NCBI GenBank assembly: GCA_964199315.1 | Contig: OZ116698.1 | Location: forward strand, 21,390,001-21,454,000 | Reading direction: 5' to 3' | Length of the DNA stretch: 64,000 nucleotides | DNA from: Orbicella franksi | Lineage: Eukaryota | In this document: positions 1 through 64,000 of the stretch, in pieces | How the letters are laid out: each line of letters opens with the position of its first letter | How positions within the stretch are numbered: position 1 is the stretch's first letter | Notes under the pieces: generated by a model | Seen by the model: the letters and a program-made list of their open reading frames with translations, nothing else | Databases searched by the model: none | Told to the model about the DNA's origin: nothing | Program-made: the position numbers and the translations under genes

Positions 1-357
1 TGCATGATCCCATCCTAAATCTATTATTTATAAAAAAAAAAATGATGGCAGCTACGCATGTAAAAATCATATCGTCTGTACAATTCGATGTCAGAGTGAA
101 ATAGTTGTGTGCTCTCAGCTAATAAAAATAGAGATAGTAATTAAAATGTCTAATAACACAACATACCATTCCTTTAGTTGTGGTTTACCTTAGACTTAGT
201 CGGTCCAGAATGTTCAGTCAACCTTGGTGGAGTGGACCGAGACTAAGCTTACGTTAATCCCCAAGCACATAGTTGGCATGTAAATAGTGTTGATTAACAA
301 CAACCACGTGTATGGGAGAGCGGGGCAATCAAATCAAAAACAATCTGATCTACTTAC

Positions 358-3300
358 TTGGGTACCGAAGGCGCACTATCTGGTCGGGATGGTACGCCCG
401 GTACGGGACGGGACGGGCGAGATGGCGGGGCGTGATTTGAGCCGTGATTTGAGGACGGTCGAGGTGCAGGAGGTTGTCTAGCCCCCCTGTAATAACAAAA
501 AGGAAAATCATTAGTTTTGTTTATCTCCATGTGTACTTCATAGTCACCCGTAACAAGAAAACTGCTAAAAGGTTTATTAAAAAATTTACTCCGCAGTGTG
601 AAACAGAAAACTGATGCGTTATTGATAACGTTTAGTAAACGTTAACCTTTTCACCCTTGTTTGTTCATTTGTTTGTTTGGGTCCTTGAGTAATAATTATT
701 GGTCTGTGCGTCCGTCCAACCATTCGTTCCTTCGTTCCTTCCTTCGTTCACTTCTTCGTGAGTTTTCTGGTTAATCCAGTTGCGCTCTTTTCCTGCTTGG
801 TTGGCTGGTCCGTTTGTTCGTTTATACCTTTGTTTGTCAGTTTCTCAGTTGATGGAAGCAGAACTCGCGTTTTATTACACTGTTTATAGTGTCGAGCGTA
901 GCAAATGAGTGACGTCATAGTCATACCTTGGCGGCTTGTATGAATCAGTCAGGTCCAGGTTTCCTGTGTCAACAGGCGGTGGGAGGGCTGTGCTGATTGT
1001 GGATGCGTCTATGTCACCAATAATCCGAAGAGCTTCCTTTAAGCTGTGAAACATGCGTAACATCTCCTCTCGGCGAGCAACCTCGGCGTCGCTTTCCTTC
1101 ATCAAGTCATTCTAAATCAATGGCAAAACGCAGCAGATATTCTTATTGAATTTACACGCAAGTCTTTAAATGAGTGAGTAAACAGTGAACAGCAAGCAAA
1201 GAATGCTTTGAAGAAAAAAAGCGCCACGATTTTTTCACGTGCCCAAAAAACGCCATGCTGTAAATCAAAATGTGCTGTCTACTAAAGGGGAATGCTGGCT
1301 TTCCAGCCATTTGATTGTCTGCGCAATAACGAGATTAGGTCTTTTAACAAATTCAATCTAATTTTAGACTCGTCTGGTTACCCTCTGGTTCACGTTGCTA
1401 ATCAGGGGAGAGAGTCAGGGACGATGAGAGAACTAGCTTCACACCTGCCTTCGTGTTTTTCTTACCTGATTTCCACTAGAATACAAATGCGCCAACAATT
1501 CCTGACCAATGAAATCCTTCACCTACGTGCGTTAAATAGAAAAGAGCATTTAGATTAAAAAACAAGGAACACTTTTATAATATTCTGAATTCAAATTAAA
1601 CTTAAGTTCTTAAGTTTTACGTGGACGTGTACTCCGCTATCGTCGTCAACGTTGTGTTGTACACAGCTCTAAGCGTAAGTTAATTCTTGGACTCGCACTA
1701 ATTTGCATTTGTCAGATACGTTGCCAAGTGCCTCACAACGTGACAGTGAGTGAAGCTTGGTATTATAGCTACTTGATAAAATAAATGTTCAATCTCGTCC
1801 CCAGAGCGGGCGTCAGTTCAGTCAGCGATGAGTAAACGCCCCCCTACGATCTGGGCAAAATCAAAGACCGTAACCAGAAAATCCTGGTTCTGACTTTACT
1901 GAGAACATGGATCGTAGTTTGACAGAGGTTTCTAAACATGCGCAGAGAGTAACTGTTGTGCTTACGCTGGCTAAAGTTCCGATTTTGCCTTGAAGCCTCG
2001 ATCTTTGTTGCTGAGCAAATGCATCGCGGCCGCTGGGAATGGGATTGATGGAAGTTGCTTTACTGGGAATGAGACTGCGCAATCGATTAAAACTCCAATT
2101 TTCATGCCTTGTTTATATCCAATATCAGATACCACGGTCAGTCAATGTTCACTTGTAAAATGGCCAATTAACACAAGGTTTGCTCATTATATCCGAGAGC
2201 TGAAATATGTTAAATTAATTTGAAGTGGTACTTGCCACCTGAAAACAGTACATACAATGACGTAAGCTTACGTTGTTTATCACAAAGAACATGACAGTTT
2301 TAGGGACGAGATCTCGAACGGTCTTGCTGACGATCTTTATGTAAGAATCCGCCAAGTTTCTTATGGTTTCCACTTGACGCTCCATCTGCGGATCAAGGGT
2401 GCCAATTTCACCTTGCTGTGGAAAAGACAAAAAATGACGAGCACCAAACATGTACATTGTAACACTGCATCAAATTGACATGGCGTTGCGTTTCAAGTTA
2501 GAGGAACCGAAAATAATGCCAGCTAGTGCTGTATCACGAGGAGAAATTGTACATAAAAAGATGACATAAAGTTGTTACAATCTACCTCTTCACTCTCTCG
2601 AAATCCAAGAACATAATAGATGTGATCTAACGGACATACTGTCAGTCACTTAAAAAATCTGTTGGATGTTAGCTCCATTATCTTGGTCTCCCAAGATAGG
2701 GATGTCACATTCTAATTACTTTTGTTCGCATCAACGCAAATCTCACGTTGAACTATTGATCACGTGAGCGCGTTCTTCTTATGGTCCTTACCAGGCTCTT
2801 TTCTTCTGATGCTTCCCTCTCAGGGTAAACCCCCGCACGTAAGAACGAGGCTTTCCAGCTGTCTACTGAATCTTGGTTTTCCCCCGCCAGCTCCAGCGAC
2901 TTGTAGTCTTTAAATAAGTTTCTAAAGAGTGTTAAAAGGGCACGACACTGGTTCACATCAATAAAATATTACCTTGCTTACGCGACAAAGCACTTGTATG
3001 TACTCTACAAGGGCGCTTAAAAGTACCATGAACCGAATCCGCAAGAGAAATTTCCCAAGGGACTTCAAACCGGGGGAGCGTGAGATGCATCGAGAAATTC
3101 AAAGTCTTCTGTGTTCGTAATCGATCATAATCGTTCCCAATATCTGCCATCCCTGTTCCTTTATGGTTCAATATTAGCTCTCGTTTTTAACTGTTTATAA
3201 TAACGTGGTAAAGCATTATTTTCAGGTTGCCTTCGACTGAATATATCGAGACATGGGTTGTTAAAGCTCCAGCTTCAATATAAAGATTATGCTTACTGCT

Positions 3301-6300
3301 TTCCATGCATTTCTTGCATACAGATTTTCCTTGGTGCCTCTAGGTTTATCGGGAAGACTAAAACAATAATCCTGCTCACTCTGGCACCTAACTTTTTTCA
3401 GTTTTTTGATGGGCAATTCCCTCTATGAGACGAGCCTGCAGGGGATCATGGTAGTTGTTTTCATCATCTTGGACTGGATTTTGTTTTAATGGATACAACT
3501 ACCATGATTCTCCTCAGGCATGTCTCATGGAATTGCCCACTATTGTCCTTTTCCTAAAGACCTCTGGTGCCATGCAGCAAAGAAAAAATTTCATTCATAT
3601 CATTTATCTTAGCGTTCATTCTATTTATCTTGGTCAATGACTCTATAAAATACTTTTTATCTCATCCTTGTTCTGAGCCCTTACTAATACAAATTATCAT
3701 TCGATGCATTTTTTCTTTCCTTTCAATGGCTGAGAACCCACCACGTGACTTTCTGTTCTACTCATGTCTAATTGTAACCACGCTTCCTTGAGCCGACAGA
3801 GAGTAATTTAAATATGAAAATAAACTTAATGATCGAATGATTTATCACAAAATATCGTGATTTGTCAGTGTCTTGCAGATCAATTATTTGCCTCGGCCTT
3901 CGCCTTCGGCAAATAATAGATCTGCTCGTCACTCAGAAATCACGATATTTTACTCAACCTCGTCCTAAAATTGTTAAGTATTTGTCAGGACTGCTTCAAG
4001 ACAAAAGCTCAACCTTCTCCAAATGTGAATTCCTCAAGATCAAGAGTCCCGTCTATTACCCCCGAATGGAAGGGACAGATGTGCGTGTTTGAACTCTGTT
4101 ACCGTGAAGAAACCTTGAAATCATTAGCACTGTTCAGCACTAGATTCAGTATCTTGACGGCGGAGAAAAGCTGACTTACTTCTGATCAGGATTGAAGATA
4201 GCAAAAGCAGCCTTTCTGGATATGAAACCTGCCTCTGCGTCACGCAAGCGCACACCGTCCAACCTCAACTGATACTTCTGCTCCTTCTCCTGAAAACAAC
4301 ACATAAATCAAAAGTATTTTTTTTAACTTCCTCCTTTAAAAGAGAAACACGTAAACATTTCCCACTACATCAATAGCATCTGTGAGCTAAAATAACTGGC
4401 CCTTAGACAACCTAACATAGTAACACAGTCACTCAGTAAATATTTCTACCGTGTCGAATTCAATTAAACGAATTTAAATCGACGGAAATTCGACGTCTGA
4501 ATCGGCTGCGGCATTTCTGCCGCACGTTCGACTGGTCTTCTCGCATTATCCGACAGAAATGCGACACCGCTTCAAACGTCGTGTCGAATCTAACAAATAT
4601 ACATTAGGTTACTGTATGGAGCATGCGTAAATTTGGTCCCGCCAAAGAAAAAGAAGAAACTTGACCATTCTCGTCCCATTGCTACCTGGCAGTAAGGCGC
4701 AGTGGCTCGATCAACACGTTGCTGATATGCCAGATGCAATCTCCTCAGACGAATTCTATACAAAGACAAGTTGGAGTTTAAAGGAGCTACGTGACGTTTT
4801 GCGCATATTGAAAAGTTTAGCCTCGATTTTTCAAATTCGTCGTTTGTAATCCGTGTCAATCTTCTCCATCCTTAGCCATCCTTGTTCCTTTATGGTTTAT
4901 CATTATCTCTTTGATGTTTTTCTATCTTATTAAACTGTCACTTTCAGGTTTCCTACCATTAAAAGGTAATTTTGTATATGGCCAAAATAACTCAAAATAC
5001 CGTGACTGAGCACCTTTAAACATGAGTTTTAATTTGAACATATTGCAACACATACTGCAACCTAACCTACCAAAATGTTAGCATATTGTCAGGCTGTCAT
5101 GTTAGTATGTAGCATTCTAACATGCTAGCATGCTCGATCCGAAAACAAGCATACCAATGAGGCCACTGCGCCCCTACAGCATGTTAGCATGCCAGTATAC
5201 TAACATGCTAACATGTAACCAGGCTAACATTTCATTTATCTTATTTCATTCATCAACATTTTCATGAGCTAAGTAACAATTTAATTATGTAAAAAATTAA
5301 ATGAATAAACAATGGAGGGGAAAGCTGATAAAAAAAAAAACAATTTGGCTTTTAAGTTAACATGGTTACATGATAATATTTTAGCTTGCTAAATGCTAGC
5401 ATGATAGTATGCTAAATCCTCACCATCTAAATGCTAAACATGAACTCAACTCTACCAAGGTTTTCAACTCAAAAGAAACTCTATCAACAGTATTGTCATC
5501 TGTATTTGAAAATCCATCTTACCTCTTCATCCTTATACCATGAAAGAGCTTCGGCTAAAAAAAATAAGATAACAAATATTAACACTGAAGATTTCTAATG
5601 CTGGGAGTTATTTCTGGCATAACCTACGTTTGCTACTTTAACATCGCATGCCAGCTTAGTTAACAAACAAACAAGCAGTATGTAACCTCTACCATTTGTC
5701 CCCACCATTTTTAATCCCTGCAGAGGAGGAGAGGGATAGTAGTCCCTGTAATGGCCTACATGGGGAGGCTCTGCCTAAAGGAGTACCTTTTTCAGGCTTG
5801 GGGTATATTAAAGGGTAGGGATTTCACAAGTTGAGGTATACGAAAGGGTAGGTAAATCTTTCTGTCATTTAGTTCTTTTAAAGTCCCTTTAATAAAAATA
5901 CTTCTAACAGATGCACCTTATGATAGTATCATTTCAATAATTACACAATGCATGAAAATGACAATCTTGAAGACTTCCATTTTTGATGATGTACATGTAT
6001 TTATAATACAGGCCAGTTATGAAATATGTGACAGGGGTACCCTTCTCCAATTTAAGGTATAGGAAAGGGGTTCCTTTTCTGTCAAAATGGTACATGTATA
6101 ATAAAGGGTAAGGGGTTGGGAACTCAGGGCCGTGCCTCCCCGTATAGGACTTTTCAGAATTCCTACCCCCCCCCCTCCCTCCCCTGGGTTTCAATGCCAG
6201 GAAAAAGGTCTTTTAAAAAGAGAAATAACAACAACGTCTAGTAGAAGCATTCTCATCAATCAGTACAATCTTGAAATATCTTCAATTTCTATCCCCCTCA

Positions 6301-9300
6301 ATTTACATGCACCTGTTGAATAAGGAATACAATGTCTTGAGATTCCTTGAATTCGTTTCCATGCATGACTCCTAAAGTCCACCCCCTAGAGTCGTTATTT
6401 GTGGAAAGTGAGCAAAAGAGAAGAAGGGGCCTGGCTATCAGGGTGAAGTACCTGGACAATGTACATGTATAAATATGGCCCTGGCAGGAATCCTGAACAA
6501 GCCAGTAAATGAGGGCTAAAGAGGGCTAATTAACAATTAGACCCATAGCTCGCAAGGGCTAGGAGTCAATAGCCCATGAGGCAAAGCCAAATGGGCTATT
6601 GACCCATGGCCCTTGAGGGTGAAGGGTCTAATAATTAGATAATAAAACAATTATTGTTTTATTATCACCCAACTAGTCAGACAGAAAAAGGCAATAATAA
6701 AGTAAGCAAATGCAAGTTGAAGAAAGATTTATTTGGGACTAAAACAAAAGAAAGCGTCACGCTCAATTGCACCAATTTCGCTACACGAGGACTATTACTA
6801 ATAGTCCTCTAGTAGCTTAGCCAATTAAAATGTAGGATTTGCATTAGTCCACAAGTTGGGTGATACTAAAGAGGAATAATCAACAACACAGAAATATTCT
6901 TTGACCACAGAAACTAACACAAAAGATGCGCAAGAGCGTCTTAAGGAGGACAACCCTGGGACAAGAGATACGTTGCTTGAAAGCCTTAACGACAAAGAGG
7001 CCAAGTCAATGACCCAACACATCCGAACAAGTTGGCATCAGTTCATTTTTGCAGGAGTAGGATGCAAGAGACCACTGCACTAGACAGGTGGTGGTTCACT
7101 GGAGAAAAGTGCAGATCTGCCCAAAAGGAAACAAGGACTGTTGATGTTGATGTCTTTCTCAACACCTGACAGCCACAGAAAGCACTCAAAGCAAACTAAA
7201 GAAAAGTAGAGAAAAACGAGGTGGGATCTTAGTTGGGCCCAGATTCAGTTCAAGTATGTATTTCTACATAATGCATACGAACACGGCAAAGAGACATAAA
7301 AGTACTGCTTGAAAGCTGCACTTTTTTAGAATTTACACCAGGGTTTCATCTGGACATACCCACAAGTAAGAGCACACAAAATTTGAATTTTAGTTTACCA
7401 TTGAACAGGTACATGTAGAGGCACGGTGGCCTCATGGTTAGTGCGCTCGTCTCCAGATCAAGTGGTCCCGGTTTGAGCCCTGGCCAGGACATTGTGTTGT
7501 GTTCTTGGGCAAGACACTTTACTCTCACGGTGCCTTTCTCCACCCAGGTGTATAAATTGGTACTGGCGAATTTAATGCTGGGGGTTCCTCTGCGATGAAC
7601 TAGCATCCCATCCAGGGGGGAGTAGAAATACTCCTAGTCGCTTCATACTAAGGAAACTGGAATATGCTCCGGCCCAGTGGGCTACTTGACTCGTATGCAG
7701 ACTTTACCTTCACCCTATCTTATTGAACAGGTACATAACTTACCTGTGAGTACAAACCAGTACTCTTTGTTCATTCCCTTCATAAACCCGGCATTGCTTA
7801 TTGTCAGCCACCCTTTCCTAATCACCTGAGAGAAAACAATACAAGGTGAGTGTTAATGGGTTGTGGAGAGATAATCTGTAATTGCTTAGCTCAACATTTT
7901 TTCTTTAATATTTAAAGTTTTTTTACAGAACAAAAGCCTATAAAGAAAACAACCAAACAAAACTGTGGGACTGGAAAGTTTAAATCAAAGTACAGAAAAT
8001 GAGAAAAGTTACAACTTTAGTTGTTCCACAATGAAATACAGTATGGTCCATACACATCCAAAATTAACTCAAACATGAACAACAAAATTGAGCTCAAAGT
8101 TGATTTTGCCAAGTTGAACACACCTGGTTTGACACAGTTCTCTTTACTTTTCTTTCTCCAGGGTTGGTACTACTTGATGCCCTACAAGAAAATAATACAC
8201 ATCAATGACAATTCAACTGCATTTTAAAATATTACAGAACTGACTGCCAGCTAAGGGAGCTATCGCTCCCATGCTACCCAACTTCTGGCAGCAGTTCAGG
8301 ATTGCATATCTGGAAAATTAAATGGGCATTTAGTGGCATCTGAGTAATATGCAAGAGACAATGTTGTCTCAGAAGGAGCCCTAAATGCTTTTGAGTGCCT
8401 GTCTGTGCTGAAGGAGCTAGATACACTGTAGAGAGCCAACTGGTGAGGAGCTCAACAAGGCCATGGACTCTCTTGTACCCGGCAAGGGACCTGGAAAAAA
8501 CGGTATCCCTGCAGAGATCCCAAAGTGTTACAAGTCACGCATCCATCCTCCACCAACAGCACAAGATTCTTTGCCTGTGCTGAAGGGAAGGCAGAGTGCC
8601 ACAAGACACAACGGATGCCAATATTCAGTGTCACTAAAAACAAGAGTGATAGGAGCAATTGCAACAACTATCATGGCTTCCCCCTCCTCAGTATTGTCGG
8701 AAACGTCTTTGCTCGAGTAGCACAAATGAGGCTCCAAGTACTCGTGGAGAAAGTCTACCCTGAATCGCTTGCAATGATCTGTTGATCATGTCTTTAAATC
8801 ATTTTCTTGCAGTTTGAATATACTGTATGTTTCATATATTCATGCATATTTTTACCATCTACAGGTATGTAACAGAAATTTGCAACATCCCAGCTCCAGT
8901 TGGCTTGATAGCCCAATTGGTAGGGCATTGCACTTGGTATTGCAGCTCTAAGTCAAGCATTATTTTTAAAGTACTGTTAAAAGTACAGGTATGTACATGT
9001 AAATAACTACAATGATCTCACGTCTTCAAGACTTTCTTTTGCTGATCAAATATTTGATAATTCATATATTCACTTGCATACAGCAGTGGGTAAGTATTAA
9101 CAAAATCAACAAAGCTATCTTGGAACAACCAGAACCAGGTCCCAGTAGTTTTTAAAAACACCATAGTGTTATCCATCCTTGAACAACTAGAGGCAGCCAT
9201 TATTTTTTATCCACCCAGGATCTTAGCAACGAGAAGACAGATGTGGCAAGGTGGAAGAAATATCTATTCCATACACCTGAAGGAGGACTGCCTGTCCTAC

Positions 9301-12300
9301 AGAATAGTAGCCATGAACAATGCACTATTGTCCACAACCAACCACAAAGCTCAGTATCAGTTCAGATAATGAAATGAAATTGACTTACTCTGCATATCCA
9401 ATAAAATCAGGATGATTTGTGTTGATATAAGCAAGTTCCATGTCAATAAACGTTTTAACCTGCAAGGAGGCATGGATGATATTTAGTAAGTTTTTGGTAT
9501 ATACCTCATGCCATACATTATTTCCTCCCAGATAGGATGCTACCCAGTAGGCCTTTTGTAGGGTTACCACCAGCATTTAATTTGCTTATACCCATCACTA
9601 CAACTGGGCAGAGAAAAGCAAGTGTCCTGCCCAACAAAATGTGATCACCCTGGAGAGGGCATGAATGCAAACTGTAACCCCAGCAACAATTTCTGACTGC
9701 ACAGCATCAACCATGGTTCCCAAAAGCTTATGTTTGTACATTTCAATATAAGTACCTGATCCTTGGATTTAACCTCTCCTTTCCTTCCATGTTGAACAAC
9801 AATTTTCTCCACCTGATCCCTAAGCAGAGGGTATTTGTCCATCTGCCATTTAGAGAACAATAATTATTGAATCAAAATAAAATAATCACAAAAAAAAAAT
9901 AATAAAAAGTGCCTTCATACCTTAGTTATGCACTTTCAACACATCTGGATTATTCTGCAGTTGATTTGAAGCATACATTGTATTACAACATTATTACACA
10001 GTACATGCAATAACAGTCTCTGTTCACAAATCCCCCATTTTCAGGCTAATGATATTATTCAATTTTGGACTTCAGTGTCTACATGTAATTTGACATGATT
10101 TTATGTTTTACAGTAGCTTCTTTCTTTCCTTTATCTCTCTCTTTCTTTTTTACTTCTAATCAATGGTCTCCACGTATAATTTTCTTTCACTCTGACAAAC
10201 AAATTTTGATCAAACATCTTCATGAGCCCTACATCATGCTTGCACTCATAATTCCAGTGTTTCACTGTACATAAAATGAGCTACATAATTTAAAGTACAT
10301 GTACATGTGGGACTAACAATGTATTATTTTATAATTATGAAATAATATAATTAATTTGAAATTAATTATCAATAATGTTGCATTAAGCCTCCACTTCACC
10401 TGGCTTGAACATTTCTTGATGACATTAGTTAATTCTGACATAACCATGTCCACACACTTCACCGCTGGGTTTCTAAGTTTCTCAATCTGACGTTTTACTA
10501 TTGCTTCGAAGGCCATATCAGGTGTGAAGAGACCAACCCTATTTCGAGAAAAGAAATGTCATACTAATGTGGTAACATTTCCATGAGTACTGTTACAAAA
10601 ATTCACTGTGTATCAAACAAAGAAAACAAAAAAACCCTCAGAACATTAAATTATAAAGTACATGTAGGAGTCAGGGACAGCATTCAAACATTAATTAGAA
10701 AAAATGCAACAAGGTTAAAAATCTCAAATAGCAGGATGCATTACCAGTTCGCCATTTACAAGCTCGGCTGTAGCCTACATTATATCTTGTGTCCTTTAAA
10801 CTTGAGCAAGCTACAGTTATAACTAAAGACAATTTAGTTGGAAGCTCCTCACTCCAATCAAGTGTATACTTCTGTAAACTAATTAACAATGGTAATAGGA
10901 CTGAGTGGAGTCCAATTCAGTCTGTAATCATACGAGTGATTAACAAAATCGGACGACCACAAAGCGGGAGTCCGATTTGTTAATCACGAGTATGATTACA
11001 GACTGAATTGGACAACACGATGTCCTGTTACCAATTAATCAAAACTATGACAACATTCAAGAAATGAACAAACCATCAATTGAGCACTGAACGATTAAAC
11101 GTTGTTATGAATGCTGAAAAACACAGCAGTTTACTCAACAAAGTGCATCGCAACAGCACGCACAAAATGATGCGTACTGTCCAATTACAAGCATGACGTG
11201 TACACTGTCCAATTAATGCTCAAATCAGGTTGCTGATACCCAGTCACGTTCGAGAATTTTGTTATACTTTTGATTATGAATGTTTATCCGTATATCACTT
11301 TGTAGGTGTATGACCATGCAAGACTAGAGGATATTAGATATTAATTTAATTGCCTGTATGGTTTATAAACTAACCCTTACCTGATACCATGAATGTTCTT
11401 GATGGCAAACATAATTTCTTTCCTGAGCTGCTTCTCATCAAATTCCACCTATGATTTCACAAGAAAAGATATCAATTATAAAATGTTTCTCTCAAGCAAC
11501 ATCACCAAAATGACTGTTTTTTCTTCTCTAGTCTGACTATTACTACCAGGTTTAGCAAACAATAATTTTAATTATTGAGTAGTAGTATTAAAATACTACT
11601 CTACTTCATCCAATTTAACAAGCTTAATTAATTGGTTCAAAAAAAGTCGATTGATTTATTAAAGAGATTTCAGGCTGTCAGGCTGGAAAGACTGGTCAAA
11701 GAATAGACCATTTTAAATACAGTTGTCTGTTCAGTGACTTGGCCTTTGAATGGCAGCGATGCTGCAGGTGACCTTGTTTTGATTAAGACCTCACTCCTTT
11801 TGTTGTGCAAATCAAGTTGTTCCTATGCTTACTAGTTGGCATTTACATGAGAAAAGCAGAGAGGTCTGTATCAAAGCAAGGTCACCTCCAGGCTAGCTTG
11901 CATCCATAGGCCAAGTACATGTAACTAAGCAAACAACTGTAGAATGGCCTATTTTCAGTGAAACTTAATTGCAATGTATGTAGTCACTGACTGCCCTGGA
12001 TAGAACACCACAGGCTTAGACAGTAAGCCCACTCAAAACCTCAGATTGTAGATATGGCTTTAGGAGAATTTATCATGGGATTGTCCGCAATATCTTTGAT
12101 CTTTGATTGTCCACAATAATCTTTGATCTTTTTTCATCAATTTGCAACTGTACTCTACGTCAGTATTTGTTCAAAAAGTGTAAAGTATAAAATCATTCAT
12201 TACCTTGACTAACTCATAAGGAAATCTCTCATGAAATATCCGGTTTATCTTAGCTCCACCTGACAGCTCCTTAGTGTCAATTGTATCTCCAGAACCCTCA

Positions 12301-15300
12301 ATGGCTTTCTCAAAGTCTGAATTGAACTGCTGAATCATCCTGTTAGAGTGATACAGAAATTAATTCATCTTAACTACATGAAAGTTTATTACAGGGGTTT
12401 TCATAGACACTTTCAGCAGTACTCAGAGTCACATTTTTAGTGTTTTTTTACTCTCTCTCCTACCCCTTGAGCTTTAGTTTTCTATATCTTTGTTAGTTCT
12501 AGATGTTGTTTATTTTGCAATTTTTCCACTGAATTTCTAGTTTCAGTGTCATGGTTGCTAGATCTGGAGCTGGGGCTGGGGCTGGGGCTGGTGGGTTGGG
12601 CTCATGGCTCCAGTGCAGGTAGGGCAGGCTTATCTAGGGTGTACTACGACCTGGGTTTAGATTGGGGGTACCAGCCCCTAAGCTCATGGGCACCCAGCCT
12701 CCATTTTCGATTAAGGCATTATCAGAGGTTCAACTTAAAGTCATGTATTTTGATGTTTTTTACTAATTACTTACTGCATAAGGGCTTTAGTCTTCATGGA
12801 AGGGTCATCTGGATTATAGTTTTCAAAGCCTTTGACTTCTTTCTCAATTTCCATGATGTTCTCTTCCAATTTACTTCGAAGGGCTGGTAAGGTTTCCCTG
12901 ATATGATTGGTCAATTGCTGGAGAATGGATCATCATTAAATATTACAAATCTTTGCCAAAATTGCTACTTACTAAAGTAAAAATGCAAAGTAATTGAGAC
13001 AAGCCTCACCTGGTTAAGAACCCTTTGTAAATATGAAGTTCCCATTTTGTCTGCCATGTGTCTGGAATGATTGTCATTGAACATCAAGAAATCAATGATT
13101 TATTGAGATAACACAATTGACCTACAGACATTATCAGACAAACTCTCTAGAAAAAACATCTAAAACCAAAATGTAACAGTCTATGAAAAATGGCAGTACT
13201 TCCTCCAAATTCCCCAATTTTAGAAGGAAAAAATCAAACACTGGCAACGTGGTTGTGTTAGATGAAAAATAACAAATCCTGGAAATAGGCACTAGAGAAT
13301 CTTTGGAAATCTATGGAAATCACTGGAAGTCAATGATGGTTTTTGGTAGTCTTTGAAAATCCCAACACTCCAAGAATAAAAAAAAACCCTCATGACACAT
13401 TTGACTTAATTGGAAAACATTAGCAATAATTACTATTATGCCATCATGCTGAGAGAGCTGAATTTGACTTAGAGACGTGCTCATCAAATTCATATACTTA
13501 TACATGTATCTTCCAATATGGGAGATCTCTAACATTTGAGCCTAAAATCTCCATGACGGTCATGTACTCAATTACTAGACAGTGCTATAGTAATAATTAT
13601 TCTACTTAGCCGGCATCTCTTATTGGTGCTTCTTGGTTATAATTTTCACATGAAAGTAATCTATGCAACCATACATGTTGTTTGCGTGTTCTGTTAAGTA
13701 TACTCACCTATAACCAGGATGGCTAAGGAAGAATTTCCGTTCAGAGGCCAGGGCTGACTTGATATCCTTTCTTCCATCGATGTCAGCTTGGCTTCTATTT
13801 ACCACACCTATGTAACCTTTAGTACAAAGACAATAAAACATTTATACATGTAACAAGTCTAGAAACTAATTTGTCAAAGAAACATTTAAATCATTTTAAA
13901 ATCGAAGATATCTTAAATGTACCATGATCACAAAATGACTACAAACTAAAGAAACATTTTTCAACACAGATGTCTTTTTAGATGAACAAATTCTCAGGAG
14001 ACACATTGTTTCAGAAGAAACTGCATGTACATGTAGGAACATTTATCATATAACAGTTAAAAACCCGCAATAAATTTTAGGCCAATTACTCAGCAATAAT
14101 CTTCTATCTCTAATTTTCTTTCTGGGTTCTATCAGTGCATAAACAATGCTGAGGAAACAATATTAATGCAATTTAGAGATTTCAAATAGAACAAGTTGAG
14201 TGTCTCTGCAATCTACATAATGATGTATTTAATGCTGTGTATAAAATAGAATACTCTGGATAAAGAGTGTGCATCTGGAAAAGGTAAAGAAGCCAGGTGT
14301 TCCAATGACTTATGACACCAAAGTGTAATAATGTTTTAATCAGGTTGCCTAAACAATAATAATAACAGTACCATTCAGCTGCCTACCATAGTAGGCAGCT
14401 TTACTGTTAGAGTAGGGGGCTGATTTTCTTATCTTTTTGAAGAACAAGATGAACAGCCCAGGAGAGTAGGTCAGTGGCCATGATCATGAAGTACATGTAC
14501 ATGTACAGTGTAGATGGTGATTTTTGCCAGCAGCCACTGCCTATCTTTGATAACCCTATGAAACATTGATCACTGTCACCCTTACTGTACCTCTTCTCAA
14601 GGGAAGGACTCTGTTCTCTAGGATCTCTCTAGCATCTGTTCCTTCATCCATAAGATCTAATTTTGTTATCACTCCAATTGTTCGTACTCCTAATAAAAAT
14701 AAAAAAAGTAATAAGAATTATCGCTTTGGGAATCAGATGTAGGCTCAATGCATGCCAGGGCAGGAAAAAGCCCACATCCGATTGCCCAGATCAAGTAACA
14801 TTTATTCTTAGGTAAGTGAAAATGGAAGTTTGATGGCCCAATGGCCAAATGAAAGTAGTCTCTGTCAGTAGTCTTGCAAGTCTGAGTGAAAATATTAGCT
14901 TGATAAATGATAATTTCCAGTCAGAAATTAACAACTTTGAGTTGAAAACGTGGATTAATTTAAAATCCAAATAATATACCTTGGCGCTCTGGGCAAAATG
15001 AGTTCAAAGTTTTTCTCATGCCTTACAGGTACAAAATGTACATGTAGAGACAATTACATTGTATAGGAGGCATTGGCTAGCTGTACACATAAAACTTCCT
15101 TGTAACTTGATTTGGAAAAGTTATCCTTGCATTTGCCAGCTTAAGTAACTACACTTTCAAAACTAAATACAGTACTCTTACCCTCAGGATCAACCTCCTT
15201 AGCAATCTTCAGTGCATCAGAGTTGGCAAGATCCGAGTTTGCAGGTGACACTGCCAGCACTAAACAGTTTGGCTTGGTAATGAACTGTAACAACATACTC

Positions 15301-17684
15301 CGTATCAGGATTTCAATATCAGGAGGTTGGTCACCAACAGGAACTTTCGTCATGCCAGGAAGATCTACCAATGTCAAATTCAGAACTGCAAAAAAACAAA
15401 AAAAATAGAAAAGATGGAATATTAGTACACACTGTATAATATCAGAAGCATATCACCTCTTTGAGGTGATATGCTTCTGAAAATATACTGTGCACCTACA
15501 CTGTGCGTGCAAAGCAGCTGGTACTAGGATGTGGGCTTATTGTAAGTGTGCCAGCTGTACTCAAGAGTGCAGCAGCCTGGGTTCAACACCTTACCTGGGT
15601 AATTGTTTTAAGTTAATTTTTACATTTTAAGCAACACACTTTACTCTCACAGTTACTCTCTCCACCCAGACATATTGAAAAGGGCACTGGCAAAACTAGT
15701 GCTCTGATGAACTGACGTCACATTCAAGGGGGAATTGACATACTCCCAGTCACCTAACTTAATAATACTGAAACAGGGATGAGCTCATCACACAAGACAA
15801 AGTTGTACTGTCTGAAAATCAGTCGTCACAGTGCTTTACACTCACCATGAGGAGAGAACACGCGCAAGTTAATTGGAATAGCTGAGATTCCTTTGTTGCT
15901 GCCAGTTTCTCTGTCAGTCTCTGCAACAATCTCTTTCCTTACTTCTTCAAAATCAACAAATTTTTTTCCCTTGCAGTGAAGAAACTCTGCCCACTCTAGA
16001 AAAATTTCCATATCTATGTGTAAGTATCTGGCTAACTCAATGACTGTAAAACACACAAAGAAGGGGTTTGAGCTACGGGCTAACCCATTGGGCCAATCCC
16101 ACAATAAACCTTCAACTCCCCTGTTAGAAAACGATAAATGAGTCATTATTAATTTTCTCCCCTTAAAAATAAGTCTAGAGTAAGGCTATAAGAATGATAA
16201 TGACAAAAAAAATTGAATCATAAATGAACTGTTGTTCTATTAATTTTACAATAAGATTAGCAAAGATGAAAAATAATTTCTTATCAAACAATATTGTTAT
16301 TGTTTACAAGCAATATTCTTTTACCAAAAGCTATTAATATTCTTCTAGTGTTACCAAATAGAATAACCTACTGTACATTGCACATTGTATCTCATGATCT
16401 GTTCTCCTAGCGGTTAACATTCCAAGACACAATGAATGAGAGCAAAAAAATATGATAATCTTTTGACAGAAGCAGAACGTTTGGAAAGTTTAAAAGTAAT
16501 GGAAAACAGCAAAGGCTCAGGAAGTGTTGGTTCCTGAACGAGGAGAACTGGTTACTTAAAAGCAGGTGACACTGAACCAGGACCCTATTGCGTTGCGTTG
16601 CATTACATTGCAATGCAATCAACAATCTTCAGACTGCAGTGGCAATACTTAAGATCAGCAGCAGATATACTAAAATGATACAATATACATGATACTACCT
16701 AATGTTCATGTACCAACTCCTTAAAGGAACACTCAGGGATTCATCAAAAATAACCGATAAAAGTTCTAGAAACTTTATTCACAAGTTTTGGAAATCATGC
16801 TAACACTATTATTTTGGAATGTTTTCTCCCAAGTGCTGTTGCCCGAATCATGAGCGCTTTGCCTGACAATTTTCACAATTTCCAAAACTGGCCCGTATGC
16901 CTATGCTCATGGAGCCACTCCCTTTGGGACAGGGATATAAAATGAACAAACTCTGAACAAAGGGATAATTTTCTGTTCTTCATGTTTTCTTCACTCACTG
17001 AAACGTGCATTAATATTTTTTAACGTTTTTGTTTACATTTCAGTCTACATGATGTACTGTGATAATTATGTTCAACTGACTGGGCTAATGGTCACCTCTA
17101 TTTTAAGAATGTCACGTAATCTGGATGATAAAGTTAATTAGCATATTCAAGAAAATTTATATGAAAACACTTTAACATCTTCAGGTTAAGTTTCAGTTAT
17201 ATATTATATGTGTATTTCAGTTTAGGAGTTCATATTTTTGACATTAAATCAAAGTACCTATAATATGGGCCTTTTACAGGAATATATATTGAAACAGCTG
17301 AAAATAATAAACAAGATCAATTTTAATAAAGCTTAAGCCTATTAGATTTCTATTCGTCATGCAACGTAATTGTACAAACCTGACTTGGCTGGATGAAGCT
17401 GGAGTATAAGTGGTCTCCTGGTTACGATTCCCGATCCTCTCGGCAGAAAATCTCTACAAAGATATGTTAATAATTTTTAATTCAAGAGAAACCAAAAAGC
17501 CACAATCGTGATCACTTCCTTACCTTCCCACAAAGTTTTCCAAAACACTACTCTTTCCGGCGCTTTGACTTCCAACCACGGCGATCTGAGGCAGATCTAT
17601 GCTCGATGGCTGCCCAATATGAGAGAATGCATCTTGAATTTTGTTCATAACGGGGATAAGGTCTTCCATGCCTTTATTCCCCAT
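358..17684 (-). CDS. DNM: Classical dynamin (GTPase-stalk-PH-GED-PRD), 22 exons traced, terminal exon unresolved
   Basis: Exons, all GT-AG and phase-consistent: 17524-17684, 17380-17453, 15846-15995, 15182-15385, 14591-14689, 13708-13816, 13010-13061, 12775-12917, 12204-12339, 11381-11448, 10400-10538, 9756-9842, 9389-9459, 8124-8181, 7744-7825, 5523-5554, 4180-4289, 2792-2921, 2272-2415, 1466-1522, 927-1111, 358-486. Total 2420 nt = 806 codons + 2 nt. Motifs: [11 protein letters not shown] start, G1 GSQSAGKSS, switch [12 protein letters not shown]3 DLPG, G4 TKLD, PH domain VIRKGWL...[17 protein letters not shown], Pro/Arg-rich tail [15 protein letters not shown]. Confidence 0.96.
3410..3539. 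mobile_element. Fold-back MITE-like element in a dynamin intron
   Basis: Imperfect inverted arms of about 50 bp: TGGGCAATTCC...ATCATGGTAGTTGT / ACAACTACCATGAT...GGAATTGCCCA, including a perfect 14-bp inner match. Confidence 0.65.
5725..6188. mobile_element. Non-autonomous DNA-transposon-like repeat (GGGG-TACTC end type)
   Basis: Subterminal inverted repeat TACATGGGGAGGCTCTGCC / GCCGTGCCTCCCCGTATA, internal AAAGGGTAGG subrepeats, C-rich right end. Resembles abundant coral interspersed repeats as I recall them. Confidence 0.55.
6532..6830. mobile_element. Palindromic interspersed repeat
   Basis: Hairpin 6535-6632: AATTAGACCC...TCAATAGCCCAT / ATGGGCTATTGA...GGGTCTAAT. A second small hairpin GAGGACTATTA / TAATAGTCCTC lies near 6788-6809. 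Confidence 0.55.
7415..7721 (+). mobile_element. Full-length tRNA-derived SINE with 15-bp target-site duplication
   Basis: A-box TGGCCTCATGG, decayed B-box GGTTTGAGCCC, and body TGTGTTGTGTTCTTGGGCAAGACACTTTACTCTCAC shared with the copy at 33956. Flanked by ATTGAACAGGTACAT at 7400-7414 and 7722-7736. Confidence 0.88.
8410..8768 (+). mobile_element. Degenerate RTE-clade LINE ORF2 fragment (region just upstream of RT)
   Basis: Frameshifted pieces [25 protein letters not shown] and [44 protein letters not shown] match the LINE motifs KAPGxDGIPAE and KKGDxxxCxNYRGISLLS..GKVFARV...PESQ. Confidence 0.85.
9530..9660 (-). mobile_element. Decayed SINE fragment, reverse orientation
   Basis: GGGTTACCACCAGCATTTAATTTGC...CCCAT...AAGTGTCCTGCCCAACAA is a diverged reverse complement of the SINE body at 7415 and 33956. 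Confidence 0.55.
10880..11280. mobile_element. Palindromic interspersed repeat
   Basis: Near-perfect hairpin 10911-11012 with arms of about 43 bp: TCCAATTCAGTCTGTAATCATAC..GTGATTAACAAAATCGGAC / GTCCGATTTGTTAATCAC..GTATGATTACAGACTGAATTGGA. Confidence 0.7.
11702..11953. mobile_element. MITE with long imperfect terminal inverted repeats
   Basis: AATAGACCATT..ACAGTTGT..CTTGGCCT..GGTGACCTTGTTTTGAT versus ATCAAAGCAAGGTCACC..AGGCCAAG..ACAACTGTAGAATGGCCTATT. Confidence 0.7.
15530..15780 (+). mobile_element. Old, degenerate copy of the tRNA-derived SINE
   Basis: Retains CTGGGTTCAAC (B-box-like), ACACTTTACTCTCACAG..CTCTCCACCCAG and CATTCAAGGGGGA..ATACTCCCAGTCAC. Confidence 0.6.
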
Positions 17685-17889
17685 TTTGGATTCGAAAAAA
17701 GTACAATTCACCGCTCACAAAACTTTGAAACTGTCACAGGATCTCACGAGATGGCGGTGTCAGCGGGTCAGCGGACACGGTAGATTTCTCTATAACCCAA
17801 AAGCCATTTCGCGAACAAATCGTCCCCAGAGCTAAGGCGCTCTTTGGCGCGGTCACTGGGGACGAAAAAGGTCGCCTATCGGCGCGGTG

Positions 17890-18189
17890 TGTTTCTATTT
17901 ATCAAATATGCTCCTGATGGGGTATGGTTTTCTACTCTAGTCTTGAACTGGGTATGTTTTTAGAAGAAGCTACTTTTTCATCATTATCGCTAAGTCCATA
18001 AACAGAGGCCCTTCAAAAATTATGTTTAGGGCAACAGTGTCAGCTGCAACGGTCATAAATAGGGTCTCGAATTTTTGGTCTGGTCATAAATAGGGTTGGA
18101 AAGTCGCAGATTTTTGTCATAAATAGGGTAAGGGTTTTGGAAAGCGGGCCGCACAGCCCCACCAAATTTTTCTGGGAGTACCCCCCGGG
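17890..18189 (-). mobile_element. Truncated interspersed repeat with CCCGGGGGGTACTCCC end, about 200 bp upstream of the dynamin ATG
   Basis: Terminal GGGAGTACCCCCCGGG and three TCATAAATAGGG subrepeats near 18054, 18084 and 18117. Confidence 0.6.
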
Positions 18190-18795
18190 TGCAAAGCAGC
18201 CGTTACAATTGACATATACCCTGGCTGTCGCCATTTTATGATGAGGTAGATCGATATTCAATGTTGGCAAGGATTTTCGCGTTCGAGTTTTTTCTACATT
18301 TCCGTTTGAGTTGTCTGTGAAGCTGTTAGAGAAATTCATCACATGCCGGCAGCACAGTTTAATCTTCTCTGGAGTCAGCTTATGCATGCTGGAGGGTAGT
18401 AAGTCCTGTTAAGGACTTCGCCTGGTTGTGGAGCAGTCTAGTAAAAGCGTGGCACTGTGTTTTCCATCCAAAGTACAAAGATGTCCTGTTGCCTAGCGTA
18501 TGTAATCTGAATGTAGTTTAGCTGAACCTTTTTTGTTTTTGGCTGCTATTTCCTTGACTATGGCGGTGGCCATAGAAAGCTCTAGAAAGCTAGAAAGCTC
18601 TTGCTACTTTGGCCACCGCTCACATACAAATTTTATTTCCTTACAGCTCTATATTTCTTAATTTCTTACTACTTTCCGGCATTTACTTTAATGCCCAGTA
18701 AAGTGTAAATAAAAGAATTGAATAGAATTGCCCTTACCGGCCGACCAAGGTTTTCGGTAAGTCAGTTGTACTTCGTGCGCATAATGCTGGGAAAT

Positions 18796-18988
18796 TACAA
18801 TCCAGGACAAAAGTAGTTGGGACAGTTGAGCTGGATCACGTATTTCCCATCCCCCCTAATCAATGTTGGAAAACGTCGCGTTTTTCTTTTTTTCAACAAA
18901 AAGGGAAAAAATCTCCTGATTATCAACATTTTAAGTGCGGGGAGGGGAGAACTTGCTTCGTGTCCCAACTTTTTTGTCTGGGATTGTA
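18796..18988. mobile_element. Tc1/mariner-type MITE (TA-CA...TG-TA ends)
   Basis: Left end TACAATCCAGGACAAAAGTAGTTGGGACA; reverse complement of right end TACAATCCCAGACAAAAAAGTTGGGACA. TA is duplicated at both ends and there is no coding capacity. Confidence 0.8.
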
Positions 18989-19247
18989 GGTCGGAGTGGC
19001 TGTCAATTCCTACTCAGAAATGATGCAATACATTATAATGTGCCGTACTAAAGGAAACTTCATTTTCTATTCAAAAATAGTTTCTCAGAATTAACAAGAT
19101 AGTGGCTAATGATCTTGCCTTTTTAGACTGTTTATTCCCTTAGTGTCTAGTTTTGAGCCGATGAATTAACAAAAAGTCAAATCTGACCCCCGCACTTCTT
19201 AAGGTTTATCATAGTTTATCATTTTGAAGTATTCCGCTCTGAGCTGG

Positions 19248-19911
19248 TTATTCCGGCTTGTAAGAACAACGTCGTGATGGTGTATATTCGGCCAGTTCTT
19301 CGTTCGATTCCTTCAACACAGTCAAGAATCTACCAGTTTCTTCCATTTCTAACGCAAAACTGTCCGCGCACTCGTGTCCATCAGAAGAATTCACCATTGC
19401 TCGGCACTCTGCCACTTCATTTAGGACAATAAACAGTAGCTTTACATTGCGTTCATGCACCTTCGTGAAAAATCTCACTCTCCTCTTCAAAGCCTTTTTG
19501 TCTTTGCTTAGTGTTTCGTTCGATGCCTTCGCAGCTTCAACGTCTGCATTTTCGACTTCGTTTTGCTTCGGTTCGATGGCATCGAGGAACTTTCTTTCGT
19601 TTTCGATGATCGCGTCCAGCATTTCATGAAAAGAGTTAAACTTTCGAAGGAGTTCATAGAAGTTTTGTCGACTCTCTGCGTTGCAGATACCGCGTATGAA
19701 CCTCAGCTTCCACAGGATAACTTCGTTGTGCAGTTGTGTTTGAATTTGTTCCATTTTTGTTAACAGTTCCTTGGAAGTCTTTATCAAACTCGTGCATGTT
19801 ACGGCGGTACAGCATCTGGAGCCGTTCCTCAATACGTCCTGGCGGGCACATAGAGAAAGAATTCATGTTATAAGACAACGCCTTACTCACATACCCGGTT
19901 TCCGGAGTCAT
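19248..19911 (-). CDS. Uncharacterised alpha-helical protein (about 203 aa), paralogue of the plus-strand gene at 24.7-27.6 kb
   Basis: Open frame 19248-19838 preceded by the acceptor TTTCTCTATGTGCCCGCCAG. Candidate first exon 19891-19911 (MTPETGY, donor GTGAGT) joins in phase 0 across a 52-nt intron; the 5' structure is uncertain. Coding status is supported by ungapped protein similarity to the 27278-27604 exon. Confidence 0.65.
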
Positions 19912-22900
19912 TGTGTTTTATTCTTGACATGACCCTTTACTCTTACAGTGCCTCTCTATCGCCATAAGTTTTAATGGATTGCAGAGTACTAGGGTAACTC
20001 GTCGATGGACTTTCATTCCATCTAAAGGGAGTGGCAATATTTCTAACTCCGCCCAGTGAGTCATGTAATAAAAACCAGGACTAAAAGCCGGAACGTATGA
20101 GCCAGTAGGCTTAAAACACTTTTCTAAACCCGCTCAGTTGTTAACAATAAGATAGTAAGCCTATCCACTGATAACTTTTCTAATTTTAGTTACAATTTAC
20201 AAAGCAGCTCTTGCTTCAGTCCAGTCACTGGAATGGGACGAGGGAAAACCCTGGAAACTAAGTCACTGTTTCATCTCTCGCGTTTTACCTTCATGAAACT
20301 ACCGCATTAGTTCTTTAAACTAAACCTGACTAATTAGGTTGCAGACTTTAAAATTTTTCAAGGGTGTTCTAAATTAATGTTACACTGGCTTCATTTTCAT
20401 TTTGCATTATCTACATGAACAAAGGCAATTCCATGATATTGTTGTCACTAATCAAAGTCTAGCACCTCTTTTCTCTACCGATCGAGTGCCATAGCGCCAT
20501 GAAAGCAAGATCATTACTCTCCTCAAGCTTTGCAGTATGAATATTCACATTATTATGTTTGTGGACGGTCATCTAAGTTCGCAAGCGATATCAGAAGAGG
20601 CAGCAGGAACTTTTAAACTAGCTTCCAATCACATAATTCTGCTTATAGAGCCAGTGTTTCTTTAATATGAGTTTCGAGTATCGAGTTCTATGTCAAGCGG
20701 ACGAAATCTTCTTCAAAAAGGTGATTTCTTTATTTTTGTCACCTGATTGATCAATTCAAATTTCTGTTGATCAATAAAAGATTGTAGTTTCAAAACACCG
20801 TCGGCCCGTGAATCAGCTTCAAGCATCCTTAACTTTTGTTGCGATGTAATGTATAAAATTTAGCGACTCTGTTTATTCCGCGAGCGTTCAATTCGACGGT
20901 GACTGTCACTGAGCAGAGATGAACGACTAGCCGGATGAAAAGAAAATCACGTATAGTCCCGACTTGTTGTGGTTGCGGCATCACGAGCCATTTTTAAATT
21001 CACTATGGCAGGTGTTTAACATTTTTCAAATAACTGAATTAAGTTACTCCATATTAAGTCAAAATCCAAACGACGATAGACCTGACATTTCACTCCAGTT
21101 TACCTGTATTGTCATTCAAAATAAGAGTGTTAGATAACCGCTTTAAATGTTTGCGAATAGGTTCCTGTATTTCTCTGCTCATCACTGTTTTTCTCTGGCG
21201 ATAGTTCGACCCTATTTCAATTCTTGCTTCTACGCCGATTTGAATGTTTAATCCTCGTGTGCCAATAAAGCCACCGGCTTTGATTGGCAGTGTTTGAGGG
21301 TTAATAACAAAATTATCTACTTTTAGACGTCATAACGATAATTTGGCATGAATAATTTAAGGCATAAAAAAATCAACGATGAGGACTGATGCCCAAAACA
21401 AATGAGGCTCGTATTGAAGACTAAATAAGATGACGGATAGAAATTTAACTTTACGTTCTGAGCGATTGTAAATTTTACTCAATCCAAAGTTAACGAAGTA
21501 TTTTTAAAAGAAAATGTTACCAAATATAACTACTGAGGTAAAACTTGAATTGAATCGCAATTTGTAATATGAAAACTATCACTCCGAAGGTTATTTTTAT
21601 TTTCGTCTTGATCAGTGTAGTCTTGTTTTAGAATGAGACCATTTTTTCGCCAACAGGGAAAACGAAAGCAAGGTCTTAATCTATTACAAATCATTGCTTA
21701 GAATAATGTCAGGAAAAATTCACTTAAAACATTTCTAGAGTGGAAAGAGCTACCCAAAGTCAATTAGAATATTTTTGTCCTACAAACGAAACCTTGCTGA
21801 GTAAACTCTGGTATTATGGCTTCAGGTTTTGGTTCTTGCTGTTTTTAATTTTCAGCTCCCAAGGTCATTCGAAATCATAATACTGTCTCTATGGAACTAA
21901 GTGCGACTGCCGCATATTTAACCATGCTAAAGCTCAAGCGACTCCTAACACAAATATAATTACCGTTGGTATTGAATCTGTCGCATTCTGTTGTTCCCTC
22001 TCCGTTTGTTTCTTCTTTGTAAATGGAATCCTGTGCAGAACTCTCCAACAAAACGAAATAACTATTCCCATGATGAAACTGACACGGCGGGTCCGTAAGC
22101 ACACTTGTCAGCTCTAACGAGAACGTACTTATATTACATTTATAGACTTCGTCGCGAACACTGGCCAGCGAGTCGGCGCAGAGGATTATGAAGTATGAAC
22201 CATTAAGTTAATAGCTTTGCGCAATTTACAGACAGCGACAACTGCATGCAATCCATTTACCAAGCAATTTACTTTAACAAAATTAAAAACATATATCTAA
22301 TTACTCCAGATTTTATAAGCTGCTAACCTTGTTTAACCCTCTCTCTAAGTTATTTGAGAAAAAAAATGAAAGTTTCGTGATGCCTTCGACTTCAAGTTTT
22401 GCGCTATCTTTAGGATCAAATTGCTTTTAATAACAACCAATCAAATTGAAGCTAGGGCAGGTGGGTAAAACCAAGAGCGCTTTCCGGTGAGAATCTTACG
22501 CCAAATGGAGCAGTACAAATTTTCAACAAACAAATTAAAACGGGACGAGTGTACCATTTGACATCACTTGAAAAGGACTGTGCCATTTAATTCCCTACCG
22601 AAACCACTGTATATTCCATTAAGGAGCTTGTGGGTGTGAAAAACCAAATGATACAAATGGAAAACAAGTCAAGTTTGAGAGTTAGCGCAAGTCTCAGTGC
22701 GGTAATTAACTCAAGCGGTCTTCTTTGAGATAACAATTTCTCCACCATTTTTTAAATCCCTTTGCGCGCCAACTTAATTGTACTAAAGCACTATCTCCCC
22801 CAGTTCCCGAGCGCTTGAGTCGGGTGCAAAATTAACAGATAGTGTGGATAGTACTAGATAGTTTCTGATGAAAGAAAAACCAAACGAAAATGTAAAACAA

Positions 22901-32900: not shown

Positions 32901-35900
32901 CTTGGTCAGATCTTCAAAGTTTTTAAGAAGGAAGACATGTGTCCTGAAGGGTTCGGAAGCAATGCTTCGCAGCTCCTGTTCATCCACACTGTCTGTCACG
33001 CCAATAGTATAGATCTCGAAATCACAGCTGTCACGCAATATCATGGCATCAGAGGCGGGGTCACCGCCGATATTGGATCTGCCGTCTGTGATTAGGAACA
33101 GCGCTTTCTTGCTGCGCTCGCGGGTCTCAGGCACAATTTCTTCAATGGTCTTATTCAGGGCAAGACGTGTAGCAGTTCCTCCGGCAATAAAGTTCAAGTT
33201 TTCTAAATCATCAAGAAAGACAAAGTTAGGTTTGACACCTTCATAATGGAGCGAAGTGACCTGTAGGTTATTCATTTTCTCTTTCTGTTGTCATAGTTCG
33301 GTAATTCAGTGCACGGGACACGCCCAACTCTCAGTTTAGTGGGGCACCATGATGGCGTCAATACAGAGGAAGAATTCGCAACCTTACACAGAAAATTCCC
33401 CCATCAGCACATCAGCAGGCTAAAACTCGCCCTCATTAGGGAAGGGAATTAAAAATATTTTTTCTTAAGTTCAGTCGTGTGTAGTTAAAATCAAGCAAGT
33501 CGCTGTGTGCAAATGAAATACACCAACTGTAGCTTAATCAACGTCAAACGCCCTGTCAGCCTCCAATAATTTAAACATACCTGGCTATTGTAACTTCATT
33601 CGTTGTATATATATATTGGCACATATAGACGGTTAAAAGTGCTTCCTGAGCCAACAAAGATGCGAACCAAAAGGATCACGAGGATTGACAGTCCCGATTC
33701 GGTGAATAATAAAAACTGGTTAAAAAGAGACCGAAAATGGACAACTCTTGGTTTAAAAAGATAAAAAATGTATAAAAATTTATAAAACGTTTCGGTCTCT
33801 CGACCTTCGTCAGCTACCCTGATACATATATTAGATATATATATTGGTATCCACTGTGAGAGGGGGTTTCACACGAAGCTGCAGTGGTGTAACCTTTTGA
33901 CAAATGACCTCGATTTTACCATACTTCTTTATTAGTCTAACTGCTGACTACTAGTGGAGGCGCGGTGGCCTCATGATTAGTTCGTTCGACTCCGGATCGA
34001 GCGGTCCGTGTTCGAACCCTGGCGGGGTACAGTGTGTTGTGTTCTTGGGCAAGACACTTTACTCTCACAGTGCCACACTCTCCACCCAGGTGTTTAAATG
34101 GGTACCGGGGAATTTAATGCTGGGGGTTAACCCTGCGATGCTCTAGCATCCCATCCAGGAGGAGGTGGGGCGGGGGTGTAGAAATACTCCTAATCGCTTC
34201 ATGCTATAGAAAACCGGGATAAGCTCTGGCCTGATGAGCCACTTGGCTCATATGCAGAATTAACGTTACCTACAGTCTAACAATGCAGAAGACCTGACTT
34301 ACCAAGAGTTGCAATAGCCTCGTTTTTGTTGGGCATGGCATTTGTTTTCAGATTGAAAATAACTTTGGCTGTCGAGCTGAATGTAACAACAGCAACTCTT
34401 GTCCCCATTGCAGAGTTGGATATTCCAAACTCGTCGATGATCGTTTTGGCGAAAGCGATTCCTTTTTGGAAGTTCTTATTTCCGACGCTTGCCGAGCTGT
34501 CGAGCACAAACACCAGATCGAGGCCACCAGCACCGGAGGATAAACCTGCCCGAGCCAAGCTGTCAGTTGTCGTCCAACTCAGTTTGTCGATGAAATGTTT
34601 ACGCAGGTTTTCTGCAACCTTCTTCAGACTTCTCAAAGGATCTGGAGAAAAAGCGTCGTCAATGACTCATTTGCCTCAGGAAATAGCCGCTAACAATACG
34701 AAAATATCGAAAAATTGATTTGTATTACGGTTTAAGCGATTTTTTGGTCATGCAAGAATAAGCAAAGCTAAGGCAAGTGAATGAAAATTAAGCAAAAGCT
34801 AAAATAAAAGTTAAACGAGATGCTAACAAGAAATTATAAGCAAATCAAAACAATATTAGTGTCTTGGACTGACTGACTGACTGACTGACCGACTGACTNN
34901 NNNNNNNNNNNNNNNNNNNNNNNNNNNNNNNNNNNNNNNNNNNNNNNNNNNNNNNNNNNNNNNNNNNNNNNNNNNNNNNNNNNNNNNNNNNNNNNNNNNN
35001 NNNNNNNNNNNNNNNNNNNNNNNNNNNNNNNNNNNNNNNNNNNNNNNNNNNNNNNNNNNNNNNNNNNNNNNNNNGACTCATTGACTCACTGACTGACTAA
35101 CTCACTGACTCACTGACTCCCTGATTAATTGACTGACTTCACGGATCAATATTTGCAAAACTGGCTTGAAACCCAGAATAGGTCATCAACTAGTTCAAGG
35201 GAGAAATTTACACAAAAGGAAGTTAAAAATAATTATCAATTTGAAAAGTACATGACATTAATTACAAAGCCAGCCAGTATTAGTCTGACACGGGTTTAGA
35301 TTAGGATGTCATGCATTACGAAGACAAACTGGCAAATATGAAAATGTTTAGTATGCAAAGAAAATTGCATAGAACATGAACAGCATCTCCTTGGGGTAAA
35401 CCACTTTAAGACGTGAACTGCATTCGCATATTTTAAACGCAGATACTTGTTACACCAGTTTAAGTGATAACGACAGGACCGAGTATTTACTTACAGCAGA
35501 CAATAAAGTTACATCTAAAATAACAGGTAAATATATCCATGTTTCGAAAAAGAAAAGAGATTCTTAATTTACAAATGTAATAAGCACTATGAGTTTTCTA
35601 ATTAATTGTTTACGGATATGGTAAATGTTATTTTGTATTTTTATTAGTTAATGTAACCAGACCAACACCTCCCTTTGGAAAGTAAGGCGCAATAAAGATA
35701 TACTATTACTGACTCACTGGCTCACTGACTGACCGACTGACTGACTGACTGACTGACTGACTGACTGACTGACTGACTGACTGACCGTCCGGCTGACCGG
35801 CTGACTAAACTGCTGACTGACTGACTGACGGACGGATGGACGGACTGAATTACTGATTGATCGACAAGCTGGCTGGCTGGCTGAATGACTGAATGGCAGT

Positions 35901-38803
35901 TCTAAGACATACGTCATTTATACGCACAAAGACTTAAATGGAGTTACCTATTTTCCGGCAGGTCGGTGTAGTGCCATTCCATTGTACGGTCTTACACGCA
36001 CGACACTTAGGAACGCATCTGAGTGCACCAAGGCCGACAAGTTCATATCCTTCATTACAGGAGAAACGAACTTGAGTTCCTTCTAGAAACAAACTTCCAT
36101 CACGGCGACCATTTTTCGGGCTACCTGGATCTTTGCATTTCGTTTCTGAATAAAAGCAACATTAAAAGATGGTTATCAGGTTTATTAACAGTCAAATGCC
36201 GTATCAAATGTCAGCGTTTTTATCTTCGTTTTGGATTCCAGTCACAGAGAGAAGTTTGACTACTATTCAAAAGTAAATTATTGCCTTTGGTAACTTTTTC
36301 CAACATGGAAATCGTAACTGTTTAAAACTGCACGCCCAAGATCAGTCTAAAAAGTTGCAAGAATCTGGGACACGGTGACAAAACGAGACCTTTATGCATT
36401 AACCGAGAGGACATTAAAAAAAATCGATGCTAAGCGGAGAGAATATGAAGTAACCGATATCTCAATTTTAACAACGAAGGTGGCTCCATAAGGTTATCGT
36501 TTGTAGTGTTGCCCGTGTTAGCGTTTTATTTCGAAAGTTGTTTTTGGGGTTTGGTTTTACTTCTAGTTCATAATTCAGAATTAGTAGACTATGACTATAT
36601 TTAGTTACATTGCCTGTGAAAATAATCACTCCTCTATGCAAAAATTAACCTTTAATCTACATGAATGAAGAGACTAGATATTTCTTAAATAAGGTCTTTC
36701 AGTTACTTTTTGTACAACGGGGTAGCTTTGTCGGCGACCACTTTCCATCTTTAGTGCACATCAGCTCAGCATTGCCTCTGAGACGGTACTTGCCGTTACA
36801 AACGTACTTGACAATTGAACCAACAGTGAATTCATCTTTTTGAGGCTCAAAGTAACCCTGCCTTATACCGTCGGGTCTTTTACATAATGAGCGTCTTACT
36901 CCTGTTGTCAGAAAGACGAAAAACAATTCCAGTTTTAGAAACCTCTTAAACGTGTAAGCTATTGAAGTCAGTAAGTCCAAACCAGTTCAAATATCAAACT
37001 ATCTTTCACGCAGTTCAAGCTACGGAACTAAGCTAGATCTACATTGTATATGGATGTGTTAAAATGTGTGAGTAAAATTTCCGAGCATTAATACAGTTTC
37101 GTACCATATATAAAGAATAGCCTCCCTTTAATTGGCGCCAAAACATGCTCGGATATTTGTGTGCGAACATTATTTGTTCCGATTGAGAGCGTAGCTCGAG
37201 GAAAACTGTGAGCTTCGAAGAACAGATAATTTCCAAGGACAAATATCACGCATTTTTTCAAAGTTAAATGGAGGCTATTGTGTTCATCATATTTCAAATA
37301 TTATTCGCAACACGCGGGATCTTTTCAAAATTGGCGAATATCACTAAGATATTTCACACTTTTGGCTAGGGCATACTCAGCCACGAGACGCTTTTAAACC
37401 AATCGCGTGCGAGCGAAAATATTATTGTATATTATTATGGCTTTACGTGCCAGCCGTGCGTGTTCTCAGATGGTGCGTGTCCAGAGATGTGTTCCTTACC
37501 CCTTTCTTTCTTGTGGCGTAATTTTTCTTGGGTGCAGACTGTCTTGTCATTAAGCACTTTCACACAATATATATCTGTGTCTGGATTTATGGAAACAGTG
37601 TTAAAGAAATCACACCCCGCTGAAGCGGTTGTTCTCGTCAGAGAAAGTAGACGATATAAAAATTACAAGGAATGTCAGTCTTTTTTCCTTCACTCTCTTA
37701 TCTCCCCTTTCTTGATCTTCTTTTTATTTTGTTATTTTATGTTATTTTTCGTCGCTTGGAGTGATTTTAAGGCCTTCAGAAGTCGTGAAATTAAGGTGCG
37801 TATGGGTGATTTGGTGCAAAATACTGACACGGTTTTCATAAATCCAGTTATATATGTATCGTGACAACTTTGCACAGCTCACCTGATTGACACGTGGGAG
37901 ACTTTCCAATCCACTTGCCATTGACACACCTGATAACGCGAATCCCAATTGTCTTGTAACCTCTATTACACGTGTAAAAACCGTATGAATTTCGTAACCT
38001 GACTGTTCCATTGACTATGCTTGGTGGATCAGGACAATCCCCAGTCCGTTTTCCACAAGTCTCACCAGTAAATCCACGAGCACAGGTGCATGTGAAGGCA
38101 TCGACCCCGTTTGTACATGTTCCGCCATTTTGACATGGAGTAGAGTCACAACGGTTGTGATGCAGTTCGCATAATCGTCCTGTCAGGTCAGGTTTGCACA
38201 CACAAGAAAAACTGCTGTTATGATCCAAACACGTTGCACCATTTTTGCATGGATTCGAATCGCACATCGTAGCGTTACACAGATTTCCTGTACAGGACGA
38301 GACTTGGAAGAAACGATTCACATTGAGTATCGTCAAGCATGTTACAAAAAGTCGAACCACTTCTTCACGACGGCCTGGAGTTTTGTCCAGCTGCCCGATC
38401 AACAATCTATATGTTCGTTACACCTTTTCACAAAATAAGCCTGTCGCTATATAAAAAAAAGACCTAGTTCAAAGCTATGTATTTCATAATATACAACTGC
38501 CGTATATTTTTGATAGTAGCTTCTCTCCAGTTACATGTACCCCTTCCCTACCATTTCTATTTATCTGCCACCTTTACTCCCTATCTGAAACATGTTTAAT
38601 CATAAGCATCAGCTTAACACGTGAGACACATGGTTCATTTTTGTATCTCTGGAATAATCAAGACCTTGCAGTTTACTGTATTGCTTAACTCTATCAAACA
38701 ATATGCAAAATCAAGTTCTTTTCTTACCTGCAGCAATGGCGTAAGTAGAAAATCCTGCTAGGAAAATTGTGCTAGGAATCAGTATGGATGTGAAAAATGT
38801 CAT
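29963..38803 (-). CDS. CFB: Complement factor B/C2-like serine protease: signal peptide-EGF-EGF-CCP-CCP-CCP-vWA-trypsin, 799 aa
   Basis: Ten phase-consistent GT-AG exons: 38728-38803, 37883-38302, 36707-36901, 35948-36145, 34303-34641, 32870-33202, 32047-32286, 31407-31645, 30517-30705, 29963-30133 (2400 nt). Signal peptide [25 protein letters not shown]; MIDAS DSSAS...GGTAT...LITDG; catalytic triad TVAHC / GDDLAL / GDSGSP; SWGEGC and KYGVYT. The CCPx3-vWA-protease core defines the Bf/C2 family. Confidence 0.92.
33782..33817 (-). ncRNA. Second minimal hammerhead ribozyme-like motif, in intron 5 of the Bf-like gene
   Basis: Minus strand GTAG-CTGACGA-A-GGTC(GAGA)GACC-GAAA-CG-UU-TTAT. Core is intact, stem II is 4 bp with a GNRA loop, stem III is the ACGT palindrome, triplet is GUU. 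Stem I is only 4 bp with two G-U wobbles. Confidence 0.55.
33956..34272 (+). mobile_element. Full-length tRNA-derived SINE
   Basis: A-box TGGCCTCATGA, B-box GTTCGAACCC; same body as the 7415 copy. Confidence 0.88.
34868..35140. repeat. (GACT)n microsatellite interrupted by a 176-N assembly gap (34899-35074)
   Basis: GACT repeats flank both sides of the N run; lies in intron 4 of the Bf-like gene. Confidence 0.95.
35707..35890. repeat. (GACT)n / (GGCT)n / (GACG)n microsatellite
   Basis: Long ACTGACTGACTG run with variant units. Confidence 0.92.
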
Positions 38804-41519
38804 CTTCTTTATCATCTAAAGAGCAGTAAGAACAGCTTAGATTTGCAATAAAGAAGACAGACTGAACCTAAAATGAAACTGAACCAAAGGTAATTCTCAA
38901 ATAACGTCGTTACGAATTCACACAAGACCAACTAAAGACACCCCCTTGACCTCGCAGTGGAAGTCGTAACTTTTATCATAGACGAAGTCCCAGTGAAGAA
39001 AAGGATACCCGAAGTATGAAGATATCGTGTTATGTCCTTCTAAATTGAGACTCGGTTCTTAATTTTCCCGACCTGACTAGTAATCAACAACATAAGTTTG
39101 TCGATTGTCACCGATTTCCGACAGCAGTCGAAAATCGTTTGTTAATTGATTATCGATTTACTGAGCAACTACGCCAGACAGAACCAAGAGGGTAAAGATA
39201 GTCATCAACAACGGGACCATAACAAAGGAATTGTCTTGCAGTTGGCATGGTAAATTATATCTAGAGATTTTTCGAAATCTTGGGATCAGTGCGGACCGAG
39301 TGAAATCAGGTAAACAGAATGCCAGGAGATCGTCGCTTGATTGTACTGCATGAAATATCTTGCGTGCCTTTCCCTTTTAGCTGACTACAGTGCCATGTAA
39401 AGTTACTTGCTATTTCTGCGGATATACAGTTGTGTAGACTTGAAGGGCAATATCTTCGAAGACATAGTCAAGTACTGATGAACGCAAGATGTACTCGGTA
39501 GGCTATAAATAAAAATTACGATTACAGCTTAGCCATAACAGATGAAGCAAGACGTTTATAACTGAGCATACACATACCAGTTACAGTGGACGATCGTGGA
39601 CGCTTAAAACGTAATCCGAGCTTCGGTTTCAGTGAAAATCTTCAGAAACGTGTGGGCTCTAGTCTTCCTTCAGCTCTTGTTTCGATGACGCGTTCAGCTG
39701 AATCCGGTCAAAGACTATCAGTTATCTGTCTGACACGTGCGTCACGCCATATTTTTGCTGTAACAATTTCAAACACCATGCTGTTGCAAACAGTCGGGTC
39801 GCTTGCTCATCCAAGATTAAGACGAGTTCCATGTTGAAAGCCAATTTCCCAAGTATGACAAATGCAACCTAGGAAGTTTTTTAGTGAAAAATGATGGATG
39901 AAAATCAAGAGAGAAGTTGCGAGATTCACTTAGACATTTGTATCTCATGAGGCATTAGCCCCTCGCCCGTTTGTGCCGTCTAGAATTTCTTTTATGTGCT
40001 GGGTTGTTTGTTTTAGGGTGATCAGTAATGGTTCCGTTTTCAACAACCTTCACCCAGGTCGGGTTAACAGGTCAGTTCCTTAAACAAATAATAAAAACAT
40101 GATGTTTCATTTATATCAGCCTGCAAAACTGACTACGTCTTGAGTGGTAACTTGAAGTTTCGTCCCATGCCTAGAGTAATTTTTCAGTTGAACATTACTG
40201 CCAGATCCCGGCGAGGGAGAGGGGGGGAGGGGAGGATCTAAAAAAGAAACAGGATAACAACACACTTTTTCATATACCGGTAATTATCATTATTTCTGGT
40301 CAGTACCCAAACCAAAGGAAATACAGTTTTGAAACCGCGTTACAAAACCTTTTGATATGTTCTTGTTCTTGTTTTTTTTATGTTTTAGGCTTCATTTTTA
40401 TCACATGCCGTGTCAACATCTCATTTGAAAACAACTACTCAGCTTGTAAACCCAATGCACCTTTATTTCGATAAGAGATAGTGATTATACTTAACGTGAC
40501 GCCCTTCATTTTAACGGTGAAAATAGTACATTCCTGCTGTGAAAACAGAGGATACCTTTATGTTAAGTGATAGCCTCAAAACAAGGTCACTATAAAATGT
40601 GTAGCTATAGCCAACGAGTATTACATTACATTTTAGGAAGTATCTAAGTTTCACAGAAATTACTGTTCACCAATCGTCTCCCGTAGAAGTTCACTTTAGA
40701 CCTATCTATACAGATATTGAATAACTAACCTTTTAAAAAAGGTTTATAGTTGATAAAACTGTTATGTAGTATTTCACACGAGGTAAACTGAAAGAAAAAC
40801 AGATGAAACAAGATCTGATAGCTATTTGATACACCATGAAAAAAAAAAAAAACATTGAATCGAATATTAAAACAATTGTATATACCGCACGTGGTTGCCT
40901 ACTAACATTACTAAACCTTTGGTCCTTAGGTACATGTAGGAACCGACTAGGGCGTTTTTAAGGCACAGACGTGTTAGAGAAGGACGTGAACCGGCAGTTG
41001 AACTTTCTCTTGTTTGGTCCGTATTATTAACTTTTCGTTAAAAATTTCAAGTTCTAAATGATAAGCTGAGAGTTTTCCATCTCACATGTGGAATGTGAAT
41101 ACGCGCCAACAGCAAGAACATAAACTTCCGATGTACCTAAACAGATGTTGAATAACTAATTTTAAGGTTTACAGTTGATGAAAGTAGTCACCACCTAAAT
41201 TATTCAAAAATCCTAAAAAAATTCAAAAATCCTAATAAAAATTCAAAAAGGTTTTAAAAATGCCCACAACATTTGAAGTGGGATATAATTATATTTGTAT
41301 TCAAACAATATCACCTGGGCATGTTGCGTGATAACTTTCTTAGAAAACATCAGTTGCCATTTAACTTAAACTGATCTAGGTTGAATTAGTTGTAGAACCT
41401 TAAAGCTTGTAACCTCGAAAATTCAACCGATGAAATGATTGTAAATCAATAATAAAAACTTAATTATTTTATTTCCCACTGAAAAAATCCAACCAGGTCA
41501 TATTTTCAGAAATATGTTA

Positions 41520-41806
41520 TACCGTAAACTGCCACTTATACAACTTCGTAAGGGGTTTTGTGGGGGCTTGGAAACGGAGGGGCTTATAAGTGGAATAAAA
41601 AAAAACCGTTTCGAAACGAGTTACAGCAGTGTTAATCGAAATACTTTTTGCATATACGGGTTCTTAATTAAGCTTTAAAACATCGTAATAAATCGAATTC
41701 ACTTTATTTTAAACTAGAGGGGGGGGGGTTTAAGCGGAAGTAATATTTTAATCTACAAGTAGAATGGTCTATAACCGAAGGGGCTTATAAGCGCCAGTTT
41801 ACGGTA
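41520..41806. mobile_element. MITE with 21-bp terminal inverted repeats
   Basis: TACCGTAAACTGCCACTTATA versus the reverse complement of the right end TACCGTAAACTGGCGCTTATA; TA at both ends. Confidence 0.75.
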
Positions 41807-42286
41807 GATAGAAATGAGTGCACCTTGTCACGCGCACAGTGCACATTAATTGTCACGTGCAGTGCTACGTGGACTAACTGGTGATTGCTATGTAAAACGT
41901 TTAGTGTTTGAAATCAAAACTTCAGGATAAACTCAAAGGTAGATTTAGTGGTAGTTCTCCGAGAAACAACTATACTGTTGAAATATGTAATTTGATTCAG
42001 ATAATAAAAGTTCAATTACCATAACTGAGTCTCAAACTGGTGAATATTTGTAACACATGTTGACGGGTTATAGCCTTCAAATGCGTCATCCTTGTTCCAC
42101 ATTGTAAAGTAGAACTCAATGATCCAACAAACTGAAATGATAATTATATAAGTCTTGCGTGTTCGTGTTTCTATCATTGCTGGGTTCTGAGACTCAAAAC
42201 TACCAAGAGCCTAGCTAGAGGTTTCAGTAATATTGACACTCCAGACTGTCCTACAGTTAGCATGTACTCGTAACTTTTAAAGCCAT

Positions 42287-45200
42287 TTAGAAATAGTAGT
42301 TAGGTCCAGGTGACGAGGAATCGTTGCGTCTCTGTTGGTAGCTTGTGCTGCTGCTGTACACGTGAACTGTGTTTGTCACAGATGAATTTCCTCCTGAATA
42401 AGCTGTTTGGTCATCAGCCTGTTAAAGAAGAAGACATTTTCACAGGAAGCAAGGAAACAGTGAACGGTGCAAGTAATTTCCGGCATAAGACTAACACCCA
42501 AATTGTGAGCTACTGTTTGTGACGCGCAATTAATCATAATCAAAATCGTAGTCTACTTCTGTTTAATAAGAGAATGCTCCTGGAAAAAAATACTTAAGGA
42601 GCTAACCATGGTATCTAACTGAACGGAAAACAGAGGTCGGCCAATGTTTTCTAACCAAAGAAGGTAATGACTTGGTTTTATACGAGTATTTCCCGGCACG
42701 TAACACCGGCTACACGTGTTTGTTCCGAGGTATAAAAAGGTCGCATTTTAACTCCTGTACAACTCTTGAACCACAACTCTTGTGTCGCTGGTATGATTTC
42801 TGGCGATAGTTTGGATAAAACAAGTCTTTGTGTGTGTGAAGGACATTCATGTTACCTCCTGCATGACTTCAGTTTTCCTGTCATTCAAGTGATCCAGCTT
42901 TTCACCCAGTTTCTCAAACTCTTTCTCCAGTCGATCATTGTTTGATTGTAAGGTGTCGTTGTTAGAGTACTTTGAACTTCGATCGGAAGCCTTTAAACAG
43001 AATAAACACTAAAAGAGTTAAACATGCATATATTGATTGAATAGAAGATTTTGCTGGTGTTTCCTATTGGAAAGTACAAAAAAATAATCGTTAGAAATGC
43101 AGGTATTTAAAATAGTTTTTGAGAATCTGACAACCCCGCGCCCCTCACCCCACGGGGGATTACAACACTTTAAGGGGCGGTTTCTAAGCCAAGCCACATT
43201 TGTTCTGCTGGGAAGTAATGATGTCGGCTTGGTTCTTGGTGAATGAAATCTTCGTTTATTCTAAAGACATCACTCCCGCTACAGTGTATTCAAAGCATTA
43301 GGAATTTCGAAAGACTATTTCCGACATCCTTGGAGCAAAATTTTTTAAAGAAATGGGTTTTTAAATCATTTAAAAATCGAACACAATGGTTTCGAGCAAC
43401 GCCAGCCATCACGAAAGGTGTCAAGTTGACACTGAAATCACGAGTGCTTATTTCTCCTCAGACGGGAGCAACGCATTCCAGACGATAACTACAATTGTTC
43501 ATGAAGTCAGCAAAGATAAATCAAAGGTACCTGATGATTTTTTTCTTTTTCATAGTCCGTGTTTTGCTTATTTTACCGCCTAAGATTAATTAACAATTAT
43601 TCCATGAAACCGCGTTGGATATGAAGTGATAAATAACCAACGAGCGCGTAGCGCGAGTTGGTTATGATCACTTCATATCCAACAAGGTCGAATGGAATAA
43701 TTGTTTTAGTATATTCTTAATCGGGTTTTTGCCGCCGATTTTTATTTCAACAATTTTACAGAGCGGAAAATTTTTAAACTTGGCGCACTGTTTTCCATAT
43801 AAGGTAAAACTCCGACTAATGGCTCATAGTCGGAGTTTTTGAGCCAATCAGAGAGCTAGAAATGCAATAGTCGGAGCTGAGAATATACTAATATGTAAAT
43901 GGTTTGCCATTGCTGCAACTGCTTAAAGTAAGCTTACATATATAGCTAACATGTATGCAGGCGATTACATGTTCGTTTAAGTACTATTTTCCAAGTTTTT
44001 GCTTTTTTTCGTAGGCTTTGATATTTACTTCTGAAAGTTATACTGAAACAGTTGTTCGTCAAAGGGGGAGTGAATAACTGACATTCCCTTCGCCGAATAA
44101 TGACCAATAATTTGTTAAATAAGTTCTTGCTCTAGTGTACCTGAATTATAATGCCATTTATATCTCCCTTTTTGAACTATTGCAATGTCTGCTTCGAAAT
44201 CCATATGAACAAACTGTCCTTTATTTATCAGGCCATTCCTCGATTATTAAGTTTGCTTATTTTGAGCTGCTCGTCATTGTTATGGCTAATAAAAAGGGGG
44301 TTACATTCTCAAAAAGCAGCTTCACAACCTTTGTTGCCCGCGGCATTTACATTTTCATTCAGCCGCGTTCGCCAAAACCCTTGTTATTATTCCACTGGCA
44401 CTTGGTCTAATATGTGCTTAAGGCATACCGTAATTTAACGGTACGATTTTAAAGTACATGTATTTACCTTTTGATCTCCGTTGGTGTGTGGTTCAAAGAA
44501 TGACACAGGAGGTTTTGAGGCTGTTGCTGCATTCAACTCCTGCGCAGTTTTCAACACTGGACAATTCTTTGCACTGTCCCACTGGACGAGCTCTCTGTTG
44601 TAGAACTGGGCCTCTTTTGTTGCGATTTTTAACTTCTCGTTTTTGTGTCTTAGTTCTTGGAGTTCTCGTTCCAGGAGACTTTGTTCTTGTCTTCTTGGAC
44701 TCGTCGCTTGCGGCTCATTCTTAAGCGTATTGATGTCTCTCCCAAGGCTATAGGCAATCAGTTGTTGTTCGGACAAGACGCGTTGAAGTCGCGTCTTGCT
44801 TTCCTGGAGCTCGAATATTTCGCTTCTTAAGGTCGACAAGGTATTCTCATAAGTCTTCCTTTCGTCTTGTGATCTCCTGTAAAATTCTTGTTCGAGGAAG
44901 ATCTTCAGCTCTTTAGTAATCTTTTGTGTGTTTTGCTCGATTTCCATTTTCTCGTGCTCGAATTGGTGCTCCAGCTTGCTTTTCTCCTTCTTAAAGTGTT
45001 CTTCTAATTCTGTGACCTTTCGTTCTGCCTTAGCAAGTTTATCTTTTAGCTCGGCAATTGTTGCATCTGTTGTCCTCTGATAAGCTTGAACAACTTGCCT
45101 GTTTTCTTCGCGTAGTCGGGTCACGAGTTCTTGTTTTCCTCTTTCGACTTTGTTCTTCCATTCTGCCATGTCCGCTTCGTATTTCTTCTCTAGCTCTCGT

Positions 45201-48200
45201 TTTTCCCTCGAGAAGGAGTCGGAAAGATGCGTCTTTTCTTCTCTCAGCTTCGAAAGTTCTCGGGACATAGCCTCGAGCGTGACATTTAACAATTCTTTCT
45301 CATGTTCCAGTTTTCCTGACAGTTCATCTTTGTCTCTCTGGCTTTGTTGAAGTAAAGCATCCTTCTCTCTTAACAGCATCTCGTTCTGCGTCCTCAATTT
45401 CCTTTCCTCGTCCAGCAACTGCTCTTTCTCTGTGCGGAATTCTTTCTCCAGTTTGTAAAGGGAATCTTGCAGTTCCTTCTCACGAGTTGACACTTCCGCT
45501 GTTATCTTAGCCTGGTATTCAAGACGGAGTTTCTCTTCCATTTCCTCTCTGTAGGTTTTAAATTTTGCCTCCATATTCAACTTGTCTATTTCAGAACGTT
45601 CTATGAGTTCAAGCCTGTGTTTTTCTCTCACATCTGTCAACTTCATTTCTAACTCATACTCTATCTTTCGGCGTTCTTCAGTATAACGGTAGGTCAATTG
45701 CTCTTTGGTCCTTTCAATCGTCCTATCTAAGTCGTGGATCCTGCTCTCCAGTTCCGACTTGTTCCTTGTTAGGGTAAGTATCTCGGAGTTATACCTCTCC
45801 TCGATTTGAGTATACCTCTTTTTCTCTTCCTGTATTCTTTTGTTGTAGTCCTCGATAAGCTGCTTCTTTTCTGCCAGCAATTGCTGTTGCAGGTCGTTCT
45901 TCTCCTTTTCAAGTTCTTTCCGTACCTTCTCTATCTCCTTGCTGGTAACCTCTCTGAAGCACTGCTCGCGCTCATAGCGAACTGTGTTTATCTCGTGTTT
46001 GTAGGTTTGTTCGAGTTGGTTCAGTTTTCTTTCACACAGTTCTCTTTCATTTGTTGCTTCTTCTTTCAAATCCTTTAACTGCTTTTCGTAATCTTCCTCT
46101 AAAGTTTTCTTTTCCCTTGTAAGAGTTTCTCTTTCTTCTCGATGTTTGAACTGGATCTCGTCTGTTTTTCGTTTCCATTCTCTGCTCTTTTCTTCAAGAA
46201 TGTAAGACTTCTGTTGCAGTTCTGATCTCAACGTTTCAGCCTTCTTTCTTTCAGTCTCGTACTTCTCCATTAAGCTTTGTAGCTCAAATTTGAAATGCTC
46301 CTCGTTTCTTTTCTTTTCTTCAGCAGCACACTCGACAGAATCTTTGAAGCGTCTAATAACGCTCTCTTGCTCACTAATGACCTTTTGCAGTCGTTCCACT
46401 TCCCCAAGTGCCTTGTCTTTTTCACTGACGAATTTTCCCCTTTCGGTCTCGTGAGTCTTTTTGAGTTGTTCTATCTCGCGTTTAGACGTTTCCTCTGAGT
46501 CTGAAAGCTCTTTAGCAAGTGAATCTAATTCTTCTGTCAGCCTTCTGTTCAGATACTCAAGCTCTGTTATCTTTAATTTTAAGTCGCCGTTTTCTTGGTG
46601 AAGCTTGTTCTCCTTGGCTGTCAAACTCTCAAGTTGAGAACGTGAGCGGAACATTTCGTTGAGCATCTCACGGTTTGCTATTTCCAGCTCCACAGAAACC
46701 TTTAACTTCGTCTCGTAGTCTTTTATTTTCAAGTTGAGCTCGTTAATCTCCGCCTTATTTTGCTGTTCATTCTCGTTAGCAAGTCGTTCAGCCTCTTCTA
46801 ATTGCAAACGCAACTGTTCTGATACATTATTCAACTTTCTGTTTTCGTCTTCAAGCTTCTCAATTTTGCTTTTAAACGCGAGGAGTTCCTTCTCCCATTC
46901 TAGATTTTGTCTGGTAGCTTCCTCTTCGAGTCTTGCCACAGTTAACGTCAGCTCTCCAACCGTCACAGTAAGCTCCTGCTTCTCTTTTTCCAACATCTCA
47001 TTAGTTGATGTCTGATCTTCCAGTTTCTTTTTCAAACTAGCCACAGCATCCTCGTGTTCACTTTTTCGGTCATTCATTTGTTTTTCGTGACTGTTCTTTA
47101 AATCTGTCATGTTGTTTACATGTTTTTCCTCGGCATTGCTGTACTTTCTTTTCCAATTTGTCACTTCCCTCAAAAGCTCTTGAATTTCATTATGTAGCTT
47201 GCCTTTCTCCTGGACTTCTTTGTTCAGCTCGTCTTGAAGTTTCGATACCTGTGACTGACACTTCGATTCTGTCTCCTTTCGCTCTTTGATAATCCGTTCT
47301 TCGTAATTACTTATAATCTCCTTCTTGGTCATTTCAAGACTTTGTATCCGACCAAAGAGACCCTTCTTTTCCTTTTCCAACTCGGAGATTTTTTGCTTTA
47401 GCGCGGCTACCTGAGCATCAAATTCTTCCTGACTATCTGTTAGGTTGTTTCGTACTCGATCCAAATCTTTTTCTGTTGCTGCCAGTTGCACGTTTTTCTG
47501 TTCAAGCTCTTCTTTCATCTGCCCAATAATTTCCTTGAGATTGGCCAGTTCTCTCTCATATTTGATCTTATTGTCTTCCATCCACTTCTCTCGTTTCTTT
47601 GTTTCTTCTTTCAGCTCAGCTGTTTCTGTTTTATGACGAGCAGTTTCTTCTTTGTTCTTCCTATCCAGATTTTGGCAACTTTCTGCTAGTCTCTCGTTTT
47701 CTTTTGTAAGCTCTGTTATCTTCAGATCATTCTGGTTTTGCAACTCCCTGATCTTGCTCTCGAGATCTCTTACGGTTTGCTCTAGTTTAGAGATGACAGC
47801 CTCTTTTTCGCTTTTCAGTTGCTGTAACTTCTGGTTGTGTTGGGTCTTTAACTGTTCTATTTCCTTTCTGAATTGTTTTTCGAGCTCGAAATTCTCTTTT
47901 TTGAACTTTTCAGTCATCTCTTCCTTCAAGGCTTTTATCGTTGTCTCATACTGCTCTCTTAATTTTAATGTTTCTTTACGGAGTTTGTCAAGCTGTGCTT
48001 GTAGTTTCTTTTTCTGCGCCTCGAGCTTGTCTTTTTCCGCTGTAAAATGGGAATTTCTCTTCTCAAAATCTTGAAGCAAATCTGTAATCTTCATTTCGTA
48101 CTTCTTCACAATTTCGCTCTGTCTCTCGATTAGTTGTTGTTTTTCATGGTCGAAGTTTTCTTCAAGCTCGCTCTTTTCTTTGTCACACTTCTCTTTTAAG

Positions 48201-50620
48201 GTGGTTTTAATTTCTGTGATTTTAGCCTTGTAGGTCTCTTCTATTGTTGTACATTTTTTGGTCAGTTCTTCTTCTTTCCTTGAATGAATCTCTTTTAAGG
48301 CTTCTTTTTCTTCCCTTAGTTTGTCCAGTTTTAATTTCAGGTCATCTTGCAAATCGGTTATTTTCTTTTCGTACTCAGTTACAGTTTGTTCGTGAGTTTC
48401 GGTTAACTGATTTCTTTCATCAGCAAATTCCTTTTCCGCGTCTTCCTTTTCCTTCTCATATTTTTGTCGCAGTTCTTTCTTGGTGTCTTTTATGAGCTGT
48501 TCATACTTATCGATACTGTTAGACAACTCTTCCCTTAAACCTTGAATCTTCTCTTTGTACTTTTCCTCATGACTCTCCATGGCGGCTTCTAAATCTGCCA
48601 ATTTCTTCTCGTATTTCTCTTTGATTCCAGCTATTTGTTCTTCGTATGCTTTCATTGTGCTTGCATTGGAAGCTTTCAGTTCCTCTATCTGTTTTGAAAA
48701 GTTTGATTCTAGTTCTGTCTTTTCTTTGTTGCACTTTTCAGTAATTTCTTCTTTAAGCTCCTTTATTTTCAATTTATGCTGTTTCTCTGACTCAGCCATT
48801 TCTTGTCTTAATGCCTCTATTGCTTTCTGGTGTGACTCCTTTAAGCTCTTCCATTCATTTTCCATCTCCTCGACTTTTGCATCCAGTTCTTCTTGGAGAA
48901 TGACAATCTTTTCTTCGTATTCCTTTACCACTGCATTGTGTGATTCTATCAAGGTAGTCTTTTCTTTGGCCAATGTTTCTTCCATTTCACTCTTTTCTTT
49001 ATTGAATTTTTCCGTCATCTCGTCTTTCGCATCTTTCAGTTGTTTCTCATGACCCTGTTTCAATGCCAGTATTTCTTGTTCCAGTTTTTCGATGTTGGTT
49101 CTATTGGTCTCTTCCAGTCGTTCCTTTTCTTTCTCTATCTGAGCTATCTTAACTTCGTATTCTTGCTGCATGCTAGTGATTTTGGTTTCATAAGCTTTGA
49201 TCTCCATCTTATGACCTTCAATCAGTTCTTCTCGCTCTTTCATAAAGTTTGCTTCAATCTCGTCTTTCTCTTTTTCCAATTTTTCTAACAGCTCTTGCTC
49301 CAGAACTTTCATGTCTTCTTTGTCCTTTTGTTCAAGGGTCGTAAGCTTCTCCTGGCACGATTCAATTTCCGCAGCATGTTTATCTATTAACTGTGTTTTC
49401 TCTGCCTCCAATTTCGTAATAGCCAACTTGTTTTCCTTTCTTATTTCTTGGATTCGGACTTCACTTTGCTGGATGAGTTTCTTGTATTTGGCGATCAATT
49501 CTTGCTTTTCTGTATCGAACTCGTTTTCCATATCATTCTCCTTCTGTATGTACTCCATCTTTAGCTTATCCTGAAGTTCCTTCATCAATAAGTTGTGGTT
49601 TTCTTCAAGCTCTTTGCACCTCCTCTTCAACTCTGCTATTTCCTCCAAAGAACTATTGTAACTTGCCTCAAATTTATCCTTCTGAGTTTTGAGTTGTTCT
49701 AACTGTTCTTCGTATTGCTGAGTGATAGAAGTTATCTTAGCCTCGTATTCTTCTAGAGCCTTTTCGTGTGCTGCTATAAGCGACTCTTTCTCTTTTGTGC
49801 ACGCAGCTTCCATCTCACCCTTTTCTGCTTGGAACTTTTCCGTAAGCTCAATTCTCAAGTTGGCCAGCATTTCTTCGTATTGCTTTTCAAGAGCAGAGCA
49901 TTTCTCGCGCAGTGTTGTTACCTGTGTAGTGAGGCTAGCATTTTTCTTTTCTGATTTTTCTTTGTCGATTTTTAGTTGCCCTAGCTTCGTTTCGTAATCT
50001 TGCTGAATCTGCACTATCTTGATCTCATATTCCTTTGTGCTCTTCTGATATGTCTGCAACAAGGCCTCGTTTTCCGCTCGCAGAATCTGTATCTGTTCCT
50101 CGAAATTATCTTGCATTTCATCTTTTTCGCTCGAAAACCTTGCCTCCATCTCTCCCTTCTCCATCTTGCACTTGTTCGTGAGCTCTCTCTTTACATCTTC
50201 AATCATTCTAAGATTCTCTATCTCCATGGCGGAAATTTTCTGTTTGAGTCGTTGAACTTCTCTTTGGGACTCATTGTACTTTTTCTGCCAATCGTCTCTC
50301 TCTATTTTAAGTTGCCCGAGTTTGACTTCGTAATCCTGGATGATCTTTGTTTTGTTAAGCTCATATTCGGTGACAGATTTTTGGTACATATCGTTAAGGG
50401 CTTTCTTCTCTCCTTCCAGCGTTTTTATCCTTTGCTTGAGGGACTCTACTTCTGCACTGTTATCCATTGGAATTGTTCCCACGACCTCCATGTCCCAAGT
50501 TCCCCCTTGGTCTTCCATTGGCATTTCGTTGGTGACCACAGAGTAGTTAGTAGGCTCTACGTAGTAAGGACCTCCCCAACCATCTATTGGTTGTGACTCA
50601 TGAATTTCGACTCCAGACAT
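42287..50620 (-). CDS. Giant coiled-coil protein B (about 2139 aa), no recognisable catalytic domain
   Basis: Exon 44468-50620 (2051 codons, donor AAG|GTAAAT), exon 42856-42990 (ASDRSSKYSNNDTLQSNNDRLEKEFEKLGEKLDHLNDRKTEVMQE) and terminal exon 42287-42418 (ADDQTAYSGGNSS...PGPNYYF*). All junctions are phase 0. E/K/Q/L-rich sequence. Confidence 0.85.
43592..43870. mobile_element. Palindromic interspersed repeat in a gene B intron
   Basis: Hairpin 43592-43705: AACAATTATTCCAT..TTGGATATGAAGTGAT..ATAACCAAC / GTTGGTTAT..ATCACTTCATATCCAA..ATGGAATAATTGTT. Confidence 0.7.
47840..50386 (-). repeat. Nine degenerate protein-level repeats of 91-94 aa (first unit 112 aa) in gene B
   Basis: Recurring H/Y-x6-YE-x-KI...E(L/M)TEK(F/C)xxEKxE(L/M)ExxFxxE(K/R)xxL pattern. 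Unit lengths counted as 112, 94, 94, 91, 91, 91, 91, 91, 94. Confidence 0.75.
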
Positions 50621-51698
50621 CTCGGTTATTTTCTTGCTAACTGAATTTAGACGATGGCAAAAAATTTATACGTGGATTCAGTAAATTTATAACGATCGTT
50701 GCAAATAGCATTATTTATTTAGAATCATTATTCTTAATCTTTGCAACGATATTCTAAAAATAGGTTGGTGTACCCTGCTACTCCTGAGAAATCCAATGAG
50801 TTAATGGCTTAAAGGGACATAGTGAGCTGGCGCACATGCTCATTAGATACCATTTTATAGCTAATTTCCAAACTGTTTTTAAGCAAATATGAAAAAATAA
50901 TATCATAGGATGACCAAAAGCACACTCAAAAACAGATTTTTCAGTAAACGATTGAAAATCAAGTTAAACACTGCGAAGATTGAAGCGGATTTCTAGATGA
51001 ACTCGACGGGTATCTTTGATTTTAGGTTGAGCTGAACTCTTTTCAGAAAAAAAGTGTCCAGGTCAACGCGATCCCAAAGCTGAATGTGTCCCTTAAATTG
51101 ACCACATCGCGCTGTTACATATTTTAAATAGCATATCTGCGCAAAAGCAACCATCAGATGTAATGTATGAAAAAAATCAAATGTCGCCAACATCTTAACA
51201 CGTACAGTGTATTCCACTAAAATCTTTTTTTTCGGTCCATCACAAATATCAAGGTTTAATGGAGGGCTTACAGTTAGAGATAGGTCTATGCTGAGATATA
51301 TGTTTGATTGCATCTAAATATTTCATGGTAAAATGGTTTTTAAAAAAAAGATTTTTAGAAAGGAAAACGTCAAAAGAAAATTTAAGTGTTGAGATTAACA
51401 ACAAATATTTTGTCTGAATATTTCATTAACCATTGATAAACAGTTGCTTTTTAAACAAGTATGTTCTGCGGACTAATTTTCGAGATAGGAAATGAGTACC
51501 TGTACTTTGAAATATTGATTGAAATGGGCATATTAATAAGACATTCAAAGCTAACCTCGAACCATTTTTACTCCTTCAGCTATACCAAAATCCTAACCCT
51601 AACCTATTTCGTGACATGTAAAATGATTATGTCCCGTTATATTGTACAAATGCTATACTGATGAAGCCAAAGCTTTTCGCATATTGTAGCTAACTTAC

Positions 51699-51980
51699 CT
51701 GAGTTAAAGTTCTGGTGTTCCTTCTTTAAATTTTGATTCCTTGGCACTCTTTTTTGCGCACTATAGCTACATCTTTATCAAAACTCTCTTATCAAATGCT
51801 TTGGAAATTCAAACTGTTAAGAAAGACTCAGTTGTTTGAAACTCACGGTAAACAGCGGACAAAAAGGTCGACTCTGCTGTTACAACTGGAAAGGCTTGTT
51901 GCAGGATGTAAACAGTTCGGTTACAATTTATGTTAATATTTTTAGCGGTACCAAATTAATACAAGACATCAGCCAATCAG
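51699..51980 (-). promoter_or_regulatory. Candidate promoter and 5' UTR exons of gene B
   Basis: Donors CC|GTGAGT (51846) and CAG|GTAAGT (51698), acceptor GCTATAG near 51761, acceptor TTCAG at 50641 (20 nt upstream of the ATG), and a CCAAT element AGCCAATCAG at 51971. Motif-based inference only. Confidence 0.35.
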
Positions 51981-53159
51981 AATAGCGTTTGAATTCCCCT
52001 TATAACAGGTCACGCGGTGCTGTCACTTGATTATATGAATAATGATGATAATGTATTACATAAGCGCGCGGGGACTGCCTGAACCGTCAATGAAGGTTGA
52101 AAATTTCTCAAATTTCTATATTGAATCATTTTTTAATTTGTTTTTCTGATGATGAAATACGTGACGGTTTTAACAAACTTTTAAACTGAGACTGGAAGAG
52201 AAATATCTGCCAACTGAACCTCATGCAATCTAATTGAAAGCCGTAGGGTATTAAAAATACGTGAAACCACAAAGTCCTGGGGACATTTGGAAGAATAAAC
52301 TAAAGCCAGTTGCTACTTTTGCTTTCCTTCCTGTTAAGGACGTTACGGAGCTTCCTCTGTACATCTGTATCATTACCCATTAGCCGGTACCATTACTGTT
52401 CCTACTCAAGGGTATAATTTCTCATGTTGACTGGTTGGTCATGATGTTATATTAAAGGGAGGTAATTGCTATCTAAAGGGGCGGTACCGGTTTCTGGATT
52501 TAGACTACAGGTGGTTTGGTTAATTCTAATTGAACCCCAGCCAAATCAACCATCCAGTGGTTAATCCTCTCCACAACTGAGAATCTGAAGTAACATATCA
52601 CTATGTAGTCCAATTACCACCAACTGACGCGTTTCCGATGAGCGGACGCTGCCTCGTACGTTTTCAATACAAATAATTAGTTTTTCGTTTTGTGAGTCCA
52701 TTGAAGAACTGTAAAATCTTTAGAGTTCGCGCTCTAATAGAAACTGATTGATGTTGTTAATGAAACGATTGTTGAAGGGGGACAAATTGACGTCTAAAAC
52801 GAGCCGATAATGAACAAGGAAGGTGTTCGCAATTACACTTTGATATCTCCCTTTGGAAAATAAGGAAAAATCTTATCGGCGTTTTCCTAACGGTCATTGG
52901 CAAAACTGAAAACGGAATGTTTTTTAAAAAAAAATTATAATAAGGTTGGGCTGATACCTCGCACTCGCTCCAAACCTTTCCGTACATCCCAGTTAAAGCG
53001 GCTTAGGGCTGAAACTGTTTTCGGTTCAAGAACTGTGAAGGGCAATGAAAATTTGTTTGGGGCCGAAGTGTTACATCTTGCCGGGCCTATCTTGGTCTCT
53101 GCACAAATAAGCGACGTGAAGTATTTCGTCTTCCCCTCGATGGGGTGTTAGTCCTTCAT

Positions 53160-53290
53160 AGGGTTACCCACAACATTAAAATTCGCCGGTACCCATTTAT
53201 CCACCTGGGGAGAGAGAGGCAATGTGAGAGTAAAGTAACTTGCCTAAGAACATGAGGCAGTGACCCCTGCCAGGGTTCGAAGACGCACTC
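53160..53290 (-). mobile_element. SINE fragment, reverse orientation
   Basis: GGGTTACCCACAACATTAAAATTCGCCGGTACCCATTTATCCACCTGGG..GTGAGAGTAAAGT..CTTGCCTAAGAACA..CAGGGTTCGAA is the reverse complement of the SINE head and body. Confidence 0.7.
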
Positions 53291-54827
53291 CTTGAACAGC
53301 AGGTTTAAGCTTATAAGACTTAATTAGATGTGGAATTGGAATAGAAAATGCTCCAATTATTTGAATTACTTATCTGCAGAAAACATTCCCAGAAATTAAT
53401 TAAGTACGTAAAAAAGTAATTGATTGATTAATTGATTGATTGATTGATTAACTCGAAGATCGATAGCTACACTAGAGAAGACAAAATTACATCGATGTGA
53501 CTACTCTGAAAACCCTTTATTTACCTTGAATAATAATAAAAGTAAAAGATGTCCGATAGCGCTTAACAGTGAACAAATTTCTTAACTGGTTACCTAAGCT
53601 ACAAATTACAAATTATAAAACAATAAATTACAATCATATTATAGCAAAATTTCAATTCAAACAATTCAATTAGAAATGCAATAAAATCCTTGACAATAGG
53701 ATGGCCTACGACTCAATTATACAATTCAATTATATATTTAAAGATATCAAGTTAATTTCAATAAAACAAGAAAAAAATAACCCATTATATTTGGAGACTG
53801 TCAATCAGAACTTGACTTCTAAATATACTAACTATTACTAGCGTAATATACCAAAAGAACTACAGTGGCTTATTTGTTGAAAGGCATTTCATAGTCAAAT
53901 GTCTCAAGTTTCTAACTGAAACACAGGCATTTACGGAATCAATTCAGCAGCATTTTCACCCTGCATAACAAACCAAAAAAACGAATCTAATCAGTCTTAT
54001 ATTAGTCAAACTAGTCGGTTTTAAAGCGTGTACCTCAAGGAACACGTAATTTACCATCTCTAAGAAAATTCATTTTCTATTGCAAAAGGTCACGAACCAC
54101 GGCTTTCTGATCTCTGTTTCTGTTCGGTTTCAGTTTTATTAATATATTTTGACAAACAAAAAAGTGTTCTACTACACCCTCACCTTCCCATAATGGCCAG
54201 TTCTGTACAACGGACGCTTCCCTCTGTCCACAAGGTGGCTGTTGTGGAAAGGTTCGACTGTATATTTATCAAGATAGTAAAACAACTCTTCAACAAATCA
54301 ATTTTAACTGACTTACATTGTTAACCCTAATTTCATAACTTCCTTGACGCCTCGTTTTAAAACACTGGATCAAGATATTTATAACATTAATCGGGGCAAC
54401 AAGCAAAGTTTCAGGATATCCCCAAAAAGGTAACCGAAAGATTTTCGATTGTAATTATCCTATCAGAAACATCAAGAATCATGGCTGAAGTGACACCTAA
54501 GCTCCATACCATAGCAAGAATTCTTGTGTTCAATATTTTCCCCAAAAAGAGTGCCCCAAGGCAATTCTTGGACAATAAAGTCCATCTGAGGACGGTATTT
54601 GTCTCTCGAGTGAAAAAGATCTTTTAATTGCTGTATACACTACCGAAAGGTAAAGATATCATTTTCTGGCGCTATTTCTTAAGATTAGAAATCTGTCGGA
54701 GTAGCGCGCGGGATTTGTACTTAAATAGATTCCTAGTTAATACCCACTTGCGACAAATTTTATCACGAAACGTGATGGCGTCACTAGAGTTGACGCAAAG
54801 CTATTCAACACACCCATAAGAAATACA

Positions 54828-54969
54828 TAGAGCGATTTTCAATTGAGTGTCGTAAAACCAAAACCAAAACCAATTAGACTTCTCAGGTAATCTCAAACTG
54901 TAGTAAAACCAAAACCAAAACCAAAGTAATTGTCTAATTACTTTCGACATTCAACTGAAAACCGCTCTA
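54828..54969. mobile_element. Short MITE with TA-flanked inverted ends
   Basis: TAGAGCGATTTTCAATTGAGTGTCG versus CGACATTCAACTGAAAACCGCTCTA; internal AAAACC repeats. Confidence 0.75.
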
Positions 54970-55673
54970 TAGCGTTAAACTAACATATCCTATCCCAAAA
55001 GGAGCGGAATGCGCTACTTCTCCTTCTTTTTTTATGTCTTAACAGCTGCAAGACACGTATTTCATCTTCACTTTCCATCATGAAATACATGGTAAAGTAA
55101 ACAACCTAATCTATATAACCTCCTCAAATTACTGTAACTATCCAAATGGACTCGCTCAGTAGAACAAAATGAAGTATTTTGCAGACGCACCTCTTTAAAA
55201 AACATTCTCAAAAATTGAGACAATAAATAGCAAAAGCGTATCAACATGTAAAGCTCGAACAAAGCGTTATAGCTTAATAAAATTTCCTACAGAAAAATAA
55301 ATTTAAATAATCTTTTAACGTCAGTGATACAATCAAAATTCCCCTTGGAGATCATCTTTGCAGAGCGTGTCAAATCTTATGTCCGGTGGTGTAGTTTTTT
55401 GACTCTACTTCCAATAATTGACTACTAGCTTTAGTTCCTTGTCATTTTTATACATCATTACTACGTTAAAATCCCGCTCTTTGTCACTGCGAGACTTAAA
55501 TGGCGCCTTTTTTGTGCATTTGATGAATCTGAAGTCATTTCAGGTGGCATTGTTGGTACTAATAGCGATAATTCTCATGTGATATTTTTATTCTAGTTTT
55601 TTTTTTTTCCTGAAGAATAATTCATTCTTGTCTTCGTCCTATGTAGCTAAGCCGGAGCTTAAATTGTTGATAA

Positions 55674-58600
55674 TCATGTTAGCTGGGGAGTCGATTGCTG
55701 ATTCTCTCCTGCACTAAAAGAAGTACTTTTCATGTCTTCTGAAGTGAAATTCCCACCCTCGGTACTCTTTACAAATCGCGTATTTTCGAGATGGCTATTG
55801 GCCGAAACATTTCTGCTTCCCAGAGAAGTTCCCATTGCTTGGTTGAACGAGTCAGTGATTGTTGGCTCACTTTGCCGCTGGCCAGTACCCGTGCCTCCAA
55901 CGACTCCTCCGCTGGATAGTCCACCAGAGCCTGCCAATGGCCTTCCAAGTGCATCCGAAATGCTTCCTGTTGCGTGCATGGTGTATCGAACCCTTTCTAG
56001 TATATCGCCATACGATTGTCCAGTACCTATCAAAGACTGGCCATTTGTTGTGTTAAATATGGGACAAAGGTTTGGCTGAAACACCCTGCTCTCAGATCTC
56101 ATGCTACCAATGTTTGGACCAAGTGAAAAGTCGTTAGCTCCTCTGATATCTGACTCTCCGTAGTATCCTAGATTTGACCGTAGCACATCGTTTCTGCTTA
56201 TGCTCTGTAGACGAACGTTGTAAAATACATTACGTAAGTGTTGACGCGACAAACCAATTTCAACATTACATAGTAGGTGCAATGTGTTACTTAATGTATT
56301 CGAACCTCAGCGTTTTTGACTTGATAAAGAAAAAGTAGACATGCATTCTGCTTCTTGTAACTTTGGTAGACAGAGAAGAGAGATTAAAACGAGTCTAAGA
56401 TTTGTTTAGTTATATAAAGTGCCTCACCCACTCCTCCCTAGTAGCCGCCTCCAAATCCTTGTTACGTGTTTCCAAAGTCCTCAGTCTGTCTCCCATAACT
56501 CTGAGTTCTCTCTCAAGCCTCTCCGTTTTGGCCTGAAGTGTCATGTTCCTTTGCTCCATTAAGTTAATTTGGTCTTTATACTGTCGAACGTCGGATTGTG
56601 ATGACTGATGGGATATCTCAGAGCTAGCCTGTTGAGAAACCAAATGAAAAACCTTTCAAAAAAGCATCATCAAACACTTTTAAGCAACTTCGTCTGAGTG
56701 ATTTATTAGTGAACTCACCAAAGCATTTTTAATTGTGTTTGCCATCATATGTTTCCCAATAACATCAGTTCTTTTCTCCATTTCTTCCCTCGCTTTGCTA
56801 AGCTTTCGTTTCATCTCCAGTTGTATTTTCTCCAATTCGTCTTCAAGCTCTTGTTTTTCGTTTTCAAGAGTTTCTTTCAATTCAGTTCTTTCTCTCTTCA
56901 GTTTATTAATTTCTTGCTGAAGTTCTCTAATCTTCTCCTCCATTGGGCGTTTCTCGCGATCTACTCGCTCGAAGAACTCTTGTTCCATTTGAATTACTAC
57001 TCTGTTTCTTGACAACTGCTCTGTTCTTGGACTGGAATTTCCCGACAACTCGTTCTTTAGCAACTTTTCCTGAATTTCTTTTCTCTGATCTTGCAAGAAA
57101 GAGATTTGCTTTGTTAAGGCCTTTACTGTTTGCTCAAATTTTTGTTTTTCATCATTCAACGTTTTTCTGTATTCCCGTTCCATTATCATCTTTAACTCTT
57201 CCTGGCTTTGGATGAGGGTCTTTTCGGCATTGCGCTTTTCTTCCAGGTATCGCGTTTTCTCACTCTTGTGTTGCATTTCCATTTCTTTGAACTTCCGTTC
57301 CGTTAATGACATCTTTCGTCTAAATTCATCGATTGTTCCTTGTAATCTTTTCCTTTCAGAAGCCAACCGTCCTTCGTTATCTTCTCTTATCCGAGATAGT
57401 TCGTCATCTTTATCTCTTGCAACTCTATCGCGCAAATTGTTCTTTTCTACCTCATGAATTCTGGTAAGCTTCTCCACTTCCTTTTTGTAACAGTTCTTTA
57501 ATTGTTGTTTCTCGCATTTAAGAGCATTGACTTCCTTTGTGAGAGCATGTATTGTTTCCATTAGCTTCCTTTTCTCGCTTTGCATCTGGTGTTGCAATTC
57601 TCTTTTTTCCTCCTCAAACTTTGAATGTTGATCTCTCAGTTCACCTTGGAAATTTTGCCCCCTTCTACGCATTCTCTCATTATCGTCCGTACCATATTGC
57701 TTTCTTTGTGGAACCGACATATCAGCCATGTTGCCAGAAGCATTTTGATTTCCATGCTCAACCTGGAAAACATTTCCTTGTCTTGGCATCCTGCTTTCTT
57801 CGTTAAAACTGTATTGATTCTTCTGTGTGCCAACAACAGCATCAAAACCACTTTGATTGCCCTGTTCAACTAACCAATTTTGCCTTGACATCCGAGTATC
57901 ATCGTCAAAATCATATCGGTTCCTCTGTGTGGGTGACACGCCAACCATAGCTTTCGAACCATTCCGTTCCGCAGTGCGAAGTCTTTCCTCGAAGTCGGCC
58001 CTTTCTTTGAACAGCTTGTCACTAAGAAAGTCTTGGTCTTTTCTGTGTTTTCTCTTCAAGTCGTCTATTTCGTCTTCAAGCAAACGACGATAGCTTGTGA
58101 GCTTCTCTTTGGCCTCTCTCACCTCGTCCTCTAACTTTGCCTTTTCCCTTGAGGCACGATTTAAAATTTCTCTCTTTTCTTCGTTGAATCTTCTCTCCAT
58201 TTCTTGAATTGTAGTCTCTGGCTCCCCTTCCCTAGACTGTCCATTATAGTTTTCTCTTCTCGTAATACTGGATTCGAAAGCCATTGTATCCCTTGCTCCG
58301 TTATCCCTTATTCCACTGGTTGATAGTGGCCCCCAGACTGTGTTTTTGACATTGCTATCATTTCCATATGTTCCTGGGGCATTTGCCGACCTTGCATCTC
58401 CCCCCCGGATGCTAGACTCAACGTCTCGAAGCCGCTTTTGTAGACTGCTGTTTTCCTTTTCAAAGTAATCTTCTAACGACTGTTTTTCTCTCTGAAACTC
58501 TTCTGACATTCGTCGCTTTTGTGCTTCAAGGTTCCTGAGGTCATCTGCATGCTTTTTATTGACATCTCGTAGCATTGCCTCTAGGTTTTCAACTTCTTGT

Positions 58601-61600
58601 TTTAATTTGTCATCTTTAGAATGAACAACCTGGCTTCTAAAATCCCCTGATATACCATATGAGTTTAAAGCATGGGAAGACGATGTCCCGTTTAAGCCTC
58701 TACTCTGGGGCCCAACGTTCGCCGATATTTGGTCTTCTAACCGCTGAATTTTCTCTTCAAGTTTTCTCGTTGTGTCTGTTTGTACTTGAAGTTTTTTCTC
58801 GCAAGCCTCTCTCATTTTTGTTACTTCTTCTACAGCTCTTGCTTTTTCGTTTTCGTAATTTCTTACCAAAGAAATCTTTTCCTGTCTGAAGGAATCTTCA
58901 ATATCTTGGATTTTGCGGGTGAAGCGTTCAGTTTCGTCTGTAAGCTTCCTGTTACGCCTCTCAACTTCGTCTAGAGTACGAGATAAGTGATCAACCTCGC
59001 GAGTTAGATTCCTTTGAGCAGCCAAAAGTTCATCTCGCTTTCGAGTCAGATGGGTGACCTCTTCGTCAAGATCGTCGTTTCTCCTCTTTAGCTCTTTGTT
59101 TCGCTTGGCTTCTTTTTTCAAATCCTCGAGTTTCTCCTGAAGGTCTACTATTTCACTTTGTAATTCCTTTTGCGTTATTGCCCGTTCGTTGTTATTTCTT
59201 GAAGGCACCTTCGTTTCATTTCGATTCGAAGAAGTCTCATTATTCTTTAAATTGTCAAAAACATCTTCGTTACGACCATTTCTGTTACCAGAGAGAATTT
59301 CATTCATCTTGTATAAAAGTTTCTTGTTTTCCATCTCTAGTGTTTCTCGCCGTCGAATTTCGTCGGTTAGCTGTTGCTGAAAATCACTGTTACCCCAACC
59401 AGGTGTTGTATTCACTTCCCTTTGACCGCCTGTAAAGCTGAAATTATTTTCCTGGTTGGAAAAGAGCCCACTTTTAAAAGCTTCAGCTTCTTGTCTGCGT
59501 TTAGTTTCCTCTATCAGCGACCTCTGCAATTTGCTTATTTGTGTGAGATATTCCTGGGTAATTTCGTTAGCTTGTCTTTCTATCATGGCCTTAATTTCCA
59601 TTCTTTCGCGAGTGAAATCCTCTTGCAATCTTTGGTTTCTTTCTTTAAGGTCCATGATATCGCTTAGCAAGTACTTCATATCACTGGCGAGTCTCAGCTT
59701 ACTTCTTCTCTCATCTTCGTACCTTTGACGAGCCATTTCAGTATCTTGGTATTCCACCTCTATCCCATGATATCGATCTCTGCCACTGGTTGATGAAGTT
59801 CTCAGCTCTTCTCTAAGTCTACCCCTCTCTTCTTCCAGCCGTTCTATTTTGGATTTTAAGTCTTTTTCTTGATTCTTTGCAAGCATTGTATTTGAAAGCT
59901 GAGTTTGTAGTCTCATTTCCATTCCTTGAATTTCGTCTGAATGTCTTTTCTTGAGGTTTGCAATCTCGTCGTCCTTCTCTTCGAGGATTCGTTCGTTGTC
60001 TTTTAAAGATCTCTCCAATTTCCGGGCTTTCTCTTTCAAACGAGACATCTCTGTTGTTGATTCCCTTCTTATCTCCTCTATCCTCTCTTGTTGATGCTTG
60101 TTTGTTCTTTTCATCTCTTTTATTGTTCCCTCTTGCCTCGCTCTTTCTCTTTTTAGCTCAATAAATTCATTTTCCCTCGCTAAACCAAGCTCGATATTTT
60201 TCAGACTTTCTTGGCTCTCGTTCTTCTTGCTCAAAACGTCAAGAATTGCTCTAAATTCTCTGTTTTCCTTCTCTAATACACGGATGTTTTTCCTATATTC
60301 TAGGATCTCTTCTCCGTCATCACCTTGGTCTAATGTCATACTACTTATGTCTAATGTGTGGGTCGTCATTCTTGACTTTGCCCAGTCATTCAGTTTGCTC
60401 TGCAACAACTCATTGTCCCTTCTTAGGGAGCGAATGGTTTCATCAAATCGATTAATACTGTCCAACATTCCTTGATATCTTTCTTCAAGATAAATCTTTT
60501 CGCCGTTTTCATTTCGATATTCTTTTTCAAACTCTTCCTTCTGCCTCTTCTCTGCTTCATATGCTTTTTCCAAACGTTCCTTCTCACGCTTTATTTGATC
60601 ACATTTAGACTTGTAGTACTCATAGTCAGCTGACATCTGGTTTGAATTTCTAAGAGTTTCTCTTGCACCGCCATGGATATCACAAACATAGTTGTAACCA
60701 CAGCCACGCACATCGCCGTATTCGTCCAGTGAAACCTCGCGTGAACTTGTGATGTACTCTATCAAGCTGCTGTAATCTTTTGCGATATCGCAGCAATGGT
60801 GGTGATCTTGAGGAATGGTTAATTGTTCTCTGTGTGAAATTAACTCTGTTTCTTTTTCATGGCGTAGCGCATCATAACGTGCTTCTAGGAACTCTTTGTC
60901 TTTCTCAAGTCTGCTAATCCTCTCCACAAATTGATCTATTAGTATGTCATGATGGCAGGTTACTTTTTGTGTTACGGGAGACCTGATTTCCTGTGTTTGT
61001 TTAGACGTATTTGTTTCATCTTCGGTATCCTTATCAACTTCTCCTGATTTCGGCAGGTCCTTCTTGCTCTCGATTTCTTTTCCTGGTTCTGTAATTGTTC
61101 CATTCGGTTCTCCAGTCGTTTTTGTAGTTACAGTGTTCCTATCATGTTTTTTGTCATTCTCCTGTAAAGAAGTATCTTGGATGACTTCACTGGAATCAAT
61201 GAGGCCTACTTCTTCTATGCTCCAGCTTTGGTCAGGGTCTTTCTCGTCTACAGTTCCAATGACTTCCACACTCCAGTTTTGTTCTGGTTCTTTTTCTCCT
61301 ATCTCTCCTATTTTCTCTATGGTCCAAGTAGATTCTGTTTTATTTGGCACACCTGAATCCTCTAGTTTCTTTTCCGCAGGCAGCTTCTCCTCTTGAATGT
61401 CATTTGAGTCTAGTGGCATTTCTTTGACTTCAATCTCTTCCATGGGCAGTTGTTGTTCTTCACTAGAATCAATAGTACCTACTTCTTCTGTACTCCAGCT
61501 TTGGTCAGGGCCTTCCTCGTCTACAGTTCCAATGACTTCCACACTCCAGTTTTGTTCAGGTTCTTGTTCCCCTATCTCTCCTATTTCCTCTGTGGTCCAA

Positions 61601-64000
61601 GAGTCTGCGATATTTGGCACATCTGAATCCTCTAATGTCTTTTCCGGAGGCAACTGCTCCTCTTGAATGTCATTTGTGTCTGATAGCATTTCTTTAATTT
61701 CAATCGCTTCTGTGGGCAGCTGTTGTTCTTCACTGCAATCAATAGTACCTACTTCTTCTATATTCCAGCTTTGCTGCTCCTGTGTATCTACCCCTTCCGC
61801 AAACCCATTCATCTGACTACTTTGCATATACCCTGGAATTTCCTGCATGGACATTTTTTGCATAGCCATTTCACCTCCCGTAGGCATTTCTTGGACAGTC
61901 GTTTCTCCTCCCATAGGCATTTCTTGCACAGTCGTTTCTTCTCCCATAGGCATTTCTTGCACAGTCATTTCTCCTCCCATAGGCATTTCTTGCACAGTCA
62001 TTTCTCCTCCCATAGGCATTTCTTGCACAGTCATTTCTCCTCCCATAGGCGTTTCTTGCACAATCATTTCTCCTCCCGTAGGCGTTTCTTGCATCGTCGT
62101 TTCTCCCAGAGGCATTTCTTGCATCGTCGTTACTCCTCCCACAGACATTTCTTGCACAGTCATTTCTCCTCCTACAGGCATTTCTTGCACAGTCATTTCT
62201 CCTCCCATAGGCGTTTCTTGCATCGTCATTTCTCCTCCCGTAGGCATTTCTTGCATCGTCTTTTCTCTTCCCATAGGCATTTCTTGCACAGTCATTTCTC
62301 CTCCCATAGGCATTTCTTGCACAGTCATTTCTCCTCCCATAGGCATTTCTTGCATCGTCATTTCTCCTCCCATAGGCATTTCTTGCACAGTCATTTCTCC
62401 TCCCATGGACATTTCTTGCACAGTCATTTCTCCTCCTACAGGCATTTCTTGCACAGTCATTTCTCCTCCCATAGGCGTTTCTTGCATCGTCATTTCTCCT
62501 CCCGTAGGCATTTCTTGCATCGTCTTTTCTCTTCCCATAGGCATTTCTTGCACAGTCATTTCTCCTCCCATAGGCATTTCTTGCACAGTCATTTCTCCTC
62601 CCATAGGCATTTCTTGCATCGTCATTTCTCCTCCCATAGGCATTTCTTGCACAGTCATTTCTCCTCCCATGGACATTTCTTGCACAGTCATTTCACCTCC
62701 CATAGGCATTTCTTGCATCGTCGTTTCACCTCCCAGAGGCATTTCTTGCATCGTCGTTTCACCTCCCATAGACATTTCTTGCACAGTCATTTCTCCTTCC
62801 ATAGGCAGTTCTTGCATCGTCGTTTCTCCTCCCATAGGCATTTCTTGCACAGTCATTTCTCCTCCCATAGGCATTTCTTGCATCGTCATTTCTCCTCCCG
62901 TAGACATTTCTTGCATCGTCATTTCTCCTCCCATAGGCATTTCTTGCACAGTCATTTCTCCTCCCATAGGCATTTCTTGCACAGTCATTTCTCCTCCCAT
63001 AGGCATTTCTTGCATCGTCATTTCTCCTCCCATAGGCATTTCTTGCACAGTCATTTCACCTCCCATAGGCATTTCTTGCATCGTCGTTTCACCTCCCAGA
63101 GGCATTTCTTGCATCGTCGTTTCACCTCCCATAGGCATTTCTTGCATCGTCATTCCTCCTCCCGTAGGCATTTCTTGCATCGTCGTTTCACCCCCCATAG
63201 GCATTTCTTGCATCGTCATTTCTCCTCCCATAGGCATTTCTTGCACAGTCATTTCTCCTTCCATAGGCGTTTCTTGCATCGTCATTTCTCCTCCCGTAGG
63301 CATTTCTTGCATCGTCGTTTCTCCTCCCATAGGCATTTCTTGCACAGTCATTTCTCCTCCCATAGGCATTTCTCTCACAGTCATTTCACCTCCCATAGGC
63401 ATTTCTTGCACAGTCATTTCCCCTCCCATAGGCATTTCTTGCACAGTCATTTCTCCTCCCATAGACATTTCTTGCACAGTCATTTCTCCTCCCATAGGCA
63501 TTTCTTGCATCGTCGTTTCACCTCCCATAGGCATTTCTTGCACAGTCATTTCTCCTTCCATAGGCAGTTCTTGCATCGTCGTTTCTCCTCCCATAGACAT
63601 TTTTTGCACAGTCATTTCACCTCCCATAGGCATTTCTTGCATCGTCGTTTCACCTCCCAGAGGCATTTCTTGCATCGTCGTTTCACCTCCCAGAGGCATT
63701 TCTTGCATCGTCATTTCTCCTCCCGTAGGCATTTCTTGCATCGTCGTTTCACCCCCGATAGGCATTTCTTGCATCGTCATTTCTCCTCCCATAGGCATTT
63801 CTTGCACAGTCATTTCTCCTTCCGTAGGCATTTCTTGCCCAGTCATTTCTCCTCCCATAGGCATTTCTTGCACAGTCATTTCTCCTCCCATAGGCATTTC
63901 TTGCACAGTCATTCCTCCTTCAACAGGCGTTTCTTGTATCGTCATTCCTCCTTCAATTGGCATTTCTTGCATAGTCATTCCTCCTTCAATTGGCATTTCT
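55674..64000 (-). CDS. Giant coiled-coil protein A with Met-rich repeat N-terminal region; 5'-truncated by the window (more than 2670 aa)
   Basis: Frame is open from the window edge to 56719 (2427 codons, donor TTG|GTGAGT). Next exon 56428-56628 (ASSEIS...TLQAKTERLERELRVMGDRL..., donor TGG|GTGAGG), then terminal exon 55674-56204 (SISRND...PQLT*). All junctions are phase 0. Confidence 0.85.
61195..61775 (-). repeat. About 2.2 copies of a 270/273-bp (90/91-aa) acidic coding repeat in gene A
   Basis: The anchor CCAGCT (Ser-Trp codons on the minus strand) recurs at 61765, 61495 and 61222, giving spacings of 270 and 273 bp. Confidence 0.9.
61861..64000 (-). repeat. Coding 33-bp minisatellite, about 65 units visible, consensus QEMPMGGEMTV
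   Basis: Unit CAAGAAATGCCTATGGGAGGAGAAATGACTGTG repeated in frame to the window edge, with one 30-bp unit (MPLGETT) and no stop or frameshift. Confidence 0.97.

What the first reader, a model, noticed from the sequence alone, without database searches (positions are those of the whole stretch)
42287..64000. Tandem pair of giant coiled-coil paralogues with a shared hidden architecture
Seen: both genes end in a giant exon, then a short phase-0 coiled-coil exon starting Ala-Ser, then a Ser/Gly-rich terminal exon. The short exons align (TLQAKTERLERELRVMGDRLRTLETRNKDL versus TLQSNNDRLEKEFEKLGEKLDHLNDRKTEV, 11/30). A late block of the giant exons also aligns ungapped (EKRNAEKTLIQSQEELKMIMEREYRKTLNDEKQKFEQTVKALTKQISFLQDQRKEIQEKL versus EKMEIEQNTQKITKELKIFLEQEFYRRSQDERKTYENTLSTLRSEIFELQESKTRLQRVL, 18/60). 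Each paralogue expanded a different part: A the N-terminal Met and Trp motifs, B a 91-aa rod repeat. I cannot match them to rootletin, golgins, myosin tails or any named family. Inference: an uncharacterised structural two-gene system (filament, tether or ruler, perhaps a hetero-oligomer) with tunable module length.
Basis: partly seen in the sequence, partly recalled or inferred. Interest (0 to 1): 0.8.

Follow-up and report, generated by a model that had tools for sequence, protein, structure and literature searches.

The report
Giant coiled-coil gene family in corals
The two neighbouring coral genes are real, transcribed paralogues. They belong to an unstudied family of giant coiled-coil proteins that has so far been named only in stony corals and sea anemones. 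This chromosome carries five members, one of them an 8,123-codon single exon, and their cellular role is still unknown.

Summary
Gene A (about 3,093 aa) and gene B (2,139 aa) lie in tandem on the minus strand. Each has a giant exon, a short phase-0 coiled-coil exon and a low-complexity tail exon. RNA contigs support A's two 3' introns, and B has its own 5'UTR exon. An Acropora locus conserves all four short exons.

The shared C-terminal block is about 320 aa, not 60. BLASTP gives E = 1e-13, and both this block and the short exon score above every composition-matched rod piece tested. The heads are related too, through an EMPM unit and a W-x-x-E-x-[VI]-G motif.

It is a family, not a pair. A profile of the C-terminal domain finds five loci on this chromosome. 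One is an 8,123-codon open frame directly upstream of A. Relatives occur in stony corals, Nematostella and Actinostola. Every named relative is a hexacoral protein labelled hypothetical or given an automatic name (golgin B1-like, trichohyalin-like, CEP290).

No Pfam family reaches its cut-off, no PDB sequence is related, and no named relative came from outside Hexacorallia.

Most likely these are long head-rod-tail coiled-coil scaffolds or tethers. That function is inferred. Hetero-oligomerisation remains untested.

The parts
56719..64000 (-). Gene A giant exon. It continues beyond the window to an ATG at extended window coordinate 65268. The exon encodes 2,850 aa and the whole protein is about 3,093 aa.
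   Evidence: Open frame. The start agrees with the NCBI Montipora and Acropora models. GT donor after 56719. RNA joint.
61852..64000 (-). Part of gene A's Met-rich acidic 11-residue repeat array (unit close to QEMPMGGEMTV). There are 65 copies here and about 90 in all. Residues 101-1145 are 24% Met.
   Evidence: Tandem Repeats Finder: period 33, 65.2 copies, 89% matches. Composition.
61185..61773 (-). Gene A block of W-x-x-E-x-[VI]-G-x-[IV] motifs spaced 17 aa apart, inside a 270-nt duplication. A has nine such motifs in all.
56719..57687 (-). Gene A C-terminal coiled-coil domain (CTD, 323 aa), the family-defining module.
   Evidence: Profile match of 435 bits. AlphaFold2: helix 2-212, 13-aa linker, helix 226-322, pLDDT 88.7.
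56428..56628 (-). Gene A exon 2, a 67-aa phase-0 coiled-coil exon that starts Ala-Ser.
   Evidence: AG and GT sites. RNA joints on both sides. 44/60 identical to the Acropora exon.
55674..56204 (-). Gene A terminal exon CDS: a 176-aa Ser/Gly-rich tail with a conserved block (GTGxSYxDIxERVRxTMHxTGSISDALG), then the stop codon.
   Evidence: No hydrophobic stretch long enough for a transmembrane helix.
51699..51944 (-). Gene B non-coding 5' exon, with a CCAAT box just upstream.
   Evidence: The first 246 nt of a 5,817-nt RNA contig lie here, and a second run also covers it. GT donor and downstream acceptor read.
44468..50643 (-). Gene B giant exon. The ATG is at 50620, the exon encodes 2,051 aa, and the whole protein is 2,139 aa.
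   Evidence: 53% identical over its full length to the Acropora orthologue P0001.
50471..50497 (-). Gene B single W-D-M-E-V-V-G-T-I motif, preceded by one EMPM unit. This is the head homology with A.
   Evidence: The motif is conserved in Acropora B.
47711..50464 (-). Gene B array of ten 91-aa (13-heptad) rod units, aa 53-970.
   Evidence: Autocorrelation peaks at lags 91 and 182. Unit HMM hits of E 1e-17 to 1e-32.
44480..45424 (-). Gene B C-terminal coiled-coil domain (315 aa).
   Evidence: Profile match of 341 bits. BLASTP to A, E = 1e-13.
42856..42990 (-). Gene B exon 2, a 45-aa phase-0 coiled-coil exon that starts Ala-Ser.
   Evidence: Splice sites. Conserved in Acropora. Scores above all real rod pieces against A exon 2.
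42287..42418 (-). Gene B terminal exon CDS: a 43-aa Ser/Tyr-rich tail, then the stop codon.

Best explanation
A and B are two separately transcribed tandem paralogues. They belong to an uncharacterised family of giant head-rod-tail coiled-coil proteins whose named members are all hexacorals.

The family is defined by three C-terminal elements:
- a domain of about 320 aa made of a 210-residue helix, a short linker and a 97-residue helix;
- a short coiled-coil exon with a conserved Gly;
- a low-complexity Ser/Gly/aromatic tail exon.

This genome has five such genes on one chromosome. Z, A and B lie in tandem. D and N lie about 450-490 kb away, next to a sixth related gene, here called the C-type gene.

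Inferred mechanism: the rods form long parallel coiled-coil dimers. B has about 1,900 uninterrupted helix-compatible residues, which would give roughly 285 nm. A and Z are segmented. These dimers would act as cytoplasmic scaffolds or tethers. The conserved C-terminal module would be the common assembly or anchoring end. The fast-evolving N-terminal heads would be disordered spacer or partner-binding arrays whose length changes by tandem amplification. In A the head is about 1,050 residues of acidic 24%-Met 11-mers plus nine W motifs.

Shown: paralogy, exon structure, transcription, family membership and range, predicted helices. Inferred: dimerisation, scaffold or tether role, roles of head and tail.
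For: Paralogy:
- BLASTP E = 1e-13.
- B's C-terminus hits the same collinear place in all A orthologues.
- Null tests with real rod pieces are never reached.
- The head motif is shared.
- Intron phases and Ala-Ser exon starts are identical.

Transcription and gene independence:
- RNA runs from several studies hold A.
- Spliced RNA joints exist for A, and B has a separate 5' exon in a 5.8-kb RNA contig.

Family:
- A full HMMER profile scan gave 64 hits, 40 of them at E <= 1e-10. In nearly all long proteins the domain is a single full-length match at the C-terminal end of a giant ORF.
- There are five loci in this genome.
- There are five clades, each with at least 99% support. D groups with Actinostola and N groups with Nematostella.
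- The short coiled-coil exon also follows Z and D.

Structure:
- AlphaFold2 gives two long helices with pLDDT 88.7.
- B is 95% helix-compatible, with a 91 = 13x7 residue periodicity.
- There is no TM-like stretch in either tail, and no Pfam or PDB relative.
Against: - There is no localisation, cell-type or interaction evidence of any kind.
- Coiled-coil dimerisation is assumed from composition and a monomer model.
- The one complex prediction (A CTD with B CTD) gave no verdict.
- Each of A's RNA joints rests on one contig, and unspliced contigs are also present.
- B's 3' splice junctions have no read support here.
- Most database relatives are unnamed metagenome or transcriptome ORFs. The 'hexacoral-restricted' range therefore rests on the few named hits and on the absence of named bilaterian hits.
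- An 11-residue periodicity in parts of the A and Z rods would also fit non-canonical helices.
Confidence: 0.6

Rival explanations
1. A and B, possibly with Z, D and N, are obligate partners. They would co-assemble through the shared C-terminal domain into a heteromeric filament, the way type I and II keratins pair.
For: The core of the C-terminal domain is conserved across all five paralogues. The genes are clustered and co-oriented. A and B contigs occur in the same RNA runs at similar depth. The architecture is head-rod-tail with Gly/Ser/aromatic tails.
Against: No test of binding succeeded (no verdict). The rods differ hugely in length (about 1,300, 1,900 and over 8,000 residues), which is hard to reconcile with in-register heterodimers. 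The intermediate filament Pfam model was matched by only 4 of 33 domains, with a best E-value of 9.8e-5.
Confidence: 0.15
2. They are very divergent orthologues of a known metazoan long coiled-coil protein (giantin/golgin B1, ninein, CEP290, trichohyalin), as the automatic database names suggest.
For: NCBI names on relatives: 'golgin subfamily B member 1-like', 'trichohyalin-like' and 'centrosomal protein of 290 kDa'. A faint precomputed Ninein_long_CC hit on the Acropora B orthologue. Language-model look-alikes include AKAP9, FAM184 and ninein fragments.
Against: No Pfam family reaches its cut-off on A, B or relatives, including the Nematostella 'CEP290' model, which has zero Pfam hits. The full HMMER scan returned no named bilaterian protein. 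There is no C-terminal TM anchor. The atlas hits share only 103-130 of 256 features, in the range the tool gives for chance hits or distant relatives. Two of the three named models are fusions of neighbouring genes.
Confidence: 0.06
3. A and B are exons of one read-through gene, as in the NCBI Acropora digitifera model that joins them.
For: The 3,917-aa A. digitifera model runs from A's tail straight into B's start. The genes are on the same strand, about 5 kb apart.
Against: A's terminal exon ends in a stop codon in both this genome and Acropora. B has its own 5' non-coding exon with a CCAAT box, at the start of a 5.8-kb RNA contig. No RNA joint links A's exons to B.
Confidence: 0.04
4. The A-B similarity is only coiled-coil composition and the short exons are not real.
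For: Identity is low (29%) and both proteins are Glu/Lys/Leu-rich.
Against: E = 1e-13 after compositional adjustment. Scores lie above every one of thousands of real rod pieces. The match is collinear in all orthologues. The profile finds only family members at high scores. There are RNA joints, and the exons are conserved in Acropora.
Confidence: 0.01

Closest known systems
Golgins, especially giantin (GOLGB1)
   Same: A very long, mostly coiled-coil cytoplasmic protein with a large coding exon. NCBI's automatic name for the Acropora relative is 'golgin subfamily B member 1-like'. A tether role is plausible.
   Different: There is no C-terminal transmembrane anchor and no Pfam match to any golgin-type targeting domain such as GRIP. 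There is no sequence match. The named model is a fusion of A and B.
Ninein / ninein-like (Pfam Ninein_long_CC, PF27974)
   Same: A long centrosomal-type coiled coil. There is a faint precomputed hit on one orthologue and one atlas look-alike.
   Different: No hit in any hmmscan run here. No Pfam domain of any kind, EF-hand included, was found in the heads, which are disordered repeats.
CEP290
   Same: NCBI calls the Nematostella relative XP_048587492.1 'centrosomal protein of 290 kDa'. The size class is similar.
   Different: That model has no Pfam hit at all. It is a fusion of an N-type family member (aa 1 to about 1500) with the neighbouring C-type gene.
Intermediate filament proteins and keratin-type end domains
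   Same: A head-rod-tail plan. The tails are rich in Gly/Ser with scattered aromatics: D's tail in this genome, and the Gly/Ser/Met repeats in Actinostola. The paralogues are clustered.
   Different: The rods are 4-25 times longer than the roughly 310-aa IF rod. The Filament Pfam model was matched by only 4 of 33 domains, with a best E-value of 9.8e-5. The IF consensus end motifs were not looked for by pattern.
KIF21A coiled-coil region (Pfam KIF21A_4th, PF25764)
   Same: This is the most recurrent weak Pfam match. 13 of 33 C-terminal domains hit it, always on the second helix, with a best E-value of 2.3e-7.
   Different: The scores seen were 17.7-19.8 bits against a cut-off of 33.1. There is no kinesin motor or WD40. 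It may only reflect a shared charged heptad pattern.
Met-rich low-complexity domain of yeast Pbp1 (ataxin-2)
   Same: A's head is a long disordered, Met-rich region. In Pbp1 such a region self-associates and is dissolved by Met oxidation (PMC8394241).
   Different: There is no sequence relation. A's array is strongly acidic and much longer. This is an analogy only, and nothing was tested.

Membership tests
Golgin (giantin-type tail-anchored) | C-terminal transmembrane anchor, or a GRIP/GRAB Golgi-targeting domain | tested here: not met
   The maximum 19-residue Kyte-Doolittle mean is 0.64 in A's tail and -0.28 in B's, where TM helices usually exceed 1.6. No Pfam golgin-type domain such as GRIP was found.
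Golgin (giantin-type tail-anchored) | Localisation to Golgi membranes | not testable with these tools
   No localisation data.
Ninein / NINL | Match to Ninein_long_CC plus N-terminal EF-hand region | tested here: not met
   hmmscan of A, B, P0001 and 33 C-terminal domains gave no ninein hit at E <= 1. There is only a 'faint' precomputed flag. No Pfam domain, EF-hand included, was found in the heads.
CEP290 | CEP290-specific coiled-coil Pfam domains | tested here: not met
   The Nematostella model that carries the name has 0 Pfam families at E <= 0.1. A and B have none either.
Intermediate filament | Rod of about 310 aa matching Pfam Filament (PF00038) | tested here: not met
   Filament was matched by 4 of 33 domains, with a best E-value of 9.8e-5. 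The rods are 1,300 to over 8,000 aa.
Trichohyalin / S100-fused type | N-terminal S100 EF-hand pair followed by Glu/Arg/Gln-rich repeats | tested here: not met
   No S100 or EF-hand Pfam hit. The heads are Met/Glu/Gly repeats.
Spectrin-repeat giants (nesprin-like) | Three-helix bundles of about 106 aa. Nesprins also have a C-terminal KASH domain. | tested here: not met
   AlphaFold2 predicts continuous 211- and 97-residue helices, not bundles. There is no spectrin Pfam hit. KASH_CCD scored 20.6 bits against a cut-off of 43.3. There is no TM in the tails.
The new family itself (CTD-bearing giant coiled-coil proteins of hexacorals) | A single full-length match to the roughly 320-aa C-terminal domain profile at the end of a giant exon | tested here: met
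   A 435 bits, B 341 bits. Own-genome Z, D and N have E-values of 1e-42, 2e-61 and 2e-35.
The new family itself (CTD-bearing giant coiled-coil proteins of hexacorals) | A downstream short coiled-coil exon followed by a low-complexity tail exon | tested here: met
   Found for A, B, Acropora A and B, Z, D, the P0002 locus and a Z orthologue. It was not found for N in the DNA held.

The most novel reading that the evidence does not exclude
The five paralogues would be the building blocks of a hexacoral-specific cytoskeletal system. They would co-assemble through the shared C-terminal domain into a lineage-specific filament or micrometre-scale tether.

Their heads would be sensors. A's roughly 1,050-residue, 24%-Met acidic array would form a redox-responsive or soft-metal (Cu(I))-responsive low-complexity domain. 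So would the Cys/His-rich heads and Gly/Ser/Met tails of the sea-anemone relatives. Its self-association would change with oxidative load, which would be relevant to photosymbiotic corals.
Probability: 0.1. Interest if true: 0.8.

Novelty: new variant of a known kind. Interest (0 to 1): 0.5.

Why it matters
Giant coiled-coil proteins organise centrosomes, Golgi, cilia and cell junctions, but the well-studied ones are shared across animals. Here there is a multi-gene family with no detectable relatives among the named proteins of other animals. Its defining domain is missing from Pfam, and its database names are misleading or come from gene models that fuse neighbours.

The family includes one of the longest uninterrupted coding exons one is likely to meet (8,123 codons, transcribed). 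It also includes a head domain that is one-quarter methionine.

Recognising the family would do three things:
- correct the annotation in several coral and anemone genomes;
- give a profile for finding the members;
- point to a possibly lineage-specific cell structure in reef-building corals that nobody has looked for.

Because the function is unknown, the value at present is as a well-defined lead rather than a result.

Tried and rejected
1. Complex prediction of A's C-terminal domain with B's: score 0.07, no verdict. It is not evidence for or against binding.
2. Pfam on A, B, orthologues, distant relatives, the Nematostella model and all 33 aligned domains: nothing reached a cut-off. The only recurrent weak match is KIF21A_4th.
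3. PDB sequence searches with the domain profile, all of B, and A's rod: only generic coiled-coil noise (E >= 0.0005) or nothing.
4. ESM Atlas look-alikes: AKAP9, FAM184 and ninein fragments, with recognition and shared-feature counts in the range the tool gives for chance hits or distant relatives. Treated as non-evidence.
5. Rfam on 42000-64000: no RNA family.
6. X-box (RFX) motifs in the presumed promoters of A, B and Z, as a hint of a ciliary role: none. CCAAT boxes only.
7. Literature searches by accession and by automatic name: no paper on any family member.
8. Spectrin-like bundle idea for the 91-aa unit and the C-terminal domain: rejected, because AlphaFold2 predicts long continuous helices.
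9. W motif as a known short linear motif (LC3-interacting, kinesin light-chain W-acidic, EB1 SxIP), compared from memory only: the spacing does not fit any of them. No partner is proposed.
10. Taxonomic range beyond Hexacorallia: it could not be settled, because most hits are unnamed ORFs.

Full report
THE OBSERVATION

The window lies at G000:C1:21390001-21454000 in a 497-Mb genome. The runs that hold this DNA are labelled as coral.

Two giant open frames lie on the minus strand. B is window 44435-50620 (2,061 codons). A is 56680-63999 and runs off the window. Fetching the next 10 kb shows that A's frame continues to an ATG at extended window coordinate 65268. That start agrees with the NCBI Montipora and Acropora models.

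The splice sites read from the sequence are canonical and all phase 0:
- A: giant exon to 56719, exon 2 at 56428-56628 (67 aa), terminal CDS at 55674-56204 (176 aa).
- B: giant exon to 44468, exon 2 at 42856-42990 (45 aa), terminal CDS at 42287-42418 (43 aa).

Both second exons begin Ala-Ser. A is therefore about 3,093 aa and B is 2,139 aa.

TRANSCRIPTION AND GENE INDEPENDENCE

Fourteen RNA runs from several studies hold part or most of A's 3' region. Laying four of them on 50800-56790 gave RNA contigs with joints that skip 56205-56427 and 56629-56718, with CT..AC ends on the + strand. These are exactly A's two predicted introns. Each joint rests on one contig, and unspliced contigs are also present.

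The first 246 nt of a 5,817-nt RNA contig lie on 51699-51944. A GT donor follows this stretch, and an acceptor lies 23 nt before B's ATG. A CCAAT box lies just upstream. So B has its own non-coding first exon and promoter region, and no joint links A to B.

B's 3' junctions were not covered by the single read-laying run. They rest on conservation. An Acropora-type contig (L001) carries the same tandem, and both short exons of both genes are recognisable there with flanking open-frame breaks. Identities are 44/60, 67/175, 19/45 and 14/43.

IS THE SIMILARITY REAL?

BLASTP with compositional adjustment aligns B 1764-1961 with A (window numbering 2132-2325) at 29% identity and E = 1e-13.

B's C-terminus hits the same collinear position in every A orthologue, with E-values from 1e-5 to 1e-13.

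Against nulls made from real coiled-coil pieces of the two rods:
- The C-terminal domains score 284, against maxima of 204 and 132 (0 of 400 each).
- The short exons score 61, against maxima of 56 and 45 (0 of 3,000 each).

The heads are homologous too. B starts with one EMPM-type unit followed by W-D-M-E-V-V-G-T-I. A carries about 90 units of an 11-residue Met-rich repeat and nine W-x-x-E-x-[VI]-G-x-[IV] motifs spaced 17 aa apart. The W motif is found in A-type and B-type proteins of stony corals only.

B's rod starts with ten 91-residue (13-heptad) units.

In other genera A's head consists of longer, degenerate related repeats with 3-7% Met. The regular 11-mer array has 89% identity between copies at the DNA level, so it is a recent lineage-specific amplification.

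A FAMILY, NOT A PAIR

I aligned the C-terminal roughly 320 aa of A, B and eight relatives (alignment A1) and scanned 1.84 billion representative proteins with full HMMER. This gave 64 hits, 40 of them at E <= 1e-10. In nearly all long proteins the match is a single full-length hit at the very end of a giant ORF.

The same profile finds five loci in this genome, all on contig C1:
- A.
- B.
- Z, inside an 8,123-codon open frame that ends about 8 kb upstream of A's start, on the same strand.
- D, an ORF of 1,281 aa about 450 kb away.
- N, an ORF of 1,772 aa about 490 kb away.

Z is a single uninterrupted frame, G000:C1:21463176-21487544. Fourteen RNA runs hold 78-89% of the sampled words of a 10-kb stretch from its middle.

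N is followed about 7 kb downstream by a further related giant gene, here called the C-type gene. The same N-then-C order is fused into one NCBI Nematostella model.

A short coiled-coil exon like those of A and B also follows Z, D, a D-type contig and a Z orthologue. D also has a Gly/Ser/aromatic tail.

A maximum-likelihood tree of 33 domains gives five clades, each with at least 99% support. D groups with the sea anemone Actinostola, and N groups with Nematostella. At least these two lineages therefore predate the coral/anemone split. Deeper nodes are unresolved.

The tree puts B weakly with Z. The shared head suggests instead that A and B are the closer pair and that B's domain evolved fast. 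I leave this open.

WHAT IT IS NOT

No Pfam family reaches its cut-off on A, B, their orthologues, six distant relatives, the Nematostella model or any of the 33 domains. The only recurrent weak match is KIF21A_4th, on the second helix in 13 of 33 domains. The scores seen were 17.7-19.8 bits against a cut-off of 33.1.

PDB sequences give only coiled-coil noise.

Every named relative is a hexacoral protein: Montipora, Acropora, Oculina, Stylophora, Nematostella and Actinostola. Each is either 'hypothetical' or carries an automatic name, namely trichohyalin-like, golgin B1-like or CEP290. Three of these named models are fusions:
- Acropora: A plus B.
- Montipora: A plus a domain annotated PF13359, which from memory is a transposase-type family.
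- Nematostella: N plus the C-type gene.

Neither tail has a stretch hydrophobic enough for a membrane anchor.

Most hits are unnamed ORFs from metagenome or transcriptome assemblies. The restriction to Hexacorallia is therefore the best reading, not a proof.

STRUCTURE AND LIKELY MECHANISM

AlphaFold2 with the 33-sequence alignment predicts A's C-terminal domain as one helix of 211 residues, a 13-residue disordered linker and a second helix of 97 residues. Mean pLDDT is 88.7 and there is no bundle.

A crude P/G and composition filter gave these results:
- B is 95% helix-compatible, with about 1,900 uninterrupted residues. As a two-stranded coiled coil this would be roughly 285 nm.
- A has a 1,345-residue disordered head and a segmented rod.
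- Z is 65% helix-compatible, with many breaks.

From this I infer long parallel coiled-coil dimers that serve as cytoplasmic scaffolds or tethers. The conserved C-terminal module (domain, short exon, low-complexity tail) would be the common assembly or anchoring end. The heads would be variable spacer or ligand arrays.

None of this was shown. There is no localisation, cell-type or binding evidence. The one complex prediction gave no verdict and is not used.

A speculative extension concerns the Met-rich head. Pbp1's Met-rich domain is a precedent for a redox-sensitive low-complexity domain (PMC8394241). Sea-anemone D-type relatives have Cys/His-rich heads, and one has Gly/Ser/Met tail repeats. 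This might point to redox or soft-metal chemistry. I give it about 10%.

RELATION TO EARLIER NOTES OF THIS SCAN

Earlier notes had already flagged the Met-rich 11-mer (s1-236688) and the W motif (s1-236711) on this same stretch. A note 446 kb beyond the window (s1-210830) describes a pair of giant coiled-coil genes that corresponds to the D and N loci found here.

VERDICT

It is wrong that it is a two-gene system. The family is new as a recognised entity, but it belongs to a familiar kind of protein. Interest is moderate until a cell type or structure is attached to it.

Noticed in passing
G000:C1:21463176-21487544, minus strand (L004, L016, L017); extended window coordinates 73176-97544: A single uninterrupted open frame of 8,123 codons (gene Z) lies directly upstream of A. 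It ends in the same family domain and is followed by a similar short coiled-coil exon (L003, about 9554-9967). Fourteen RNA runs hold 78-89% of the sampled words of its middle 10 kb.
   Followed up: partly
L013 (C1:21900319-21904278), L015 (C1:21945469-21949425), L007 (C1:21953250-21959945): A second cluster lies about 450-500 kb away. It holds D (ORF of 1,281 aa), N (ORF of 1,772 aa) and, about 7 kb after N, a related C-type giant gene. The N-then-C order matches the two halves of Nematostella XP_048587492.1.
   Followed up: partly
Proteins P0088, P0082, P0203: Three public gene models of family members look like fusions. Acropora digitifera 'golgin B1-like' joins A and B. Montipora 'trichohyalin-like' joins A to a domain annotated PF13359. 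Nematostella 'CEP290' joins the N-type and C-type genes and has no Pfam hit.
   Followed up: partly
Proteins P0099, P0108, P0112 (sea-anemone D-type relatives): The heads are Cys/His-rich (runs such as CCCG followed by His). Actinostola has a tail of more than 400 aa with Gly/Ser/Met repeats. Coral A keeps short His/Cys clusters just before its rod.
   Followed up: no
L003 6689-9404 (between Z and A): There are two near-identical ORFs of 342 and 432 aa in opposite orientation. Their sequence motifs look reverse-transcriptase-like, so this is probably a retroelement insertion in Z's 3' region. They were not scanned against any library.
   Followed up: no
window 54827-54868 and 53000-53400: Both stretches have very high RNA contig depth. 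At the first (a roughly 42-nt element containing aaaccaaaaccaaaacc) contigs run on into unrelated sequence on both sides. These look like dispersed repeats carried in many transcripts, not part of A or B.
   Followed up: no
L006 (metagenome contig, Z-type orthologue): Three consecutive same-strand ORFs of at least 1,083, 1,754 and 1,213 aa. Only the last carries the family domain. This is probably one very large Z-type gene split by introns or assembly errors.
   Followed up: partly
A rod and Z (protein level): The strongest short-range periodicity in A's rod and in three of four quarters of Z is 11 residues rather than 7. This hints at hendecad or otherwise non-canonical helical packing.
   Followed up: no
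window 34899-35074: A run of 176 N (assembly gap or masked). Left untouched.
   Followed up: no

Follow-up and report, generated by a model that had tools for sequence, protein, structure and literature searches.

The window analysed here, a stretch of 64,000 nucleotides of an Orbicella franksi contig, holds two giant genes in tandem on the minus strand, referred to as gene A and gene B. Gene A occupies 56680..64000 as far as the window reaches (ORF list and RNA contigs), its open frame extends to the window-equivalent position 65412 and, counted from the first ATG (window-equivalent 65268), it encodes 2862 aa. A Met-rich acidic 11-residue (33-bp) array runs through 61852..64000 on the same strand (Tandem Repeats Finder, period 33, 65.2 copies), placing ~65 units inside the window, where they separate two blocks of the tryptophan-containing unit (W unit) that is the subject of this analysis. 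Gene B (44435..50620, minus strand, ORF list) is a single coding exon of 2061 aa, laid out as a 56-residue acidic head, a long coiled coil and the C-terminal domain of the family. The spliced leader contains in-frame stops, and the first start codon in frame behind them is the ATG at 50620. The leader intron (50641..51698, minus strand, 1058 nt, GTAAGT...TTCAG), recognised from a junction within an RNA contig (run X1, depth 20.4), has its acceptor 20 nt upstream of the ATG and follows a non-coding first exon of at least 246 nt (51699..51944, minus strand, from the RNA contig and the splice-site letters). Both genes are expressed in adult colonies and occur in the same poly(A) RNA runs, and the single-cell runs of study P3 likewise contain both. 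Between 56700 and 61700, a fraction of 0.63-0.81 of the sampled words occurs in contigs from several poly(A) runs, and on the minus strand the stretch 49900-50640, which includes the W unit of gene B, is spanned by a 5817-nt contig of poly(A) RNA. In the raw-read RNA runs X23 and X24 no reads were found on the 5' part of gene B, a repeat alone being matched.

Genes A and B belong to a family defined by a ~330-residue domain at the extreme C-terminus (profile of alignment A1), which has 67 matches in 1.84 billion proteins, nearly all of them at the C-terminal end. Five members are encoded in this genome, all on contig C1: gene A (6e-132), gene B (5e-116), a giant with an open frame of 8123 aa (2e-82) and two further ones (1e-34 and 8e-31). 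The family is small and is without a Pfam model or a solved structure. Pfam scans of genes A and B, P0004 and P0008 gave nothing above the cut-off except a Mucin-like match on the Met-rich array, with KASH_CCD among the sub-threshold matches, and a PDB sequence search with the C-terminal profile returned chance coiled-coil matches only. In the ESM Atlas, the rods matched coiled-coil proteins of a generic kind, and the W region gave no usable match. With their thousands of residues of heptad-rich coiled coil, both proteins resemble other giant coiled-coil proteins, and rootletin, ninein, FAM184 and SCLT1 appear as language-model look-alikes, although these names reflect composition and do not imply homology. 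The name CEP290, attached to the NCBI Acropora millepora model XP_044172675.1 (a fusion of the C-terminal half of gene A with gene B), was considered and rejected, the Pfam scans showing no CEP290 family; a literature search on this accession, on Met-rich coiled-coil coral proteins and on CEP290-like proteins in corals found nothing relevant.

The heads of both proteins share a short peptide, which the preliminary description had given as W-x-x-E-x-[VI]-G-[TE]-[IV], with seven copies in gene A and one in gene B. A six-frame regex scan returned all eight peptides as first read, as the matches to W..E.[VI]G[TEL][IV] in the window; the [TE] of the original pattern stands for the other copies and fails for the seventh gene A copy, which has L at that position. 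The gene A copies, all on the minus strand, are unit 1 (WNIEEVGTI, type a, 61741..61767), unit 2 (WTTEEIGEI, type b, 61573..61599), unit 3 (WSVEVIGTV, type c, 61522..61548), unit 4 (WSTEEVGTI, type a, 61471..61497), unit 5 (WTIEKIGEI, type b, 61300..61326), unit 6 (WSVEVIGTV, type c, 61249..61275) and the terminal unit 7 (WSIEEVGLI, 61198..61224). What had been taken for a free-standing 9-mer proves to be the core of a 17-residue repeat unit, with the core consensus W-[ST]-hydrophobic-E-x-[VI]-G-T-[IV]-[DE]; the 17-mer of type c, the type nearest to the gene B unit and to the single units of P0099, P0173 and P0004, reads WSVEVIGTVDEEGPDQS. The seven copies are not independent, since they lie in a 270-bp tandem unit repeated 2.2 times (61185..61773, minus strand, Tandem Repeats Finder, 87% matches) that carries three motifs per unit. 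Each 270-bp unit corresponds to 90 aa, that is, three 17-residue W units and a 39-residue spacer, and much of the copy-to-copy likeness within gene A is recent duplication. Gene A continues beyond the window with two extra copies (WSVEEVGTI and WTIEKVGTI, at G000:C1:21454055-21454131), so the full protein has nine. These two sit between two Met-rich arrays, giving the full order EMPM array, W units, EMPM array, W units and coiled coil. The coiled coil begins with a Cys/His anchor, 92 residues downstream of unit 7. In gene B, the single unit (WDMEVVGTI, then P; 50471..50497, minus strand, from the regex scan and translation) comprises residues 42-50, 7 residues ahead of the start of the coiled coil, and is preceded by VVTNEMPMEDQGG. 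The reported EMPM-like unit directly before it was confirmed by translation as a single NEMPM (residues 31-35, 50516..50530, minus strand), whose likeness to the gene A 11-mer spans 4-5 residues alone and which reaches weak scores (25-31) in the best 10-mer matches with other heads.

An occurrence at background frequency, which the preliminary description had named as a ground for discarding the motif, does not apply. From gene B's own composition, 4e-5 chance matches are expected analytically in that gene, and 8 out of 8 window matches fall in genes A and B, the same eight places being the only ones that match the looser W..E.[VI]G in any of the six frames. Across the 497-Mb genome there are 25 matches at the DNA level, 7 of them within genes A and B; of the other 18, nine places were inspected and lie beside stop codons or without acidic context, and among the remainder several have stop codons inside the matched letters. 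Genes A and B are thus the only ones in which the pattern falls in a reading frame that is credible. Likewise, searches of the genome's own proteins for a third carrier returned only gene A itself with the gene A W region as query, and only gene B with the gene B head. The motif thus exists, is not a product of chance and, within this genome, is confined to the two genes.

Among the gene A orthologues, the W unit is kept in four of six lineages, with copy numbers of 0, 1, 2 and up to ~38 compared to the nine found here (the counts for P0002 and P0003 are lower bounds, since runs of N at assembly gaps interrupt both within the Met-rich array). P0099 and P0173, like gene B, have one or two units only, and P0004 has ~38 strictly periodic 17-residue units, in most of which C or S replaces W. 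In Acropora and in the P0008 lineage gene A has no copy with W and keeps a W-less IEEVGF/QEVGF variant. The tryptophan is thus not invariant, and its loss in some lineages and units makes this most anchor-like residue dispensable in places. The E at motif position 4 also changes, to A, K or Q, even between close orthologues. Conservation in gene B orthologues was expected as well and is seen in the one full-length orthologue available, P0001 of Acropora, where the motif reads WEMEIVGTIP and the EMPM-like unit SEMPL; the V, G and T codons of gene B differ from those of Acropora by synonymous changes, and replacements fall at x positions alone.

This variability leaves room for the view that the unit has no function of its own and is a remnant of labile, low-complexity head repeats, free to drift or be lost and common to both genes by shared origin or head exchange, a view that we hold to be rather doubtful as a whole. 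It is favoured by the range of copy number, by the loss of W units in two lineages and by the faster evolution of the heads (60-69% identity vs 84-86% in the coiled coil). The pN/pS of close species may speak for it as well: at 0.51 for the motif codons vs 0.33 for the linkers it is not lower in the motif, where synonymous change is reduced too. What such free turnover leaves unaccounted for is the persistence of the unit where the gene A coiled coils are down to 45-62% identity and the heads are otherwise unalignable. When the heads ahead of the coiled coil are compared across lineages in an unbiased way, the W unit supplies the best ungapped 10-mer for 9 of the 15 lineage pairs (as for the window's gene A with P0173, P0173 with P0004, and heads of A or B with one another) and the EMPM unit or QEVGF does so for the remaining ones, which makes the W unit one of only three winning elements. 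Its position is also kept, in the sense that the spacing between single units and the coiled coil is constant and the last W unit lies 86-114 residues ahead of the CxHxILIDQF anchor in the window's gene A, P0002, P0099 and P0173. The order EMPM, W unit and coiled coil, noted earlier for the two genes, recurs in every lineage examined. The synonymous-only changes of V, G and T in gene B and the core still held by the W-less lineages point in the same direction. The peptide is transcribed, specific to genes A and B, fixed relative to the coiled coil and kept in most lineages while its flanks have become unalignable.

How both genes came to share it is a separate matter. The preliminary description took the motif to have been retained through deep divergence of two paralogues, which is now doubtful: in a tree of the C-terminal domain, A and B fall into separate, deep and well-supported clades that are not sisters, and the other clades of the family have no such head (a point that also suits the remnant view). 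Given these separate clades, the shared heads may have been exchanged rather than retained, an exchange between tandem neighbours being as likely as retention. A manual count found 17 of 27 nucleotides in common between the gene B unit and a gene A type-c unit, which argues against recent conversion.

Concerning structure, the head region is predicted to be disordered, with the W units as its sole strand-prone parts. The W region of gene A has a net charge of -53 over 211 residues; AF2 models it with a mean pLDDT of 44 and shows strands in units 6 and 7 alone, paired as a hairpin, and ESMFold2 gives a pLDDT of 35-42 for this region and for the gene B head. The 38-unit array of P0004 behaves differently, as AF2 gives every unit of it a single strand in an all-beta model (mean pLDDT 70, pTM 0.59). 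Three units also stand side by side in the window. Together with the strict 17-residue period of P0004, the model recalls the beta-solenoid repeats of bacterial beta-helix adhesins and ice-nucleation-type proteins. The strands might accordingly stack into a beta-sheet or a beta-solenoid rod in a homotypic manner, instead of meeting an outside partner, and this assembly would possibly involve A with B or the chains of a coiled-coil dimer. We regard such a structural repeat as unlikely. The hairpin of units 6 and 7 is in line with it, as is the fact that the sole Foldseek matches of the P0004 model in the PDB are beta-helix proteins. These matches are weak and insignificant, however (E about 1, none at E <= 0.001), and AF2 without an alignment tends to make solenoids from perfect repeats. 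Besides the predicted disorder of the window region, most members have 1-9 units, and the one or two units of gene B, P0099 and P0173 are too few for a repeat fold. A unit that offers a single hydrophobic strand in 17 residues, next to 9 residues of acidic linker, also makes a poor solenoid coil, and A and B are cytoplasmic-looking coral coiled-coil proteins, unlike the solenoid proteins to which they were compared. A complex prediction that paired the 211-aa W region of gene A with residues 20-70 of gene B, both chains having a pLDDT of 35-42, scored 0.00 and weighs neither for nor against an association.

The preliminary description did not recognise the peptide as a described motif, and a comparison of 18 units from six proteins supports this, as none of the classes tested accounts for the units as a set, the test being approximate in its rendering of the ELM patterns. 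LIR/AIM motifs follow [WFY]-x-x-[LIV], usually after acidic residues, and the W unit resembles them in having a W in acidic context with aliphatic residues after it. Nonetheless, none of the 18 units fits: position +3 from W is never L, I or V but E in 20 out of 25 units and K, A, Q or D in the others, and the replacement of W by C or S in P0004 is also unlike this class. W-acidic motifs of the kinesin light chain have a W followed by D/E, with L/M-type residues before it and an acidic context; no unit conforms (0/18), gene A having S, T or N after the W and gene B, in its TWD, a residue two before the W that breaks the pattern. No fit was obtained either for LC8 motifs, which are anchored by TQT or [IV]QVD, or for the AP2 WxxF, SxIP and FFAT patterns (0/18 in each case). 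The nearest known class is the antiparallel SUMO-interacting motif (SIM), whose core has three V/I/L out of four positions (psi-x-psi-psi or psi-psi-x-psi) with an acidic or Ser/Thr flank and which, if it applied, would be multivalent as in poly-SUMO readers. Type-c units (S-VEVI-G, SIEVV, SIEVI) with their acidic flanks fit a SIM-like regex and account for 4 of 18 units in the antiparallel form, compared to 0 of 18 in the parallel one; the other 14, including that of gene B and every unit of type a or b, do not, and the SIM pattern leaves the invariant G and the conserved W and T unexplained, so that this assignment is highly improbable. Retention in most coral relatives and the lack of a match to the motif classes tested indicate that the peptide is real and probably functional.

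With this in mind, our tentative preference, held at somewhat less than even confidence, is that the W unit is a docking peptide, as yet undescribed, which forms a strand and varies in valency. It would constitute a short linear motif of a new class, located in the acidic disordered heads of two tandem giants of stony corals and becoming ordered upon contact with a partner, with a valency that follows the gain and loss of repeats (one in gene B, nine in the gene A of this genome and 0 to ~38 in gene A orthologues). As long coiled coils, both proteins would present a lone unit at least in pairs. We infer binding itself, its occurrence by strand addition and the service of copy number to avidity. 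Given a partner, the unit would act like multivalent strand-addition motifs such as SIMs or the LC8 TQT, with which it shares a strand-prone hydrophobic core in an acidic disordered region and, as in SIM/LC8 hubs, tandem repeats of variable copy number beside a dimerising coiled coil; it differs from them in its own invariant G, its conserved W and T and its confinement to two coral proteins. A more speculative alternative, which we consider quite improbable, is that the units are homotypic zipper strands that co-assemble the heads of A and B (and of A with itself) into a coral-specific fibrous scaffold, the valency of 1 to ~38 being tuned per lineage and the head passed between neighbouring paralogues instead of inherited. 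If so, it would represent a new assembly code for coiled-coil filaments, adjoining a Met-rich array with a possible role in buffering metals or oxidants.

If the unit is indeed a docking element, it would provide the first handle on the function of this coral-restricted pair of giants. A peptide of 17 residues lends itself readily to pull-downs, antibodies and AlphaFold-Multimer screens, and the copy series among corals (0, 1, 2, 9 and ~38) amounts to a natural valency experiment. Should it turn out not to dock, the case would still illustrate cleanly how a conserved motif can be mimicked by the turnover of repeats within disordered heads.

The core W..E.[VI]G[TEL][IV] is confirmed as a real and specific feature of genes A and B, the tandem minus-strand genes for giant coiled-coil proteins. 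A six-frame scan of the whole window with this expression returned eight matches, all in the two genes: seven in gene A (61198-61767, minus strand) and one in gene B (50471-50497, residues 42-50). Together with translation, this reproduced the peptides and the seven-plus-one count of the preliminary description, which was also right in placing VVTNEMPMEDQGG directly before the motif of gene B. Its reservation that the motif might occur at background frequency in acidic regions does not hold, since the composition of gene B predicts 4e-5 matches and the genome-wide matches outside both genes that were fetched adjoin stop codons or look non-coding. As a degenerate DNA pattern, the T-variant occurs at 25 places in the 497-Mb genome, 7 of them within genes A and B; among the other 18, the nine that were fetched all adjoin stop codons or have non-acidic, non-coding-looking frames, and several more have stop codons within the matched letters.

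What had been taken for a short W motif has a real core, but it is part of a 17-residue repeat unit (W unit). The seven window copies in gene A sit in a 270-bp tandem repeat (2.2 copies, 87% identity), and each 90-residue tandem unit consists of three W units and a 39-residue spacer. When 25 W-bearing units from six proteins are aligned, W is followed by [ST], a hydrophobic residue, E (20/25), a variable residue, [VI] (25/25), G (25/25), T (17/25), [IV] (24/25) and [DE]-rich positions, with a conserved Q two residues ahead of the next W, although the invariance of W and G is partly by construction, the units having been chosen by these residues. Three recurrent types are a (WS-IEEVGTID-SSEEQQ), b (WT-EEIGEIGE-EPEQN) and c (WSVEVIGTVDE...DQS).

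With flanking genome sequence added, gene A extends past the window end, with an open frame of 2910 codons (2862 aa from the first ATG). A short N-terminal stretch leads into a first array of Met-rich 11-mers, two W units, and a second Met-rich array (33-bp period, 61852 to beyond 64000). Next come the seven W units of the window; about 90 residues separate them from a Cys/His-rich anchor (CHHDILIDQF...), which the coiled coil follows. The count of seven is therefore correct inside the window, but the whole gene has nine, WSVEEVGTI and WTIEKVGTI lying beyond its end (G000:C1:21454055-21454131, contig coordinates). The two arrays of the Met-rich acidic 11-mer (QEMPMGGEMTV), with two W units between them, extend from 61852 to window-equivalent ~65000; a Pfam 'Mucin-like' match on the array is compositional, and the EMTIQEMPL core is one of three elements of the head (the acidic part before the coiled coil) kept in all coral lineages compared. 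The Cys/His-rich segment (CHHD..., HHHCC..., C..Y.C.IHG) opens the rod of gene A at ~60660-60960 on the minus strand (residues ~1437-1535) and is a possible metal-binding module; the distant A-like homologues P0027, P0029 and P0031 begin at it, with still richer Cys/His runs.

Gene B (44435-50620, minus strand, 2061 aa) has a head of 56 acidic residues, and its coiled coil starts directly after. A poly(A) RNA contig of 5817 nt spans 49900-50640 and resumes at 51699-51944, and since the 1058 nt that it skips have GTAAGT at the start and TTCAG at the end (minus strand), the first exon of gene B is non-coding, an intron interrupts the leader and one exon holds the entire coding sequence. In-frame stops in the spliced leader make the ATG at 50620 the start codon of gene B and argue against an A-B fusion protein through its first exon. 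RNA contigs of the poly(A) runs X1, X5 and X7 hold 0.89 and 0.81, 0.56 and 0.66, and 0.46 and 0.53, respectively, of the words sampled from the two genes, both of which are present in the single-cell runs X6 and X8. Several of the runs carry the label 'coral metagenome', and the source organism is a coral. Between the genes, minus-strand RNA contigs (54106-54692 and 55078-55800) have a depth of 17-20, equal to that of gene B. An ORF at 55674-56282 is similar to the Acropora linking exons of P0069 (XP_044172675.1, an Acropora millepora NCBI model that fuses the C-terminal half of gene A with gene B), the equivalent intergenic stretch being window 50621-56679. At 53052-53248 and 54825-55021, RNA word depth reaches thousands in every run. 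Reads there continue into unrelated sequence and repeats lie alongside (53409-53457 and 54898-54934); both segments have the look of a dispersed, highly expressed repeat that belongs to neither gene.

How far is the motif kept in orthologues? One full-length gene B orthologue with the gene B head was found, P0001 from Acropora (53% identical overall, sharing a 90% cluster with an Acropora millepora protein), and it carries WEMEIVGTIP. Relative to the window DNA its V, G and T codons differ synonymously, and amino-acid changes are limited to D to E and V to I, both at x positions of the originally proposed pattern; with 8/10 identical residues, the segment ranks within the most conserved 13% of 10-residue segments, a modest enrichment only. 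The orthologues of gene A form six lineages when grouped by the identity of their coiled coil to that of the window. Every W-unit type is present in P0002 and P0003 (84-86%, both broken by assembly gaps), while P0173-P0175 have the units WSIEVIGTL and WSMEVVGTI and a decayed third one, and P0099 has a single unit (WSIEVVGVV). P0004 (45%) has ~38 strictly periodic units with the core DMEIIGTIEQQTPxQS, W starting the first four only and C or S most later ones. In P0004:467-860 (locus L018), Cys replaces Trp as first residue in 17 of 39 seventeen-residue segments (CDMEIIGTIEQQTPxQS), so that this most distant gene A orthologue, a cytoplasmic-looking protein, contains a regular array of Cys, Asp, Met and Glu. 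W-bearing units number zero in Acropora (P0092-P0098, 62%), where xIQEVGFVE[SG]GE or TIEEVGFVE stands in composite repeats of 57-69 residues alongside EMP-like units, and likewise in the P0008 lineage (~70 sequences, 61%), with the same W-less variant. P0099 carries QEVGFIEGGE as well as a W unit of type c, so the W-less element is the counterpart of type a in the window, and two lineages have lost type c. When heads from different lineages are compared in an unbiased search, the top ungapped 10-mer is always the EMPM unit (the Met-rich 11-mer), the W unit or QEVGF, and the last W unit lies 86-114 residues before the Cys/His anchor in window gene A, P0002, P0099 and P0173. This is what a conserved island looks like when the disordered head around it evolves fast and individual lineages lose it.

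Codon comparisons (nine motif vs eight linker codons, window 61198-61767 against loci L019 and L020, thus in close species and between tandem copies) gave a pN of 0.078 vs 0.133 and a pS of 0.15 vs 0.41. Synonymous changes are fewer in the motif too, so pN/pS is no lower there than in the linker, and gene conversion between units or nucleotide-level constraint is a possible cause of the low pS. The case for constraint therefore rests on long-range persistence and on the synonymous-only V-G-T changes of gene B; set against these, a W unit that is a functionless repeat remnant, as the pN/pS ratio would allow, seems rather unlikely.

Significant alignment between genes A and B is limited to their last ~200 residues (29% identity, E = 3e-13). 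Searched against 1.84 billion proteins, a profile of the ~330-residue C-terminal domain that defines the family had only 67 matches; the matched proteins are 1000-7400 aa long, and the match is almost always at their very C-terminal end. Neither a Pfam family nor a solved structure was found for this domain. Coiled-coil composition accounts for the NCBI name 'CEP290-like' and for weak ninein, KASH and FAM184 signals. In this genome, five members lie within 0.5 Mb of contig C1, including a third tandem paralogue, the giant, directly upstream of gene A (G000:C1:21463239-21464285 and upstream, minus strand, window-equivalent ~73200 onwards), whose open frame has 8123 codons and whose C-terminal domain matches at E = 2e-82; the neighbourhood of P0004 likewise has an upstream gene, P0005, of 7416 aa. 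Two further members are ~450-500 kb away. A tree of this domain puts A, B and the giant in three clades, each with strong support, and does not make A the sister of B. The W motif is absent from the giant's orthologues (P0005, P0010, P0012, P0016, P0022; 5500-7400 aa) and from every other clade, and the distant A-like proteins begin at the Cys/His anchor without an acidic head; the EMPM-plus-W head is therefore a coral-lineage addition, shared by A and B through either many losses or transfer between neighbouring genes. The gene B unit and a type-c unit of gene A share 17/27 nucleotides (manual count), so any exchange would be ancient. Of the proposed retention through deep paralogue divergence, the depth of the two clades stands, but they are not sisters, other clades lack the motif and exchange is as likely as retention.

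For the window's W region (211 residues, net charge -53), AF2 gave a mean pLDDT of 44 and a pTM of 0.17, with strands only at units 6 and 7, and ESMFold2 gave a pLDDT of 35-42 for this region and the gene B head, run together as a complex prediction. Twenty-six units of P0004 were modelled as all-beta, one strand per unit (pLDDT 70, pTM 0.59), a result to which single-sequence AF2 is prone for perfect repeats, and the structural matches to this model were beta-helix proteins only, and insignificant. From these models the W unit is predicted to be strand-prone, and nothing further is drawn from them; that it is a self-stacking structural repeat, as the P0004 model would have it, is unlikely. 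Membership of an already known motif class, SIM for instance, is highly improbable: by ELM-type patterns, which make the comparison approximate, LIR, KLC W-acidic, parallel SIM, LC8, AP2 WxxF, SxIP and FFAT matched 0/18 units, and the antiparallel SIM pattern, the point in favour, matched 4/18, all of type c.

The proposal that the motif serves in binding is kept as the best-supported reading, though a tentative one: the W unit may be a strand-forming docking peptide in the disordered acidic head, of an apparently undescribed class. As far as these tools show, both motif and family are undescribed. The coiled coil would present such a docking peptide in pairs or more, and repeat turnover would set its copy number, from 1 to ~38. 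A short conserved peptide or repeat within a disordered region is a familiar kind of feature; the W unit is a real example, specific to its genes, of putative function and amenable to simple peptide tests.

Follow-up and report, generated by a model that had tools for sequence, protein, structure and literature searches.

The 64,000-nt stretch of Orbicella franksi DNA analysed here (the window) ends in a 33-bp tandem array that is transcribed. It is a coding minisatellite in an expressed but uncharacterised stony-coral gene for a coiled-coil protein, whose first coding exon is giant and contains the array. The best explanation we can offer, tentatively and with somewhat less than even confidence, is that the N-terminal domain built in this way would be a flexible polyanionic projection, with a Met/Glu/Gln make-up maintained by selection and with methionine contacts sensitive to oxidants.

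The array is coded on the minus strand. Tandem Repeats Finder reported a 33-bp unit at window positions 61852-64000 (65.2 copies, 89% matches, score 3143), and placing the units in register gave 66 of them between 61849 and 64029, i.e. with an end 29 nt beyond the window edge:

61849..64000, minus strand: main Met-rich array, 66 units of 33 bp, consensus MPMGGEMTVQE, 65 units inside the window

The first-pass annotation, made from the sequence, had described about 65 in-frame, methionine-rich 11-residue units spanning more than 700 residues, in good agreement with the 66 units and 727 residues found here. Its statement that the array continues beyond the window was correct in principle, but the continuation amounts to those 29 nt, after which a spacer with two W-motifs separates the main array from a second one. 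The predicted two to four Met per unit are found in all but two units (3 Met in 38, 2 in 20, 4 in 6 and 1 in 2), and the predicted two Glu in 57/66. Likewise, the claimed lack of Cys and aromatic residues and near-lack of basic ones was borne out: the 727 residues comprise 181 Met (24.9%), 133 Glu (18%), 13% Thr and 8% Pro, with no Asp, Cys, His, Phe, Trp or Tyr, only 8 basic residues (5 Lys, 3 Arg) and a net charge of -125. There are 29 distinct unit sequences, and the sole indel is an in-frame 3-bp deletion in unit 59. The most invariant positions are Gln10, Glu11 and Thr8 (64/66 each), followed by Gly5 (62/66) and Glu6 (61/66), while conservation is lower at the Met positions (Met1 58/66, Met7 48/66, Met3 44/66) and position 9 is Val in 34 units and Met in 30. 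Unit identity drops with distance along the array, which contains an exact internal duplicate of 287 bp (at 62144 and 62408, lag 8 units). The variant types seen among the units represent 8 of the 18 possible synonymous, 23 of the 76 possible nonsynonymous and none of the stop-creating changes (5 of the 99 possible single changes); judged by the first two figures, constraint within the array is weak.

The second, upstream array (window-equivalent 64204-64968, ~23 units, 255 aa, 25.9% Met) is more diverged; it is the older of the two, the 66 units of the main array having expanded locally and recently. Both arrays together yield an N-terminal low-complexity domain of 1,188 residues with 264 Met (22.2%), 17% Glu, 16% Gly, 10.5% Gln, 0.8% Lys+Arg, no Cys in either array and a net charge of about -200 (-0.17 per residue). 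The unit length is a multiple of three, and the units are arranged head-to-tail and in frame with the flanking exon sequence, as in a coding minisatellite. A genome-wide search for further copies of the array returned this locus only, plus one unrelated 33-bp satellite.

An open reading frame over the array alone proves nothing, because three of the six frames are stop-free there (minus frame 1, plus frame 0 with its HFLHSHFSSHR-type translation, and plus frame 1). Only the minus frame extends further, into a 2,910-codon frame (window 56683-65412) that holds both arrays, and since this frame is also conserved in the orthologues we consider it the coding one; the His/Ser/Phe-rich plus-strand frames were rejected as a product, being open over the array only. 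The arrays are followed by W-x-x-E-x-V-G motifs, then by a Cys/His patch and finally by a coiled coil, and on the evidence of sequence conservation the giant exon probably splices to two more exons:

61774..61848, minus strand: short linker without repeats (MQEIPGYMQSSQMNGFAEG...), which joins the array to the W-motif modules
61185..61773, minus strand: W-motif modules, 2.2 copies of a 270-bp module
60670..60957, minus strand: Cys/His patch (CHHD..., HHHCCD, C-x-Y-x-x-C-x-x-H), conserved in all orthologues
56719..60669, minus strand: heptad-rich, Glu/Lys/Arg-rich coiled coil of about 1,300-1,370 residues, at the end of the giant exon
56629..56718, minus strand: putative 90-nt phase-0 intron (TTG/GTGAGT ... 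CAACAG/GCT), from splice consensus and conservation
56428..56628, minus strand: putative exon 2, 67 codons (...DVRQYKDQINLMEQRN...), 75% identical to the stretch downstream of the L008 orthologue
55676..56204, minus strand: putative exon 3, a Ser/Gly-rich tail with the stop at its end, 50% identical to L008 over 165 residues

A similar linker also follows the older array. The 270-bp modules in the window encode seven W-x-x-E-x-[VI]-G motifs (~61224-61767), and two further copies are situated beyond the window edge, where they separate the two arrays. In the sea-anemone homologues an enlarged version of the Cys/His patch occupies the N-terminus. The coiled coil, located later in the same exon as the array, corresponds to the "long rod" of the first-pass annotation. 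Orthologue similarity breaks off exactly at the putative intron, and the last 11 codons of the mechanically called ORF together with its stop (56680-56682) fall inside it; the intron is putative in that it was deduced from splice consensus and conservation, with no RNA joint seen. Starting from the first conserved ATG (MSAQVEGQ...), the exon-1 product comprises 2,862 residues according to the mechanical ORF, or 2,851 when counted as far as the putative donor site, with 10.7% Met overall, and the full product with the two putative downstream exons would reach ~3,090 residues. No signal peptide or transmembrane segment was detected in the protein, whose start (MSAQVEGQ) is non-hydrophobic, and no conserved exon was found within 17.5 kb upstream; the lack of a detectable signal peptide or conserved upstream exon suggests that the protein is probably cytosolic. 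The possibility that two giant ORFs form one gene was discarded because of the poor conservation upstream of the second ORF's ATG. Assembly gaps are present at window positions 34899-35074 and, as runs of 100 N, in two of the other loci compared (L018 and L019).

Evidence of transcription comes from 14 RNA-labelled runs (at least 5 studies), which contain a fraction of 0.11-0.81 of the words in the gene's unique part. For the array region the fraction is 0.16-0.36 in RNA runs versus 0.48-0.68 in DNA runs. One RNA contig (record 16 of run X4, aligned to L005 at 5068-5424) crosses the boundary between the unique flank and the array, at position 5349, and the contigs mapped over the 3' flank of the array and 11 units reveal no splice joints; the array is retained in them, contrary to the possibility, raised in the first-pass annotation, that the region might be spliced out. 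Word depth in RNA is 193 in the array versus ~6 in the flank (1081 versus ~60 in a DNA run); RNA word depths of 2-9 are low, although depth says little about expression level. For the array, the RNA support comes from contigs of a single random-primed library in which intron sequence is covered too, and the two raw-read polyA runs (X23 and X24) gave 0 reads, which speaks neither for nor against transcription.

Searches of 1.84 billion representative proteins identified 18 relatives of the protein, all of them coral and anemone coiled-coil proteins. No Pfam family fits it, the coiled-coil matches being sub-threshold (e.g. KASH_CCD, 21 bits with a cut-off of 43 bits). The Pfam family PF16058 ("Mucin-like") was reported with a whole-sequence score of 51.8 bits (cut-off 28.7), but no single stretch passes alone, and the score looks like a compositional match summed over many repeats. 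We do not assign the array to this family. Nor is there the secreted, Ser/Thr/Pro-rich, O-glycosylated context of a mucin: neither a signal peptide nor a conserved exon upstream was found, and next to 13% Thr and 8% Pro the array contains 25% Met and 18% Glu. With the array alone as a protein query, nothing was found at E <= 1e-5 among proteins of ~390-1,250 aa, which composition correction may explain; ESM Atlas features led to coiled-coil clusters of a generic kind that had few features in common with the protein, and a literature search for a methionine-rich coral protein returned nothing relevant. The hexacorallian homologues, e.g. KAK3732848.1 (hypothetical protein, Actinostola sp.), share with the coral protein the Cys/His patch and the coiled coil after it (25-29% identity over ~500 residues). 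However, they begin at the patch and lack the Met-rich N-terminal domain; the domain is absent from three more distant homologues of this kind, one of which is the Actinostola protein, with unrelated GMGSGM repeats at its C-terminus instead.

All stony-coral orthologues examined possess an N-terminal domain rich in Met/Glu/Gln and poor in Lys/Arg, with QEM[PS]-type motifs, so the loss of Met enrichment in orthologues, which the first-pass annotation had named as a refutation, is not what we observe. The N-terminal domain of orthologues P0001-P0013 contains 8-24% Met per 100 aa, versus ~2% in the coiled coil; at the level of the whole domain the values are 14.2% for P0036, 9.5% for P0004 and 15.1% for P0009, each with 16-17% Glu and no more than 3% Lys+Arg. 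The repeat period is 51, about 69 and about 87 residues in these three proteins, respectively, and 11 here; from genus to genus both the period and the number of copies change, and the domains are unalignable across genera. The sister species has the same two-array layout, with 26% Met in its older array. One orthologue pair shows a dN/dS of 0.55 (p = 0.002) in the Met-rich domain, compared with 0.37 in the coiled coil, with Met, Glu, Gln and Gly the best preserved of the residue types. In the P0005/P0006 pair 95% of Met residues are kept versus 86-91% for Ile, Val and Leu, even though no other codon specifies Met. The pair P0009/P0052, too close to be informative, gave a non-significant dN/dS of 0.86 with very few changes. 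Pure neutrality is unlikely, because the composition is kept across the stony-coral orthologues and dN/dS is 0.55. Neutral expansion, the null hypothesis of the first-pass annotation, is thus weakened, also by the older array with its ~26% Met in two species, but the weak constraint within the array and the high variability of its Met positions still speak for it.

The same observations bear on the best surviving rival, namely that the minisatellite is merely tolerated, which is a possible explanation, although we regard it as doubtful. The domain would then need to be only long, acidic and unstructured, and its Met would be a founder effect of whichever unit was amplified by replication slippage or unequal exchange, with no Met-specific function. 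This would account for the recent exact duplicate, the decay of identity along the array and the weak constraint on units whose Met positions vary most. It would also account for the last nine units, which in the sister species have ~1.4 Met each versus ~2.4 here; this difference implies that part of the extreme Met content reflects which unit got amplified. Length variation points the same way: period and copy number vary between genera, between two sister-species samples there is a difference of 70 residues on the upstream side of a scaffold gap, and members of one 90%-identity cluster differ in the length of the N-terminal domain only, with the qualification that both latter cases depend on short-read assemblies or on called ORFs whose first codon may fall within the array. 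A founder effect is harder to reconcile with a Met content four to seven times the coiled-coil level in every orthologue despite unalignable domains, with the Met content of the older array in two species, with the preferential retention of Met in P0005/P0006 and with the significantly reduced dN/dS.

In the explanation that we favour, selection would keep the length, charge and Met/Glu/Gln make-up of the domain rather than its exact sequence, and the domain would project flexibly, as a polyanion, from the end of the coiled-coil rod. The hydrophobic contacts made by its many Met side chains, weak and adaptable, could serve multivalent self-association or the binding of partners, and oxidation of Met to sulfoxide would weaken these contacts, rendering the assembly oxidant-sensitive. 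The redox, metal-binding and condensate roles proposed in the first-pass annotation are hypothetical, as is a link to oxidative stress from photosymbionts. With -0.17 net charges per residue, homotypic association should be disfavoured unless cations or basic partners join. The regular beta structure modelled by AlphaFold2 counts against a flexible projection, as does the fact that the Met positions are more variable than those of Gln, Glu, Thr and Gly.

Alternatively, the domain could be a sacrificial antioxidant, in which ~264 exposed Met residues would consume H2O2 or HOCl and be regenerated by MsrA/B, protecting the structure attached to the rod in a host with photosynthetic symbionts. The make-up of the domain (Cys-free, 22% Met) matches that of Msr-reducible methionine-rich proteins (PMC3514235), and its presence in all stony-coral orthologues examined and absence from the three more distant homologues, including that of the sea anemone Actinostola, fit such a role. 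We nevertheless consider it unlikely, as a stoichiometric sink requires an abundant protein and the RNA word depth is 2-9, poor measure of expression though this is. Slightly less probable still is a more specific version of redox control, in which a lineage-specific stony-coral scaffold would carry its ~1,000-residue Met-rich N-terminal domain as a switch for assembly that is gated by oxidation. While its Met is reduced, the domain would keep rods together or retain a partner; oxidants from symbionts or stress would release them, and MsrA/B would reverse the reaction.

The structure predictions are contradictory. A charge-hydropathy calculation placed both arrays on the disordered side, and ESMFold2 gave low confidence for two copies of 11 units (pLDDT 55-63). 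AlphaFold2 in single-sequence mode, on the other hand, predicted a strand every 11 residues (main array: best pLDDT 83, pTM 0.72, range of five models 52-83; older array: pLDDT 75-93 in the best model, range of five models 32-70). The disorder proposed in the first-pass annotation therefore agrees with the charge-hydropathy calculation and conflicts with a model that is itself suspect. Taken at face value, the model would mean a folded beta-solenoid or a rod of stacked beta-hairpins with a Met/Val core, in which every 11 residues would supply a strand (EMTVQE) and a turn (MPMGG), prolonging the coiled coil. The PDB matches to it are all beta-solenoids, but they are weak (best: curli CsgA, 8c50; E = 1e-3, probability 0.11, TM 0.14), and the matches in AlphaFold DB are other short-repeat proteins, e.g. 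"salivary proline-rich" and "mucin-like". Moreover, the five models scatter widely and the two Glu per unit would stack uncompensated. AlphaFold2 models of such near-perfect repeats are of a kind known to be unreliable. The confident beta-solenoid is probably an artefact of the near-perfect repeats, and we rate a genuine fold of this type as improbable.

Finally, a Cu(I)/Ag(I) buffer made of thioether sites is very improbable: the main array does contain 52 MxM, 24 MxxM and 33 MxxxM motifs, and the Cys/His-rich patch elsewhere in the protein family may hint at some metal binding, but the array has no His or Cys, the protein gave no Ctr or copper-resistance Pfam match, and, as neither a signal peptide nor a transmembrane segment nor a conserved exon upstream was found, it is probably cytosolic. 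Thioether sites made up of Met alone bind Cu(I) with micromolar affinity and are used in oxidising compartments; they cannot compete with cytosolic thiols (glutathione, metallothionein).

Met-rich low-complexity domains are rare, and a role has been demonstrated for few of them, e.g. Pbp1 and TDP-43. Here a domain of ~264 Met is kept in kind, not in sequence, across several coral genera in an unannotated protein family. With 8 Lys+Arg in 727 residues, the array should, judging from its sequence, be almost invisible to tryptic proteomics, and short-read assemblies break or collapse in it (the sister-species scaffolds are gapped there); for these reasons the domain has probably been overlooked until now. 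It offers a natural, Cys-free, repetitive substrate for asking whether Met content itself is selected and whether oxidation controls assembly, and it allows the relevance of both to oxidative stress in symbiotic corals to be tested.

Among known systems, the Mets motifs of Ctr1 and of bacterial copper-resistance proteins have in common with the coral array the dense MxM and MxxM spacing, but they belong to transporters or periplasmic proteins and point to the outside of the cell or into the periplasm; the coral protein has no such context, domain or targeting signal. Cnidoin, a Hydra nematocyst elastomer, is also a cnidarian protein with a repetitive Met-rich domain (Gly/Gln/Met-rich and disordered, 17% Met, motif QMQGCGQQXP; its high Met content is unexplained; PMC4321713). 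It is, however, a secreted, Cys-rich protein of 403 aa flanked by minicollagen Cys-rich domains, whereas the coral protein is ~3,000 aa long, with a strongly acidic domain, no signal peptide, no Pfam CRD and no Cys in either array. With Cys-poor methionine-rich proteins (MRPs, >20% Met), both the oxidation by peroxide and the reduction by MsrA/B go to completion (PMC3514235); the characterised ones have ~32-50 Met each and are mostly bacterial or seed-storage proteins, while in the coral protein the Cys-free 264-Met domain is the only part above 20% Met. A further parallel, and a precedent for an assembly sensitive to oxidation, is provided by Pbp1 (yeast ataxin-2) and TDP-43, whose Met-rich low-complexity domains, according to a review (PMC8394241, citing Kato et al. 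2019), form labile assemblies that are dissolved by H2O2 and restored by Msr enzymes. As in these proteins, a Met-enriched low-complexity region is appended to a larger protein. Their domains, however, have ~100-150 residues, no tandem arrays and no polyanionic character, and belong to RNA-binding proteins with Lsm or RRM domains. The coral domain, known here from sequence, consists of ~1,190 residues of 11-mers with a charge of about -200 on a coiled-coil rod that has no RNA-binding domain, and the Pfam domains of the Pbp1/ataxin-2 architecture (Lsm, LsmAD, PAM2) were not found in the protein. If the assembly-switch explanation were true, the coral protein would represent a structural redox sensor far larger than Pbp1 and unrelated to it.

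The main array comprises 66 units in register (window 61849-64029) of a 33-bp repeat, which Tandem Repeats Finder reports as 65.2 copies with 89% matches (score: 3143, window 61852-64000) and whose minus-strand translation is MPMGGEMTVQE. Unit length is uniform apart from unit 59, which has lost 3 bp without a frame shift. The 727 residues include 181 Met (24.9%), 133 Glu, 126 Gly, 95 Thr, 64 Gln, 58 Pro and 8 Lys+Arg, with no Cys, His or aromatic residues, and the net charge is -125; 38 of the 66 units carry three Met, 20 carry two, six carry four and two carry one, while exactly two Glu are found in 57. The array described in the first-pass annotation (an acidic, Met-rich 11-mer repeat with in-frame variants, continuing beyond the window) is thus a genuine feature and was described accurately; it stops 29 nt outside the window.

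Three of the six frames are free of stops across the main array (minus frame 1 and two plus-strand frames), so that an open frame over the array is by itself no evidence of coding. The Met-rich frame is the only one that stays open outside the array, spanning 2,910 codons from window 56683 up to window-equivalent 65412 (window numbering extended past 64000), and it is the frame conserved among other corals; on these grounds we consider the array to be coding. The plus-strand open frames over window 61849-64000 (HFLHSHFSSHR-type and ISPPIGISCTV-type, one reported as a 787-aa frame) are probably repeat artefacts, and gene callers annotate antisense ORFs of this sort (250 and 401 aa) on the sister-species scaffolds. 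From the N-terminus, the frame contains:

N-terminal part of the 2,910-codon frame, minus strand: conserved head
Window-equivalent 64204-64968, minus strand: older array, ~23 more diverged units (types QEMPIEGGMTM and QEMSMEGGMAM), 255 aa, 25.9% Met
Between the two arrays, about 7530-7700 of L005 (the locus around the array), minus strand: two W-x-x-E-E-V-G-T-I motifs
Window 61849-64029, minus strand: main array
Window 61185-61773, minus strand: seven W-motifs (within 61200-61770) in 270-bp modules
Window 60670-60957, minus strand: Cys/His patch (CHHD, HHHCCD, C-x-Y-x-x-C-x-x-H)
C-terminal to the Cys/His patch, minus strand: coiled coil of about 1,370 residues, the "long rod" of the first-pass annotation, in the same frame as the array

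Codon 49 of the frame, the ATG that opens MSAQVEGQ, is the likely translation start; the sister-species frame opens just 15 codons upstream of this Met, and no conserved exon was found within 17.5 kb upstream of the gene. The start codon seems to have moved during the evolution of the family, since L005 8886-8888 (window-equivalent about 65386) reads AGG (Arg) followed by V-D-K, where M-[VL]-D-K opens the orthologues from two other genera, and a stop closes the part upstream of the start in the sister species; the first in-frame ATG lies 40 codons beyond the AGG. At the 3' end, similarity to the orthologues holds to ...KNAL and is lost beyond, at a consensus splice donor (TTG/GTGAGT) that opens a putative 90-nt phase-0 intron; two further conserved exons beyond it show 75% and 50% identity to the orthologous locus L008. 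Under this predicted exon-intron model the stop at 56680 probably falls within the intron, which would give a protein of about 3,090 residues. A contig from X4, a random-primed RNA library, overlaps most of the putative intron (L005 131-205, window 56631-56705), which points to unspliced RNA or to a retained intron ending the protein at ...VSSLINHSDEVA.

The motif W-x-x-E-x-[VI]-G-[TE]-[IV] occurs in nine copies (seven in the 270-bp modules and two between the Met-rich arrays), and most orthologues and the neighbouring gene carry it too; its spacer is modeled by AlphaFold2 with pLDDT <30. The Cys/His patch, which resembles a module for metal binding or disulfide formation, is kept in all coral orthologues and is enlarged at the extreme N-terminus of three distant homologues, one from Actinostola (CCCG...HSH...CCGH...HDCCH). 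The neighbouring gene is a second giant intronless ORF (2,061 aa, window 44435-50620, minus strand) with its own ATG, nearly all coiled coil, with one W-x-x-E-V-V-G-T-I motif close to the N-terminus and no Pfam match. Two orthologous loci (L008 and L009) carry its counterpart, a coiled-coil ORF of 2,064 residues placed about 7 kb downstream from the orthologue, hence the gene pair is syntenic. A satellite with an 11-codon period (G000:C1:20135211-20136359 and 20157810-20159327, about 23 kb apart; several open frames of STATELPCYCH, LPLNCHATA and AWQFSGSG types) matched through periodicity only and was rejected as a relative of the array.

No fitting Pfam family exists for the protein, and its coiled-coil part has 18 protein matches among 1.84 billion representatives. 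The closer relatives, drawn from coral metagenome and genome assemblies (e.g. Tara Pacific), share a Met-rich N domain, W-motifs (in most), the Cys/His patch and the coiled coil. As to the cross-species comparison of Met content proposed in the first-pass annotation, their N domains contain 8-24% Met per 100 residues vs about 2% in the coiled coil.

N domains of stony-coral orthologues and of Orbicella franksi (all four with 16-17% Glu, 10-16% Gln and Lys+Arg <=3%)
P0036: 980 aa, 14.2% Met, period 51 residues
P0004: 1,104 aa, 9.5% Met, period about 69 residues
P0009: 762 aa, 15.1% Met, period about 87 residues
Orbicella franksi: 1,188 aa, 22.2% Met, period 11 residues

The sister species (81% identity in the conserved part) has the same layout as Orbicella franksi, with two 11-mer arrays separated by a W-motif spacer and a similar Met content of the older array (26%). 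Its scaffolds are interrupted by a 100-N gap within the main array; upstream of the gap, the arrays of two samples (scaffolds L018 and L019) differ by 70 residues, including a duplicated ~59-residue block, a difference due either to copy-number polymorphism or to collapse during short-read assembly. Of the three more distant homologues, one is a hypothetical protein from the sea anemone Actinostola; all three begin at the Cys/His patch and lack the Met-rich N domain. The Actinostola protein (P0019, Actinostola sp. KAK3732848.1) carries Gly/Met/Ser-rich terminal repeats at residues about 1600-1829 (GMGSGMVGMGSGMAG, about 14% Met), different from the coral repeat and at the opposite end of the related protein.

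The gene is transcribed, with the array in frame. Transcription had been named as a check in the first-pass annotation, and 14 RNA-labelled runs from at least 5 studies (several polyA-selected, labelled coral or coral metagenome) contain 11-81% of the 31-mers sampled from the unique part (window 57000-61800); for the stretch with both arrays RNA runs contain 16-36% of the words vs 48-68% in the best DNA runs. Over the 3' flank and 11 units of the array, X4 contigs cover 28 of 30 bins with no joints seen, putative-intron junctions included, and one 357-nt contig (L005 5068-5424) crosses position 5349, where flank and array meet. In the adjoining bin (L005 5349-5539) the summed depth of array words is 193 vs about 6 in the flank (DNA run: 1081 vs about 60), a ratio at least as high as in DNA, as expected for an array kept in the RNA. 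The bridging contig and the lack of joints argue against the array being spliced out, although this mapping comes from a single random-primed library, whose contigs include some sequence of the putative 90-nt intron and are unable to reveal transcript ends, and RNA depth in the next bin (L005 5540-5710) is 0.47 vs about 207 in the DNA run. Two polyA runs of raw reads gave no mapped reads here.

Neutral minisatellite expansion, the null hypothesis of the first-pass annotation, agrees with an exact 287-bp duplicate within the main array (lag of eight units) and with unit identity falling off with distance. Variant types show a weak skew (seen/possible: synonymous 8/18, nonsynonymous 23/76, stop 0/5); Thr8, Gln10 and Glu11, followed by Gly5 and Glu6, vary least, and Met3, Met7 and Val/Met9 vary most (to Thr, Leu, Ile, Val). 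Between the orthologues P0005 and P0006 (dS about 0.08), dN/dS is 0.55 in the Met-rich domain (Fisher p = 0.002) and 0.37 in the coiled coil, Met (95% kept), Glu, Gln and Gly being retained better than Ile, Val, Leu, Ser, Thr and Pro, and Met enrichment persists although the repeat period has turned over completely from one genus to the next. Judged from these substitutions, the Met-rich domain is under moderate purifying selection and is compositionally conserved, which weakens the neutral explanation; for the Met content itself it stays plausible. In our reading, selection targets domain make-up, charge and the motif T-x-Q-E-M-P/S, and the 66-unit block, with part of its extreme Met content, arose when one Met-rich unit was recently amplified.

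We infer that the Met-rich domain would form a flexible polyanionic projection on the coiled-coil rod, in which Met side chains would make weak, adaptable and oxidation-sensitive contacts. The chemistry of Met-rich proteins without Cys (PMC3514235) is compatible with an antioxidant role based on Msr recycling, but such a role would require high protein abundance. The disorder proposed earlier is favoured by the charge-hydropathy calculation, which places both arrays on the disordered side, and by ESMFold2 (pLDDT 55-63), but not by AlphaFold2 run without an alignment, which builds each unit as a strand (EMTVQE) plus a turn (MPMGG) (main array: best pLDDT 83, pTM 0.72, five models 52-83; older array: best model 75-93, five models 32-70). 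The PDB matches to the array model are weak beta-solenoids (top: curli CsgA, probability 0.11), and those in AlphaFold DB are other short-repeat proteins. With near-perfect repeats, AlphaFold2 is documented to produce confident yet unrealistic solenoids, unlike other predictors (PMC11795689); given this bias and the ESMFold2 scores, we keep a folded beta-solenoid as a minority possibility and regard it as quite improbable. A copper sponge, the metal-binding role suggested in the first-pass annotation, is unlikely because the protein lacks any targeting signal.

As functional precedents for the flexible Met-rich projection, Pbp1 and TDP-43 come closest (PMC8394241), but their Met-rich low-complexity domains are far smaller and have no homology to the coral domain. 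Cnidoin provides a cnidarian precedent of a Met-rich repeat with unexplained Met, but unlike the coral domain it is secreted and Cys-rich (PMC4321713). The array combines two known kinds of feature, a Met-rich low-complexity domain and a coding minisatellite, within an unannotated, coral-specific protein family.
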